From: Scyliorhinus canicula
Lineage: Eukaryota
DNA: 64,000 nt
NCBI RefSeq assembly: GCF_902713615.1
Contig: NC_052158.1
Coordinates: 40,043,729-40,107,728 of the forward strand
Direction: 5' to 3'
Positions 1-64,000 of this stretch are shown here, piece by piece. Made by a program: the position numbers and the translations under genes. The notes below the pieces were generated by a model that ran no database searches, was not told where the DNA came from, and saw only the letters and a list, made by a program, of their open reading frames with translations. Each line of letters begins with the position of its first letter. Position 1 is the stretch's first letter.

Positions 1-1187
1 CGGTCTAGTCATCGGTCTCACCGTCCCCTCGGTTGGGGTGCGCATGTCTTGGAGCCCAGGAAAAGCGCGTGAAATGGCCACCTTCATCCAGACTCAGGCG
101 CTGCATTTGTTTGATGGCCTGCATCCGTTCTGCATCGTGGGGATTTTGTCATGCCGTTTCTGCCGCCCTGATATGGGAGTACCAGTTGTTAGCATGCTCG
201 TGGAGAACGCACGTTTCAATAGTGATGGTAAGGGTGAGCTGCTTAACTTTTAGGAGCTGCTGGCGAAGGGGATCGGAGTGGACCCTGAAAGCGATCTGAT
301 CCCGAATCATGGAATCAGAGCCATAGTTACATGACTGCGCGAGGATGCGGAGATGGGTCAAGAAGGACTGAAAAGGTTCATCCTTACCCTGAAGCCTCTC
401 CTGGAACACGTAGCGTTCAAAGCTCTCATTGACTTCGATGTCACAGTGGCTGCCGAACTTCAGCAGGACTGTTTTGAACTTCGTCTTGACTTCGCCTTCA
501 GCAAAGGTGAGGGAGTTGTAGATGTGGATGGCATGGTCCCCGGCTGTAGAGAGGAAGAGAGCGATCTTCCTGGCATCCGATGCGGCCTCAAGGTCGGTGG
601 CTTCAAGATAGAGCTGGAACTTGTGCTTGAAAATCTTCAAGTTTTCACCGAGGTTGCCGGCGATGCAGAGCTGCGGGGGAGGGCGGACGCTGTCCATGTT
701 ACCGGATGGCTGATCGCTGGTCAAAGGCAGATTATCTCAAGGTAGATCCATCAAACTCGAGCATCACCCCACTCCTGGTATCATTATGTTTGGGTAAACT
801 GGGTCTGCGATGACAGCGTTTACTGCAGCAGTGAGAGACACAGGCATCCAACACTTGAAGAAATGCTACTCAATTTTATTGAACACTTCACTATAATACA
901 TGCTTTAACTGTGGGCTGACACTACGCTGACTTGATTGGAGACCTGAGGCTAACCTGACCCAGACTATCTTACTGCCACATGGTATTTGTTCTAGTTGCT
1001 GCTCGCGAGCTCCGACTGTCTCAGAGGCTGGATCCCGAGAGAGCGGGAAAACTGGTGCCCTCTGGCTTTATAGTGGCCGTGTCCTGTCTGGTGATTGGCT
1101 GCTGTGTTTTGTGTGTTCATTGGTCATCCTGTGCATCAATCACTGCCTGGCTGCACACCATCATATACCTGGATGTATATTATGACA
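1..1187 (-). mobile_element. 5' part of a Gypsy-type LTR retrotransposon: LTR 784-1187, PBS 767-783, gag fragment 149-724
   Basis: The minus ORF is Gag-like (FKHKFQLYLEATDL, ERYVFQERLQGKDEPFQSFLTHLRILAQSCNYG, IRDQI). Minus strand TGATACCAGGAGTGGGG next to the LTR resembles the complement of the tRNA-Leu(TAA) 3' end. The LTR resembles the solo LTRs at 1887 and 31834. Confidence 0.85.
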
Positions 1188-1189
1188 CG

Positions 1190-1578
1190 ACGGAGGTTGA
1201 GAGGTGAACTGATAGAGGTCCACATGATGATGAGTGGCATGGACAGAGTTGACAGTCAGATGCTCTTTCCCAGGGTAGGAGAGTCAAGTACTAGGGGACA
1301 TAGGTTTAAAGTGCTTGGGGAAAATTTTAGGACAGATGTGCGAGGCAAGTTTTTTACACAGAGAGTGCTAAATATACGCGCTAACTGGGGAGGTGGTGGG
1401 AGCAGATATGAGAGCGACATTTAAGGAGCATCTAGACAAATATATGAATAGGGTGGGAATAGAAGGATACGGACCCTGTCAGTGCATCCGGTTTTAGTTT
1501 TGGCAAGTACCACGGTGGGCGGAGGCTTGGAGGACTGAAGGGCCTGTTCATGTGCTGTATTGTTCTTTATTCTTTGTA
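1190..1578 (+). mobile_element. CR1 LINE 3' end fragment
   Basis: Typical CR1 ORF2 C-terminus (LRGELIEV, RGHRFKV, KFFTQRV) followed by the 3' tail GGGCCTGTT..TGTGCTGTATTGTTCT. Confidence 0.85.
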
Positions 1579-1579
1579 C

Positions 1580-2360
1580 TCCCCCGGCCCTGGGAGAAGC
1601 CCCCCCCCATCCAGCGGCACAACTGTCAGCAAACTATGGTAATGTTGGACACTTTCCGTTCTCCCTCTCTCTTCCTCAGCAGCCATGACGCCGGTTTCAC
1701 GATTTTTTCAAGCACAAGTGAACCGCGCCATCGAGAACTCGGCCCATCGGAGGCGGAGCATCACAGAGGTCCTGGAGAGGTCAGGCCCACTAATGATACA
1801 CAAAGGGTGTTTACTATATGTACATTCCAGACTGCATTGACACCGCTGTCAAGGTGATGGAGAATTGCTATTTGGTGTCAAATCGGTGATGTGTTGGGTG
1901 CTCTGGATCCGTGGAACACATACAGGCTACCAACACTTGAAATAGTACAACAATATTTTATTAAGCTAGAAACTGTTGAACATACTTTCACTGTGGGTTA
2001 ACACGATGTTAGATTAAACTAAAGAGCTATGCCTATCCTAACCAGTCTATGCACTCAGCACATGGTGAAGATCTGTGCTGCAAGCTGTGAGCTCTGTCCT
2101 TCTGAGAGGCTGCATCCTGAATGAGCGGGAAAACTGATGCCCTCTGTCTTTATAGTGAGTGTGCTCTAACTGGTGATTGGCTGCGGTGTTGTATGTGTTG
2201 ATTGGTCCTACTGTGTGTCCATCAGTGTGTGTGTGTCTGCACCATGATATACTGGTGTATATTATGACAATCGGTGCCCGGCATGATTTTGGCATTGGAA
2301 CGTATATTCCTCCCAATTACGTTTCCCGATTTCGGTGCCAGCCAATGGAGAATCCCGCCC
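1580..2360. mobile_element. PIF/Harbinger-type non-autonomous remnant interrupted by a solo LTR
   Basis: Ends in GGAGAATCCCGCCC, the reverse complement of the GGGCGGGATTCTCC terminus shared by other Harbinger-like elements in the window. Confidence 0.5.
1887..2269 (-). mobile_element. Solo LTR with 5-bp TSD ATCGG
   Basis: TG...CA termini, ATCGG on both sides (1882-1886, 2270-2274), similar to LTR 784-1187. Confidence 0.85.
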
Positions 2361-2361
2361 A

Positions 2362-3250
2362 TAAAATCTGGCAAAGTCTACTGGTAACCAGAGAATTCAG
2401 AAAGTTTTCAAAACCAACAGAAAATAACCAAAAAATAACAAAGCAGGAAAAGATAAATTAAGAGGGCAAGCTAGCAAGTAATGCGGTATTGTGTGAAGCA
2501 AATAATGGCATGATTGGAAAACTAGTCAAGTCTTCTTGGTACAATTGAATTTAAACTGATCTCACATAACCGAAGGCACAAATACAATATACACAGATAC
2601 AAACAGCCGAGGTCAATTTGACCTCGGAACTGGGTGACTCTGAAATTCTACGATAAGGCGTGTGCGTCAAGAGTCTAGAAGCAGTCTCAATACATACCAA
2701 GCTGCAAAACTGTCTCTTCCTGTACGTAAACAAATTTGTCCTTTTCTTAAAACAAAGACAAGATAATGATATGAGACTCCAGTCCCCTAAAGGTCAGCAA
2801 GGTGACGCCATTATAATGATTATTACTTATGTTTTACTTTCGATCAAATTCCTGACCAAGCTGTATTTATGTTATCTTGATCCTATAATGTATAAAAATC
2901 ATTTTATTCTTCTGTGAGATTGCAGACTTGGGACGGACTCAGCAGTTTGTACTTGACTGCTTCCCGACTTCAAATCTCAGCCATTACTGCTAGCAGTCAG
3001 TTCTAATTCGTAAATAAAGTTCAGTTTCGCTTACCTAATGAATGCTGTTTGAATTTCTCTATCACAGTCCCGAAGAGGGGAAAATATTGACTACGACAGT
3101 AATATAAAAACAGACAGGAAGAGCTTCCTTAAATATATAACAAGGAAGAGAGATGTCAAGTGAACATAGGCTCCTTCGAGAATGAGACTGGCAAAATAAG
3201 AGTGAGGAACCAGGAAATGACAGAGTTAAATAAATACTTTGCATCAGTAT
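2362..3250 (+). mobile_element. Old CR1 ORF2 fragment split by an LTR insertion
   Basis: CR1-like coding text (KQEKIN.EGKLASN) stops at 2481 and resumes at 3099 (SNIKTDRKSFLKYI, NKYFASV). Confidence 0.65.
2482..3098 (+). mobile_element. Solo LTR (ERV- or Gypsy-like) with 4-bp TSD GTAA
   Basis: Starts TGCGGTA, ends TACGACA, has AATAAA near 3014, and GTAA flanks both sides. Confidence 0.65.
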
Positions 3251-3299
3251 TAGCCTACATGTAGGAAAACATTCACTTTATTCACAGAGAACTTTAATA

Positions 3300-3540
3300 T
3301 AATATAGATTCTTAGAATTTCTACAGTACAGAAGGAGGCTATTTGTCCCATTGAGTCTGCACCAACCGGCCGAAAGAACACCCCACCTTGGCCCACTTCC
3401 CTACCCTACCCCTATAACACCACCTAACCTTTGGACACTAAGGGGCATTTTAACATGTCAGTCCATGGGAGAAAGTGTAAACTCCTCACAGACAGCCAGC
3501 CAAGATTGAAATTGAACCCAGGTCCCTGGCACTTTGAGGT
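3300..3540 (-). mobile_element. Degenerate HE1-like tRNA-derived SINE
   Basis: Similar to the intact SINE at 5576 in reverse orientation (box B GAACCCAGG, GGACACTAAGGGGCA, CR1-like tail). Confidence 0.7.
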
Positions 3541-4450
3541 TGCACCGCTCGTACTCGGTCAATTCCAGCCTTATTGACCCAGAGTCGCAACACAATTAAA
3601 ATTACCAATTCATTCTTGGAAAATACCCAAAGTCTTTGGTCTCTCGCTGTCCCATAACTACAGTCACCAGTTTTGTAAATATAAACACAGATATTTTTTA
3701 TTAAAAACAATAACTGTAAGTAAATAGGCAGCAAATATAACAATGATCTAATTCTTAACCCTCCCTCTTTAACTCGTCCCACCCTCTACACACAGACAAC
3801 ACAGACAAACACAGAGGGAGAAAAGGGGTGTGATGAAAAATAAAAAAAGGATAAAAGTCTTTGTTTCAGACGAATGTCTTCCAGTGCACCTTTCTTCAGT
3901 CTAGGCTTTCAATTGAGAGGATTTTTGTTTCCAGTCTCTAATGGTTTTCACCTTTTAACTTCATCAAAGTGTCAGAACTTCCTTGCAGGATCAGAAAACA
4001 GCAGGCAGGCTGAATTTCTGCATTCAGGACCCAATTGTACTCTCCGGGGTTCTCTGAAAATCATCCCGCATGGATAGGACTCAATTATCGCCTGTCACCA
4101 GGCAGAATATAGCCTTTGGCCAATTCATTGGCTACCAGCCAACCAATCAAATCGAATCTCTCTGATCTATTGAGTGTCAGAAAGTCAGCATTTTCCTCTT
4201 CAAAGATAAACCTACATAGCACAGTGTACCAGTTTGTAACTTTTGAGTTCCTCACTTCCTCTGCTCGACTTAAACGGATCTGTCCATGAAATATCCATGG
4301 ATCAAAAATGATGATGACAAAGTAAAATAAATGGGAAATAAGGGAAACAACAGAAAGGGCCCTTACAAGTGTGCCACCATGCTGCCCTGCCACGTTGCCA
4401 ACTTGCTGCCCCATCAATGTTTCCATATTGACCAGCTGACAAACCGTTTA
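3541..4450 (-). mobile_element. Probable solo LTR-like repeat
   Basis: Non-coding, with a CCAAT cluster at 4121-4148 and a minus-strand AATAAA near 3697. Termini and TSD not resolved. Confidence 0.3.
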
Positions 4451-4457
4451 AAGGGGC

Positions 4458-6035
4458 TGTCGTGATATTCAGATATCAATATACATGATCCATGTATGTA
4501 AATGTAGTACAGTCATTTCAACACTAGATGGCTCACAGGCAGATTCTGTAAGAACTGATTTCCCTTTTCTAAGTCAGGTGATTCAGATGATGATGACATC
4601 AAGAAGTGATTCAGGCAGTGAACAAGCAAGACATAGAACAGCTAGAGTGAGAGAAGTTCGAACTAGTTTAGTATAATAGTGTATAGTTATATAGTTATCT
4701 GTATTATCTTTAACTCTTAATTGTTAGTTTAGTATTGAGTAAAAGGGCTCACAGTTTAGTATTTTATTACTCATTAAATAGTTCATCTTTCAACAAGAAG
4801 ACTATTGGTCATTTTATCATTCTGGTGGATTCAAGACTAATATATATATTTTAGATAAGTCATTATTTAAAATATAACATGGTACCAGCGAGTTATAAAT
4901 CTTTTAAGAAAGACTAAGAAAGATTTAGCATAGAAAAGAAGAAAAAGAAAAGCACAAATGGATTCAACTATTCGACTACAGCAATCATCGCAACTTTGAA
5001 AACTTTGACGCAAACAACCTTTCAATGGACCAAGTTCAAAATATTCAACTCATTTCATTTTAGTGCTAATGAAGATTAAACCAAATTTGATCAAGTGACA
5101 CCGAAGTTTGATGAACATTGTAAAATGCTGACAAACGACTGAAATTTCATTGGAGAATTCAAAAAACTGATGAACCTATGAATAATTTTATCACAGATCG
5201 CAAGTTCTTAGCTAAAAGGTGTAACTATGAAAATCGGCATAATTCACTTGTAGGAGACCAAATAGTATATGGTATACTTGATGGTAATATCAGAGAAGCG
5301 TTAATTCGTCAAAATAATTTAACTTTACAAATCGTGATTGGCAAATGCAGAACAGACCAGAAGTTAGTATCTCGCATTTTATCCAAAGGAAAAAAGCGTG
5401 AATCTCTACCATGAGGCAGGAGAATTAAAATGGTGTTGCAAGCAAAGCAGAAATCTGTAAGGAACGGAAGCTATCCTCTGCAAGCATTTTCGAGTTCTGC
5501 ACATGCGCACTACGCACCAAAATGCGAGACGTTCAAGAAGAAATCTGCGCATGCGCGTATGTCACAATTACTACTGGCAGCACGGTAGCATGGTGGTTAG
5601 CATAAATGCTTCACAGCTCCAGAGTCCCAGGTTCGGTTCCCGGCTGGGTCACTGTCTGTGCGGAGTCTGCACGTCCTCCCCCTGTGTGCGTGGGTTTCCT
5701 CCGGGTGCTCCGGTTTCCTCCCACAGTCCAAAGATGTGCGGGTTAGGTGGATTGGCCATGCTAAATTGCCCGTAGTGTCCTAATAGTAAGGTTAAGGGGG
5801 AGTTGTTGGGTTACGGGTATAGGGTGGATACGTGGGTTTGAGTAGGGTGGTCATTGCTCGGCACAACATCGAGGGCCGAAGGGCCTGTTCTGTGCTGTAC
5901 TGTTCTATGTTCTATGTTCTAATTACGTCATGACGACAACGTAATTACGTATCACAAATACTGGTCATTTTATCATCCTGGTGGATTCAAGAGTAATATA
6001 TATTTTTTAGATCAGTCATTATTTAAAATGTAACA
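4458..6035 (+). mobile_element. Internally deleted Gypsy LTR element: 5' LTR 4458-4879, PBS 4880-4894, decayed gag, partial 3' LTR about 5960-6035
   Basis: TG...CA LTR followed by TGGTACCAG. Gag-like ORF 5178-5414 (FITD..LAKRCNY, GDQIVYGI..IREALIRQ..LTL). The last ~70 bp of the LTR recur at 5961-6035. Confidence 0.75.
5576..5921 (+). mobile_element. HE1-like tRNA-derived SINE, full length
   Basis: tRNA-like head with box A TGGTGGTTAGC and box B GGTTCGGTTCC, CR1-like 3' end, (TGTTCTA)n tail. Confidence 0.9.
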
Positions 6036-6530
6036 GGCTGCAGGTAGGAAAACCACCCAAACGACCCCCATCCCAGAAAAGACTCCTGACGTGATCCCAG
6101 CCTGAGGCCCCCCTCCCTGACCTCCACCTCCAAGAAGGACTCCCCTCGGCACCTTGGAGGCATGTAGAGGGAGGGTACGAGCCCCCTTTCCACCTCTCAG
6201 GGTGAAAGCTGCCAGATCCCCAATTGGCAGGACTTGCACCAATCCAGGCCAGCAGGACTCCAGGCTGGGGGTGCTGGAGCATCCCAGGAGGAAGCTGAAA
6301 TCGGACTTCCTGCCCATAAATTATATTCAAACCAACTTTAATGAATTATTTGCATGTTTCTGCCGGGTCTGGGCGAGAACCTTGTCGGGGCCGGCGAGGC
6401 TGGATGAGAGTCTCCAAACGAACGTGAAGCCAATTTTCCGCCTCCCGCCCGATTCACTGGGGCATTGAGATTCCCTCCGCTGCCTGGTGGCCCTGCAGAA
6501 CCTCCGCACCAGCCTGAAAATTCAGGCCCC
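6036..6530. mobile_element. Harbinger-like MITE remnant
   Basis: GC-rich, ends AAAATTCAGGCCCC (Harbinger-like terminus GGGGCCTGAATTTT). Confidence 0.4.
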
Positions 6531-6598
6531 TGGCATCCAGTAAATTACGAGGTCCTTTACCTTTAAAACAGTTTCTATTTCCTGCCATTAAAGTGACA

Positions 6599-6772
6599 GG
6601 GGCTGGTTTAGCTCACTCGGCTAAATCGCTGGCTTTTAAAGCAGGCCAGCAGCACGGTTCAATTCCCGTACCAGCCTCCTCGGACAGGCGCTGGAATGTG
6701 GCGACTAGGGGCTTTCCACAGTAACTTCATTGAAGCCTACTCGTGACAATAAGTGATTTTCATTTCATTTCA
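6599..6772 (+). mobile_element. Second tRNA-derived SINE family with (TTTCA)n tail
   Basis: tRNA-like head GGGGCTGGTTTAGCTCA, Lys(UUU)-like loop CTTTTAA, box B GGTTCAATTCC, TTTCA tail. Confidence 0.75.
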
Positions 6773-6899
6773 TTACTGTTCAAATAAACAAATAGCTCTC
6801 CTCCCCAAGTGCCATGCTGGTCAGGTGATTTCTTGAATAAGACATGCTTACTTCCAGTTCAAGGTGAACATTTCAAAAAATAATTTCAAGTTTCCAAAG

Positions 6900-7380
6900 A
6901 ATGCAAGGTATAAGGCAGGAGTGACGGAATACTCCCCATTTGCCTGGATGAGTGCAGCTCCAACAACACTCAAAAACCTCAACACCATCCAGGATAAAGC
7001 AGTCCAGTTGGTTAACGTCCCATTCACCACCTTCAACATTCAGTCCCTGCAGCACTGAGACACTGGCAGCCATGTGTACCATTTAAAAGAAGCAACATCA
7101 CAGCAAAACTACTTCAACAGCACCTTCCAAACCCACAATCACTGGAAGGACAAGGACAATAGATATCTGGGAAAACAAACACCTACATGTTCCCCTCAAA
7201 GTCACTCACCATCCTGACTTGGAAATACATCGCCATTCCTTCACTGTCACTGGGTCAAAGTCCTGGAACACCCTCCCTAATGGCACTATGAATGCGCCTA
7301 CACCACCACTTTCTCAATTCGGGAATGGGCAAGAAATCCTGGTCGAACCAGCGATGCCCACATTCCATGAAATAATATCA
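6900..7380 (+). mobile_element. Degenerate LINE 3' fragment (CR1/L2 group RT C-terminus and tail)
   Basis: YKA..EYSPFAWMSAAPTTLKNLNTIQDKAV and HSFTVTGSKSWNTLP motifs. Confidence 0.65.
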
Positions 7381-8129
7381 AAAATATTTTGGTCAGGAAT
7401 AGACTGAAGCTGAAAAACTGGTCAAACCCATGGCCAGACACAGGCTCAGCAGGACACTGTAGATCTGAGTGGTGGGGGCAGGCCAAAATCATTTAAATAT
7501 CGTAAAGCAGTAGGTACTCCAAAAAAGCATCAGGGTTTTGGTTACTACCATTGACACACATCTAATTACTGTTTCAAAATAATACGCAAGACCGTCTCAT
7601 ACTCAAATACACAAACAGGCAAACACACTCACAGGTTAGTTCCCTCATACATAAAACAATTTCACTGACCTGTATATAAATTGCTGAAGTGACTGGATGT
7701 CCCAGTACTTTCACCGAGATCTCACCTCCTGTATGGACAGCTCTGTTAGAAAACAGGGAAACTGTCAGACTGTCCGACTGATCGGAGTTGAAGTCAGACT
7801 CCGATTGTTTCAGTGACTAAACGTCTTGTGCTGAGAGATTTGGGTGTGGATTCACCTTCTTATCAGATTATCTCTTGCCAGTTCCAAATAATGTTGTTCG
7901 GAATTTGTACAGGAAATCCTGTGGTATATGAGATATTCAGCGGCTGAGTCTCAAATGTTTTACTTTCTCTTTAGTTTAACAGTTGCAGTTTACTCCTCAC
8001 AATGATGTTTCCGAGAAATGCCACAAGTTATTTTTTTGACTAATCTGACAATTTGCCCTGTAATAGACTAATGAGTGAGATCAAACATGTCTGGATGGCG
8101 GTAAGTGGCAGAAAACATAAGCCCTTAAT

Positions 8130-8374
8130 ATATAGGAGCAGATTAAGGTCATTCAGCCCATCGAGTCTGCTCCGTCATTCAATAATGGCTGATATGCTTC
8201 TCATCCCCATTCTCCTGCCTTCTTCCCATAACTCTGATCCTATCAAGAACCTATCTGTCTCCGTCTTAAAGACGCTCAGGGACTTGGCCTACACAGCCTT
8301 CTGCGGCAAAGAGGTCCACAGATTCACCATCTTCTGGTTGAAGAAATTTCTGCTCATCTCTGTTTTAAAGGTAA
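8130..8374 (-). mobile_element. CR1 3' end fragment (duplicated at about 11849-12093)
   Basis: Reverse complement of the CR1 ORF2 end and 3'UTR, truncated by the Harbinger terminus. Confidence 0.7.
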
Positions 8375-9017
8375 GGGGCGCGATTCTCTGCACCCGTGAA
8401 AGATCGCGAAGTTGGCCGTGAAAACGGCCGCGTTTTACGACGGTCGGGAAGGGTCCATTTCCTGACGTATTCACGTCCGGGAAATGGGCTAGGAACGCGG
8501 CCGTGTCAATCACGTGAGCGATAACGACGGAACACGACGACGATACGACCACGCCCACGTGACACCGCCCGACGCCGTAAAAAGGCGCGGGCGAGCACAG
8601 AATCTGTCGGCCATGATGTCGGAGCTCAGGAGAGCTGCCCCTCGGTTTGTTGAGGCCGATGTCGAGACGCTGCTCGATGCCGTCGAGCAGAGGAGGGGCA
8701 TCATCTGCCCGCGTAGAGGGCATCGGCAACCTGCCAGCGCTGTGCGCCAGGCCTGGCGTGAGGTGGGTGCTGCCGTTAGTGCTGTGGGGCAGACCCCTTG
8801 CTCAGCAGAGCAGTGCCGAAAAAAGCTGCACGACCTCACCAGTGCTGCCAGGGTAAGTGCCAAGAAGGTGCCCCCCGGTCACAATCATCCCTCCCCCCTT
8901 AACTTAATCACACATCTCCCCCCCTGGCACGGGGGTGGAGGGGGATTGGGGCAGAGTTAGTTGCGGGTGGTTCACAAAGTTGTCACAGACCCAGCGCTCT
9001 GGCCCCCGTGGAGAGAT

Positions 9018-9368
9018 AGAACATAGAACAGTACAGAACAGGCCCTTCGGCCCTCGATGTTGTGCCGAGCAATGATCACCCTACTGAAACCCACGTATCC
9101 ACCCTATACCCGTAACCCAACAATCCCCCCATTAACCTTACACTAAGGGCAATTTAGCATGGCCAATCCACCTAACCCGCACATCTTTGGACTGTGGGAG
9201 GAAACCGGAGCACCCGGAGGAAACCCACGCACACACGGGGAGGACGTGCAGACTCCACACAGACAGTGACCCAGCCGAGAATCGAACCTGGGACCCTGGA
9301 GCTGTGAAGCATTGATGCTAACCACCATGCTACCGTGCTACCGTGCTACCATGCTACCGTGAGGCCCC
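9018..9368 (-). mobile_element. HE1-like SINE in the Myb gene intron
   Basis: Reverse complement of the 5576 SINE. Confidence 0.9.
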
Positions 9369-9672
9369 TATGAGATGCAATGGTCTTATGACAACTTGAC
9401 CCCCAAACTGTGCCAGTATCTGAACGGACTGCTGATACCTGCCGTATTGTAATGATCGACCTATGTCCCCTCCCCCAACAGGCCAAGACCGCTCACAACA
9501 CCCGTGAGCGGCATCAGACGGGAGGGGGTCGGCCCAACCTGCACCCCCTCACCGCGTTTGAGCAGAGGGCCCTGGACCTTGTTGGGAGGTCTGGCACCCG
9601 GGATGTCGCGCTATGCGAGGTTGGCGGAGCTGCAACAAGTGAGACAACTCTCCTTGACAAACACCCACCCCT

Positions 9673-10595
9673 CCCCCATCCTCTGTCCCTTCACACACCC
9701 TGCCCACTGGGACACCTCCCCCATCCTCTGTCCCTTCACACACCCTGCCCACTGGGACACCTCCCCCATCCTCTGTCCCTTCACACACCCTGCCCACTGG
9801 GACACCTCCCCCATCCTCTGTCCCTTCACACACCCTGCCCACTGGGACACCTCCCCCATCCTCTGTCCCTTCACACACCCTGCCCACTTGGACACCTCCC
9901 CATCCTCTGTCCCTTCACACACCCTGCCCACTTGGACATCTCCCCCATCCTCTGTCCCTTCACACCCTGCCCACTGGGACACCTCCCCCATCCTCTGTCC
10001 CTTCACACACCCTGCCCACTAGGACACCTCCCCCATCCTCTGTCCCTTCACACCCTGCCCACTGGGACATCTCCCCCATCCTCTGTCCCTTCACACACCC
10101 TGCCCACTGGGACACATCACCCATTCTCTGTCCCTTCACACACCCTGCCCACTAGGACACCTCCCCCATCCTCTGTCCCTTCACACCCTGCCCACTGGGA
10201 CACCTCCCCCATCCTCTGTCCCTTCACACACCCTGCCCACTGGGACACCTCCCCCATCCTCTGTCCCTTCACACACCCTGCCCACTGGGACACCTCCCCC
10301 ATCCTCTGTCCCTTCACACCCTGCCCACTGGGACATCTCCCCCATCCTCTGTCCCTTCACACACCCTGCCCACTGGGACACATCCCCCATTCTCTGTCCC
10401 TTCACACCCTGCCCACTGGGACACCTCCCCATTCTCTGTCCCTTCACACCCTGCCCACTGGGACACCTCCCCCATTCTCTGTCCCTTCACACACCCTGCC
10501 CACTGGGACACCTCCCCATCCTCTGTCCCTTCACAAACCCTGCCCACTGGAACACCTCCCCCATCCTCTGTCCCTTCACACCCTGCCCACTGGGA
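9673..10595. repeat. 43-45 bp minisatellite, about 21 copies
   Basis: Unit CCCCCATCCTCTGTCCCTTCAC(AC)ACCCTGCCCACTGGGACACCT. Confidence 0.95.
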
Positions 10596-12737
10596 CCGTC
10601 CAGCGCCCGGCTGAGCGAATCTAAATAAGCCGTTTCATTCTCTTCCCTAGGACGTGATGCCGAACGACCAGGGCCGTCTGCCTCCAGGCGGAGACAGGCA
10701 TCTGCCTCCACTTCACCCGGAGCCGCACAACATTCGGGTGCCCGATCAGCGGGGAGTCCCATCCTCCCCAACAGAATCTGTGGAGCAGGACGCCCAGAGG
10801 GCGGCGACACCGCTAGATAAAGAAATGGCCCGCGAACGCCCTGCGGCCTCTCACCTGGACAATGACACAGAGGAGGCGTCCACCCAAGACGACCTCGAGC
10901 TTGCGGCACTGCTATCTCCCACACCATCCACCATCCCAGAGACACTCACCCCGGTTGGGCTATTTAGTGATGAGGCTCCTGGGTCACAGTCGGGTTCGCA
11001 CATCACAGCTGAGCAGGTACAGCAGGTGGAGGTCGGAGCAGCCGAGGGCCCAGACTGGCGGAGGCCAGGCCAGACCCAGCATGCAGCTGGCTCCCAGACG
11101 TTTTCTGAGTTCCTGGACTTTCTCAACCCACCCGCACAGCCAATGCCTCAAGAAACCCAGGGAAACAATGACGGGATGAGGGCTGTCTTCCTGGCTCTGC
11201 AGACGCTGTTAGAGGAGTCGAACCGCGTCCACGAGCAGGGAGTGGTGCCGCTCATGGCAGCAACCCAGGCCGACACCGCACGGGTGGCATCCGAGGTGGA
11301 GGCAATGGGTCAGGTTATGCAAGGCGTTGGGGTTAATGTGCACGCGTCATCCTCGGTCCTGGACAGGGTTTCCCTCTCACAGGCAGCAATGTGCCAGAGC
11401 CAAAACGACATTGCCCGCACTCCCCCCTCCGTCTCCCCCACTCCCCCCCTCCGTCTCCCCCACTCCCCCCTCAGTCTCCCCCACTCCCCCCTCCATCTCC
11501 CCCACTCCCCCCTCAGCCTCCGATTGTTTCAGTGACTAAACGTCTTGTGCTGAGAGATTTGGGTGTGGATTCACCTTCTTATCAGATTATCTCTTGCCAG
11601 TTCCAAATAATGTTGTTCGGAATTTGTACAGGAAATCCTGTGGTATATGAGATATTCAGCGGCTGAGTCTCAAATGTTTTACTTTCTCTTTAGTTTAACA
11701 GTTGCAGTTTACTCCTCACAATGATGTTTCCGAGAAATGCCACAAGTTATTTTTTTGACTAATCTGACAATTTGCCCTGTAATAGACTAATGAGTGAGAT
11801 CAAACATGTCTGGATGGCGGTAAGTGGCAGAAAACATAAGCCCTTAATATATAGGAGCAGATTAAGGTCATTCAGCCCATCGAGTCTGCTCCGTCATTCA
11901 ATAATGGCTGATATGCTTCTCATCCCCATTCTCCTGCCTTCTTCCCATAACTCTGATCCTATCAAGAACCTATCTGTCTCCGTCTTAAAGACGCTCAGGG
12001 ACTTGGCCTACACAGCCTTCTGCGGCAAAGAGGTCCACAGATTCACCATCTTCTGGTTGAAGAAATTTCTGCTCATCTCTGTTTTAAAGGTAAGGGGCGC
12101 GATTCTCTGCACCCGTGAAAGATCGCGAAGTTGGCCGTGAAAACGGCCGCGTTTTACGACGGTCGGGAAGGGTCCATTTCCTGACGTATTCACGTCCGGG
12201 AAATGGGCTAGGAACGCGGCCGTGTCAATCACGTAAGCAATAACGACGGAACACGACGACAATACGACCACGCCCACGTGACACCGCCCGACGCCGTAAA
12301 AAGGCGCGGGCGAGCACAGAATCTGTCGGCCATGATGTCGGAGCTCAGGAGAGCTGCCCCTCGGTTTGTTGAGGCCGATGTCGAGACGCTGCTCGATGCC
12401 GTCGAGCAGAGGAGGGGCATCATCTGCCCGCGTAGAGGGCATCGGCAACCTGCCAGCGCTGTGCGCCAGGCCTGGCGTGAGGTGGGCTGCTGCCGTTAGT
12501 GCTGTGGGGCAGACCCCTTGCTCAGCAGAGCAGTGCCGAAAAAAGCTGCACGACCTGACCAGTGCTGCCAGGGTAAGTGCCAAGAAGGTGCCCCCCGGTC
12601 ACAATCATCCCTCCCCCCTTAACTTAATCACACACCTCCCCCCCTGGCACGGGGGTGGAGGGGGATTGGGGCAGAGTTAGTTGCGGGTGGTTCACAAAGT
12701 TGTCACAGACCCAGCGCTCTGGCCCCCGTGGAGAGAT

Positions 12738-13088
12738 AGAACATAGAACAGTACAGAACAGGCCCTTCGGCCCTCGATGTTGTGCCGAGCAATGATCACC
12801 CTACTGAAACCCACGTATCCACCCTATACCCGTAACCCAACAATCCCCCCATTAACCTTACACTAAGGGCAATTTAGCATGGCCAATCCACCTAACCCGC
12901 ACATCTTTGGACTGTGGGAGGAAACCGGAGCACCCGGAGGAAACCCACGCACACACGGGGAGGACGTGCAGACTCCACACAGACAGTGACCCAGCCGAGA
13001 ATCGAACCTGGGACCCTGGAGCTGTGAAGCATTGATGCTAACCACCATGCTACCGTGCTACCGTGCTACCATGCTACCGTGAGGCCCC
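12738..13088 (-). mobile_element. HE1-like SINE, duplicated copy
   Basis: Matches 9018-9368. Confidence 0.9.
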
Positions 13089-13392
13089 TATGAGATGCAA
13101 TGGTCTTATGACAACTTGACCCCCAAACTGTGCCAGTATCTGGATGGACTGCTGATACCTGCCGTATTGTAATGATCGACCTATGTCCCCTCCCCCAACA
13201 GGCCAAGACCGCTCACAACACCCGTGAGCGGCATCAGACGGGAGGGGGTCGGCCCAACCTGCACCCCCTCACCGCGTTTGAGCAGAGGGCCCTGGACCTT
13301 GTTGGGGGGTCTGGCACCCGGGATGTCGCGCTATGCGAGGTTGGCGGAGCTGCAACAAGTGAGACAACTCTCCTTGACAAACACCCACCCCT

Positions 13393-14720
13393 CCCCCATC
13401 CTCTGTCTCTTCACACACCCTGCCCACTGGGACACCTCCCCCATCCTCTGTCCCTTCACACACCCTGCCCACTGGGACACCTCCCCCATCCTCTGTCCCT
13501 TCACACACCCTGCCCACTAGGACACCTCCCCCATCCTCTGTCCCTTCACACACCCTGCCCACTGGGACACCTCCCCCATCCTCTGTCCCTTCACACACCC
13601 TGCCCACTGGGACACCTCCCCCATCCTCTGTCCCTTCACACACCCTGCCCACTGGGATACCTCCCCCATCCTCTGTCCCTTCACACACCCTGCCCACTGG
13701 AACACCTCCCCATCCTCTGTCCCTTCACACACCCTGCCCACTTGGACACCTCCCCCATCCTCTGTCCCTTCACACACCCTGCCCACTTGGACACCTCCCC
13801 CATCCTCTGTCCCTTCACACACCCTGCCCACTGGGATACCTCCCCCATCCTCTGTCCCTTCACACACCCTGCCCACTGGGATACCTCCCCCATCCTCTGT
13901 CCCTTCACACACCCTGCCCACTGGGACACCTCCCCCATCCTCTGTCCCTTCACACACCCTGCCCACTGGGACACCTCCCCCATCCTCTGTCCCTTCACTC
14001 ACCCTGCCCACTTGGACACCTCCCCCATCCTCTGTCCCTTCACACAACCTGCCCACTGGGACACCTCCCCCATCCTCTGTCCCTTCACACAGCCTGCCCA
14101 CTGGAACACCTCCCCCATCCTCTGTCCCTTCACACACCCTGCCCACTGGAACACCTCCCCCATCCTCTGTCCCTTCACACCCTGCCCACTTGGACATCTC
14201 CCCCATCCTCTGTCCCTTCACACCCTACCCACTGGGACACCTCCCCCATCCTCTGTCCCTTCACACACCCTGCCCACTAGGACACCTCCCCCATCCTCTG
14301 TCCCTTCACACCCTGCCCACTGGGACATCTCCCCCATCCTCTGTCCCTTCTCACACCCTGCCCACTAGGACACCTCCCCCATTCTCTGTCCCTTCACACC
14401 CTGCCCACTGGGACACCTCCCCCATTCTCTGTCCCTTCACACACCCTGCCCACTGGAACACCTCCCCCATCCTCTGTCCCTTCACACCCTGCCCACTTGG
14501 ACATCTCCCCCATCCTCTGTCCCTTCACACCCTACCCACTGGGACACCTCCCCCATCCTCTGTCCCTTCACACACCCTGCCCACTAGGACACCTCCCCCA
14601 TCCTCTGTCCCTTCACACCCTGCCCACTGGGACATCTCCCCCATCCTCTGTCCCTTCTCACACCCTGCCCACTGGGACACCTCCCCCATCCTCTGTCCCT
14701 TCACACCCTGCCCACTGGGA
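13393..14720. repeat. Same 43-45 bp minisatellite, about 30 copies
   Basis: Same unit as 9673-10595, longer array. Confidence 0.95.
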
Positions 14721-15540
14721 CCGTCAAGCGCCCGGCTGAGCGAATCTAAATAAGCCGTTTCATTCTCTTCCCTAGGACGTGATGCCGAACGACCAGGGCC
14801 GTCTGCCTCCAGGCAGAGACAGGCATCTGCCTCCACCTCACCCGGAGCCGCACAACATTCGGGTGCCCGATCAGCGGGGAGTCCCATCCTCCCCAACAGA
14901 ATCTGTGGAGCAGGACGCCCAGAGGGCGGCGACACCGCTAGATAAAGAAATGGCCCGCGAACGCCCTGCGGCCCCTCGCCTGGACAATGACACAGAGGAT
15001 GCGTCCACCCAAGACGACCTCGAGCTTGCGGCACAGCTATCTCCCACACCATCCACCATCCCAGAGACACTCACCCCGGCTGGCCTATTTAGTGATGAGG
15101 CTCCTGGGTCACAGTCGGGTTCGCACATCACAGCTGAGCAGGTACAGCAGGTGGAGGTCGGAGCAGACGAGGGCCCAGACTGGCGGAGGCCAGGCCAGAC
15201 CCAGCATGCAGCTGGCTCCCAGACGTTTTCTGAGTTCCTGGACTTTCTCAACCCACCCGCACAGCCAATGCCTCAAGAAACCCAGGGAAACAATGACAGG
15301 ATGAGGGCTGTCTTCCTGGCTCTGCAGACGCTGTTAGAGGAGTCGAACCGCGTCCACGAGCAGGGAGTGGTGCCGCTCATGGCAGCAACCCAGGCCGACA
15401 CCGCACGGGTGGCATCCGAGGTGGAGGCAATGGGTCAGGTTATGCAAGGCGTTGGGGTTAATGTGCACGCGTCATCCTCGGTCCTGGACAGGGTTTCCCT
15501 CTCACAGGCAGCAATGTGCCAGAGCCAAAACGACATTGCC

Positions 15541-16010
15541 CGCACTCCCCCCTCCGTCTCCCCCACTCCCCCCCTCCGTCTCCCCCACTCCCCCCTCAGT
15601 CTCCCCCACGCCCCCCTCCGCCTCCCGCACTCCCCACCTCCGTCTCTCCCACTCCCCCCTCCGTCTACCCCACTCCCCCCACCACCTCCGCCACTCCCCC
15701 TCTCCGTCTCCCCCACTACCCCCTCCACCACCGCCACTCCCCCTCCGTCTCCCCCACTCCCCCCTCCACCTCCACCACTCCCCCCTCCGTCTCCCCCACT
15801 CCCCCTCTACCTCCGCCACTCCCCCTCTCCGTCTCCCCCACTCCCCCTCTCCCTCCGCCACTCCCCCTCCGTCTCCCCCACTCCCCCCTCCACCTCCACC
15901 ACTCCCCCCTCCGTCTCCCCCACTCCCCCTCTACCTCAGCCACTCCCCCCTCCGTCTCCCCCACTCCCCCCTCCACCTCCGCCACTCCCCCCCTCCGTCT
16001 CCCCCACTCC
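15541..16010. repeat. C-rich low-complexity repeat (ACTCCCCCCTCCGTCTCCCCC)n
   Basis: Direct inspection. A shorter version at 11419-11520 holds the duplication junction. Confidence 0.9.
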
Positions 16011-16749
16011 CCACGCTCTGGACCCCCCTCCCGTTCTCAGGGATGCCTTCCCCGTTGTGGCCAGACTCCAGCAGTGCGCTGAGCGGTGCGCTGAGCGGTG
16101 CGCTCACCTCCTCGAAGCTGCCGTCAGCCAGCACGACTGGTTGACGAACTTGAAAAGCAGGTGTGTTGGCCGGCGTGTAAACATTGCGTGATGACGTCGG
16201 GACTTCGGCCCATCCGGGCCGGAGAATGGCGGGGGGCCAAAAACTAGCGATTATGGTCGTGTCGGGGGCGCATTAGAGGCGTTTGGCGGGAATGGCGACT
16301 TGGAATTTGTGCGGGGTTCGGAGAATAGCGGGAGGGCGTCGGACCAGCGTCGCCATAAAAATTTACGACGCCCGCTATTCTCCGACGCGTCGTGAGTCCG
16401 GAGAATCGCGCCCTATATATTTGCCAATATCACTCCATGTATATATGTTCGTTATCTACCCATTGTAAGTGCAGTTTCACTATCCGACCACCAGGGGGAG
16501 TCGCTCTGGAAGTACGCGAGAGTTTGTACTGGGCTCCTCCCTTGGCTCCGCCCAGGACTCCTCCCCCTGGGACCGATGTATAAAGATCAATGCCTTAGAA
16601 CCAGCCTGCCAGTTCGCCTGAAGTTCAATGACGAATAGGCTGGCTCTATTGTAAGTGTATTAAAGCCTCTGTTCAGATCCAACTACATGTGATCGCTGAA
16701 TTGATGGTTCCATCAATTTAATACACTTAAGAAGCTGCCGAAGTAAAGC

Positions 16750-18759
16750 ATGGAATCCGCTCTAAAACCAGGACGTCTAGAACTCGATCCGCAGGATGCA
16801 GAGGCGAAAGAAACCTTCTGCCACTGGCTGAAATGTTTTAAGGCCTACTTGGCCGAAATCAGCACCGCTGAAACTACGGAGGAACAAAAGTTCAGCCTAC
16901 TGCACGCGAGGGTAAGCCACAGAATTTCGACACAACTAAATCCAGCCGGTTCCTACACCACAGCGCTGGCGATTTTGGACAAAATGTATATTAGGCCCAT
17001 GAACGAGGTCTTTGCCCGCCATGTGTTCATGACTCGCCGACAACGGGCTACTGAAACTTTAGCTGAATTTGCACGCGAGTTGACCAATCTCTCAAATGAC
17101 TGCAATTACCAGGCTATAACCGCGGCCGAACATAGGGAGCTTGCTTTGCGGGATGTTTTTGTAGCGGGCCTTCGATCTAGCTATGTACGCCAGAGACTAT
17201 TAGAAAATGGGGCCCAGGGCTTAGAGACTACCGTAGAGGCTGCTATCGCAATGGAAGTTTCCTTCCGCAGCCTCAACTCATTCCCTGCGGACCCCGCTAA
17301 CCCCACATGGGCCCCCGACCTGAGGACCCCCGAAGCCTGTGCCGCAAGGCCCCCCCGCTATCGTGCTGCCACAGCCGGTCGCCCTACTGTCCCAGTCAAA
17401 TACTCAAACTATCCAGCTGCTCCAGCTAATTACTCAGCTTCCCCAGCCAGCTACTCAGCTCGCCAAACCAGTTATTCAACTGCTCCAGCCTGCCACTATT
17501 CAGCTCCCCAAACCAGTTATTCAACTGCTCCAACCTGCCACTATTCAGCTCCCCAAACCAGTTATTCAACTGCTCCAGCCTGCCACTATTCAGCTCCCCA
17601 AACCAGTTATTCAACTGCTCCAGCCTGCCACTACTCAGCTCCCCAAACCAGTTATTCAACTGCTCCAGCCTGCCACTATTCAGCTCCCCAAACCAGTTAT
17701 TCAACTGCTCCAGCCTGCCACTATTCAGCTCCCCAAACCAGTTATTCAACTGCTCCAGCCTGCCACTATTCAGCTCCCCAAACCAGTTATTCAACTGCTC
17801 CAGCCTGCCACTACTCAGCTCCCCAAACCAGTTATTCAACTGCTCCAGCCTGCCACTATTCAGCTCCCCAAACCAGTTATTCAACTGCTCCAGCCTGCCA
17901 CTATTCAGCTCCCCAAACCAGTTATTCAACTGCTCCAGCCTGCCACTATTCAGCTCCCCAAACCAGTTATTCAACTGCTCCAGCCTGCCACTATTCAGCT
18001 CCCCAAACCAGTTATTCAACTGCTCCAGCCTGCCACTATTCAGCTCCCCAAACCAGTTATTCAACTGCTCCAGCCTGCCACTATTCAGCTCCCCAAACCA
18101 GTTATTCAACTGCTCCAGCCTGCCACTATTCAGCTCTCAAAACCAGTTATTCAACTGCTCCAGCCTGCCACTATTCAGCTCCCCAAACCAGTTATTCAAC
18201 TGCTCCAGCCTGCCACTATTCAGCTCCCCAAACCCGTTATTCAACTGCTCCAGCCTGCCACTATTCAGCTCCCCAAACCAGTTATTCAACTGCTCCAGCC
18301 TGCCACTATTCAGCTCCCCAAACCAGTTATTCAACTGCTCCAGCCTGCCACTATTCAGCTCCCCAAACCAGTTATTCAACTGCTCCAGTCTGCCACTATT
18401 CAGCTCCCCAAACCAGTTATTCAACTGCTCCAGCCTGCCACTATTCAGCTCCCCAAACCAGTTATTCAACTGCTCCAGCCTGCCACTATTCAGCTCCCCA
18501 AACCAGTTATTCAACTGCTCCAGCCTGCCACTTCTGTGGACAAAGCCAGCACACGCGACAGCACTGCTCAGCTCGATCCGCGACCTGCAGCAGCTGCGGG
18601 AAGAAAGGCCACTATGCTAGAGGGTGCCTCGGCAGAAGGGCCCCAGCCCTCAACACCCCAACAGTCCAAAAACATCGCCCCCAGCACCAGCAGGCCCGCG
18701 GGGCCCGAAACGCTGCTTCCTACTCTCAGGCTCCGCCCTCTCCCGCCACGTGCGATTAG
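16750..18759 (+). CDS. gag: Gag with about 24 in-frame 15-aa repeats and two CCHC zinc knuckles
   Basis: 669-aa ORF with a retrotransposon-Gag core (RRQRATETLAEFAREL..CNY..LRDVFVAGL..VRQRLLE) and CHFCGQSQHTRQHC..CSSCGKKGHYARGC. Confidence 0.85.
   Translation: MESALKPGRLELDPQDAEAKETFCHWLKCFKAYLAEISTAETTEEQKFSLLHARVSHRISTQLNPAGSYTTALAILDKMYIRPMNEVFARHVFMTRRQRATETLAEFARELTNLSNDCNYQAITAAEHRELALRDVFVAGLRSSYVRQRLLENGAQGLETTVEAAIAMEVSFRSLNSFPADPANPTWAPDLRTPEACAARPPRYRAATAGRPTVPVKYSNYPAAPANYSASPASYSARQTSYSTAPACHYSAPQTSYSTAPTCHYSAPQTSYSTAPACHYSAPQTSYSTAPACHYSAPQTSYSTAPACHYSAPQTSYSTAPACHYSAPQTSYSTAPACHYSAPQTSYSTAPACHYSAPQTSYSTAPACHYSAPQTSYSTAPACHYSAPQTSYSTAPACHYSAPQTSYSTAPACHYSAPQTSYSTAPACHYSAPQTSYSTAPACHYSAPQTSYSTAPACHYSALKTSYSTAPACHYSAPQTSYSTAPACHYSAPQTRYSTAPACHYSAPQTSYSTAPACHYSAPQTSYSTAPACHYSAPQTSYSTAPVCHYSAPQTSYSTAPACHYSAPQTSYSTAPACHYSAPQTSYSTAPACHFCGQSQHTRQHCSARSATCSSCGKKGHYARGCLGRRAPALNTPTVQKHRPQHQQARGARNAASYSQAPPSPATCD
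17455..18530 (+). repeat. 45-bp coding tandem repeat (APQTSYSTAPACHYS), about 24 copies
   Basis: Unit GCTCCCCAAACCAGTTATTCAACTGCTCCAGCCTGCCACTATTCA. Confidence 0.97.
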
Positions 18760-18972
18760 TGGGGGCCGCCATCTTGGACGCCATCTTCATCACCCCCCCC
18801 CCCCCCCCCCCCCCCCCCCCACGTGCGATCCACAGCTGCATCCCCAGACTCAAACAGCTCATCGGAGGAGTACGACCTCCCCGGGCAGTCACCACATGGC
18901 CCGCAACTCAGCGCAATGTTCCTGCATCAAGCTCGCCAGAACGCAGCGGCATCTACTTGACAGGACACCTGA

Positions 18973-21842
18973 TTGGAAGAATCCAACTCCCCCGGGCACC
19001 CACCATGCAGCCCGCAAATCAACACGGTCATCCTCGACGAATCTTGCCCCAAGCATCTGAGAAATTCGACGACCGAGGTCCAGATCATTGTGTACAACAC
19101 GTCGTGCCTCTTCGACTCCGGGAGCACAGAGAGCTTCATACACCCAGAGCTGGTAAGACGCTGTTTCCTCCCTATTTATCCCGTCAACCAAACTATCGCT
19201 CTCGCTTCGGGCTCCCATTCCATCCAAATCCAAGGCCGCACTACAGCAACGCTAACGATTCGAGGCGCTAGCTATTCCAAATTTAAACTGTATGTCTTGC
19301 CTGACCTCTGCGCGCCACTCCTCTTAGGCTTGGATTTCCAATGTAACCTCAAGAATCTCACCCTCAGCTTCGGCGGGCCCCTGCCCCCACTCACTATCTG
19401 CAGCCTAGCCACACTGCGCATCGCCCCCCCTCCTCTCTTCGCCAACCTCACCCCGGATTGCAAACCGGTAGCCGCCCGCAGCAGGCGGTACAGCCTGCAG
19501 GATAGGGTATTTATCAGAACGGAGGTCCGAAGGCTGCTCAGTGAGGGGATCATAGAGGCCAGTAACAGTCCCTGGAGAGCTCAGGTGGTGGTCGTCAAGA
19601 CTGGGGAAAAATTCCGCATGGTCGTCGATTATAGCCAGACCATCAATCGCTTTACCCCCCTAGATGCGTATCCCCTCCCCAGAATCGCAGACATGGTAAA
19701 CCAGATCGCCCAATATCGGGTATTTTCCATGATGGATCTGAAGTCTGCATACCACCAGCTCCCAATCCGCCCGGAGGACCGCCACTACACGGCATTCGAG
19801 GCCGATGGCCGCCTCTTCCATTTCCTCCGGGTTCCCTTCGGCGTCACTAACGGGGTTTCGGTGTTCCAATGAGCAATGGACCGAATGGTAGACCAGTACG
19901 GACTGCGGGCCACGTTTCCGTATCTGGATAATGTTACCATCTGCGGCCATGACCAGCAGGACCACGACGCCAACCTCCACCGTTTTCTCCAGACAAGGAG
20001 AAATACGTGTTCCGCACAAACAGATTAGCCATCCTCGGCTACGTCGTGGAGAACGGAGTCCTGGGCCCAGACCCGGACAGCATGCGTCCCCTCTTAGAAC
20101 TCCCCCTCTCCCATGGCCCCAAGGCCCTCAAACGGTGCTTGGGGCTCTTTTCGTACTACGCCCAGTGGGTCCCCCAATATGCGGACAAAGCCCGCCCACT
20201 CTTTAAGGCCACTCTATTTCCCCTGTCTGCTGAGGCGCGACAGGCCTTCAGCTGCATCAAGGAGGACATCGCCAAAGCAGCCATGCGGGCGGTGGATGAA
20301 TCCACTCCCTTTCAGGTTGAGAGCGACGCCTCAGAGGTAGCTCTAGCAGCCACTTTAAACCAAGCAGGGCGGCCCGTGGCATTTTTCTCCCGTACCCTAT
20401 CCGCTTCAGAACTCCGACACTCCTCAGTCGAGAAGGAAGCACAAGCCATTGTGGAGGCTATCTGACACTGGAGGCACTACCTCGCAGGTAGGAGGTTCAC
20501 CCTCATCACCGACCAAAGATCGGTTGCTTTCATGTTCGATAACTCGCAAAGGGGCAAAATTAAAAATGACAAAATTCTTCGGTGGAGCATTGAACTTTCC
20601 ACCTACAATTACAATATCAAATATCGACCGGGGAAGCTCAACGAGCCCTCGGATGCCCTATCCCGCGGAACATGCGCCAGCGCTCAAATCAGCCGTCTAA
20701 AAGCCATCCACGATGACCTCTGCCACCCAGGGGTCACCCGGCTCGCCCACTACATCAGAGCCCGAAACCTGCCTTTCTCCAACGAGGAGGTAAAAGCGGT
20801 CACCAGGGACTGTCCGATCTGTGCGGAGTGCAAACTGCACTTCTATAGACCAGACAGGGCCCACCTGGCTTCTCGGCCCTTTGAATGCCTTGCGATCGAT
20901 TTCAAAGGGCCACTCCCCTCCACTAACAAAAACATTTACTTCCTTAACATTATTGACGAGTTCTCCCGATTCCCCTTCGCCATCCCATGCCCCGATATGA
21001 TCTCCCACACAGTCATTAGGGCCCTGCATAGTGTCTTCACTCTGTTCGGTTTCCCCAGCTACGTGCACAGCGGCCGGGGTGCGTCCTTTATGAGTGACGA
21101 GCTGCGTCAGTACCTGCTCAACAAGGGCATCGCCTCGAGCAGGACTACCAGCTATAACCCCAGGGGGAACGGACAGGTGGAGAGGAAGAACGCGATGGTC
21201 TGGAAGACCGTCCTACTGACCCTCAGGTCCAGGAAGCTCCAAGTTTCCCAATGGCAGGAAGTCCTCCCTGACGCGCTCCATGCAATTAGATCCCTCCTGT
21301 GTACAGCTACCAACCAAACCCCACACGAGCGGCTCTTCATTTTTTCCAGGGGCACTACCACAGGGGTCTCACTTCCGGCATGGCTGAGGACGCCAGGCCC
21401 GGTTCATGTAAGGAAGCACGTCAGGGCGCACAAGACCGACCCCATTGTTGAAAAGGTGTGCCTGCTTCATTCCAACCCACAGTACGCATTTGTTGAGTTC
21501 CCGGACGGTCGCCAGGACACAGTATCCCTGCGGGACCTGTCACCCGCTGGATCCAGCCCCCCATCTACCCCCACCGAGGAACTCCTTTCCCCGTTCCCTA
21601 TGCAGCCGCCCCCTTGCACCCCCGATTCTGCGAGCTCACTCCACCAGTCCCAAGCGCCAGCACCAGCCCGTCCCCGCGCCCCCAGTCTCTATTCGACCAG
21701 GAGGTGTATGAGGCTCAGACAAGACTCGCCCCGGAGCCGGCAACCGTGCCCCAGACATCGACGCCCGCCCAGCCACCGCAAGAGGCTGCAACCCCGGTGC
21801 TCCGCAGATCAAAACAGACAATTCGTCCACCGGACAGACTGA
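18973..21842 (+). pseudogene. pol: Disrupted pol (PR-RT-RNaseH-IN)
   Basis: Protease LFDSGS; RT DLKSAYHQ, PFGVTN and YLDN at 19921-19932; RNase H VESDASE and KEAQA; integrase HHCC and IDFKGP, with the second catalytic Asp read as HSGRG. Stops at 19870 and 20463 (likely CGA>TGA), frameshift near 19995. Confidence 0.92.
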
Positions 21843-22466
21843 CTTTGTAAACCACCACCCCGCCGGACTTGATTTTTTTAACAGGGGGTGAATGTGGTGA
21901 ATGTGATTCACGCTATATATAGTTGCCAATATCACTCCATGTATATATGTTCGTTATCTACCCATTGTAAGTGCAGTTGCACTATCCGACCACCAGGGGG
22001 AGTCGCTCTGGGAGTACGCAAGAGTTTGTACTGGGCTCCTCCCTTGGCTCCGCCCAGGACTCCTCCCCCTGGGACCGATGTATAAAAATTAGTGCCTTAG
22101 AGCCAGCCTGCCATTTCATCTGAAGTTCAATGACGAATAGGCTGGCTCTATTGCAAGTGTATTAAAGCCTCTGTTCAGATCCAACGACACGTGTTCGCTG
22201 AATTGATGGTTCCATCAACCTGTCCTGGACACAAATCCCATCAGAGTCTGACACACTGTGCTGACTTCAATGGTGTCAGATATCAGGCTGGCTGTATAAC
22301 AGGCGTCTGATCAAATATCACCCATTTCAAACTCTCCCCAAAGAGTGGCGTGCAGAGTGGGGGCCGACGGTGCATTGGCCCCGGGCATCCATTGGATGGG
22401 GGCATCCAATCAGAGAAGGAAATAATTTTTTTTTTTAAATTTAGGTTACCCAATTATTTTTTTCAA

Positions 22467-22652
22467 TTAAGGGGCAATTTAGCATGGCCAATCCACCTAC
22501 TCTGCACATTTTTTGGGTTGTGGGGGCAAAACCCACGCAGACACGGGGAGAATGTGCAAACTCCACATGGACAGTGACCCAGAGCCGGGATCGAACCTGG
22601 GACCTCAGTTCCGTGAGGCGGTTGTGCTAACCACTAGGCCACCGTGCTGCAC
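22467..22652 (-). mobile_element. HE1-like SINE fragment
   Basis: Similar to the 5' half of the 5576 SINE. Confidence 0.8.
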
Positions 22653-23416
22653 CAGAGAAGGAAATAAGATAGTAATTTTAAAATTTCAGCGGTGATAAAT
22701 CAATTTTTGGAGGCTCACCGCACTGCAGAGGCAGTTGTTAGCCCTTTATTCCTTTAACATGGTGTACCCTTTCTGTCTAGAGAAAATGGTGCTTCTCCCC
22801 ATCCCCCCACAAGCATGCGCATGATGTACGTGGTGCAACCATCAAAAGCAACAAGCAGACGTGGCTGTTCGTTCCTGCGTTTCCTCGAGTCATAACTCGT
22901 CTTTTCTTCAGCTTTTTGTGCATCTAGATTAGTTCTTTTACCTACTCAGGTCAGTGAATAGCTCTAGAACGGGTGCAACTATGTTTTTTATAGGTTTTTT
23001 GGTGATATTTAATGAAATATTTACATGGGATGTAGTAAGAGTGAAGCCTGGATGATCAGAAGACTGCTATGGCATTTAATCTCGGAATAAGAGACATTTA
23101 TTCCTTAACATGCTAATATTCGAATACAGATACCACTAATTTGCAAGTCCATGATATAAATTACACAAAATTATCAGTGGAGAATCAGTGTGAAATAATT
23201 TGATACGAAGGAACAAAGAAATGAAATATGGTTTATCCGTCTGCAACTGACCGATTGTTTACCATTTTCTTCCCATTTTCTCATGCGTCTTACGGTTTTT
23301 GAGATAGAAAATGAAATGTTACGAGTATTTCGTGTAAAACCGAGTGGAGCACAGAACAGGAAAAAAAAGAGGGCCAGAGTCGAAGAAGAGTCCCATCAAA
23401 GAGGGTCATTAGATGC

Positions 23417-26191
23417 ATGGATAAAAGAAGAAAAGAAGAAGTAGGAGAACCTGGAGAAGTAAAAGATGATGTGGGTGCAGAGAAGGATTTTTCTGATACG
23501 GATTCAGCTCGGTCAGAACATAATACTCTCTCTCCTCAGTCTCGTTGTCAGGATGATGATCCATGTGAAGAAAATAAAGAAGATTTTAGCATATTTTTGC
23601 AAAGAAGCGATTTTGGCTGTTTGAAGAAACCGATTCCAGATCATTTGAAGATGACAATATTACAACATGGCCCTGAAAGATATCAGAATAAAAGTGCTCC
23701 ATTTGCTGAGAAGGATGGGAGATCATTTTCCAAACAGTGGTTTGATAAAGTTTCCACAAACGGAGAAATTGTGGAGAGAAAATGGTTGTTATACTCTCCA
23801 TATCGGAAAGCATGCTACAGTTTTGTTTGCTTTTTGTTTTCAAAGGAGCATTTGTCGTCTGTGTCAAACTTTGGAAAGGAAGACGGTTTCTCCACGTGGA
23901 GAAAATTAAATCCAACAATACCTGACCATGAGAAAAGCCCTTCTCATAGAGCTCACATGAGGGAATACCTGAACCTCGTAGTTCGACTCAATCATTCAAC
24001 TACGATAGATGCTGAACTTCAACAGCAAATGTCTCCTGAAAAGAAAAGATGGAAAGCTATAACTGAACGGATTGTCGAGGTTATATCCTTTCTGGCAAAA
24101 CAGAATCTGGCCTATCGTGGACATCGAGGAGAAGGAATATCTGGGTTATCAGAGCCAGGGGAGACAGTCAGTGAAAATACAGGAAACTTTCGAGCAACAA
24201 TCAGACTTTTGGCCAAATATGATGACATCTTAGCAAAACACTTGCAGAGAGGGAAAGAGAAACCAAAAAGTGTCACCTACTTGTCCAACAGAATTCAAAA
24301 CGAAATAATCAATCTTCTTGGTGAAACTGTCAAGAAAAATATAATTTCCGAAATTAAGGACGCAAAATATTTTAGCATAATGCTGGATTCAACTCCAGAT
24401 ATTGCCCATGAAGATCAGGTTTCTGAAATTCTGCGTTACGTTAATATTTATGAAAACAGAAAACTAGAAATAAAGGAGACATTTCTGGGATTTTTTCAAG
24501 TCAACAAGAAAGATGCAGTCAGCCTGGTAAATAAAATTCAGGAAAAATTGGAAGAAGACAAAATTTCCATGAATGACTGTCGTGGTCAAGCATATGATAA
24601 CGCAGCAGTTATGGCTGGAGTGAGAGGTGTTCAACAAAAAATTCTTGAAGTTAACCCAAAATCTGTGTTTGTGAACTGCGAGAACCAAAGCCTCAATTTG
24701 GCCTGTGTCCATGCAAGTGAGGTGCAGCCTGTTGTTGTTACATTTTTTGGCATTCTAGAAAAACTCTACTTTTTTTTCTTCATCTACTTCTCGTTGGGAA
24801 GTGTTAAAATCTTTTGTCACTCGGACTGTGAAAAGACAGTGTGACAGAAGATGGAGTTCCAGCCATGATGCTGTGCAAGTAATCCACGAAGAGTGTGACA
24901 ACGTTATTGCAAGCCTTCAACACCTGCTGGAAGGAGAATTTTCAAGGGAAACTAAATCTGATGCAGGATCGCAACTGAACTCTATTCAACAGTTCCCGTT
25001 TATAGCTTTATTAAATTTTTGGTACTCAGTTTTATCATCAGTGGAGAAAGTCTCAAAACGTTTGCAGGATCCGAAAATGGGATTCCATGAAGCTTCTTGT
25101 GATCTGAGAGGACTTATTCATAACTTGAATTTGAAGAATGATGAAATTATCCACAATTTAAACATAGACATAGAACAGTACAGCACAGAACAGGCCCTTC
25201 AGCCCTCTATGTTGTGCCGAGCAATGATCACCCTACTCAAACCCACATATCCACCCTATACCCGTAACCCAAACCCCCCCCCCCCCTTAACCTTACTTTT
25301 TAGGACACTACGGGCAATTTAGCATGGCCAATCCACCTAACCCGCACATCTTTGGACTGTGGGAGGAAACCGGAGCACCCGGAGGAAACCCACGCACACA
25401 CGGGGAGGACGTGCAGACTCCACACAGTGACCCAGCCGGGAATCGAACCTGGGACCCTGGAGCTGTGAAGCATTTATGCTAACCACCATGCTACCGTGCT
25501 GCCCATTGATGCAATAGATTTAGCCAATGAATATTGTGAAAATTGGGGAATACCAATTGCACGAACAAGGAGAAGAAGAATAATGCCTGGAGAGTCAGCA
25601 AGAGATAGTGGACTGACGGCACAAGAAGAAATGAATAGAGTAATGGTAGAGATTGTGAACAGATTAAAAACTGAAATTGAAGACCGCAGTGTCCGTCTTC
25701 AAAGACTCAGTGACCGATTTTCTTTTCTTCTGAACTTGAATTCAGTAGTGATTGAAGATGAACAAGAAAGAGAGAAATTAAAAAAGGAATGTTCAGACTT
25801 TGCAAATTATTATGACAATGATGTGGTTGCAATTCAGTTCTATGACAAAATTATTGATTTTGTGATGCTCCTTCGAGCTGGAGGAAATAGAGTTCCCGCT
25901 GATCCTAAAGATGCTCTGTAGTCTTTACTGCAGTATGGGAGGGATGTCTTTCCGACGCTGTGTGTTTCATACAGATTACTATTTACAATCGCATTTTCAG
26001 TCGCAAGCTGTGAAAGGTCATTTTCAAAACTGAAATTAATAAAAATATATCTGAGGTCTTCTATGTCACAGGAGCGACTGACCAACCTGGCTTTAGTAAG
26101 CATTGAAAAAGAATTTCTCACAGCTGATGTAAAAAATGAAGTAGTTCAGGTGTTTTGTGACAGGAGGTATCATTTGGGGAAAAGAACTTAA
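23417..26191 (+). pseudogene. hAT transposase pseudogene
   Basis: TTF-like WLLYSP..CFLF, DUF4371-like region, FSIMLDSTPD, GQAYDNAAVMAG and C-terminal CERSFSKLKLIK.YLRSSMSQERL. Frameshift in the T run near 24775, SINE insertion at 25161, stop at 25919. Confidence 0.9.
25161..25504 (-). mobile_element. HE1-like SINE inserted in the hAT transposase
   Basis: Interrupts DEIIHN|IDAIDLANEY. Confidence 0.92.
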
Positions 26192-26588
26192 TAAATTTGA
26201 TTGATTTATATTAAAATCGAATAAAGCGTTTAGTTCATGTTTCATCTGTGTTTATAGATTCAAAATGTTTTCCTTTCTCATAATATTTCTCAGTATATTA
26301 GGCCTTATACTTGAGTCTTTGGGGCATACAAACAAGATTTGCCCCGGGCATCACCAGACCTCTGCACACCACTGGAGGAAACTAATCCTGTTTACAGACT
26401 GGGGAAAATACAAATAACAAATCTACCCAGACTCCATTTTATTGTCTAACTTGAACATTTCCTGAACCAGGCTGAGGATAAATGATTGGTCAGCTTCCGA
26501 AAAACAGCCAATTAAAGGATAAACTATCCTGTGTCACCAGTTACCAGGAAGATCAAACTCAGACAGAGAGAGATTCAGGAAGTGAATT

Positions 26589-26736
26589 CACAGTGAGATT
26601 GTGGAGACCTCATCCAGCAGCTCCAGTGTAAAGAGAGGAGACACTGGGACCCTGGGACCCTGGACTCCCCCCTCACAGTGAGATTGTAGAGACCTCGTCC
26701 AGCAGCTCCAGTGTAAAGAGAGGAGACACTGGGATC
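26589..26736. repeat. Left part of a 77-bp tandem array (2 copies)
   Basis: Same unit as 30703-31164, separated from it by the LTR element. Confidence 0.9.
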
Positions 26737-29700
26737 TGTGTTGTTCCTCGTGTCTTAATAAAGCTCGTAGTCTCAAATGTGGAGAAGATGCTTTATTGTG
26801 AATTCGTTCTCTCTTCAGAGCTTTACCTACGGCTACCTCAAGTGCTACTAGCTGGTGTGCCTGTCCCTGCTACGAGTTTCTGCCTTCTGTGAAGTGTGTC
26901 CTAACTCCTGTCCCGGTCTATTTATATGGCTCTCCAGTGCTCCCTCTAGTGTTTGCTCAGTTGTATTGCATCTAGTTAACTTGTGATCACCACATCCCCC
27001 TTTTTCTCTTTACATATTTTCTGTACATCGTTAAAGAAAATTATACAAAACAGTTACTTACGATATGCGTATCTATACAAGTGATGGTGCTATTGCATAT
27101 TTTTTTTTTACAAAGCCAATGTATTTATGAGTCCAATCTTAATAAAACATTTATGGGTCCAAACTTGATGAATTTGTTCAGTTTTTTTTTTTTCTTTTTG
27201 TTGTTGATGACATGGTGATATTGATATTGCAACTCCGTTGTGAATGTTGTTGGTGTTCCTTGTTATTTTAAGTACCCAATGCGTCATCCCGAGGTGTTTG
27301 CATGGTCACATCACTGATGTTGACTGGCATGGACTGTTTTTTTCTGTGCTTGTGGTATTGATTTATTATCTCATCCGCCTTGGATGCTGGTGTGCTTGCT
27401 TGTTCTGGAGCAGATGTGAGTTTGTGCGATTCGTTGTCATCCCATGACATGTTTGTAGTCTTGTCATCGTTTTGCAGTGTGCTGTGGCATTGTCCTTCAT
27501 GTACTGAGTAGTACCATTGTGTACAAGTCGTTGTTTCATTGCTGTTGTTTCTGTCGTTCCTGTCTTTGTTGTTTTCGTTGCCGTACTTGTTGCTGTTTTT
27601 GTCGTTTCTGTCTTTGGTGTTGTCGCTGTCGTTGTTCCTGACTTTGTTGTTTTCGGTGCCGTTCTTGTTGCTGTTCTTGTCGTTTCTGTCTTTGGTGTTG
27701 TCGCTACCTTTGTTCCTGACTTTGTTGTTTTCGTTGCCGTTCTTGTTGTTTCTGTCTCTGTCGTTGTCGCTATCTTTGTGCCTGACTTTGTTGTTTGTCT
27801 TGTCGCGCTTCATGTTGCTTTTGTTCTTGCTGTTGTTGTTCTCGTTTCTGCTGTGCTTCTTGCTATTGTTGTTGGTCTTGTCGCGCTTCATGTTGCTTTT
27901 GTTCTTGCTGTTGTTGTTTTAGTTTCTGCTGTGCTTCTTTTGACGTTTGTTTTTCTTGTTATACTCTATGAGTGTCCCGTGTGGATAATTTGAGTCATTG
28001 AACATTTCGTCTCGAGAATGGTGAGACTGATCTGATGTTGCATCGGTGCTGGTGACATCAATCATTTGTGGAGGATTTGATTCCTCATCTTTGCTTTCTT
28101 GGTGCTCCTCTTCTGGAGTCAACTTCTTCTCGATTTCATTTGACGCGGTGTCTCTGGATTCTTGGCGCTCCTCGTCTGGAGTCAAAAACTTCATGATTAC
28201 AATTGACGTGGTGTCTGTGGACTCTTGGCGCTCCTCTTCTGGAGTCCAAATCTTCATGATTTCTGTTGATGTTGTCTCACTGGACTCCAGGTGCTCCTCT
28301 TCTGGAGTCAAAATCTGCATGGTTTCTGTTGGCGTGGTCTCTCTGGACTCCAGGTGCTCCTCTTCTGGAGTCAAAATCTGCATGTTTTCTTTCGGCGTTG
28401 TCTCTCTGGACTGTTGGGTGGCCCGACTCTGTGCTTCTGTACAGACAAGCTGAGAACTGTCAGTCTCGCTGTGATCCTGTACGTCGAGTGTGATCACCTT
28501 GTCACTGTTTTCGCATGCAGTAGGTAGAGGTACATTGTCTTCTTCTTGTACATGTGAGCTTGTTAGACTTTCATAGTCTGCTTGTGGTTGCTCAGATACG
28601 GCGGGTTGACCTTCATGGTCTTGTTCATGCATGGTGTCAGTGGTTAGATGTACGTTGTCTTCTTCTTGTTCATGTGAGCTTGGTAGACTTTCATAGTCTG
28701 CTTGCGGTTGCTCAGATACAGCGGGTTTACCTTCATGGTCTTGTTCATGCATGGTGTTCGCCAGGGAGTGTTTGCTTGCATCCCTGTTGGAGTCTTTCAT
28801 CACTCGCACTGTGGAGCCTGTCATCGCTCGCTCTGTGGAGCCTGTCATCGCTCGCTCTGTGGAGTCTTTCTGTGCTCTCTGTGTGGCGTCGTCTTCGTCT
28901 TGGGTATTGCTGTCATCCAATGTATCGACGAGCTGCCATGGCATCATGGTGTTGGATTCATCTACCACGAGTAGATTCGTGTTGAGCTTTGCAACGGTGT
29001 CGCTGATGCTGTGATCAGCATATCCAAATAACTCAGCCATCTCTGAGTAGTATTCTTTGAAACCCAAATCATCTTGGTTGGCTTCTTCTACCACGAGTTG
29101 ATTCGTGTTGAACTTTGCGACCGTGTCGCTGATGCTGTGATTAGCATATCCGACTGACTCAGCTATGTCTGAGTAGTATTCTTCGAAAACCAAATCATCT
29201 TGGTTGGATTCTTCTACCACGAGTTGATTCGTGTTGAACTTTGCGACCGTGTCGCTGATGCTGTGATAAGCATATCCGACTGACTCAGCCATGTCTAAGA
29301 GGTAATCTTCGAAAAACAAATCATCGTTTGTTGTTTCGGAATTCTTTTTGTTCTCTTCACTTTGGGTGGTGCAGACTGCTTTTTTCAGGGTGTTGTGCGA
29401 GTTATTTTTAACTGCTGGTTTAAGTTCAGGCGTTTTTCTGTGTTCTGAGGCAAGAAAATTTGCTTTTACCACTTTAAGTGTCTTGTTTTCAATTTTCGGG
29501 CATTTCCCTTTTAAGTGGGCGTGGTCGGGATGCTCAGGCGTCATGACGTCACGCGTAGGAATTAATTGCGCATGCGCAAATCGGCCTTCCTCCTTCACTG
29601 TGCGGTTTTGTGTCCATTGCGCATGCGCGACTTGCGCATGCGCATAATGATCCGCGACCAAAACTTTTTTAGACTGCGCATGCGCGGCTTGCGCATGCGC

Positions 29701-30683
29701 ATAACGATCGGCACCGCGACCTTTTTTAAACTGCGCATGCGCGGCTTCCGGTTCCGGCGCATGCGTAGACGCAATTTGTAGTTTTTTGCTTGCCCGAGAC
29801 TGCAAAATGTGCTCCGACGCCATTTTATCGCGGATTTCAGCGTTTTTTTCTTTCTAAAAGTTGTAAATTACCTTTTCTTTCCGATCTGGACTGGATTTCA
29901 GCGTTTTGGCATTGTGAAAAATTCATGTTATTTCTTCTTTTTGATCTGTACTTTTCATTCACGATCTCTTGTTCTTTTCGTGATTTTTTAAGTTTTGCAT
30001 CACTCAGTCTCTGTGCAGTTTGGCCTCTGAGCATGCCTTGCTGTTCAAATTCCTTACAGTACTCTTCGAATTTGTTTAGTATTGTTTGTAAGCTGTTTCT
30101 GTCTTCACCTTTTGAGTATTTAAATCCATTATAAACTTTCGTAGCTTCATGTCCTTCGATGAGAATTGCTATTTTAATTTCGTCTGAGGCTGCTTCTGCA
30201 TCATATGCTATGATACCGAAATCGAACCATTGTTTAAACCGTTTCCAGACACTTCTTACATTTCCAGTCGTGTCCAGCAGAAGTGGGAATCCAAGGCACA
30301 TCCTCCCATCAGCAATGTCTTCCCAAGTCGAATGTCCAGTAGGAGATTTCCATGCCATTTTGTTCTTTCTGTGTCTGCCACTGAGTTGTCCCATAGTAAG
30401 CGTCTGAAGCCACTCCTGGGTACCATGTGTTGTTCCTCGTGTCTTAATAAAGCTCGTAGTCTGAAATGTGGAGAACATGCTTTATTGTGAATTCGTTCTC
30501 TCTTCAGACCTTTACCTACGGCTACCTCAAGTGCTACTAGCTGGTGTGTCTGTCCCTGCTACGATTTCTGCCTTCTGTGAAGTGTGTCCTCACTTCCTGT
30601 CCCGGTTTATTTATATGGCTCTCCCGTGATCCCTCTAGTGTTTGCTCAGTTGTATTGCATCTAGTTAACTTGTGATCACCACA
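26737..30683 (-). mobile_element. Non-autonomous (pol-less) Gypsy-derived LTR element, LTRs 26737-26994 and 30426-30683, TSD GGATC
   Basis: 258-bp LTRs about 96% identical by eye, GGATC on both flanks, PBS TGGTACCCAGGAGTGG (30410-30425), PPT GAGAAAAAGGGGGA (26995-27008), decayed gag 29837-30340, no RT or IN motifs. Confidence 0.92.
27919..29823 (-). CDS. 634-aa acidic, internally repetitive ORF of the LTR element
   Basis: Uninterrupted ORF with AHAQ repeats, three DDL.F..Y..AESVGY..HSISDTVAK modules, three TERAMTGS, two TMHEQDHEG modules and about five LTPEEE modules. Coding status unproven. Confidence 0.45.
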   Translation of the reverse strand: MASEHILQSRASKKLQIASTHAPEPEAAHAQFKKGRGADRYAHAQAAHAQSKKVLVADHYAHAQVAHAQWTQNRTVKEEGRFAHAQLIPTRDVMTPEHPDHAHLKGKCPKIENKTLKVVKANFLASEHRKTPELKPAVKNNSHNTLKKAVCTTQSEENKKNSETTNDDLFFEDYLLDMAESVGYAYHSISDTVAKFNTNQLVVEESNQDDLVFEEYYSDIAESVGYANHSISDTVAKFNTNQLVVEEANQDDLGFKEYYSEMAELFGYADHSISDTVAKLNTNLLVVDESNTMMPWQLVDTLDDSNTQDEDDATQRAQKDSTERAMTGSTERAMTGSTVRVMKDSNRDASKHSLANTMHEQDHEGKPAVSEQPQADYESLPSSHEQEEDNVHLTTDTMHEQDHEGQPAVSEQPQADYESLTSSHVQEEDNVPLPTACENSDKVITLDVQDHSETDSSQLVCTEAQSRATQQSRETTPKENMQILTPEEEHLESRETTPTETMQILTPEEEHLESSETTSTEIMKIWTPEEERQESTDTTSIVIMKFLTPDEERQESRDTASNEIEKKLTPEEEHQESKDEESNPPQMIDVTSTDATSDQSHHSRDEMFNDSNYPHGTLIEYNKKNKRQKKHSRN

Positions 30684-30702
30684 GGATCCTGTACTCCCCC
30701 CT

Positions 30703-31164
30703 CACAGTGAGATTGAAGAGACCTCGTCCAGCAGCTCCAGTGTAAAGAGAGGAGACACTGGGACCCTGGACTCCCCCCTCACAGTGAGATTGAAGAGACC
30801 TCGTCCAGCAGCTCCAGTGTAAAGAGAGGAGACACTGGGACCCTGGGCTCCCCCCTCACAGTGAGATTGAAGAGACCTCGTCCAGCAGCTCCAGTGTAAA
30901 GAGAGGAGACACTGGGACCCTGGACTCCCCCCTCACAGTGAGATTGAAGATACCTCGTCCAGCAGCTCCAGTGTAAAGCGAGGAGACACTGGGACCCTGG
31001 GCTCCCCCCTCACAGTGAGATTGAAGAGACCTCGTCCAGCAGCTCCAGTGTAAAGCGAGGAGACACTGGGACCCTGGGCTCCCCCCTCACAGTGAGATTG
31101 AAGAGACCTCGTCCAGCAGCTCCAGTGTAAAGAGAGGAGACACTGGGATCCTGGACTCCCCCCT
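30703..31164. repeat. 77-bp tandem array, 6 copies
   Basis: Units start at 30703, 30780, 30857, 30934, 31011 and 31088. Confidence 0.95.
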
Positions 31165-31833
31165 CCTGGACATTATCAACCATCACACTAAACAGAAAAG
31201 TGAAATAAATATCTTGGTGTTTCTGTGTTGGTTTGGGGAAGACTTGTTGGGTAGTTTGGGATAATTTCACACTCTCTCTGTGTAGGGTGTGGATAAGAGA
31301 TCTTTGCAAACACTTGGTGAGTGCGTCTCCAATGGCAACTGAACTTTACCCCCATGTGACATCATCAAACTATAATTCACCCATCAACAAGGTCCTCACT
31401 CCATAACCTACTAAATCATCAATTTAAATTTCAATGATGAAATATCAAGAAATATACAACCCTGTCAGATTGTGTGAAATGATTCAGTTTGTTTCCACAT
31501 TGCTGTGTGGACCATGGTACAGAGCTGTTAGCTTTCACATCTCTGTGACCTCCTTCCACACCAACACACTGACTTTCTGAGGTTCCCTACACTTATCGGT
31601 CTGGAGTTCTCACGAGGAGAGGTGCGGTGTATTGATCACCCCTACCATGGCGGTGGGCTAACTGAGAGGAGAGTGGGATTCCGCTCCTTACTGGGAGGAA
31701 TTCCTGCCCTCGGGAGCTGCTGTCCAATCTGCTTCACCGTCACCTCCATTAGTCCCAGCAGCACCACCACTGAGTAGTGGTCACTGCTGGGACTGCAAGC
31801 AGGCCCCAGGTTGGAGACAGGCAGGGTGTGTGG

Positions 31834-32243
31834 TGATGTGTTTGGCAGGTTGGTTTGATGTGGACTGCACTTGATGCAGAGAAGCTAGAAACAGACGTCT
31901 AACACTGGAGAAGATCCAACACTATTTTATTCAACTATAGAACTGCTATACATATTCAGCTGTGGGTCGACACTATACTGATCTGACTGGAGACCTTGTA
32001 GTAGCCTGACCAGACTTACTAGCTACAGCATGGTGTTTGCACTGGCTAGCTCGTGGACTCTGACTGTCTCAGTACCTGGGAGAGGGAGTCCAGAGAGAGC
32101 AGGGAACCTAGTGCCCTCTGGCTTTATAGTGGTAGTGTCCTGTCTGGTGATTGGCTGCACTGTGCTGTATGCTTACTGGTCATCCTGTGTATCAATCACT
32201 GCCTGTCTGCATCTCATTATATCCATGAGTAGATATAATGACA
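31834..32243 (-). mobile_element. Solo LTR with 5-bp TSD TGTGG
   Basis: TG...CA termini, TGTGG at 31829-31833 and 32244-32248, same family as 784-1187 and 1887-2269. Confidence 0.85.
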
Positions 32244-32539
32244 TGTGGATAAAGGTGTGAGGAGGGATCCTGGAGTCTATGGAGGGGAGCGAGGGTGTGC
32301 TGGAGGCAATGTAGGGGGAACAAATTGGGGGCTAACATCTTGGAAGATGACCCAATATGATCCCCAAATGAAGCCCTTCCTGGTTTTGACACAAAATTTA
32401 AAATAACTATTTTCTCTCTCTCTCGTCTGCCTGCCTACACCAACTGCGGGCAACATAATATTTGGGCCAATTGCCTTGTTAACAAGTTCAATTTTCCATC
32501 ACGGTCCATCTAAAGCACTGTGGACAGTATTGGTCTGTT

Positions 32540-33030
32540 TATTTAATGAAGCTTCTAAATGTGTTGGAAGTTATTCAGAGAAGGTTTACTGGACTAATAC
32601 CCGGAATGGCCGGGTGGTTTGATGAGAGTTTGGACAGGCTGGTGTGATGATCAGTGTATCATTTATATTTCTGTGTAGGTCAGGGTAAGCTGTGTCTGTG
32701 GGTGTCTAAGGTTAATCACAGGAGGGGTTGGTGGAGTCATATTGTCTGCAGAATCTAACAGATAAAATACTAAAGGTAACATTCTTCTTTTCTCTCTCAG
32801 AGATTGTGTCTCTGGAACTCTCTTCCTGAACAGGAAGAGGAAGCTGAGCCTTTGAATATTTTTAAGGCAGAACGAGGTAGATTGTTGCTGAACAAGGGGG
32901 TGAAAGGTTATCGGGGTCAGCAGGAATGTGGGAATGAGGTTACAATCAGATCAGCCATGATCTTTTTGAAGATGGAACAGGCTCGAGGGGTCGAGTGGCC
33001 TACTCCTGTTCCTTGGTCATATGTTTGTAC
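32540..33030 (+). mobile_element. Degenerate CR1 3' fragments
   Basis: LE..QRRFTGLIP-like text and a 3' end (LWNSLP..AE.LNIFKAE) with a CR1 tail. Confidence 0.7.
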
Positions 33031-33399
33031 GTAGAGCTGTTCACACTCACAGTCTCTGTGACCTCCTTCCTCACCAAGACACTAACTTTCTGAGGTTCTC
33101 TATGCTTCTCATTACTGAGAAGCTGGTCACACTTCACCCTCACCTCATTGGGAAATGTCTTGGAGTTTGATTCACTAAAGTTATGAGACGTCTTCCTCTC
33201 CTCTGTCTCTCGCTGTCATCTTCTTTTCTGTAAACAGGTGAATCAATGCTGATGGGAAGCAGTGAATGATGCTGATATTTGGGATGAACTCAGCCAGTTC
33301 ACATTGAATTGAACCTCAACAAGTTCCCATTCCAAGGGTCACAAGCTGCTGAGTGAATGAATTAAACCTTTCTTGTGAAATCAGTAAAGAAGAATTCAG

Positions 33400-33808
33400 A
33401 CAAGTCAAACACTGATAATTATTTATTGACTGGAAACCACAATTATCAGTTATCACAGAGAAACATTGATGATATAAATAATTACAGACTATTTTCCATA
33501 AATATATTTTAGCTCTAAAATGTATAAAAAGTTAATGAAAGAACAGGTTACATATGACATCACATAAAGTGTAAAATAGTCCAGTTCCATCAATATAAAA
33601 TGTGGCTCTCTGAGTTTCGACTGTGAGAGGCGTCACGTTGCTGATACTGGATGGAAAGCCTACTTCAGAAAGTCTCACTTGAAGAATCAGGATCCCAACC
33701 TGGTGTCTCTGGGATCCATTGTTCAATCAGTGGAAACACATTCCCAGGAAAAATTGATCTCAATCATCAAAGAACTGAGTGTAAACAATGAGCTGTAATT
33801 CTGTGTGT
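33400..33808 (-). other. Probable terminal 3'UTR exon of the MHC class I gene
   Basis: Minus acceptor CCTTCCATATCTCCGCAG at 33809 and minus AATAAA at 33422-33427. The 3' end is approximate. Confidence 0.55.
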
Positions 33809-33959
33809 CTGCGGAGATATGGAAGGATGGATAATGATGTCCAGGTTCAGACTAGAACACGCCAATCCCGTTATTCATCAATGAAACCCCGGGAATGTCC
33901 TGCAGTGGAGCCCAGTAAACCCACGAGGTAAGGAATGGAGAGAAACAAGACAATCGGTT

Positions 33960-34623
33960 CAGGGTCAGGAGGGAGTGAAATTAGTCTGACAGGTTTAACA
34001 GTGTCTGGGAGAGTGAGACAGGGTCAGGCGGGAGTGAAATTAGTCTGACAGGTTTAACAGTGTCTGGGAGGGTGAGACAGGGTCAGGAGGGAGTGAAATT
34101 AGTCTGACAGGTTTAACAGTGTCTGGGAGGGTGAGACAGGGTCAGGAGGGAGTGAAATTAGTCTGACAGGTTTTAACAGTGTCTGGGAGGGTGAGACAGG
34201 GTCAGGAGGGAGTGAAATTAGTCTGACAGGTTTAACAGTGTCTGGGAGAGTGAGACAGGGGCAGGAGGGAGTGAAATTAGTCTGACAGGTTTAACAATGT
34301 CTGGGAGAGTGAGACAGGGTCAGGAGGGAGTGAAATTAGTCTGATAGGTTTAACAGTGTCTGGGAGAGTGAGACAGGGTCAGGAGGGAGTGAAATTAGTC
34401 TGACAGGTTTAACAGTGTCTGGGAGAGTGAGACAGGGTCAGGAGGGAGTGAAATTAGTCTGACAGGTTTAACAGTGTCTGGGAGAGTGAGACAGGGTCAG
34501 GAAGGGAGTGAAATTAGTCTGACAGGTTTTAACAGTGTCTGGGAGGGTGAGACAGGGTCAGGAGGGAGTGAAATTAGTCTGACAGGTTTAACAGTGTCTG
34601 GGAGAGTGAGACAGGGTCAGGAG
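33960..34623. repeat. 59-60 bp minisatellite, about 11 copies, in the last MHC intron
   Basis: Unit GGGTCAGGAGGGAGTGAAATTAGTCTGACAGGTTTAACAGTGTCTGGGAGAGTGAGACA. Confidence 0.95.
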
Positions 34624-34668
34624 GAAAGCGATGTCCATGGGAAATAAAGTAAAATTTCACTTACTGAA

Positions 34669-34700
34669 TCATGAAGGTTCTGGAACAGGGACATCAGAAG
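34669..34700 (-). CDS. MHC class I last coding exon (TSDVPVPEPS*), exon 34665-34700
   Basis: Acceptor TTTTATTTCCTCAG, donor GTAAGT, phase 1, in frame with the upstream exon, stop at 34669-34671. Confidence 0.7.
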
Positions 34701-34770
34701 CTGAGGAAATAAAAACAAAATGTAAGAAATGGAATAAAATATCAAAATTGAGAGTGAGATTTTCTATGGG

Positions 34771-35300
34771 TGCGATTCAACTAAATGGGGTCAAAGTCCC
34801 TCAGTGAGTGTGTTTAGCCGTGTGTTTCCCAGCGTTCACATCGCTGAGAAACACGCGGCCAATCAACATTACTCACATTGAAAAAGGTGCCCCAGTGGGA
34901 ACGGGTGGGTGAGGCTGCAGGTCGCCCCGCTTCCTGCACTGAGGAGCTACACTTCCCACATCTCCTCAGTATAGCAAAAGATCAGGACCACATTTAAAAA
35001 TGTTGTCCCGAGCTCCGAGGCCCCCAGAGTAACCCCCAAACTCCACATTCCCCCCCCCCCCCTCCAGCCTGAACGCAGTGTGGAGAGTTCTCCGCCCTCC
35101 CCCCGCACCCTACAACACTCACGCAGGTACCCCCAGCCCGATCACGTGCGTGCATAAAATGCCAGCTTGGCACCTTGGACTGCCAAACCGGGAACACCCC
35201 TGCCAGCTGGCAGTGCCACCCAGGCACCTTGGCAGTGCCAGGCTGGCACCTGCAGTACCAGGCCACCACCTTGTCCAAAGGGAATGCAGCTGGGCGTCTC
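34771..35300. mobile_element. Harbinger-like MITE fragment
   Basis: Starts GGGTGCGATTCAACTAAATGG; related to the element at 60296-61120. Confidence 0.55.
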
Positions 35301-35302
35301 TG

Positions 35303-35630
35303 AGCCCCTTGGAGGGTGAGGGAGTGGAGGGTGAGAGAGTGGAGGGTGAGGGAGTGGAGGGTGAGGGAGTGGAGGGTGAGAGAGTGGAGGGTGAGGGAGT
35401 GGTGAGAGAGTGGAGGGTGAGGGAGTGGAGGGTGAGGGAGTGGAGGGTGAGGGAGTGGAGGGTGAGGGAGTGGAGGGTGAGGGAGTGGAGGGTGAGGGAT
35501 TGGAGGGTGAGGGATTGGAGGGTGAGGGAGTGGAGAATGCAGGAGTGGAGGGTGAGGGAGTGGAGGGTGAGGGAGTGGAGGGTGAGGGAGTGGAGGGTGA
35601 GAGAGTGGAGAATGCAGGAGTGGAGGGCGA
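35303..35630. repeat. 15-bp G-rich minisatellite (GAGGGTGAGGGAGTG)n
   Basis: Direct inspection. Confidence 0.95.
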
Positions 35631-35748
35631 GGCTTTGGTGGGTCTCAGTTACCCCTGTGTAACCCTGACTTATTCCGAGGAAAAAGTAATTTGACTATTT
35701 TCAATCCCGTCTATTTGCTTCCCAACAATCTGTCCCTCAGTCACTTAC

Positions 35749-35781
35749 TGTGAGCTGTTGTGTAGATCACACTCGGTGAAT
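35749..35781 (-). CDS. MHC class I 33-nt cytoplasmic exon (DSPSVIYTTAH)
   Basis: Acceptor TTTTACTTCTCCAG, donor GTAAGT, phase 1-1, in frame with the TM exon. Confidence 0.75.
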
Positions 35782-35928
35782 CTGGAGAAGTAAAATAAAT
35801 GTCAGTTAGAATGGGGAATAATCCATTATCAGAGAGTGAGAACATAACAAGTGTGAGGGAATGGAGATTGTGTGAGAAATACTCATTCCCACACTCCCCT
35901 CCATCCTTACACTTTATGGGGATCCGGT

Positions 35929-36600
35929 AAACAGAACATGGAACAATACAGCACAGAACAGGCCCTTCGGCCCATAATGTTGTGCCGAACCTTTGTTCTA
36001 GATTAATCATAGATTATCAGAGAATTTACTGTGCAGAAGGAGGCCATTCGGCCCATCGAATCTGCACCGGCTCTTGGAAAGAGCACCCTACCCAAGGTCA
36101 ACACCTGCACCCTATCCCCATAACCCAGTAACCCCACCCAACACTAAGGGCAATTTTGGACACTGAGGGCAATTTATCATGGCCAATCCACCTCACCCGC
36201 ACATCTTTGGACTGTGGGAGGAAACCGGAGCACCCGGAGGAAACCCACGCACACACGGGGAGGATGTGCAGACTCCGCACAGACAGTGACCCAAGCCGGA
36301 ATCGAACCTGGGACCCTGGAGCTGTGAAGCAATTGTGCTATCCACAATGCTACCGTGCTGCCCTTAAGAACAAATTAATCTACACTCCATCATTCTACCG
36401 TAATCCATGTACCTATCCAATAGACGCTTGAAGGTCCCTAATGTTTCTGACTCAGCTACTCCCACAGGCAGTGCATTCCATGCCCTCAACGAGAACAAAG
36501 AAAATTACAGCACAGGAACAGGCCCTTCAGCCCTTCCAGCCTGCGCTGATCCAGATCCTTTATGTAAACCTGTCGCCTATTTTCCAAGGATCTACTTCCC
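35929..36600 (-). mobile_element. Cluster of HE1-like SINE and CR1 tail fragments
   Basis: SINE body about 36010-36365, tails near 35930 and 36500. Confidence 0.8.
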
Positions 36601-36609
36601 TCTTTTCCC

Positions 36610-39600
36610 TTTGTTGCCCGTGCCACGTGATAGCGAGGCTAGGAATAGGGAGAGAGTGCAGTTGAACACGTGGCTGCAGGAATGGTGTAGGAGGGAGGGC
36701 TTCAGGTATTTGGATAATTGGAGCGCATTCTGGGGAAGGTGGGACCTGTACAAGCAGGACGGGTTGCATCTGAACCAGAGGGGCACCAATATCCTGGGAG
36801 GGAGGTTTTCTAGTACTCTTCGGGAGGGTTTAAGCTAATTTAGCAGGGGAATGGGAACCGGATTTGTAGTCCAGCAACTAAGGAAGCCGATATTCAGGAC
36901 GCCAAAGGGTGTAGTGACGCAGTGGGGAAGGTAACAATGACAAAGGAGAGTACTTGCAGGCAAGGAGATTGGTTGAAGTGTGTGTACTTCAATGCAAGAA
37001 GCATCAGGAATAAGGAGGGTGAACTTAAGGCATGGATCGGTACTTGGGACTACGATGTGGTGGCCATCACGGAAACTTGGATAGAAGAGGGGCAGAAATG
37101 GTTGTTGGAGGTCCCTGGTTATAGATGTTTCAATAAGATTAGAACATAGAACATAGAACAGTACAGCACAGAACAGGCCCTTCGGCCCTCAATGTTGTGC
37201 CGAGCCATGATCACCCTACTCAAACCCACGTATCCACCCTATACCCGTAACCCAACAACCCCCCCCCTTAACCTTACTTTTATTAGGACACTACGGGCAA
37301 TTTAGCATGGCCAATCCACCTAACCCGCACATCTTTGGACTGTGGAAGGAAACCGGAGCACCCGGAGGAAACCCACGCACACAGGGGGAGGACGTGCAGA
37401 CTCCACACAGACAGTGACCCAGCCGGGAATCGAACCTGGGACCCTGGAGCTGTGAAGCATTTATGCTAACCACCATGCTACCCTGCTGCCCCCTAGGGAG
37501 GATGGTAAAAGAGGTGAGGGGGGGTGGCATTGTTAATTAGAGATAGTATAACAGCTGCAGAAAGGCAGTTCGAGGAGGATCTGCCTACTGAGGTAGTATG
37601 GGTTGAAGTCAGAAATAGGAAAGGAGCAGTCACCTTGTTAGGAGTTTTCTATAGGCCCCCCAATAGCAGCAGAGATGTGGAGGAACAGATTGGGAAACAG
37701 ATTTTGGAAAGGTGCAGAAGTCACAGGGTAGCAGTCATGGGTGACTTCAACTTCCCAAACATTGAGTGGAAACTCTTTAGATCAAATAGTTTAGATGAGG
37801 TAGTGTTTGTGCAGTGTGTCCAGGAAGCTTTTCTAACACAGTATGTAGATTGTCCGACCAGAAGTGAGGCCATATTGGATTTGGTACTTGGTAATGAACA
37901 AGGCAGGTGATAGATTTGTTAGTGGGGGATCATTTTGGAGGTAGTGACCACAATTCTGTGACTTTCACTTTAGTAATGGAGAGGGATAGGTGCGTGCAAC
38001 AGGGCAAGGTTTACAAGTGGGGGAAGGGTAAATACAATGCTTTCAGACAAGAATTGAAGTGCATAAGTTGGGAACATAGGCTGTCAGGGAAGGACACAAG
38101 TGAAATGTGGAACTTGTTCAAGGAACAGGTACTGCGTGTCTTTGATATGTATGTCCCTGTCAGGCAGGGAAGAGATGGTCGAGTGAGGGAACCATGGTTG
38201 ACAAGAGAGGTTGAATGTCTTGTTAAGTGGAAGAAGGAGACTTATGTAAGGCTGAGGAAACAAGGTTCAGACAGGGCGCTGGAGGGATACAAGATAGCCA
38301 GGAGGGAACTGAAGAAAGGGATTAGGAGAGCTAAGAGAGGGCATGAAAAATTTTTGGCGGGTAGGATCAAGGAAAACCCCAAGGCCTTTAACACGTATGT
38401 GAGAAATATGAGAATGACTAGAGCGAGGGTAGGTCCGATTAAGGACAGTAGCGGGAGATTGTGTAGTAAGTATGAAGAGATAGGAGAGGTCTTGAACGAG
38501 TATTTTTCTTCAGTATTTACAACGACAGGGGCCATATTTTTGGAGAGGACAGTGTAGTACAGACTGGTAAGCTCGAGGAGATACTTGCTAGGAAGGAAGA
38601 TGTTTTGGGCGTTTTGAAAAACTTGAGGATAGACAAGTCCCCCGGGCCTGACGGGATATATCCAAGGATTCTATGGGAAGCAAGAAATGAAATTGCAGAG
38701 CTGTTGGCAATGATCTTTTCGTCATCACTGTCAACAGGGGTGGTACCAGGTGATTGGAGAGTGGCGAATATCATGCCCCTGTTCAAAAAAGGGAATAGGG
38801 ATAACCCTGGGAATTACAGGCCAGTTAGTCTTACTTCGGTGGTAGGCAAAGTAATGGAAAGGGTACTGAGGGATAGGATTTCTGAGCACCTGGAAAGACA
38901 CTGCTTGATTAAGGATAGTCAGCATGGATTTGTGAGGGGTATGTCTTGCCTCACAAGTCTTATTGAATTCTTTGAGGAGGTGACCAAACATGTGGATGAA
39001 GGTAAAGCAGTGGATGTAGTGTACATGGATTTTAATAAGGCATTTGATAAGGTTCCCATGGTAGGCTTATGCAGAAAGTAAGGAGGCATGGGATAGTGGG
39101 AAATTTGGCCAGTTGGATAACGACTGGCTAACCAATAGAAGTCAGAGAGTGGTGGTGAATGGCAAATATTCAACCTGGATCCCAGTTACCAGTGGCGTAC
39201 CGGAGGGATCAGTTCTGGGACCTCTGCTGTTTGTAATTTTCATTAATAACTTGGATGAGGGAGTTGAACGGTGGGCCAGTAAATTTACAGACGATACGAA
39301 GATTGGTGGAGTTGTGGATAGTGAGGAGGGCTGTTGTCGGCTGCAGAGAGACATGGATAGGATGCAGAGCTGGGCTGAGAAGTGGCAGATGGCGATTAAC
39401 CCTGACAAGTGTGAGGTCGTCCATTTTGGAAGGATAAATATGAGTGCGGAATACAGGGTTAACGGTAGGGTTCTTGGCAATGTGGAGGAGCAGAGAGATC
39501 TTGGGGTCCAGGTTCATAGATCTTTGAAAGTTGCCACTCAAGTGGCTAGAGCTGTGAAGAAGGCCTATGGTGTGCTAGCGTTCATTAGCAGAGGGATTGA

Positions 39601-39990
39601 ATTTAAGAGCCGTGAGGTGATGATGCAGTTGTACAAAACCTTGGTAATGCCACATTTGGAATACTGTGTGCAGTCCTAGTTGCCTCATTTTAGGAAGGAT
39701 GTGGAAGCTTTGGAAAAGATGTGATAGCACTGGAAAGGGGTAGAGGAGAATTACCGGGATGTTGCCTGGAATGGAAAGTAGGTCTTACGAGGAAAGGTTG
39801 AGGGTGCTCGGCCTTTTCTCATTAGAACGGAGAAGGATGAGGGGCGACTTGATAGAGGTTTATAAGATGATCGGGGAATAGATAGAGTAGACAGTCAGAG
39901 ACTTTTTCCCCGGGTGGAACAAACCATTACAAGGGGACATAAATTTAAGGTGAATGGTGGAAGATATAGGGGGGATGACAGAGGTAGGTT
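36610..39990 (+). mobile_element. 5'-truncated CR1 LINE (ORF1 esterase end plus disrupted APE-RT ORF2)
   Basis: ORF1 end (LNTWLQEWCRREGFRYLDNW..DGLHLN); APE YFNARSIRNK, VAITETW, GDFNFP, SDHN; RT KSPGPDGIYP, QHGF, DFNKAFDKVP, GVP.GSVLGP, KFTDDTK. Multiple frameshifts. Confidence 0.95.
37141..37493 (-). mobile_element. HE1-like SINE inserted in CR1 ORF2
   Basis: Interrupts AATAAGATTAG|GGAG with a short TAG duplication. Confidence 0.9.
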
Positions 39991-40009
39991 CTTTACCCAG
40001 AGAGTAGCC

Positions 40010-42560
40010 GTGTTATGTTCCTCGACCAGTGTTATGCTCCTCGTGCTCAATGTGGGAGTTCAGGGACGCGGCCGATGCCCCTGACCCCTTCATGTGCGGG
40101 AAGTGTGTCCAGCTGCAGCTCCTGTTAGACCGCATGGTGGCTCTGGAGCTGCGGATGGACTCACTTTGGAGCATCCGCGATGCTGAGGAGGTCGTGGATA
40201 GCACGCTCAGTGAGTTGGTCACACCGCAGATTAGGATTGGTGACAGAGACAGGTAATGGGTGACTAAAAGGCAGAGAAAGAGCAGGAAGGCAGTGCAGGT
40301 GTCCCCTGCGGTCATCTCCCTGAAAACAGGTATACCGTTTTGGATACTGTTGGGGGAGATGACTCACCAGGGGAAGGCAGTAGTAGCCAGGCTCATGGCA
40401 CCGTGGCTGGCTCTGCTGCACAGAAGGGCGGGAAAAAGACTGGCAGGGCTATAGTCATAGGGGATTCAATTGTAAGGGGCGTAGACAGGCATTTCTGTGG
40501 TCGGAAACGTGACTCCCGAATGGTATGTTGCCTCCCGGGTGCACGGGTCAGAGATGTCTCAGATCGGCTGCAGGGAATACTGAAGGGGGAGGGTGAACAG
40601 CCACCTGTCGTGGTGCATATAGGCACCAACGATATAGGTAAAAAACAGGATGAGGTCTTGCAATCAGAATTTAGCGAGTTAAAAAGTAGGACATCAAAGG
40701 TAGTAATCTCAGGATTGCTGCCAGTGCCACGAGCCAGTCAGAGTAGAAATTCAAGAATAGTCAGAATGAATACGTGGCTTGAGAGATGGTGCAGGAGGGA
40801 GGGGTCCAGGTTTTTGGGACATTGGAACCGGTTCTGGGGCGGTGGGACCATTACAAATCGGATAGTCTACACCTGGGCAGGACTGGAACCAATGTCCGAG
40901 GAGGTGCTTTTGCTAACACTGTTGGGGAGGTTTTAAACTAATGTGGCAGGGGGATGCTAACCAGATTAGGAAGTTAGAGGTCAGTAAAGAGGCAGCAACT
41001 AAAGCCAGTAAGGTGTTAGATAATAAACTTAATGTGACTAAGGGGACAAGTATACAGGGAAGAGATGATGAACGCAAAGGTACAGGTGGTCTGAGGTGCA
41101 TTTGTTTTAATGCAAGAAGTATAGCAGGTAAAGTAGATGAACTTAGGGCTTGGATTAGTACCTGGGAATATGATGTTATTGGTATTACTGAGACTTGGTT
41201 GAGGGAAGGGCAAGACTGGCAACTAAATATCCCAGGGTATAGATGCTTCAGGAGGGATAGGGAGGGAGGTAAAAGGGGTGAAGGAGTTGCATTACTGGTC
41301 AGAGATAATATCACAGCTGTGATTAAGGAGGGCACGATGGAGGATTCGAGCACTGAGGCAATATGGGTAGAGCTAAGAAATAGGAAGGGTGCAGTAACAT
41401 TGTTGGGAATTTACTACAGGCCTCCCAAAAGCGAGTGTGAAGTAAAGGTACAAATATGTAGACAGATGATAGAAAAATGTAGGAGCAACAGTGTGGTTGT
41501 GATGGGAGATTTTAACTTCCCCAACATTGAATGGGACTCATGTAGTGTTGGAGGCGTAGATGGAGCAGAATTTGTAAGGAGCATCCAGGAGAGCTTTTTC
41601 AAGCAGTATGTAAATAGTCCAACTCAGGAAGGGGCCATACAGGACCTGGTATTGGGGAATGATCCCAGCCAGGTGGTTGAAGTTTCCATCGGTGATTACT
41701 TTGGGAATAGCGACCACAATTCCGTAAGTTTTAGAATACTCATGGACAAAGACGAGAGTGGTCCTAAAGGAAGATTGCTAAATTGGGGAAATGCCAAGTA
41801 TAACAAAATTTGGCAGAAGCTAGGGAATGTGGATTGGGAGCAACTGTTTAAGGGTAAATCCACATTTGAAATGTGGGAGTCTTTTAAGGAAAGAGTGCAG
41901 GACAGACGTGTCCCTGTGAAAATGAGGGATAGAAATGGCAAGATTAGGGAACCATGGATGACGGGTGGAATTGTGAGACTAGCTAAGATGAAAAAGGAAG
42001 CACACATAAGATCGAGGCGACTTAAAACTGATGAAGCTTTAGAGGAATATCGGGAAAGTAGGACAAATCTCAAACGCGCAGTAAAGAGGGCTAAAAGGGG
42101 TCATGAAATATCTTTGGCGAACAGGGTTAAGGAAAATCCCAAAGCCTTTTATTCGTATATAAGGAGCAAGAGGGTAACGAGAGAAAGGATTGGCCCACTC
42201 AAAGACAAAAGAGGGAATTTATGCGTGGAGTCAGAAGAAATGGGTGAGATTCTTAATGAGTACTTTGCATCGGTATTCACCAAGGAGAGGGACATGACGG
42301 ATGTTGAGGCTATGGATGGATGTTTAAATACACTAGGTCAAGTCGGCATAAGGAAAGGGGACGTTTTGGGTATTCTAAAAGGCATTAAGGTGGACAAGTC
42401 CCCAGGACCGGATGGGATCTATCCCAGGTTACTGAGGGAAGCGAGGGTCGAATAGCTGGGGCCTTAACAGATATCTTTGCAGCATCCTTGAGCACGGGTG
42501 AGGTCCCTGAGGACTGGAGAATTGCTAGTGTTGTCCCTTTGTTTAAGAAGGGTAGCAGGG
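40010..42560 (+). mobile_element. Second CR1 LINE, 3'-truncated: ORF1 zinc finger and SGNH esterase, ORF2 APE (40941-42455)
   Basis: CSSCSMWE..CGKC, IVIGDSIVRG, CCLPGARVRDV, HIGTND; CFNARS, GITETW, GDFNFP, SDHN, KSPGPDGIYP. Confidence 0.93.
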
Positions 42561-42564
42561 ATCG

Positions 42565-43200
42565 GAGGTCTACAGCACAGAAAAGGCCCTTCGGCCCTTC
42601 TCCTTGACGCAGGTCAAAAAGAACTATCAAAGTATTTGATTCCCGTTTTCCAGCACTTGGCCCCTGTAGCCCTGGCATCGGAAGTTCACATCTAAATACT
42701 TCTGAAATGTTATGAAGGTCTCTGTCTCCAACATCTTTTCAGGCAGTGAGTTCCAAACTCCCACCACCCTCTGGATGAAAAGGTTCTTTCTCACATCCCC
42801 TCTAAACCATTTGCCCCTGACCTTAAATCTAAGCCCCCTGGCCATTGATCCCTCCACCAAGGGGAAAGGTTTCTTCCTCTCTACTCTATCTATGCCCCTC
42901 ACAATTGTATACATCTCACTCATACCCCCATCGGTGTCCTCTGCTCCAAGGAAAACAATCCCAGTCTATCTAATCTCTCTTCATAGCTAAAACTCTCCAG
43001 CCCAGGCAACATCCTGGGAAATCTCTTCTGCCCCCTTTCCAGTGTTATCCCATCCCTCCTGGAATGTGGATTCCAGAACTGCACGATACTATAGCTCTGG
43101 CCTAACCAATGTTTTATACAGTTCCAGCACACCCTCCCTGGCCGTAAACAAAATGCCTCAGTTAATAAAGGCAAGTATACCATGTGCCTTCTAAACCATT
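42565..43200 (-). mobile_element. CR1 3' end, inverted
   Basis: YSIVQFWNPH.RRD, MLPGLESFSYEERLDRLGLFSLE, RFKVRG..FIQRVVGVWNSLP. Confidence 0.9.
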
Positions 43201-43237
43201 GTACCTGTGAGTGGGAATTAAATCAGTTCATTCAACA

Positions 43238-44775
43238 CAGTGTCCTGTACTCCCAGTACTGGGGATTCCCCCACACTCACTCTGTCCCCTCGGTTCTACA
43301 TTCCCCTCTCTCTCCCCTCTCAGTGTCCTGTACTCCCAGTACTGGGGATTCCCCCACACTCACTCTGTCCCCTCAGTTCTATATTCCCCTCTCTCTCCCC
43401 TCTCAGTGTCCTGTACTCCCAGTACTGGGAGATCCCCCCACACTCACTCTGTCCCCTTAGTTCTACATTCCCCTCTCTCTCCCCTCTCAGTGTCCTGTCC
43501 TCCCAGTACTGGGGATTCCCCCCACACTCACTCTGTCCCCTCAGTTCTACATTCCCCTCTCTCTCTCTCTCTCCCCTCTCAGTGTCCTGTACTCCCAGTA
43601 CTGGGGATTCCCCCAAATCACTCTGTCCCCTTAGTTCTACATTCCCCCTCTCTCTCCCCTCTCAGTGTCCTGTACTACCAGTACTGGGGATCCCTCCACA
43701 CTCACTCTGTCCCCTCAGTTCTACATTCCCCTCTCTCTCTCCCCTCTCAGTGTCCTGTCACTCCCAGTACTAGGGATTCCCCCACACTCACTCTGTCCCC
43801 TCAGTTCTACATTCCCCTCTCTCTCTCCCCTCTCAGTGTCCTGTACTCCCAGTACTGGGGATTCCCCCCACACTCACTCTGTCCCCTCAGTTCTACATTC
43901 CCCTCTCTCTCTCCCCTCTCAGTGTCCTGTACTCCCAGTACTGGGGATTCCCCACATTCACTCTGTCCCCTCAGTTCTACATTCCCCTCTCTCTCCCCTC
44001 TCAGTGTCCTGTACTCCCAGTACTGGGGATTCCCCACATTCACTCTGTCCCCTCAGTTCTACATTCCCCTCTCTCTCCCCTCTCAGTGTACTGTACTCCC
44101 AGTATGGGGATTCCCCCACACTCACTGTCCCCTCAGTTCTACATTCCCCCCCTCTCTCTCTCTCTCCCCTCTCAATGTCCTGTACTCCCAGTACTGGGGA
44201 TTCCCCACATTCACTCTGTCCCCTCAGTTCTCCATTCCCCTCTCTCTCCCCTCTCAGTGTCCTGTACTCCCAGTACTGGGGATTCCCCCACACTCACTCT
44301 GTCCCCTCAGTTCTACATTCCCCTCTCTCTCTCCCCTCTCTGTGTACCTGTACTCCCATAGGGGATTCCCCCACATTCACTCGTCCCCTCAGTTCTACAT
44401 TCCCTCTCCCGTACTCACGGGGATCCCCCACCTCTCCCCTCAGTTCTACATTCCCTCTCTCTCCCCTCTCCCTTATCAGTACTGGGATCCCCACACTCAC
44501 TCTGTCCCCTCATTCTACATTCCCCTCTCTTCCCTCTCAGTGCCTGTACTCCCAGTACTGGGATTCCCCCACACTCACTCTGTCCCCTCAGTTCTACATT
44601 CCCTCTCTCTCGTCCCCTCTCCAGTGTCCTGTACTCCCAGTACTGGGGATCCCCCACACACTCTGTCCCCCAGTTCTACATTCCCTCCTCTCTCCCCTCT
44701 CAGTGTCCTGTACTCCCAGTACTGGGGATTCCCCCACACTCACTCTGTCCCACAGTTCTACATTCCCCTCTCTCT
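43238..44775. repeat. 82-83 bp minisatellite, about 19 copies, abutting the TM exon donor
   Basis: The unit contains the palindrome CCCAGTACTGGG and (CT)n. Copies become deletion-rich toward 44770. Confidence 0.93.
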
Positions 44776-44784
44776 TAATCTTAC

Positions 44785-44904
44785 CTCTCCGTTTTCTTTT
44801 CCAGATGATGATTCCGATTGAACCACATATAACAATCAGTGCTGGGATCATTGATCCAATTATAATTCCAAGATGGAAGTGTCCCCCATTGTTTTCCCGG
44901 AATT
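44785..44904 (-). CDS. MHC class I transmembrane exon
   Basis: EFRENNGGHFHLGIIIGSMIPALIVICGSIGIIIWKRKRR, acceptor CTGTTTCAG, donor GTAAGA, 120 nt, phase 1-1. Confidence 0.9.
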
Positions 44905-45479
44905 CTGAAACAGATGTGAATAATATGAGGATTGTCTCTCTGCTCCCGGATCCATTCCCAGTTCTTAATTGGGGACAATTTGAACTGAAGCAGCCCATTG
45001 GGAATTGATGGGATTGGTGGGAACGTTGGTTGTACACTCGCCCGATTTTACTCTCCAGTGAAGTCACTAAAGATTCCCATTGATGGGGGTGTCAAAGCTG
45101 TGTTTTCCCAATCCCGTGGGTTACCTTCCCGGCCAGTTCAGTTCTATTTCTCCCCAATGTCTCTGTGTCCTGTCCTTGCTCAATCTCCAGGGTTACATTG
45201 TACGGCCCAGGATGCAGCATCACTGATGGGTTTCACATCAAACTTCAAAGGGATGAGGAATAAACTGACCACAGGAAACTGGGCTGAGCTGATAATGAGG
45301 AAAACAACAGATAAACAGAGCAAACGCTTCAAAAGAAGCACTAGGTACAATCCAACACAGAACTTAATCCTAACCGACTGCAGTGAAGCCACCATGGACA
45401 ACACATGGAATTGTGAGAGAATCCAACTCAAAGAAAAGATTCACAAATGGCCAGAGATTGAGTTCCAGACATTGGGACG

Positions 45480-46080
45480 AGAATCAGCTGATCAAAGAGA
45501 GACAGGATGGATCTGTGATGGGGGCTCATGTCTGACTAATCACATTGAATTTGATCAGGATCTCACTGACATGGTGGATAAGGGCTTCCAGAAGGTCATT
45601 GATAAAGTTCCACACAAGATTCTTGACAATAATCAGAATGGAATTGGAGGTAATCTTTGACACGGGGTCAGAATTGCTTTGGAGTTATGAAACAGGGAAT
45701 GGGGTAAAAGGAATGTGCTCCCATTGGCAGGATGGGATCAGTTGTATTCCCCGAGGGATCTGTACTGGGCCCTCAGCTTTTCACCATCTGTATTAATGAC
45801 TTGGATGAAGGGACAGAGAATTGTACATTCCAGTTTACTGATGACACTAAGTTAGGAGATTCAGTGTAAGAATATGGACAAAATTAAATAAGTGAATTCC
45901 ATCTGCCACAGTTTTTCCCAATGTGGGAAGTGTGGGATCATCCACATTAAATCTGGGAAAAACAAATCAAAATAATTTCACAATATTGAGAGACTAGGAG
46001 CTGTAAAACAAACAAAGAGATTTGAATAACCCTGAACACAAATCACTAAACGCTTGCTCCCTGTCTCAGAAATCTGAATG
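45480..46080 (+). mobile_element. Old CR1 RT fragments
   Basis: GSCLTNHIEF, FQKVIDKVPH and ..FTDDTK-like decayed motifs. Confidence 0.65.
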
Positions 46081-46150
46081 GTGGAACAGAGTCAATGGGC
46101 TGAATGGCGTCTTCCTGTTACACACACACATATCCAGTCCAGTTCCTTAC

Positions 46151-46429
46151 CCCACTGATGGAGCTTGGGCTCTGCCAGGCTGCTGTGTTCAATTTGACAG
46201 GAGTATTGATCCTCATCCCCAGCATTTATTTCAATCTCTTTCTGGATCTGATGGCTCCCATCGTGGTTCGGTCGAAGCCCCGAGGATTGTGTCTCAGACA
46301 TTACCTCTCCATTCCTTAGCCAGGTCACCTCGATGTCTACAGGATAAAACCCAGTAACCAGGCAGGAGAGAGTGAGCGGCTTGTACTGACTATTGGGCTC
46401 GCTTTTAGAGATGAAGACTTCAGGCTGAT
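46151..46429 (-). CDS. MHC class I alpha3 (Ig C1) exon
   Basis: LSCLVTGFYPVDIEVTWLRNG..PNHDGSHQ..YSCQIEHSSL, 279 nt, AG/GT, phase 1-1. Confidence 0.97.
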
Positions 46430-46545
46430 CTGTAATGGGAAAGGGTGAAAACACAAACAATAGACAGACACTGAATGGAATGGGAGAACGGTTTGATAGG
46501 TCAGTGAAGATAGATCAGAACATGGATCAAAACTCAAATCAGTAC

Positions 46546-46821
46546 CTTTCCGTCCAAAATATTCCTTTCCAGCTTGTAAATAATTCTTTAAACGTTCAAC
46601 AAGTTCAATTTCTAGGTGCCATTTCCAAAACTTATTCCAGGATTCATCGTTATCCCAATCCTCTTTAATCTTCACTGCATTGGGATTGGTTGCGACCCAT
46701 CTCATTCTGTCTGGATCTAAACTAACATAGTCCTTTCCATCAAATCTTTGATTCATCCACCGCTTCATGGTGCCATCTTCAGAGATCTCAACAGATTTTA
46801 TCCATTGCATAATGTGAATTC
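46546..46821 (-). CDS. MHC class I alpha2 exon (non-classical, no cysteines)
   Basis: GIHIMQW..DG..FDGKDYVSLD..W..KEDWD..LE..ERLKNYL, 276 nt, AG/GT, phase 1-1. Confidence 0.95.
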
Positions 46822-48404
46822 CTGTCAGTGAACAGACATAATCAATAATCAATCATTTCCTGGTAATTCGAGATCTCCTTTCAGGTGGGAATATATTTAC
46901 CTAATTACTGTTTGAATAAATGGGATGGGATCGGGTGAGATCTGGAGGTGGGATTTATGGAGCCGACAAGAGTGGGCGACACGGTGGGGGGGGGGGGTGT
47001 GACTTCATTGGGTGGGATGTGAAAATTAAATTTCCCCCCCTGGGTTTGAGATGCTGAGGTCATGTCAGTGGCGGGCTTGTGGTGTGTCGAGCAGGATTGT
47101 GACGTGTTATTGCGCGAATACATTTACACCCCATGAATATTCATCAATGAGAACAGTTTGTATAAGGTCCTATCTTCATAATAATGTCAATGGCGCACGG
47201 GAATCATGGGCCACCCAGTTAATGGCCATTTAACAATGATGGGCACCAGTCAGTTTTGTGTTTAAGGTCAGTTGTCCTCGCTTAACTCTGGAGCTCAATG
47301 GAGGGAAGCAGGAGAATGGCCACTTGAGCCTCAGGACCGGGAAGGTAGGTTTGCCGGGTGGGATCGAGATCATTGAGTAGCGTAAAGAGTTACCGGGGGA
47401 GGATGGAGGGTGGGGTTGGGCCATGGAGCAGTGAAGTCGGAATGTCCTGGCTTCCTGGGTGCAGTGTGGGATGGGGGAGAGGGGGGGGGGGGGGGGGTGA
47501 CCAAGGGAAGGTAATAAGAGGCTACAGCAAACCAACTGTGTGCCTATCTCAGGAAGCTGGATGGAAAAGTTGTTCCAGGACTTTGGGACATTTCAGTTTT
47601 CTCTGCTGTAGAGTAAAGGGTTGACATCAGAAGAACCCGAGCCTGATGGAACGACATATGTCACGACACAAGTCTCAGTGTTAATTACACAAATTCAAAA
47701 TCCAGCCTGTGTTTCTACGGGTGTGATTCAGTGGCCGCGTTGCGCTCAAGTGAGAGTGAGGCCATTGAATAGCGGGAGAGACGACAAACGAGAACTGCGC
47801 TGGGCACTAACCCGTTCGTGATATAACCGGCCCGCTCCCGGAGGTGAAATCAGGATCATGCTGCAGCGTGGCGAGAAACCAACGATCACCACTTCAGGCC
47901 AATCGCCATCCAATTAATGAGAGGCACCCCCTATACAACGGCCCCCTGTGATCCAATAGCCTCCCCAGCAAGTGGTCACACGGGCGGCGACTAGTGCTCC
48001 TGTTTAAAAATGTGAACCTGGCGTAAAGGCTGCTGCGGGGACAGAGGAGGTGAGTAGGTATCTTCATTCACAGGCAAAGATCCCAGGGGCACTGGGGTCA
48101 TTGCCTGTGCTCAGAGAGGGGTGGAGGGGCAACAGGGGGTGGGGAACAGCCTTGGTTGGGGTGTGCCGCCCCGGCGGTGGGGGTTCCAGAATAAGGTGGT
48201 ATGTGTGATGGCAACCGCACGTGGGTCCGTCATGTCAACGCCTGGATCGTGTATACCAGTGCTGGGGGCAGCCCAACGCTCTGCCAGTCTGTCCCACTGT
48301 CACCCATAATTCCAACAGACCGCAGAAGCCTCCGGCCGTGCGGCTGAAGGCTATTGCGAACTGGGAATTGGCCATAGTAGTTAACTGAGCAATTCACACA
48401 TCCC

Positions 48405-50035
48405 AAGTGGATCCCCGTGGGTAGGCGTGCCATGCAGCATGTGGGAGGATCCCCGTGGGTAGGCGTGCCATGCAGCATGTGGGAGGATCCCCATGGGTAG
48501 GCGTGCCATGCAGCATGTGGGAGGATTCCCGTGGGTAGGCGTGCCATGCAGCATGTGGGAGGATCCCCGTGGGTAGGCGTGCCATGCAGCATGTGGGAGG
48601 ATCCCCATGGGTAGGCGTGCCATGCAGCATGTGGGAGGATTCCCGTGGGTAGGCGTGCCATGCAGCATGAGGGAGGATCCCCGTGGGTAGGCGTGCCATG
48701 CAGCATGTGGGAGGATGCCGTGGGTAGGCGTGCCATGCAGCATGTGGGAGGATCCCCATGGGTAGGCGTGCCATGCAGCATGTGGAGGGATACCCATGGG
48801 TAGGCGTGCCATGCAGCATGTGGGAGGATCCCCGTGGGTAGGCATGCCATGCAGCATGTGGGAGGATCCCCCGTGGGTAGGCGTGCCATGCAGCATGTGG
48901 GAGGATCCCCCGTGGGTAGGCGTGCCATGCATGTGGGAGGATCCCCGTGGGTAGGCGTGCCATGCAGCATGAGGGAGGATCCCCGTGGGTAGGCGTGCCA
49001 TGCAGCATGTGGGAGGATCCCCGTGGGTAGGCGTGCCATGCAGCATGTGGGAGGATCCCCGTGGGTAGGCGTGCCATGCAGCATGTGGGAGGATTCCCGT
49101 GGGTAGGCGTGCCATGCAGCATGTGGGAGGATCCCCATGGGTAGGCGTGCCATGCAGCATGTGGGAGGATTCCTGTGGGTAGGCGTGCCATGCAGCATGT
49201 GGAGGGATACCCATGGGTAGGCGTGCCATGCAGCATGTGGGAGGATCCCCGTGGGTAGGCATGCCATGCAGCATGTGGGAGGATGCCGTGGGTAGGCGTG
49301 CCATGCAGCATGAGGGAGGGTCCCGTGGTAGGCGTGCCATGCAGCATGTGGGAGGATCCCCGTGGGTAGGCGTGCCATGCAGCATGTGGGAGGATCCCCG
49401 TGGGTAGGCGTGCCATGCAGCATGTGGGAGGATCCCCGTGGGTAGGCGTGCCATGCAGCATGTGGGAGGATACCCGTGGGTAGGCGTGCCATGCAGCATG
49501 TGGGAGGATCCCTGTGGGTAGGCGTGCCATGCAGCATGTGGGAGGATCCCCGTGGGTAGGCGTGCCATGCAGCATGTGGGAGGATTCCCGTGGGTAGGCG
49601 TGCCATGCAGCATGTGGGAGGATCCCCGTGGGTAGGCGTGCCATGCAGCATGTGGGAGGATCCCCGTGGGTAGGCGTGCCATGCAGCATGAGGGAGGATC
49701 CCCGTGGGTAGGCGTGCCATGCAGCATGTGGGAGGATGCCGTGGGTAGGCGTGCCATGCAGCATGAGGGAGGATCCCCGTGGGTAGGCGTGCCATGCAGC
49801 ATGAAGGAGGATCCCCGTGGGTAGGCGTGCCATGCAGCATGTGGGAGGATCCCCGTGGGTAGGCGTGCCATGCAGCATGTGGGAGGATTCCTGTGGGTAG
49901 GCGTGCCATGCAGCATGTGGGAGGATTCCTGTGGGTAGGCGTGCCATGCAGCATGTGGGAGGATCCCGTGGGTAGGCGTGCCATGCAGCATGTGGGAGGA
50001 TCCCTGTGGGTAGGCGTGCCATGCAGCATGTGGGA
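48405..50035. repeat. 38-bp minisatellite, about 43 copies
   Basis: Unit GGGAGGATCCCCGTGGGTAGGCGTGCCATGCAGCATGT. Confidence 0.97.
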
Positions 50036-50384
50036 GTTACTGCTGAGCCTCCCAATCAGACTGTGAAGCCTAAACACTGTGCATCAACCCTGCATGAAGC
50101 AACACAAGGGACACAGTGGCCAACTTCCCAATACCCAGGGAATGGGTCACAGCTCCGGGGACATGTCCGCAGCTGGAGGGTGGGTGGGGAAACTAGCGGC
50201 CGGTCCAGGTAATGCTACGTACGGGTATCTGGGTCTGGTGAGCAGAGGCCTCTGCTGTGGCTGGATGTGCCGAGCTTGGGAGGGAGGGTGGGGGCAGGGA
50301 GCAATGGTGGCTGCAGTGTCCTGGGGTGGAAGACATCGCAGTTTTACAGTCTCACATCCTCTCCCCTTTCTTAACAGATATCAA

Positions 50385-51590
50385 ATGGTGAGGACGATGT
50401 TGCGGACCCTGCGGGACCTACCCTAGTGATGCTGCTGGCAGGCTGGGCAGCCAGACACTGGAGAAGGCGGCGGCAACAGTGTCGACAGGGCTCAAAGTGG
50501 CAGCCTACGTGCAGGGCCTCGCTCCACACCCTGAGGCCCTGGCCATCAGGCCAGGGTGCGACCCAGAGGAAAATGCCCACGACGGGTCAAGGTGTACAGG
50601 CTTCATGGGTCTTTCGAACAGAAAATGGGCAGTGTGTGCCGTAGGAGGCGCCACCTCAACAAGGAGATGGTGCAGCACCTGTGCCATGTCCTCGCAGACT
50701 TGGTACCACTTGGAGAAGGAGGATACCCATTCCCGGTGGCCGTCAGGGTCACCGCTACCTTGAATTTCTACGCCTCCGGATAATTCCAGGGCTGAAGTGG
50801 GGACCTGTGCTGCATCTCACAAGCTTCAGCCCATAGGTGCATCCGAGAGGTCACGGATGTCCTGTTTGACCGGGCAGAGAACTATATCCACTTCAACTTG
50901 GACCCAGGCCCAGCAAAATACCTGGGCAGCAGTTTCCTCCACCATCTCTGGGATGCCCCAGGTCCAGGGGCTAATAGATACCACGCATGTCGTCTTGCGC
51001 ACACCGGGCCATCTGTGAGTGTCCTAAGTTAACAGGAAGAACATCCACTCTCCGAACATCCAGCTCGTGTGTGACCACCACAAGCAGATCATGCACGTGT
51101 GTGCATGCTTCCTGGGGAGTGCGCACGACAGCTACACCCTGGGGCAGTCAGAGATCCCCGGCCTCTTCGAGGTTTATCCCAGGATGGCTGCAAAGCTCTT
51201 GGTGGAGGGGCCCGTGCTGAGACCTGGATAATGATGCCAGTATGGAGGCCGGTGATCAATGCAGAGACATGACACAATGAGGCCCATGTGGCCACGCGGT
51301 CTGTCTTTGAGCGGTGTATCGGACTGCTCCAAATGTGGTTCTGATGCCTCAACTGCTCTGGTGGTGGATTCCAGTACACCCCCGGAGGGTCACCCACTTG
51401 GTAGTGGTCTACTGCGTTCTCCACAACCTGGCACAGCAGCGGGGCAACGAGGAATATGTGTCCACGTCCAATGAGGACGAGGATGAAGAGGCGCCTGACC
51501 AATTGGGGCTGGAGAACGGATCCCGGAGATGTGTGGAGGACCAACCAGAGGCTGGAGGACAGGAGGCAGCGGTGAGGGTTCAGTAAGCCT
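50385..51590 (+). pseudogene. Harbinger (HARBI1-like) transposase, decayed
   Basis: PVAVRVTATLNFYASG, MPQVQGLIDTTHV, QLVCDH and VVYCVLHNLAQQRG, with an acidic end and frameshifts. Confidence 0.82.
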
Positions 51591-51839
51591 GGAGTGCCAG
51601 GGAGACCCTCATGGTTGCACGCTTCACATAGGACGGGACCTCTTCTGTCATCGAACCCCATTCTCCCCCTACCCTCTCCACGTCCCTCTGCCCTGCCGAG
51701 CACTGACCTCCCCTCTTCCCTCCCCTCCCCCATCTCACTCAATCCAGGGTGATGGAATGGCTAGCTTGCATGCAGGGATCACCCAAGTGGATGTTAGCAA
51801 GTGCTACCCTGGCAGCAGTTGAATGATACGAAGCACCAG

Positions 51840-51988
51840 CGCAGAGCGGGTCATCAGCATCCTCAATCCCATGGACCAGACCCACTGTTCCTGCCAACTC
51901 AGGGCCCGCATCCCATAGGGAGGGAGGTCGGAATCACGGAGGGGGTTGGTCGGCTGAGAATGTGAGGTGGGGGGGATGGTGGTGCTGT

Positions 51989-52056
<68 letters not shown>

Positions 52057-54056
52057 AGAGGGGGGGATAGGTTATCTGTGCCGCTGGCCAGTTGCCTAGC
52101 TGACCAACCTGGAGGCGATCATAGCGTCCTGTGTGTGTTGGCCCAGGTGCACATGCTGTACTGTCTCCTGTGCCTGCCTGGGCCCATGTCCCACCCATCC
52201 TTGCCCTCTCCCGAATCCTCCTCGTCGGACGAGGCCTGGCGTTCATCCTCCTCCTCCAGCACATCGCCCCTCTGCTGTGCGATGTTGTGGATAACTCAGC
52301 AGGCCACCACGATGTGGGCGACCCTCTCAGCATCATACTGGAGGGCCCCTCCAGAGCCGTCCAGGCACCTCAAACACATCTTCGGGAGACCGAAGCACCA
52401 CAGAATCATGCCCCTGGTCGCATCATGGGCGTCGTTTTAGCGAGTCTCAGCGTTGCTCAGTGGTCTCCGGATAGGCATCAGCAGCCACGTCCGCAGCGGA
52501 TAACCCCGGTCACCCAGGAGCCAACCCTTCACCCAGGGTTGGGCCTCTAAGGTGTCAGAATTAAGGCGTTACGCACGGTGTCTGGGTATTCGGTTTGTGA
52601 AGGCCACCCCATCATACGCCGGTGTTCGTGAGGGGACATGCGTTGATCACCCCCTGGACCTGGGCATCCTGCTGATGGCAGCGAATCTCCTTCCACGAGC
52701 AACCTGGTGGGCTCGGTTCACATTGAATTTGATGTATTATGCCAACCGGGCACATGCACCTGTGCACCGAGGTCTGTGAGATGCCAGACAGATCCCCATG
52801 TGGCGCCTGGAAAGATACGAAGGTGAAAACTTTCAGGGCGACTGTTACCTTAACGGCTACTGGGAGCGGGTGTCCTCCTCCATACCCCCACGGTTCCAGG
52901 TGTTTCATGATCCAGCAGATATGCCGTACGATCCCCCTAATCAGCCGGAGTCTTTGATGGCATACCCAACCCAGCAGATCCCCGAAATGTCAGGCGCTTC
53001 CCATCTCCTCCTTGGACTGTTGGGCGGTCGGCTCTCCATCTTCACCAACTGGCTCATTCCTTCAGAGCAGGCTCCTGCTCTGTATGGTCCTCCCCAAGCA
53101 GATCCTGATCGAACAGCCTCAGTGCATCCTCCCGGGCTGCGATGGCAACACAAAAGGCTTCCACTCCTGTTTGGATTCTGAAGTCCATTGTCTGGAGAGG
53201 GTGAAAGGCAGATATGTTAGCATGGTGCGTACCCCCGTGCACAACCAGGTCCACCGGGCTTTACAGTATCCCTGTGGTGTGGGGGGAGTGGGAGTGTGGG
53301 GTGTGGGCACCCATACAGCTGGTATCATTCTGCGCAACCATGGCCCACGGCGGGCGATCAGGGTGGCTGCCGTACAGGCCGTGGCAATGGCGGTCTGTGC
53401 TTGGAGACCCGGTTCGGGGGGGCACTCCAACCCCATGGCCCACGGCGGGCGATCAGGATGGCTGCCGTACAGACCGTGGCAATGGCGGTCCGTGCCTGGA
53501 GATCCAGTCCGGGGGGGGGCACCCCAACCCCATGGCCCACGGCGGGCGATCAGGATGGCTGCCGTACAGGCCGGGGCAATGGCGGTCTGTGCTTGGAGAC
53601 CCGGTCCGGGGGGGGCACCCCAACCCCATGGCCCACTCTCTGGTCACCCCCTGGTAATCCCCCCAGCTCTGGCAGACTAACTCCCCCCCACCCCAGCTAG
53701 CTAAGTCAGTGGTGGGTCCGGCGGCCCACGGTCGCGCCTCTGGGAACCTGTCCTACCTCCTCTCTCTCCCCCAGCAGCCAAGGCACCTGTTTCCCGTTTT
53801 CCAAAACAAGTGAAACTTGCCATCGGTAATTCCTCCTGGTGGAGGCGGAGCGCTGTGGAAGCCTCGGAGAATGCCGGGTCTGGCCCGTTAGTGATAAGCC
53901 AAAGGCGTTAACTGTACGTGTGGAGTACAACGTATTGACCCCGCTGTCAAGGCATTCTGTCGGGCGCCCTGCGCCGGCCATGATTTCCGGCTGACACACA
54001 ATTCTCTGCCCAATTATGTTTCCGATTCCGGCATCGGCCGTCGGAGAATCCTGCCC
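51840..54056 (-). mobile_element. Second Harbinger transposase-bearing fragment, opposite strand, terminus at 54056
   Basis: Minus strand PLPVAVKVTVALKVF and CLRCLDGSGGALQY..HNIAQQRGDVL; terminus GGGCAGGATTCTCC; about 96-bp repeats x3 at 53340-53630. Confidence 0.8.
51989..52055 (+). repeat. Poly-G tract of 67 nt
   Basis: Direct count. Confidence 0.9.
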
Positions 54057-54559
54057 AATGTCTCCCATTATCTACTCTCCAGGGAGCCTTCTTCATAAAC
54101 AAAATCCCATTCGCCCTGGATGACCAAGGGTCGTCCTGACTCGAAACGTTAGCTTCCTTCTCTCTCCACAGATGTTGTCAGACCTGCTGAGTTTGTCCAG
54201 TATTTTCTGTTTTTGTCCTATTAGCCCTACTTTGAGAAGCAGTAGTCATGGCTGGGATGAATTACGATCTTACTTTTCTGAGACGGTAATTATCCCTGAT
54301 GTAGCCACACAGCCAGGCTGTTTCTCAAACCAGGAGTTTAAAAAACATGAATATAGCAGTCATGCACACACTAACCCTGGCTTTAACCAATACTGCACCA
54401 AATATTTATAATACAATGCACACTATATCTGAAATATCTACACCCATCACAAGTCTAAACGTGGGGCCTGGCTGTGCATGCTGCAATGAAATCGGAGTGG
54501 GTTAGGGTCCAGAATGTGATTTTTAATACATGCCATGGTACAAACATTGGTGATAAATC

Positions 54560-56320
54560 TCTCCTCGTGCTTAAATGCAATGTGACTAGAATCTCTTCAC
54601 CCTCCTTACCCTCCTGCTACGTCTCAGTGTCTCCCCAGGTTACACAGATGAGATTGAGGTGGCCTGCTAACTGCCATGCCCTGTAGCCTGAGATACCCTT
54701 GGTAGGTACTCCCTGGGGGGCCTGGACCTTGAGGGGCTGGACCTGCCCTCGGGCCGCACATGTGTTCTCGTGCTCCCCTCCTTGGTGTGTCGCTCACAGG
54801 AACGGGGGTGTCAAATGGGATGGACACCCCCAGGGTCTACTCGGTGGAAGGCCCCAGGCTGCACTCCTGCCGATCTTCGTCCCTTTTGGCGCCCGACGGC
54901 CCATGGATTCCTCGATGGGATAGAAGGGAAGCTGGAGTGCAATACAGAAGCTCCACTGTCCTCTGGCCCTCACACCCTTATGTCTGCACCAGTGCCTGCA
55001 TCATGCAGTTGAAGCCCTGCACCACGGAGGCCATGCCCTTAGCCATGGAGGTCATGAGCTGAGTCATGGAGAGGACCCCCCCACCATGGAGTCTACGTCC
55101 TGCACTAATCTCCCTACTGCAGACGCCGGCCTTGCAGTGTTGACCTTGTTGCCTCGGAGTGACAGCAGCATCTCCTCACACAGGTGATGGGACTCCTCCA
55201 GTCGGCCTTGCATTCCGAGGGGGGGGGATGCTGTCATCACTTCCTGATGCTCGTGACTCTGTCTTTGCTCTTCCAGCGGCTCTGGGATGACCGTTGTAAC
55301 CATGGGCACGTCATCAGCCAGGTGCCCAGCAGAGTCCTGGGTTCCGGCATCCCTCCGAGGTCCAGATCCCTGGGACGTTCCTGCCTGTTGTGGATCTTCA
55401 GCTATGAGGTGCTCACCAGTGAATGACTGAGAAATCTGCCTACTAGTTATTGCCACCGAGCTGGAGGGTGCTGGTGACAGACATGATGCCTTTTCAATGT
55501 TCATCTCTGTGATGTCTCTCTTGTTTGGGACCATTGTGTCCAGAGGGCAAGAGGATGGTCAATCTGCAAGGAAAGTAAGATGGCCCTAATGCACGACATG
55601 TGCATAAGGTTGACATAAAGTTAACTCACATGAGGCTTGCACTTGACTGGATGTGTTGAGGGCTCTCAGTTTTGTCTGTTGCCCCCACCTCGCCCTCTGC
55701 ACAGGTGTGGTCCTGCTCCTCTCCGGCCAGCTCAAGGACTCTCTCCCCGAAAGGGTTGGGGATCATCAACTCAGGCATCACCCCGACAGCCTGGACCCGC
55801 CCAATCTGGCTGTGCTCGCGTTTGTCCTACAATGAGACACATGGAGAGAGAATAGGCTGGACTCGTGCCAGGTCAGATGGTAATGATATCTAACATGCGT
55901 GGGAGGCGAGTGGGAGCAGGGAGGTGAGGAGGAAGAGAGCAGATATGGGGGGATGTTGGGAAGAGGTGGGGGAGGGGGGGACAGGGTGAGTGTTGGATCC
56001 CTGTGCGATGACTGAGAGTGAGATCGCCATGGTAGTGCGGTGGGTGTGTTAAGGGGTGCGGCTGGAAACATGGAAAGCAGACTTACCCTGGCTGCATGAA
56101 GATCATTCATCTTCTTCCTACACTGGATCCCCATCCTCCTGCCACTCACTAGCTCTGCCACAGCCTCCCATGTGGTGTTGGTCACCTTGCTGACTGGCTG
56201 CCCGTGGCGAGGGTACAGGACGTTACATCTCAGCTCCATCCTGTCCAGCAGTTTGGTCCGGACCCCCTCAGAGATTCGTGGGGCTGTCTTCCTGCTTATC
56301 ATCTCCCTCCCCCCCAATTA
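54560..56320 (-). pseudogene. Decayed Harbinger Myb/SANT-like gene
   Basis: APRIS..LLDRME.R..LYP..WEAVAELVS..QCRKKMNDL followed by donor AGG|GTAAGT. Confidence 0.72.
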
Positions 56321-57177
56321 GACTGAAACGAGTGGGGGAGGGAGGGGAGGCGTTTAAAAGGAGCACTGCCCCCCCCCCCCCCCCCCCCCCCCCACCCAGC
56401 AGTGAGCTGAAGTAATGCCAGAGCGAATGAATCAGAGTCGGGGCACCTTGAGCACAGCGTGAAATCTGTTCTTTAAATGGACGATGGTCGGTGATTTTTC
56501 TCCTAGATCACACCAAAGGGATTCTCCCAGATTTTACCACTCAGACCAATACTTTGAAAAATTATCAGAAAATTCCACCCATAGTTAAAAAATATCACGG
56601 AGACGGGGGTCCGATGATGTCACACTCATTCAGAGCCCACCCCAGCAACCTGAGCTCCTGACAGATTGGGGTTCTCTTGGCACCGCAATGCCAGGGGAAA
56701 GATCAGGCGGCAGTGCCGGGGTTTGGGGGCAGTATCAGGGCAATGTCCAGGCAGTGCGTGGGTACTGTCCAGCGTACTGTCCAGGGTACATCTCTTCCCA
56801 CGGGTGGTGTAATTACCTGTGTGCCCCCCTGTGGGTTCTGTTTGCCAATTCCCAGCTTTTAAAAACTCTTGCAAAATGGCTGATATGAAGTGATGGCACC
56901 GTCAGAGATGTGATGAATGTAGGAATTTCAGATTATTGTATGTATTTAGTGCAGTAAGAGTTAAAGGCCTGGGAGAGTGTGTGACTGCTGCAGTCATGTT
57001 TTTAACAATGGTAGTTTGAAAGGCAGCTCGGCTATTTGGAGACAGAAGTGCAATTAGAGCGTCATAAAAGTCAGATCGTAATTTATTCCAGCCACTGATA
57101 TTGTTTGCTAAAGTTGGGCGAATGGAACTTTATTTATATTATGACTGTTCCCTGGGGAGTACATAATTAGAGATATT

Positions 57178-57335
57178 GGGCTGGATTCTCCAGTTCTGTA
57201 GCCGCGGGATTCTCTCTTCCCGCCGCTTCTCAATGGGATTTCCCATTGAAGCCACACCACGCTGCTGGGAAACCCACGGACAGGGGTGTGTTGTCAGCGG
57301 GAACAGAGTATCCCAACAGCTGGAGAATTCCAGCC
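57178..57335. mobile_element. Harbinger-type MITE, TSD ATT
   Basis: Termini GGGCTGGATTCTCC and GGAGAATTCCAGCC, ATT on both sides. Confidence 0.75.
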
Positions 57336-58059
57336 ATTGTGTTTAGTTTCAGTGAGATGATGTAGTTAATGGGAGGAATCAAAGTGGACTTGGATCTGAA
57401 ATGGGTGTTGTTTGAATGGGAATAAAGGTAACAATTAGGATTGTTTCATTATATTGTTAAGCATTGTTTAACTGGTAATTGAAAGCTATTGGGTAGGATT
57501 CTCTGTCCCCGTCAGCAGTGGAATCCTCCGCCCCAGCAGTCGCCCAATGGGGTTTTCCATTGTGGCAACTCCCACGCCGTTGGGAAAATCATGGGCGTGA
57601 GTGTGCTGCCGGCAAAGCGGATAATCCCGCTGACAAAGAATCCCACCGCTTGTATTTACGATGTTCAAGTAAGTAACACTGTTAGTAAGAAAGTTTGGTT
57701 CAAATTGCCCTATCCCTATTGGTGCATCAAATCACTCCTGGAGCGAAGGGAATTGGCCATGTTTAATTGCCCCTGAGTGTCACAAAGATGTATAGGTTAG
57801 GTGGAGTTATGGGGCTAAGGGGATAGGGTGGGGGAGTGGGCCTGGGTGGGTTGCTCTTTCAGAGGGTCGATGCAGACTCGATGGGCCACATGGCCTCCTT
57901 CTGCACTGCAGGAATCCTATGGTTTTAATTTCAGGTGACAATTGATGTGCGTCATGTTGCTGTTGGTGCTGCTGCAAGAATCCAAAGGCCTGTTGCTTAT
58001 TTTTCTTGAAAACTAAATACTCATTAAAATAAATATTTGACAATCGAGAAGGAGATTCT

Positions 58060-58582
58060 GGCGGGATTCTCCAATTGCCGACGCTGAAACCGCGTTCTCT
58101 GGCCAGAGAATCTGTTCTGACGGCGAGATCAGAGCCGGCGCTGTTTCTGCCATACTCTGCCCCCTCAGAAACGGCCTAGTCGAAGACTACGCTGCACGCC
58201 CAATGGACGGCTCAGGACGTCACCTGAGGCCTTCCCCGATGCTTCGAGTCCCCAAAGGCGTCACTCGCATGTTGTCTCACCGTTCGGGGACCTCACGTGG
58301 TGGCTGCGGACTGAGTCCAGCGCTGCCACACTCGCTGGGGTGGGGGCGTGTCCAAGGGATCACTATCTGGCAGGCCGATACCGTACGCAGCCGGCACCAT
58401 GTTGGACGGCTACGGACCCGGCCATTCTGCGGCCGTATCTGCAGGTAAACCGGGGGCTTTACACTACGGGGCTGCTAGCCCCCCTCCTGACAGAGGGTCG
58501 GTGTGGGGGCAGCGCCGACTTTCTGGTCATAAGACCAGACGGTTCCTGCGGACATAGCCGCAGCTTTGGAGAATCCAGTCCT
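58060..58582. mobile_element. Harbinger-type MITE
   Basis: Termini GGCGGGATTCTCC and GGAGAATCCAGTCC. Confidence 0.7.
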
Positions 58583-58982
58583 TCAGTTACCAACAATTCA
58601 TTGGACATAATTTACAGACCACAATCCGTTCCAGTTTCTGGAAATGTTTCAGGGTCAAAATGCAAGACTGTTTAGATGGAGTTTATTGTTACAACCATTT
58701 AATATTAATAAATATTTTACATGCAGCAAGAAGAGAAAACGTGATTGCTGATGCTTTATCACTAATCCGAGATGTGAAGGTGAAAACGAAAGACTGAAAT
58801 GGATTGTAATTTGTTTAAATTTGCATGCTTAAAGGAAATATTATATGTATCTTATGAAGTATTGCTCGTGTTTAGTAACGAGTAATGTTTAGAGTTGAAA
58901 GGTTTGGAAAATGAAGTCAACTTTTAATAATGGTTCTTTTCGTAAGGGGAGGTGTGATGAATGTAGGAATTTCAGATATATT

Positions 58983-59592
58983 GGGCTGGATTCTCCGTTC
59001 TGGAGAGAATCCACGGCAGCGTGAAAAGAGTGGTGTTTTACGACAGGAGAACTGGTTTTGCTGGGGGCCAGCAGGGCGGCAGCGTAGAGCACCTGGTTCT
59101 TGCTGTCGATGTGGCCTGGAGAATTGTCGGGTTCGTGGTCACGCATGCGCACGGCGGCGGCCTGCAGCGGCCGTGCTTCATGGCGGATGCTGCTCGCAGA
59201 CCTGTCCCGAAAAATAGTGGCCCCCTTCGGGCGGCTTGCGTGCCCCAGACCACCCCACCGGTGACCCCAGCCCTGAATATATCCATCCCTGCCCGCGGAT
59301 CAGCCCTCCCCGACTGTGGCGATGCTGGACTGAGTCCACAGTTCCCGCCGAGTGAGACCACAACCAACCCACGCCGTCAGGATCTCGGCCGGTTTGGGAC
59401 GGAGCATCGGGGGGTGGGCCTCAGCCAACGTACAGAGGCCCTGGATATGGCCTGTGGCATACTCTGCGACTATGCTGCTTTTCAGTGGGGGAGCATCGCG
59501 AAAGCGACGCCACCCCGGCTTTGGCATCATCGTGGATTCCCCACCCTGTCGCCGAACGCAATTTTGGCGTCAGGGATCAGGGAATCCAGCCC
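58983..59592. mobile_element. Harbinger-type MITE in the 3' LTR, TSD ATT
   Basis: Termini GGGCTGGATTCTCC and GGAATCCAGCCC, ATT on both sides. Confidence 0.82.
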
Positions 59593-59900
59593 ATTGTATT
59601 CTATGTTTTTGGTGCAGTAAGTGTTAAAAGCCTGGATTAGTGTGTGACTGCTGCCGTCAATATATCTGCTTCTTTGCAACTGTTGGGGTCGCCACTATCT
59701 GTTTTCTGACAGTTAAACAACCCTGTATCCATGCACTATATTACTTCATATCCATGTGCTCTAATTCTGCTTACTATCTTTGGGACCTAATGGGAAGCCT
59801 TTTGAAAAACCAAATACACCACATCCACTCGTCCGCCCTTATCTGCTCTTGTTAATAAAGTGTGACAATCAACACAAGGTTTCCATATGCACGACCTTAC

Positions 59901-60161
59901 CAGACGTCAGGTTTGTGCTCTTCATTATCGTATTCAGATTCTGCTTTGCCAGGTTTGTGTGTGTTTTTGCCTTTTCAGTCAAGTGGTCCCAGAATTCCGT
60001 TTTGAAATATTCGGCCATGAACTGCTGCCTGGGAATACACCGTTGGATATTGCTGTCATAATATCCTGTTTGGACACCATTGACGATCGCAGCACCAGTG
60101 ACCTGAGGAAAATCTTCAATGCCGAAGGTGACAGTGTATATCACCGTGAGGGAGTTCAAGT
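59901..60161 (-). CDS. MHC class I alpha1 exon
   Basis: DLNSLTVIYT..GIEDFPQ..VNGVQTGYYDS..IPRQQFMAE..EFWD..NLTSG, 261 nt, acceptor TTTCTTTACAG, donor GTAAGG, conserved N86-type sequon NLT. Confidence 0.95.
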
Positions 60162-60295
60162 CTGTAAAGAAATAGTCAACGGGACTGGTTAATAAACACC
60201 AATCTGATTACCGGAATAATATAACTGGGTTCCTGTGATCAGAATAATACCAGGAACCTCAGGAATATATCAAATACCGTGAAAATCACAGTAAA

Positions 60296-61120
60296 GGGGC
60301 GCTATCGAACGGCCACATTGTACCTAAAAGGCAGCGCAACGTGGCCGATAGATACCAGGAGACAAGGTTCTGGGATGTACATGGCTCGCAACGCCTCGCA
60401 TGAGCTAACACGATCCCACGAGACATTGTGATGTGAATCCCGCCCATTGTGGACAGGATCACATTTTAGCTCCTCTCACTCTAATATGTAGTTTCCCGAG
60501 GCAGACAAGTTGTTGCGATCGATCCCCTTCGTCTCGGAGATCCCGGGCAAGCGCAGCTCAGTGCTGATCTCCACACACCGGGACGAGACAGAATGGCACT
60601 CAATGGGGTCTCCCAGGGGTTCGGAGGCCCCCAGGTGTATGCCCTGGCATGGTGGCACCCTGGCACTGTTGGTGATATCTGGACACCCTCGCACTGCCAA
60701 CGTCAAGGTGCCCAGTTGGCACTGCCAGCTGGTAGAAGCATTGCCAGTGTACCAGGTTAACACTGACACGTTCCAAGCTGGCATTATTCACGCGGCGGCG
60801 ATTGGGCTGGGATGCCTTATGGGTGTTGAGAGGCACGTGGGGGAGGGTAGGGACCTCCTTATAGTGAGTTGGGGCTTTGGGGGGGGGGTGCGTTCATGGG
60901 TCGGGTTGGGGGCTCCAGAGTCCAAAGATCGGGATGCCACTTAAAAATGGGGTCCTGATGTTGCGCTACGCTGAGTAGTTCCAGTGAGCAGAGCTCCTCA
61001 CTGCAGAAAACAGGGCGATGTGCAGCTTCGGCTGCGCTAAATAGCGGGATATTTCTCAGAGCTGGGAGCACCGGGAAACACGTGGCTAAACATGCTCACG
61101 ATGGGACTTTGGCCATGATC
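60296..61120. mobile_element. Harbinger-like non-autonomous element upstream of the alpha1 exon
   Basis: GGGGCG start; the right end is the reverse complement of the subterminal sequence of the 34771 element. Confidence 0.55.
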
Positions 61121-61454
61121 TAACTAAATGGGAACAATGTGTTGGTGTCTGTAAAATAACTGAACAATTAAAGTGGACGGTTTAAAACACTCCCACAACC
61201 TGATCAAAGTGCGGCCCATCCACACAGTGACAATGTCCAATAATCCACCACTTTATCACAATGTCAGAATCCTGTCTGATATTGAAACAGAATCAGATTA
61301 AACTGGGTCACAATTAGATGCTGCAGCCTCTCAGAACAGGGAGTAAACACAGAATCAGTCACTCAGATACCCAATGGAGTCAGTGTGGACACGGGGGAGA
61401 GTCTGGGACACAATCCAGGGGTTAGCGTGTTAAATAGAAGATCGCTAAACTGAA

Positions 61455-64000
61455 CAGTAACCTGGGACATATCCAGCCTATCACTAACCTGGAACAGTAA
61501 CCTGGGACATACCCGGTCTATCACTAACCTGGAACAGTAACCTGGGACATATCCAGCCTATCACTAACCTGTAACAGCAATCTGGGACACGCCCGGTCTA
61601 TCACTAACCTGGAGCAGTAATCTGGGACACAATCCAGGGGTTAGTGTGTTAAACAGAAGATCACTAACCTCCTAGTGTAACCTGGGAAATACCCGGTCTG
61701 TAACTAACCTGGAACAGTAACCTGGGACACACCTGGTCTATCACTAACCTGGAACAGTAACCTGGGACACACCCGGTCTATCACTAACCTGGAACAGTAA
61801 CCTGGGACACACCCGGTCTATCACTAACCTGCAACAGTAACCTGGGAAACACTCGGTCTATCACTAACCTGGAACAGTAACCTGGGACACACCCGGTCTA
61901 TCACTAACCTGGAACAGTAACCTGGGACACACCCGGTCTATCACTAACCTGGAACAGTAACCTGGGACACACCCGGTCTATCACTAACCTGGAACTGTAA
62001 CCTGAGACTTACCCGGTCTATCACTAACCTGGAACAGTAACCTGGGACACACCCTGTCTGTCACTAAACTGGAACAGTAACCTGGGACACACCCGGTCTA
62101 TCACTAACCTGGAAGAGTAACCTGGGAAACACCCGGTATATCACTAACCAGGAACAGTAACCTGGGACACACCCGGTCTATCACTAACCTGGAACAGTAA
62201 CCTGGGACACACCCGGTCTATCACTAACCTGGAACAGTAACCTGGGACACACCCGGTCTATCACTAACCTGGAACAGTAACCTGGGACAAACCCGGTCTA
62301 TCACTAACCTGGAACAGTAACCTGGGACACACCCGGTCTATCACTAACCTGGAACAGTAACCTGGGACATACCCGGTCTATCACTAACCTGGAACAGTAA
62401 CCTGGGACACACCCGGTCTATCACTAACCTGGAACAGTAACCTGGGACACACCCGGTCTATCACTAACCTGGAACAGTAACCTGGGACACACCCGGTCTG
62501 TCACTAACCTGGAACAGTAACCTGGGACATACCCAGTCTATCACTAACCTGGAACGGTAACCTGGGACACACCCAGTCTATCACTAACCTGGAACAGTAA
62601 CCTGGGACACACCCGGTCTATCACTAACCTGGAACAGTAACCTGGGACACACCCGGTCTATCACTAACCTGGAACAGTAACCTGGGACACACCGGTCTAT
62701 CACTAACCTGGAACAGTAACCTGGGACACACTCCAGTCTATCACTAACCTGGAACAGTAACCTGGGACACACCCAGTCTATCACTAACCTGTAACAGTAA
62801 CCTGGGACACACCCGGTCTATCACTAACCTGGAACAGTAACCTGGGACACACCCGGTCTATCACTAACCTGGAACAGTAACCTGGGACACACCCGGTCTA
62901 TCACTAACCTGGAACAGTAACCTGGGACACACCCGGTCTATCACTAACCTGGAACAGTAACCTGGGACACACCCGGTCTATCACTAACCTGGAACAGTAA
63001 CCTGGGACACACCCGGTCTATCACTAACCTGGAACAGTAACCTGGGACATACCCGGTCTATCACTAACCTGGAACAGTAACCTGGGACATACCCGGTCTA
63101 TCACTAACCTGGAACAGTAACCTGGGACACACCCGGTCTATCACTAACCTGGAACAGTAACCTGGGACACACCCGGTCTATCACTAACCTGGAACAGTAA
63201 CCTGGGACACACCCGGTCTATCACTAACCTGGAACAGTAACCTGGGACACACCCGGTCTATCACTAACCTGGAACAGTAACCTGGGACACACCCGGTCTA
63301 TCACTAACCTGGAACAGTAACCTGGGACACACCCGGTCTATCACTAACCTGGAACAGTAACCTGGGACACACCCGGTCTATCACTAACCTGGAACAGTAA
63401 CCTGGGACACACCCGGTCTATCACTAACCTGGAACAGTAACCTGGGACACACCCGGTCTATCACTAACCTGGAACAGTAACCTGGGACACACCCGGTCTA
63501 TCACTAACCTGGAACAGTAACCTGGGACACACCCGGTCTATCACTAACCTGGAACAGTAACCTGGGACACACCCGGTCTATCACTAACCTGGAACAGTAA
63601 CCTGGGACACACCCAGTCTATCACTAACCTGGAACAGTAACCTGGGACACACCCGGTCTATCACTAACCTGGAACAGTAACCTGGGACACACCCGGTCTA
63701 TCACTAACCTGGAACAGTAACCTGGGACACACCCGGTCTATCACTAACCTGGAACAGTAACCTGGGACACACCCGGTCTATCACTAACCTGGAACAGTAA
63801 CCTGGGACACACCCAGGTCTATCACTAACCTGGAACAGTAACCTGGGACACACCCGGTCTATCACTAACCTGGAACAGTAACCTGGGACACTACCCGGTC
63901 TATCACTAACCTGGAACAGTAACCTGGGACAACCCGGTCTATCACTAACCTGGAACAGTAACCTGGGACACACCCGGTCTATCACTAACCTGGAACAGTA
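61455..64000. repeat. 40-bp tandem satellite, over 60 copies, running off the window
   Basis: Unit CCTGGGACACACCCGGTCTATCACTAACCTGGAACAGTAA, highly homogeneous after about 62150. Confidence 0.98.

What the first reader, a model, noticed from the sequence alone, without database searches (positions are those of the whole stretch)
33400..60161. Open-frame non-classical MHC class I gene whose alpha2 domain lacks the canonical disulfide
Seen: six coding exons splice GT-AG in phase 1 into one open frame, with junction codons G, D, E, D, T. In alpha2, the positions of C101 (GCE) and C164 (xCxEWL) read SVE and ELVERL, so the domain has no Cys; alpha3 keeps both. Established: the C101-C164 bond is nearly invariant in class I and CD1 molecules and stabilises the groove. 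Inference: loss of both partner Cys with no disabling mutation suggests a functional, structurally deviant lineage. It could be a sublineage of a shark multigene non-classical family such as UEA/UCA, or an unassigned one.
Basis: partly seen in the sequence, partly recalled or inferred. Interest (0 to 1): 0.8.

Follow-up and report, generated by a model that had tools for sequence, protein, structure and literature searches.

The report
Catshark nonclassical MHC-I without alpha2 disulfide
This is a real, intact and transcribed catshark MHC class I-like gene that lacks the usual alpha2 disulfide, but the loss is shared by a whole shark-only multigene family (most likely the described UEA lineage) and the gene is already in RefSeq, so it is an ordinary member of a known group.

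Summary
On the minus strand, six GT-AG, phase-1 exons (alpha1, alpha2, alpha3, TM, cyt1, cyt2) splice into one open frame with junction codons G, D, E, D, T. [quoted passage not shown] The leader exon lies about 7-8 kb beyond the window.

Alpha2 has no Cys: C101 is V and C164 is L. Alpha3 keeps its pair. Spliced transcripts of this gene occur in contigs from three studies.

The Cys loss is not special to this gene. In 93 family proteins from 13 shark species (50-75% identical), position 101 is V/A/I/L and position 164 is highly variable. All 17 outgroup class I sequences keep both Cys. The family is a strongly supported clade, multicopy, and found only in sharks. By elimination against the held literature it is the UEA lineage (about 0.8); no UEA-labelled sequence or the 2021 UEA paper could be read.

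AlphaFold predicts a canonical class I fold with high confidence. The scan had already noted two paralogues 670 kb away with the same loss.

Within the family this gene is unusual only for D146, I143 and a free Cys at groove position 45.

The parts
59901..60161 (-). alpha1 exon (261 nt, phase 1 in and out). Encodes (D)LNSLTVIYTVTFG...NLTS(G). N86 glycosylation site NLT is kept. It has a single unpaired Cys at the position aligned to HLA M45 (codon 60039-60037).
   Evidence: AG acceptor and GT donor. Pfam MHC_I is weak here, 1.6e-4. 100% match to P0265. HLA alignment for C45.
46546..46821 (-). alpha2 exon (276 nt) with no Cys. V at C101 (46792-46790) and L at C164 (46603-46601).
   Evidence: Pfam MHC_I 5.9e-16. 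Gap-free alignments to 7edo, 6lhg and 4e0r. Family alignment. RNA contigs cover it at 0-1 mismatches (records 5, 9, 17).
46151..46429 (-). alpha3 exon (279 nt), Ig C1-set with both canonical Cys. It is nearly identical among S. canicula paralogues.
   Evidence: Pfam C1-set 1.9e-18. C219 and C274 are invariant in A1. Paralogue reads share this exon (loose ends at 46151).
44785..44904 (-). Connecting-peptide and transmembrane exon (120 nt): EFRENNGGHFHLGIIIGSMIPALIVICGSIGIIIWKRKRR. It is skipped in RefSeq isoform X2 (P0183).
   Evidence: The alpha3-TM joint 44904/46151 is seen in an X1 contig and one X20 raw read.
35749..35781 (-). Cytoplasmic exon 1 (33 nt): (D)SPSVIYTTAH.
   Evidence: The TM-cyt1 junction is shown by an X1 loose end that maps exactly to 35754-35781.
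34669..34700 (-). Cytoplasmic exon 2, coding part: (T)SDVPVPEPS plus stop TGA (34671-34669). The 3'UTR continues downstream.
33422..33427 (-). Whether the 3'UTR is contiguous or spliced was not determined.
   Evidence: Sequence read.

Best explanation
The locus is the Scyliorhinus canicula gene for RefSeq proteins XP_038672213-17. It encodes a type I membrane nonclassical MHC class I heavy chain, with a TM-less splice isoform. It belongs to a large, shark-restricted class Ib multigene family that is most probably the UEA lineage of Almeida et al. 2021. The alpha2 disulfide was lost in the common ancestor of that family. C101 became a nearly fixed Val. Its former partner at position 164 then drifted among mostly hydrophobic residues, Leu in this gene. 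Inferred: these residues pack the alpha2 helix onto the sheet in place of the S-S bond, so the canonical fold is kept. Several classical peptide-terminus anchors are gone (Y7V, Y59F, R84S, T143I, K146D, Y159H), while W147, Y171 and N86 remain. The protein therefore cannot clamp peptide termini as class Ia does. It most likely displays a non-classical, probably hydrophobic, ligand, or acts as a ligand itself for innate-like T or NK-type receptors. Shown here: gene structure, Cys loss, family-wide distribution, monophyly, transcription and splicing, predicted fold. Inferred: UEA naming, hydrophobic packing, beta2m pairing and ligand type.
For: The splice is identical to P0265 residues 19-350, with RefSeq names and accessions. 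Alignments give C101->V and C164->L. Family survey: 93 proteins 50-75% identical against 17 outgroups at 30-39%. Position 101 is V81/A3/I2/L2; the one 'C' is a mis-modelled partial protein. Position 164 is L31 F21 Y9 C9 S7 D5 G4 and others. All 17 outgroups keep both Cys. In the alpha1alpha2 tree the family is one clade (SH-aLRT 99, stem length 0.93). It is sister to a UDA-like clade containing nurse shark QGX07421 and Callorhinchus, and is separate from UAA-like sequences. On that tree position 164 changes at least 22 times against 5 at position 101, which fits loss of C101 first. Members come from 13 shark species of both superorders, and no ray or chimaera protein exceeds 45% identity. Held literature states that sharks have two expanded class Ib families: UBA, derived from UAA, and the more ancient UEA, with UDA, UFA and UGA single-copy (PMC12562908; PMC10751288). 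Spliced contigs show alpha1-alpha2 in X1, X2 and X4 (three studies), alpha2-alpha3, alpha3-TM and TM-cyt1. The S. torazame orthologue fragment is 94% identical with the same SVE and ELVERL. The AlphaFold model has mean pLDDT 85.5 with alpha1/alpha2 blocks at 89-96. Foldseek best TM-scores are to shark UGA 9ch4 (0.93), chicken BF2 and shark UAA 6lup. Anchor-residue table.
Against: No sequence labelled UEA was available, and the two J Immunol papers (PMC7002201, PMC8454915) are not held. The lineage name therefore rests on elimination and on my memory of the 2021 abstract. Whether the published description mentions the missing Cys is unverified. Beta2m association, surface expression and ligand are untested. 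The start codon lies outside the window. Alpha3 read depth is inflated by paralogues, so the expression level of this gene is unknown. Runs X1, X2 and X4 are only guessed to be RNA, although their contigs are spliced. MHC linkage of this very gene was not shown directly.
Confidence: 0.8

Rival explanations
1. The family is a shark class Ib lineage distinct from all named ones (UAA to UGA). The window gene would then be a member of an undescribed, disulfide-less lineage.
For: No hit carried a UEA label, and RefSeq names are all generic 'F10 alpha chain-like'. No nurse shark sequence of this family appeared among the hits, although UEA was described largely from nurse shark. The only nurse shark hit, P0254, lies in the sister UDA-like clade.
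Against: Held reviews list only two expanded shark Ib families. The other one, UBA, is said to derive from UAA, whereas this family is only 30-39% identical to UAA-like sequences. A family with 7-16 sequence clusters per species in eleven-plus annotated shark genomes would hardly have been missed by the genome-wide surveys of PMC10751288. The properties I recall from the 2021 abstract fit: sharks only, multigene, anchors lost.
Confidence: 0.1
2. One reading: this gene, or a small sublineage, is a structurally deviant novelty within class I because it alone lost the groove-stabilising bond.
For: The gene has a long terminal branch (0.34) and no close non-Scyliorhinus orthologue in the tree. It has rare groove residues within the family: D146 in 2 of 93 and I143 in 13 of 93.
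Against: The Cys loss is universal in the family. It is also present in the six other S. canicula family clusters surveyed and in two paralogues 670 kb away noted earlier by the scan. The predicted fold is canonical with high confidence.
Confidence: 0.07
3. It is a decaying or non-functional gene copy. Loss of the structural Cys pair would then reflect relaxed constraint, and the transcripts would be noise.
For: The family contains many truncated or odd gene models, for example P0023, P0009 and P0011. The introns are packed with LINEs and satellites. Expression appears low in the one bona fide RNA run, with 10 reads.
Against: The frame is open across all six exons with canonical splice sites. 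Splicing is correct in contigs of three studies. The S. torazame orthologue is 94% identical at the protein level. N86, W147, Y171, the alpha3 Cys pair and the C1-set core are conserved. The model confidence is high.
Confidence: 0.03

Closest known systems
Shark UEA nonclassical class I lineage (Almeida et al., J Immunol 2021; cited in PMC10751288 and PMC12562908)
   Same: Expanded multicopy family that is older than and not derived from UAA, and is detected in sharks only. It lies in the class Ib cluster together with single-copy UDA, and the sister clade in my tree is UDA-like. Most peptide N-terminus anchors are lost.
   Different: Nothing was shown to differ. Identity with UEA is inferred by elimination because no labelled sequence or paper text was accessible. 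Within the family this gene is unusual for D146 and I143.
Classical shark class Ia, UAA (e.g. Triakis scyllium O46847; structure 6lup)
   Same: Same exon-domain plan with phase-1 junctions, and the same alpha1/alpha2 platform plus C1-set alpha3 plus TM. N86, W147 and Y171 are kept. Predicted structure TM-score 0.88 to 6lup.
   Different: Only 33% identical. It lacks the C101-C164 disulfide and lacks Y7, Y59, R84, T143, K146 and Y159. It is multicopy rather than a single polymorphic locus.
Shark UDA (nurse shark QGX07421, Callorhinchus V9KZF7-like)
   Same: Sister clade in the alpha1alpha2 tree. The leader peptide is almost identical (MLLILFSISLCFSWVSP).
   Different: UDA keeps both alpha2 Cys and the HSLRYYY start, is single-copy, and also occurs in chimaeras. 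Identity is 30-35%.
Shark UGA, the CD1-like lipid binder (PDB 9ch4)
   Same: Best structural match of the model (TMt 0.93, rmsd 2.0). It is also a nonclassical shark class Ib.
   Different: 33% identity, no closer than any other class I. Reported as single or low copy (PMC12562908).
Teleost nonclassical lineages (S, P; Grimholt et al. 2015, PMC4364491)
   Same: Nonclassical, with divergent grooves and lost peptide anchors.
   Different: That paper states that S and P sequences keep the alpha2 Cys pair, which it calls 'conserved in most MHC molecules'. The shark family here does not.

Membership tests
MHC class I heavy chain superfamily | alpha1/alpha2 MHC_I platform domains | tested here: met
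   Pfam PF00129: alpha2 5.9e-16; alpha1 1.6e-4, below the cut-off on its own. Full protein against PDB class I chains, E about 1e-50. Foldseek TM-scores 0.86-0.93.
MHC class I heavy chain superfamily | Membrane-proximal Ig C1-set alpha3 domain with its Cys pair | tested here: met
   PF07654 1.9e-18. C219 and C274 are invariant in A1.
MHC class I heavy chain superfamily | One exon per domain with phase-1 junctions | tested here: met
MHC class I heavy chain superfamily | alpha2 intradomain disulfide C101-C164 (near-universal hallmark) | tested here: not met
   V and L at these positions, and no Cys anywhere in alpha2.
MHC class I heavy chain superfamily | Non-covalent association with beta2-microglobulin | not testable with these tools
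Classical class Ia (shark UAA) | Invariant residues that bind peptide termini (Y7, Y59, Y/R84, T143, K146, W147, Y159, Y171) | tested here: not met
   The window gene has V, F, S, I, D, W, H, Y at these positions, so only W147 and Y171 are kept. Nearly all outgroup sequences keep each of these residues (13-17 of 17 per position).
Shark UEA lineage | Expanded multigene family | tested here: met
   7 sequence clusters (90% identity) in S. canicula, 16 in C. punctatum, 14 in H. ocellatum, 10-11 in lamniforms.
Shark UEA lineage | Present in sharks, not detected in rays or chimaeras (recalled from the 2021 abstract) | tested here: met
   All 93 members come from 13 shark species, including Heptranchias and Pristiophorus. 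No batoid or holocephalan protein exceeds 45% identity among the candidates. The search is word-seeded, so absence is not absolute.
Shark UEA lineage | Ancient and not derived from UAA (unlike UBA); located in the cluster with UDA | tested here: met
   30-39% identity to UAA-like sequences. The clade has 99 support and a stem of 0.93, and is sister to the UDA-like clade. Physical linkage to UDA was not tested.
Shark UEA lineage | Clusters with a reference sequence named UEA | not testable with these tools
   No UEA-labelled protein was returned. The papers are not held and the supplement labels genes only as 'MHC-Ib'.
Shark UEA lineage | MHC linkage | tested here: inconclusive
   Family members sit on a single chromosome-sized record per species. 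The Carcharodon record length of 115.8 Mb fits NC_054485.1, the MHC chromosome in the PMC10751288 supplement. Coordinates of this gene could not be obtained.
Shark UFA/UGA (CD1-like) | Single or low copy; close sequence relationship to UGA structure 9ch4 | tested here: not met
   The family is multicopy. 9ch4 is 33% identical with E 5.5e-45, which is no better than chicken or human class I.

The most novel reading that the evidence does not exclude
The trait itself may be undescribed and functionally meaningful. An entire 350-My-old class I family would have replaced the groove disulfide with a fixed Val101 and a freely varying residue 164. A third of its members, including this gene, also carry a lone Cys at the B-pocket position 45. 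That Cys could act as a reactive thiol that captures ligand covalently or by redox chemistry, by analogy with MR1 Lys43, or it could drive disulfide-linked dimers as in HLA-G. With D146/I143, this gene would define a sublineage with its own ligand chemistry.
Probability: 0.1. Interest if true: 0.7.

Novelty: already known. Interest (0 to 1): 0.25.

Why it matters
The alpha2 disulfide is one of the most conserved features of MHC class I and CD1. A large, ancient, expressed family that does without it shows that the fold tolerates its loss, and it offers a natural system for asking what the bond contributes to groove stability and ligand exchange. That is a point about the shark family, which is already described in outline, and not about this locus. 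For annotation, the useful results are these. The generic RefSeq name 'F10 alpha chain-like' hides a UEA-type class Ib gene. Its exon structure and splicing are verified. The Cys loss should be read as a lineage marker, not as a sign of pseudogenisation.

Tried and rejected
1. I first mapped C101 to the Ser of 'IKSVEIS'.
2. I looked for the leader exon in 60162-64000. There is none: that stretch is unique sequence followed by a 40-bp satellite. The annotated gene span places the leader outside the window.
3. I tried to read Almeida et al. 2020 and 2021 by PMC id and DOI; neither is held. Four literature searches found no text describing UEA cysteines.
4. The supplement of PMC10751288 labels genes only as 'MHC-Ib', with no lineage names.
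5. I tried to fetch DNA of the S. torazame orthologue for dN/dS, and the chromosomal coordinates of this gene. No DNA or coordinates were returned.
6. A tblastn of the core protein against the window found no second MHC gene in it.
8. The one family 'Cys' at position 101 (P0011) is a mis-modelled partial protein with intron-like sequence, not a real exception.
9. The pseudogene reading was rejected on the open frame, correct splicing and orthologue conservation.
Full report
**Observation.**
The gene lies on the minus strand. Reading the sequence and splicing it in a script gives six exons.

| Exon | Coordinates | Length |
|---|---|---|
| alpha1 | 60161-59901 | 261 nt |
| alpha2 | 46821-46546 | 276 nt |
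| alpha3 | 46429-46151 | 279 nt |
| connecting peptide/TM | 44904-44785 | 120 nt |
| cyt1 | 35781-35749 | 33 nt |
| cyt2 | 34700-34669 | 32 nt, ends in TGA |

- Every acceptor is AG and every internal donor is GT.
- Pfam recognises alpha2 as MHC_I (5.9e-16) and alpha3 as C1-set (1.9e-18). Alpha1 matches MHC_I only weakly, at 1.6e-4.
- A tblastn of the core protein finds no second MHC gene in the window.

**The cysteines.**
- HMMER aligns the alpha2 exon to solved class I chains essentially without gaps. 'mygCelt' pairs with 'iksVeis' and 'leetCvlwl' with 'leieLverl', so C101 is Val and C164 is Leu.
- The exon has no Cys anywhere.
- Alpha3 keeps both of its Cys. They are invariant in a 67-sequence alignment.
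- My first script used the Ser column by mistake.

**Identity of the gene.**
- A whole-library HMMER search with the alpha2 exon found a set of shark proteins 55-66% identical, well above the roughly 35% of ordinary class I.
- A word-seeded search with one of them, P0005, returned about 100 RefSeq proteins from sharks. [quoted passage not shown]
- One of them, P0183 (XP_038672216/7, Scyliorhinus canicula isoform X2), is this gene without the TM exon.
- Its cluster mate P0265 (XP_038672213-15, isoform X1, 350 aa) ends with exactly my six-exon translation. The match is 100% over residues 19-350.
- The first 18 residues are the leader MFLILFSISLCFSWVSP plus the split Asp. The leader is not encoded in the window.
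- Upstream of alpha1 there is about 1.3 kb of unique sequence and then a 40-bp satellite that runs to the window end.
- The annotated gene spans 37.7 kb. That places the leader exon about 7-8 kb beyond position 64000.

**Transcription and splicing.**
Contigs of three runs from three studies, plus raw reads of one bona fide oligo-dT RNA run, were laid on 44700-46900 at 97% or better.
- *alpha1-alpha2:* contigs in X1, X2 and X4 end alpha2 at its acceptor and continue with 28-30 letters that match 59902-59931, the 3' end of alpha1, exactly.
- *alpha2-alpha3:* the joint is present in X2 and X4.
- *alpha3-TM:* the joint 44904/46151 (GT..AG on the minus strand) is in an X1 contig and one X20 read.
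- *TM-cyt1:* the same X1 contig continues from the TM exon into letters that match cyt1 (35754-35781) exactly.
- All ten X20 reads lie on the plus strand. This is the orientation expected of a stranded library for a minus-strand gene.
- Loose ends at 46151 in X2, X4 and X20 belong to paralogues' TM exons. Alpha3 depth is therefore shared among paralogues and says nothing about the level of this gene.
- A T>A difference at 46748 changes Gln to His, the residue found in S. torazame. This suggests an allele.

**The trait is family-wide.**
- BLAST against the window protein splits the collected sequences cleanly. 93 are 50-75% identical and 17 are 30-39% identical.
- In the MAFFT alignment, all 17 outgroups keep both Cys. 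They are Triakis UAA, UAA/UBA-like RefSeq proteins, nurse shark 'nonclassical' QGX07421, Callorhinchus and lungfish.
- Among the 93 family members, position 101 is V81, A3, I2, L2, with 4 gaps.
- Position 164 is L31, F21, Y9, C9, S7, D5, G4 and others.
- The single 'C' at position 101 is P0011, a partial mis-modelled protein.
- Members come from 13 species: Heterodontus, Scyliorhinus (two species), Mustelus, Carcharodon, Cetorhinus, Chiloscyllium (two species), Hemiscyllium, Stegostoma, Rhincodon, Heptranchias and Pristiophorus. Both shark superorders are represented.
- No ray or chimaera protein is closer than the outgroups.
- An alpha1alpha2 maximum-likelihood tree (97 rows, quick search) makes the family one clade. 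SH-aLRT support is 99 and the stem length is 0.93.
- The sister is a clade holding QGX07421 and Callorhinchus, which is UDA-like. UAA-like sequences lie apart.
- On that tree, position 164 needs at least 22 changes and position 101 only 5. The simplest reading is that C101 was replaced by Val once on the stem, after which its orphaned partner was free to vary.
- The window gene sits inside the clade on a long terminal branch (0.34) with no resolved orthologue outside Scyliorhinus.
- An S. torazame fragment (GCB85417.1) is 94% identical over alpha2-alpha3 and carries the same SVE and ELVERL.

**Which lineage.**
- The held literature says that sharks have two expanded class Ib families. UBA derives from UAA, and UEA is more ancient. 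UDA, UFA and UGA are single-copy. UDA and UEA share one cluster next to the adaptive MHC (PMC12562908; PMC10751288).
- The present family is expanded, far from UAA, sister to UDA-like sequences (with which it shares a near-identical leader peptide), and only 33% identical to the solved UGA chain 9ch4. By elimination it is UEA.
- My recollection of the 2021 abstract agrees: sharks only, complex multigene, anchor residues lost, three sublineages. That is memory, not a test.
- The paper and its sequences could not be accessed. I therefore cannot say whether the missing disulfide is stated there, though an alignment figure would show it.

**How it probably works.**
- AlphaFold2 with the family alignment gives mean pLDDT 85.5, with 89-96 across alpha1/alpha2 including both former Cys positions. 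The topology is the standard platform plus Ig domain.
- Foldseek's best TM-scores are to shark UGA (0.93), chicken BF2 (about 0.89) and shark UAA 6lup (0.88). The fold is predicted to be canonical.
- Inferred: Val101 on the floor strand and Leu164 on the helix replace the covalent link by hydrophobic packing.
- Of the classical termini-binding residues, the gene keeps only W147 and Y171. It has V7, F59, S84, I143, D146 and H159.
- The family consensus keeps T143, K146, W147 and Y171 but not Y7 or Y159.
- D146 (2 of 93) and I143 (13 of 93) make this gene unusual within the family.
- N86 glycosylation is conserved (88 of 93).
- The gene, like 33 of 93 members, has a lone Cys at the position aligned to HLA M45 in the B pocket. 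Its state is unknown.
- I infer a beta2m-associated surface class Ib molecule, with a soluble isoform. It would bind something other than termini-anchored peptides, or serve directly as a receptor ligand.

**Context.**
- The introns are large and filled with repeats:
  - an antisense LINE (endonuclease and RT ORFs, 36.9-42.5 kb);
  - an 83-bp minisatellite abutting the TM donor (43238-44775);
  - a 38-bp array (48409-50036);
  - a 59-bp array just 3' of the stop (33960-34624);
  - the 40-bp satellite (61677-64000).
- Earlier notes of this scan report two paralogues 670 kb away with the same double Cys loss, and a CD1-like class Ib 1.66 Mb away. Both fit a class Ib cluster.

**Verdict.**
The feature is a synapomorphy of a known, RefSeq-annotated shark multigene family, most likely UEA. 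Interest is low to moderate. The residual novelty lies in the unverified possibility that the disulfide loss, the variable position 164 and the groove Cys45 have not been described or explained.

Noticed in passing
window 60037-60039 (minus strand codon TGT): There is a lone ectodomain Cys in alpha1 at the position aligned to HLA M45 (B pocket). It is present in 33 of 93 family members from nine species, and no partner Cys exists in alpha1 or alpha2 of this gene.
   Followed up: partly
window 46748: A T>A difference appears in an X2 contig and one X20 read. It changes Gln to His in alpha2 (WMNQ to WMNH). His is the residue in the S. torazame orthologue, so this is probably an allele.
   Followed up: partly
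window 44785-44904: RefSeq isoform X2 (P0183) skips the TM exon and joins alpha3 directly to cyt1, which predicts a soluble form. Only the TM-containing junctions were seen in the reads laid here.
   Followed up: partly
window 46151-46429: The alpha3 exon is nearly identical among S. canicula paralogues (P0191, P0193, P0194, P0023, P0238), while alpha1/alpha2 differ by 25-35%. This suggests gene conversion or concerted evolution of alpha3. It also means reads on alpha3 cannot be assigned to a single gene.
   Followed up: partly
window 61677-64000 (and 61441-61637): A 40-bp satellite of at least 58 copies at 97% identity fills intron 1 and runs off the window end.
   Followed up: no
window 43238-44775; 48409-50036; 33960-34624: Three long minisatellites lie inside or next to the gene. 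An 83-bp unit ends 10 nt from the TM exon donor. A 38-bp unit with 43 copies lies in the alpha1-alpha2 intron. A 59-bp unit lies just 3' of the stop codon.
   Followed up: no
window 36900-42500 (+ strand): Two LINE copies or fragments (Exo_endo_phos endonuclease and RVT_1 ORFs) lie antisense to the gene in the TM-cyt1 intron.
   Followed up: partly
window 9400-22000 (+ strand): A GC-rich retroelement has an integrase ORF (rve, 20532-21842) and long upstream ORFs without Pfam hits.
   Followed up: no
window 23417-24844 (+ strand): A 475-aa ORF matches DUF4371 (9.4e-17). It is probably the remnant of a hAT/ZMYM-type transposase-derived element.
   Followed up: no
P0254 (QGX07421) against P0265, leader peptides: The UDA-like nurse shark protein and this family share an almost identical leader (MLLILFSISLCFSWVSP), although their ectodomains are only about 33% identical. 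This hints at exon-1 sharing or conversion within the class Ib cluster.
   Followed up: no
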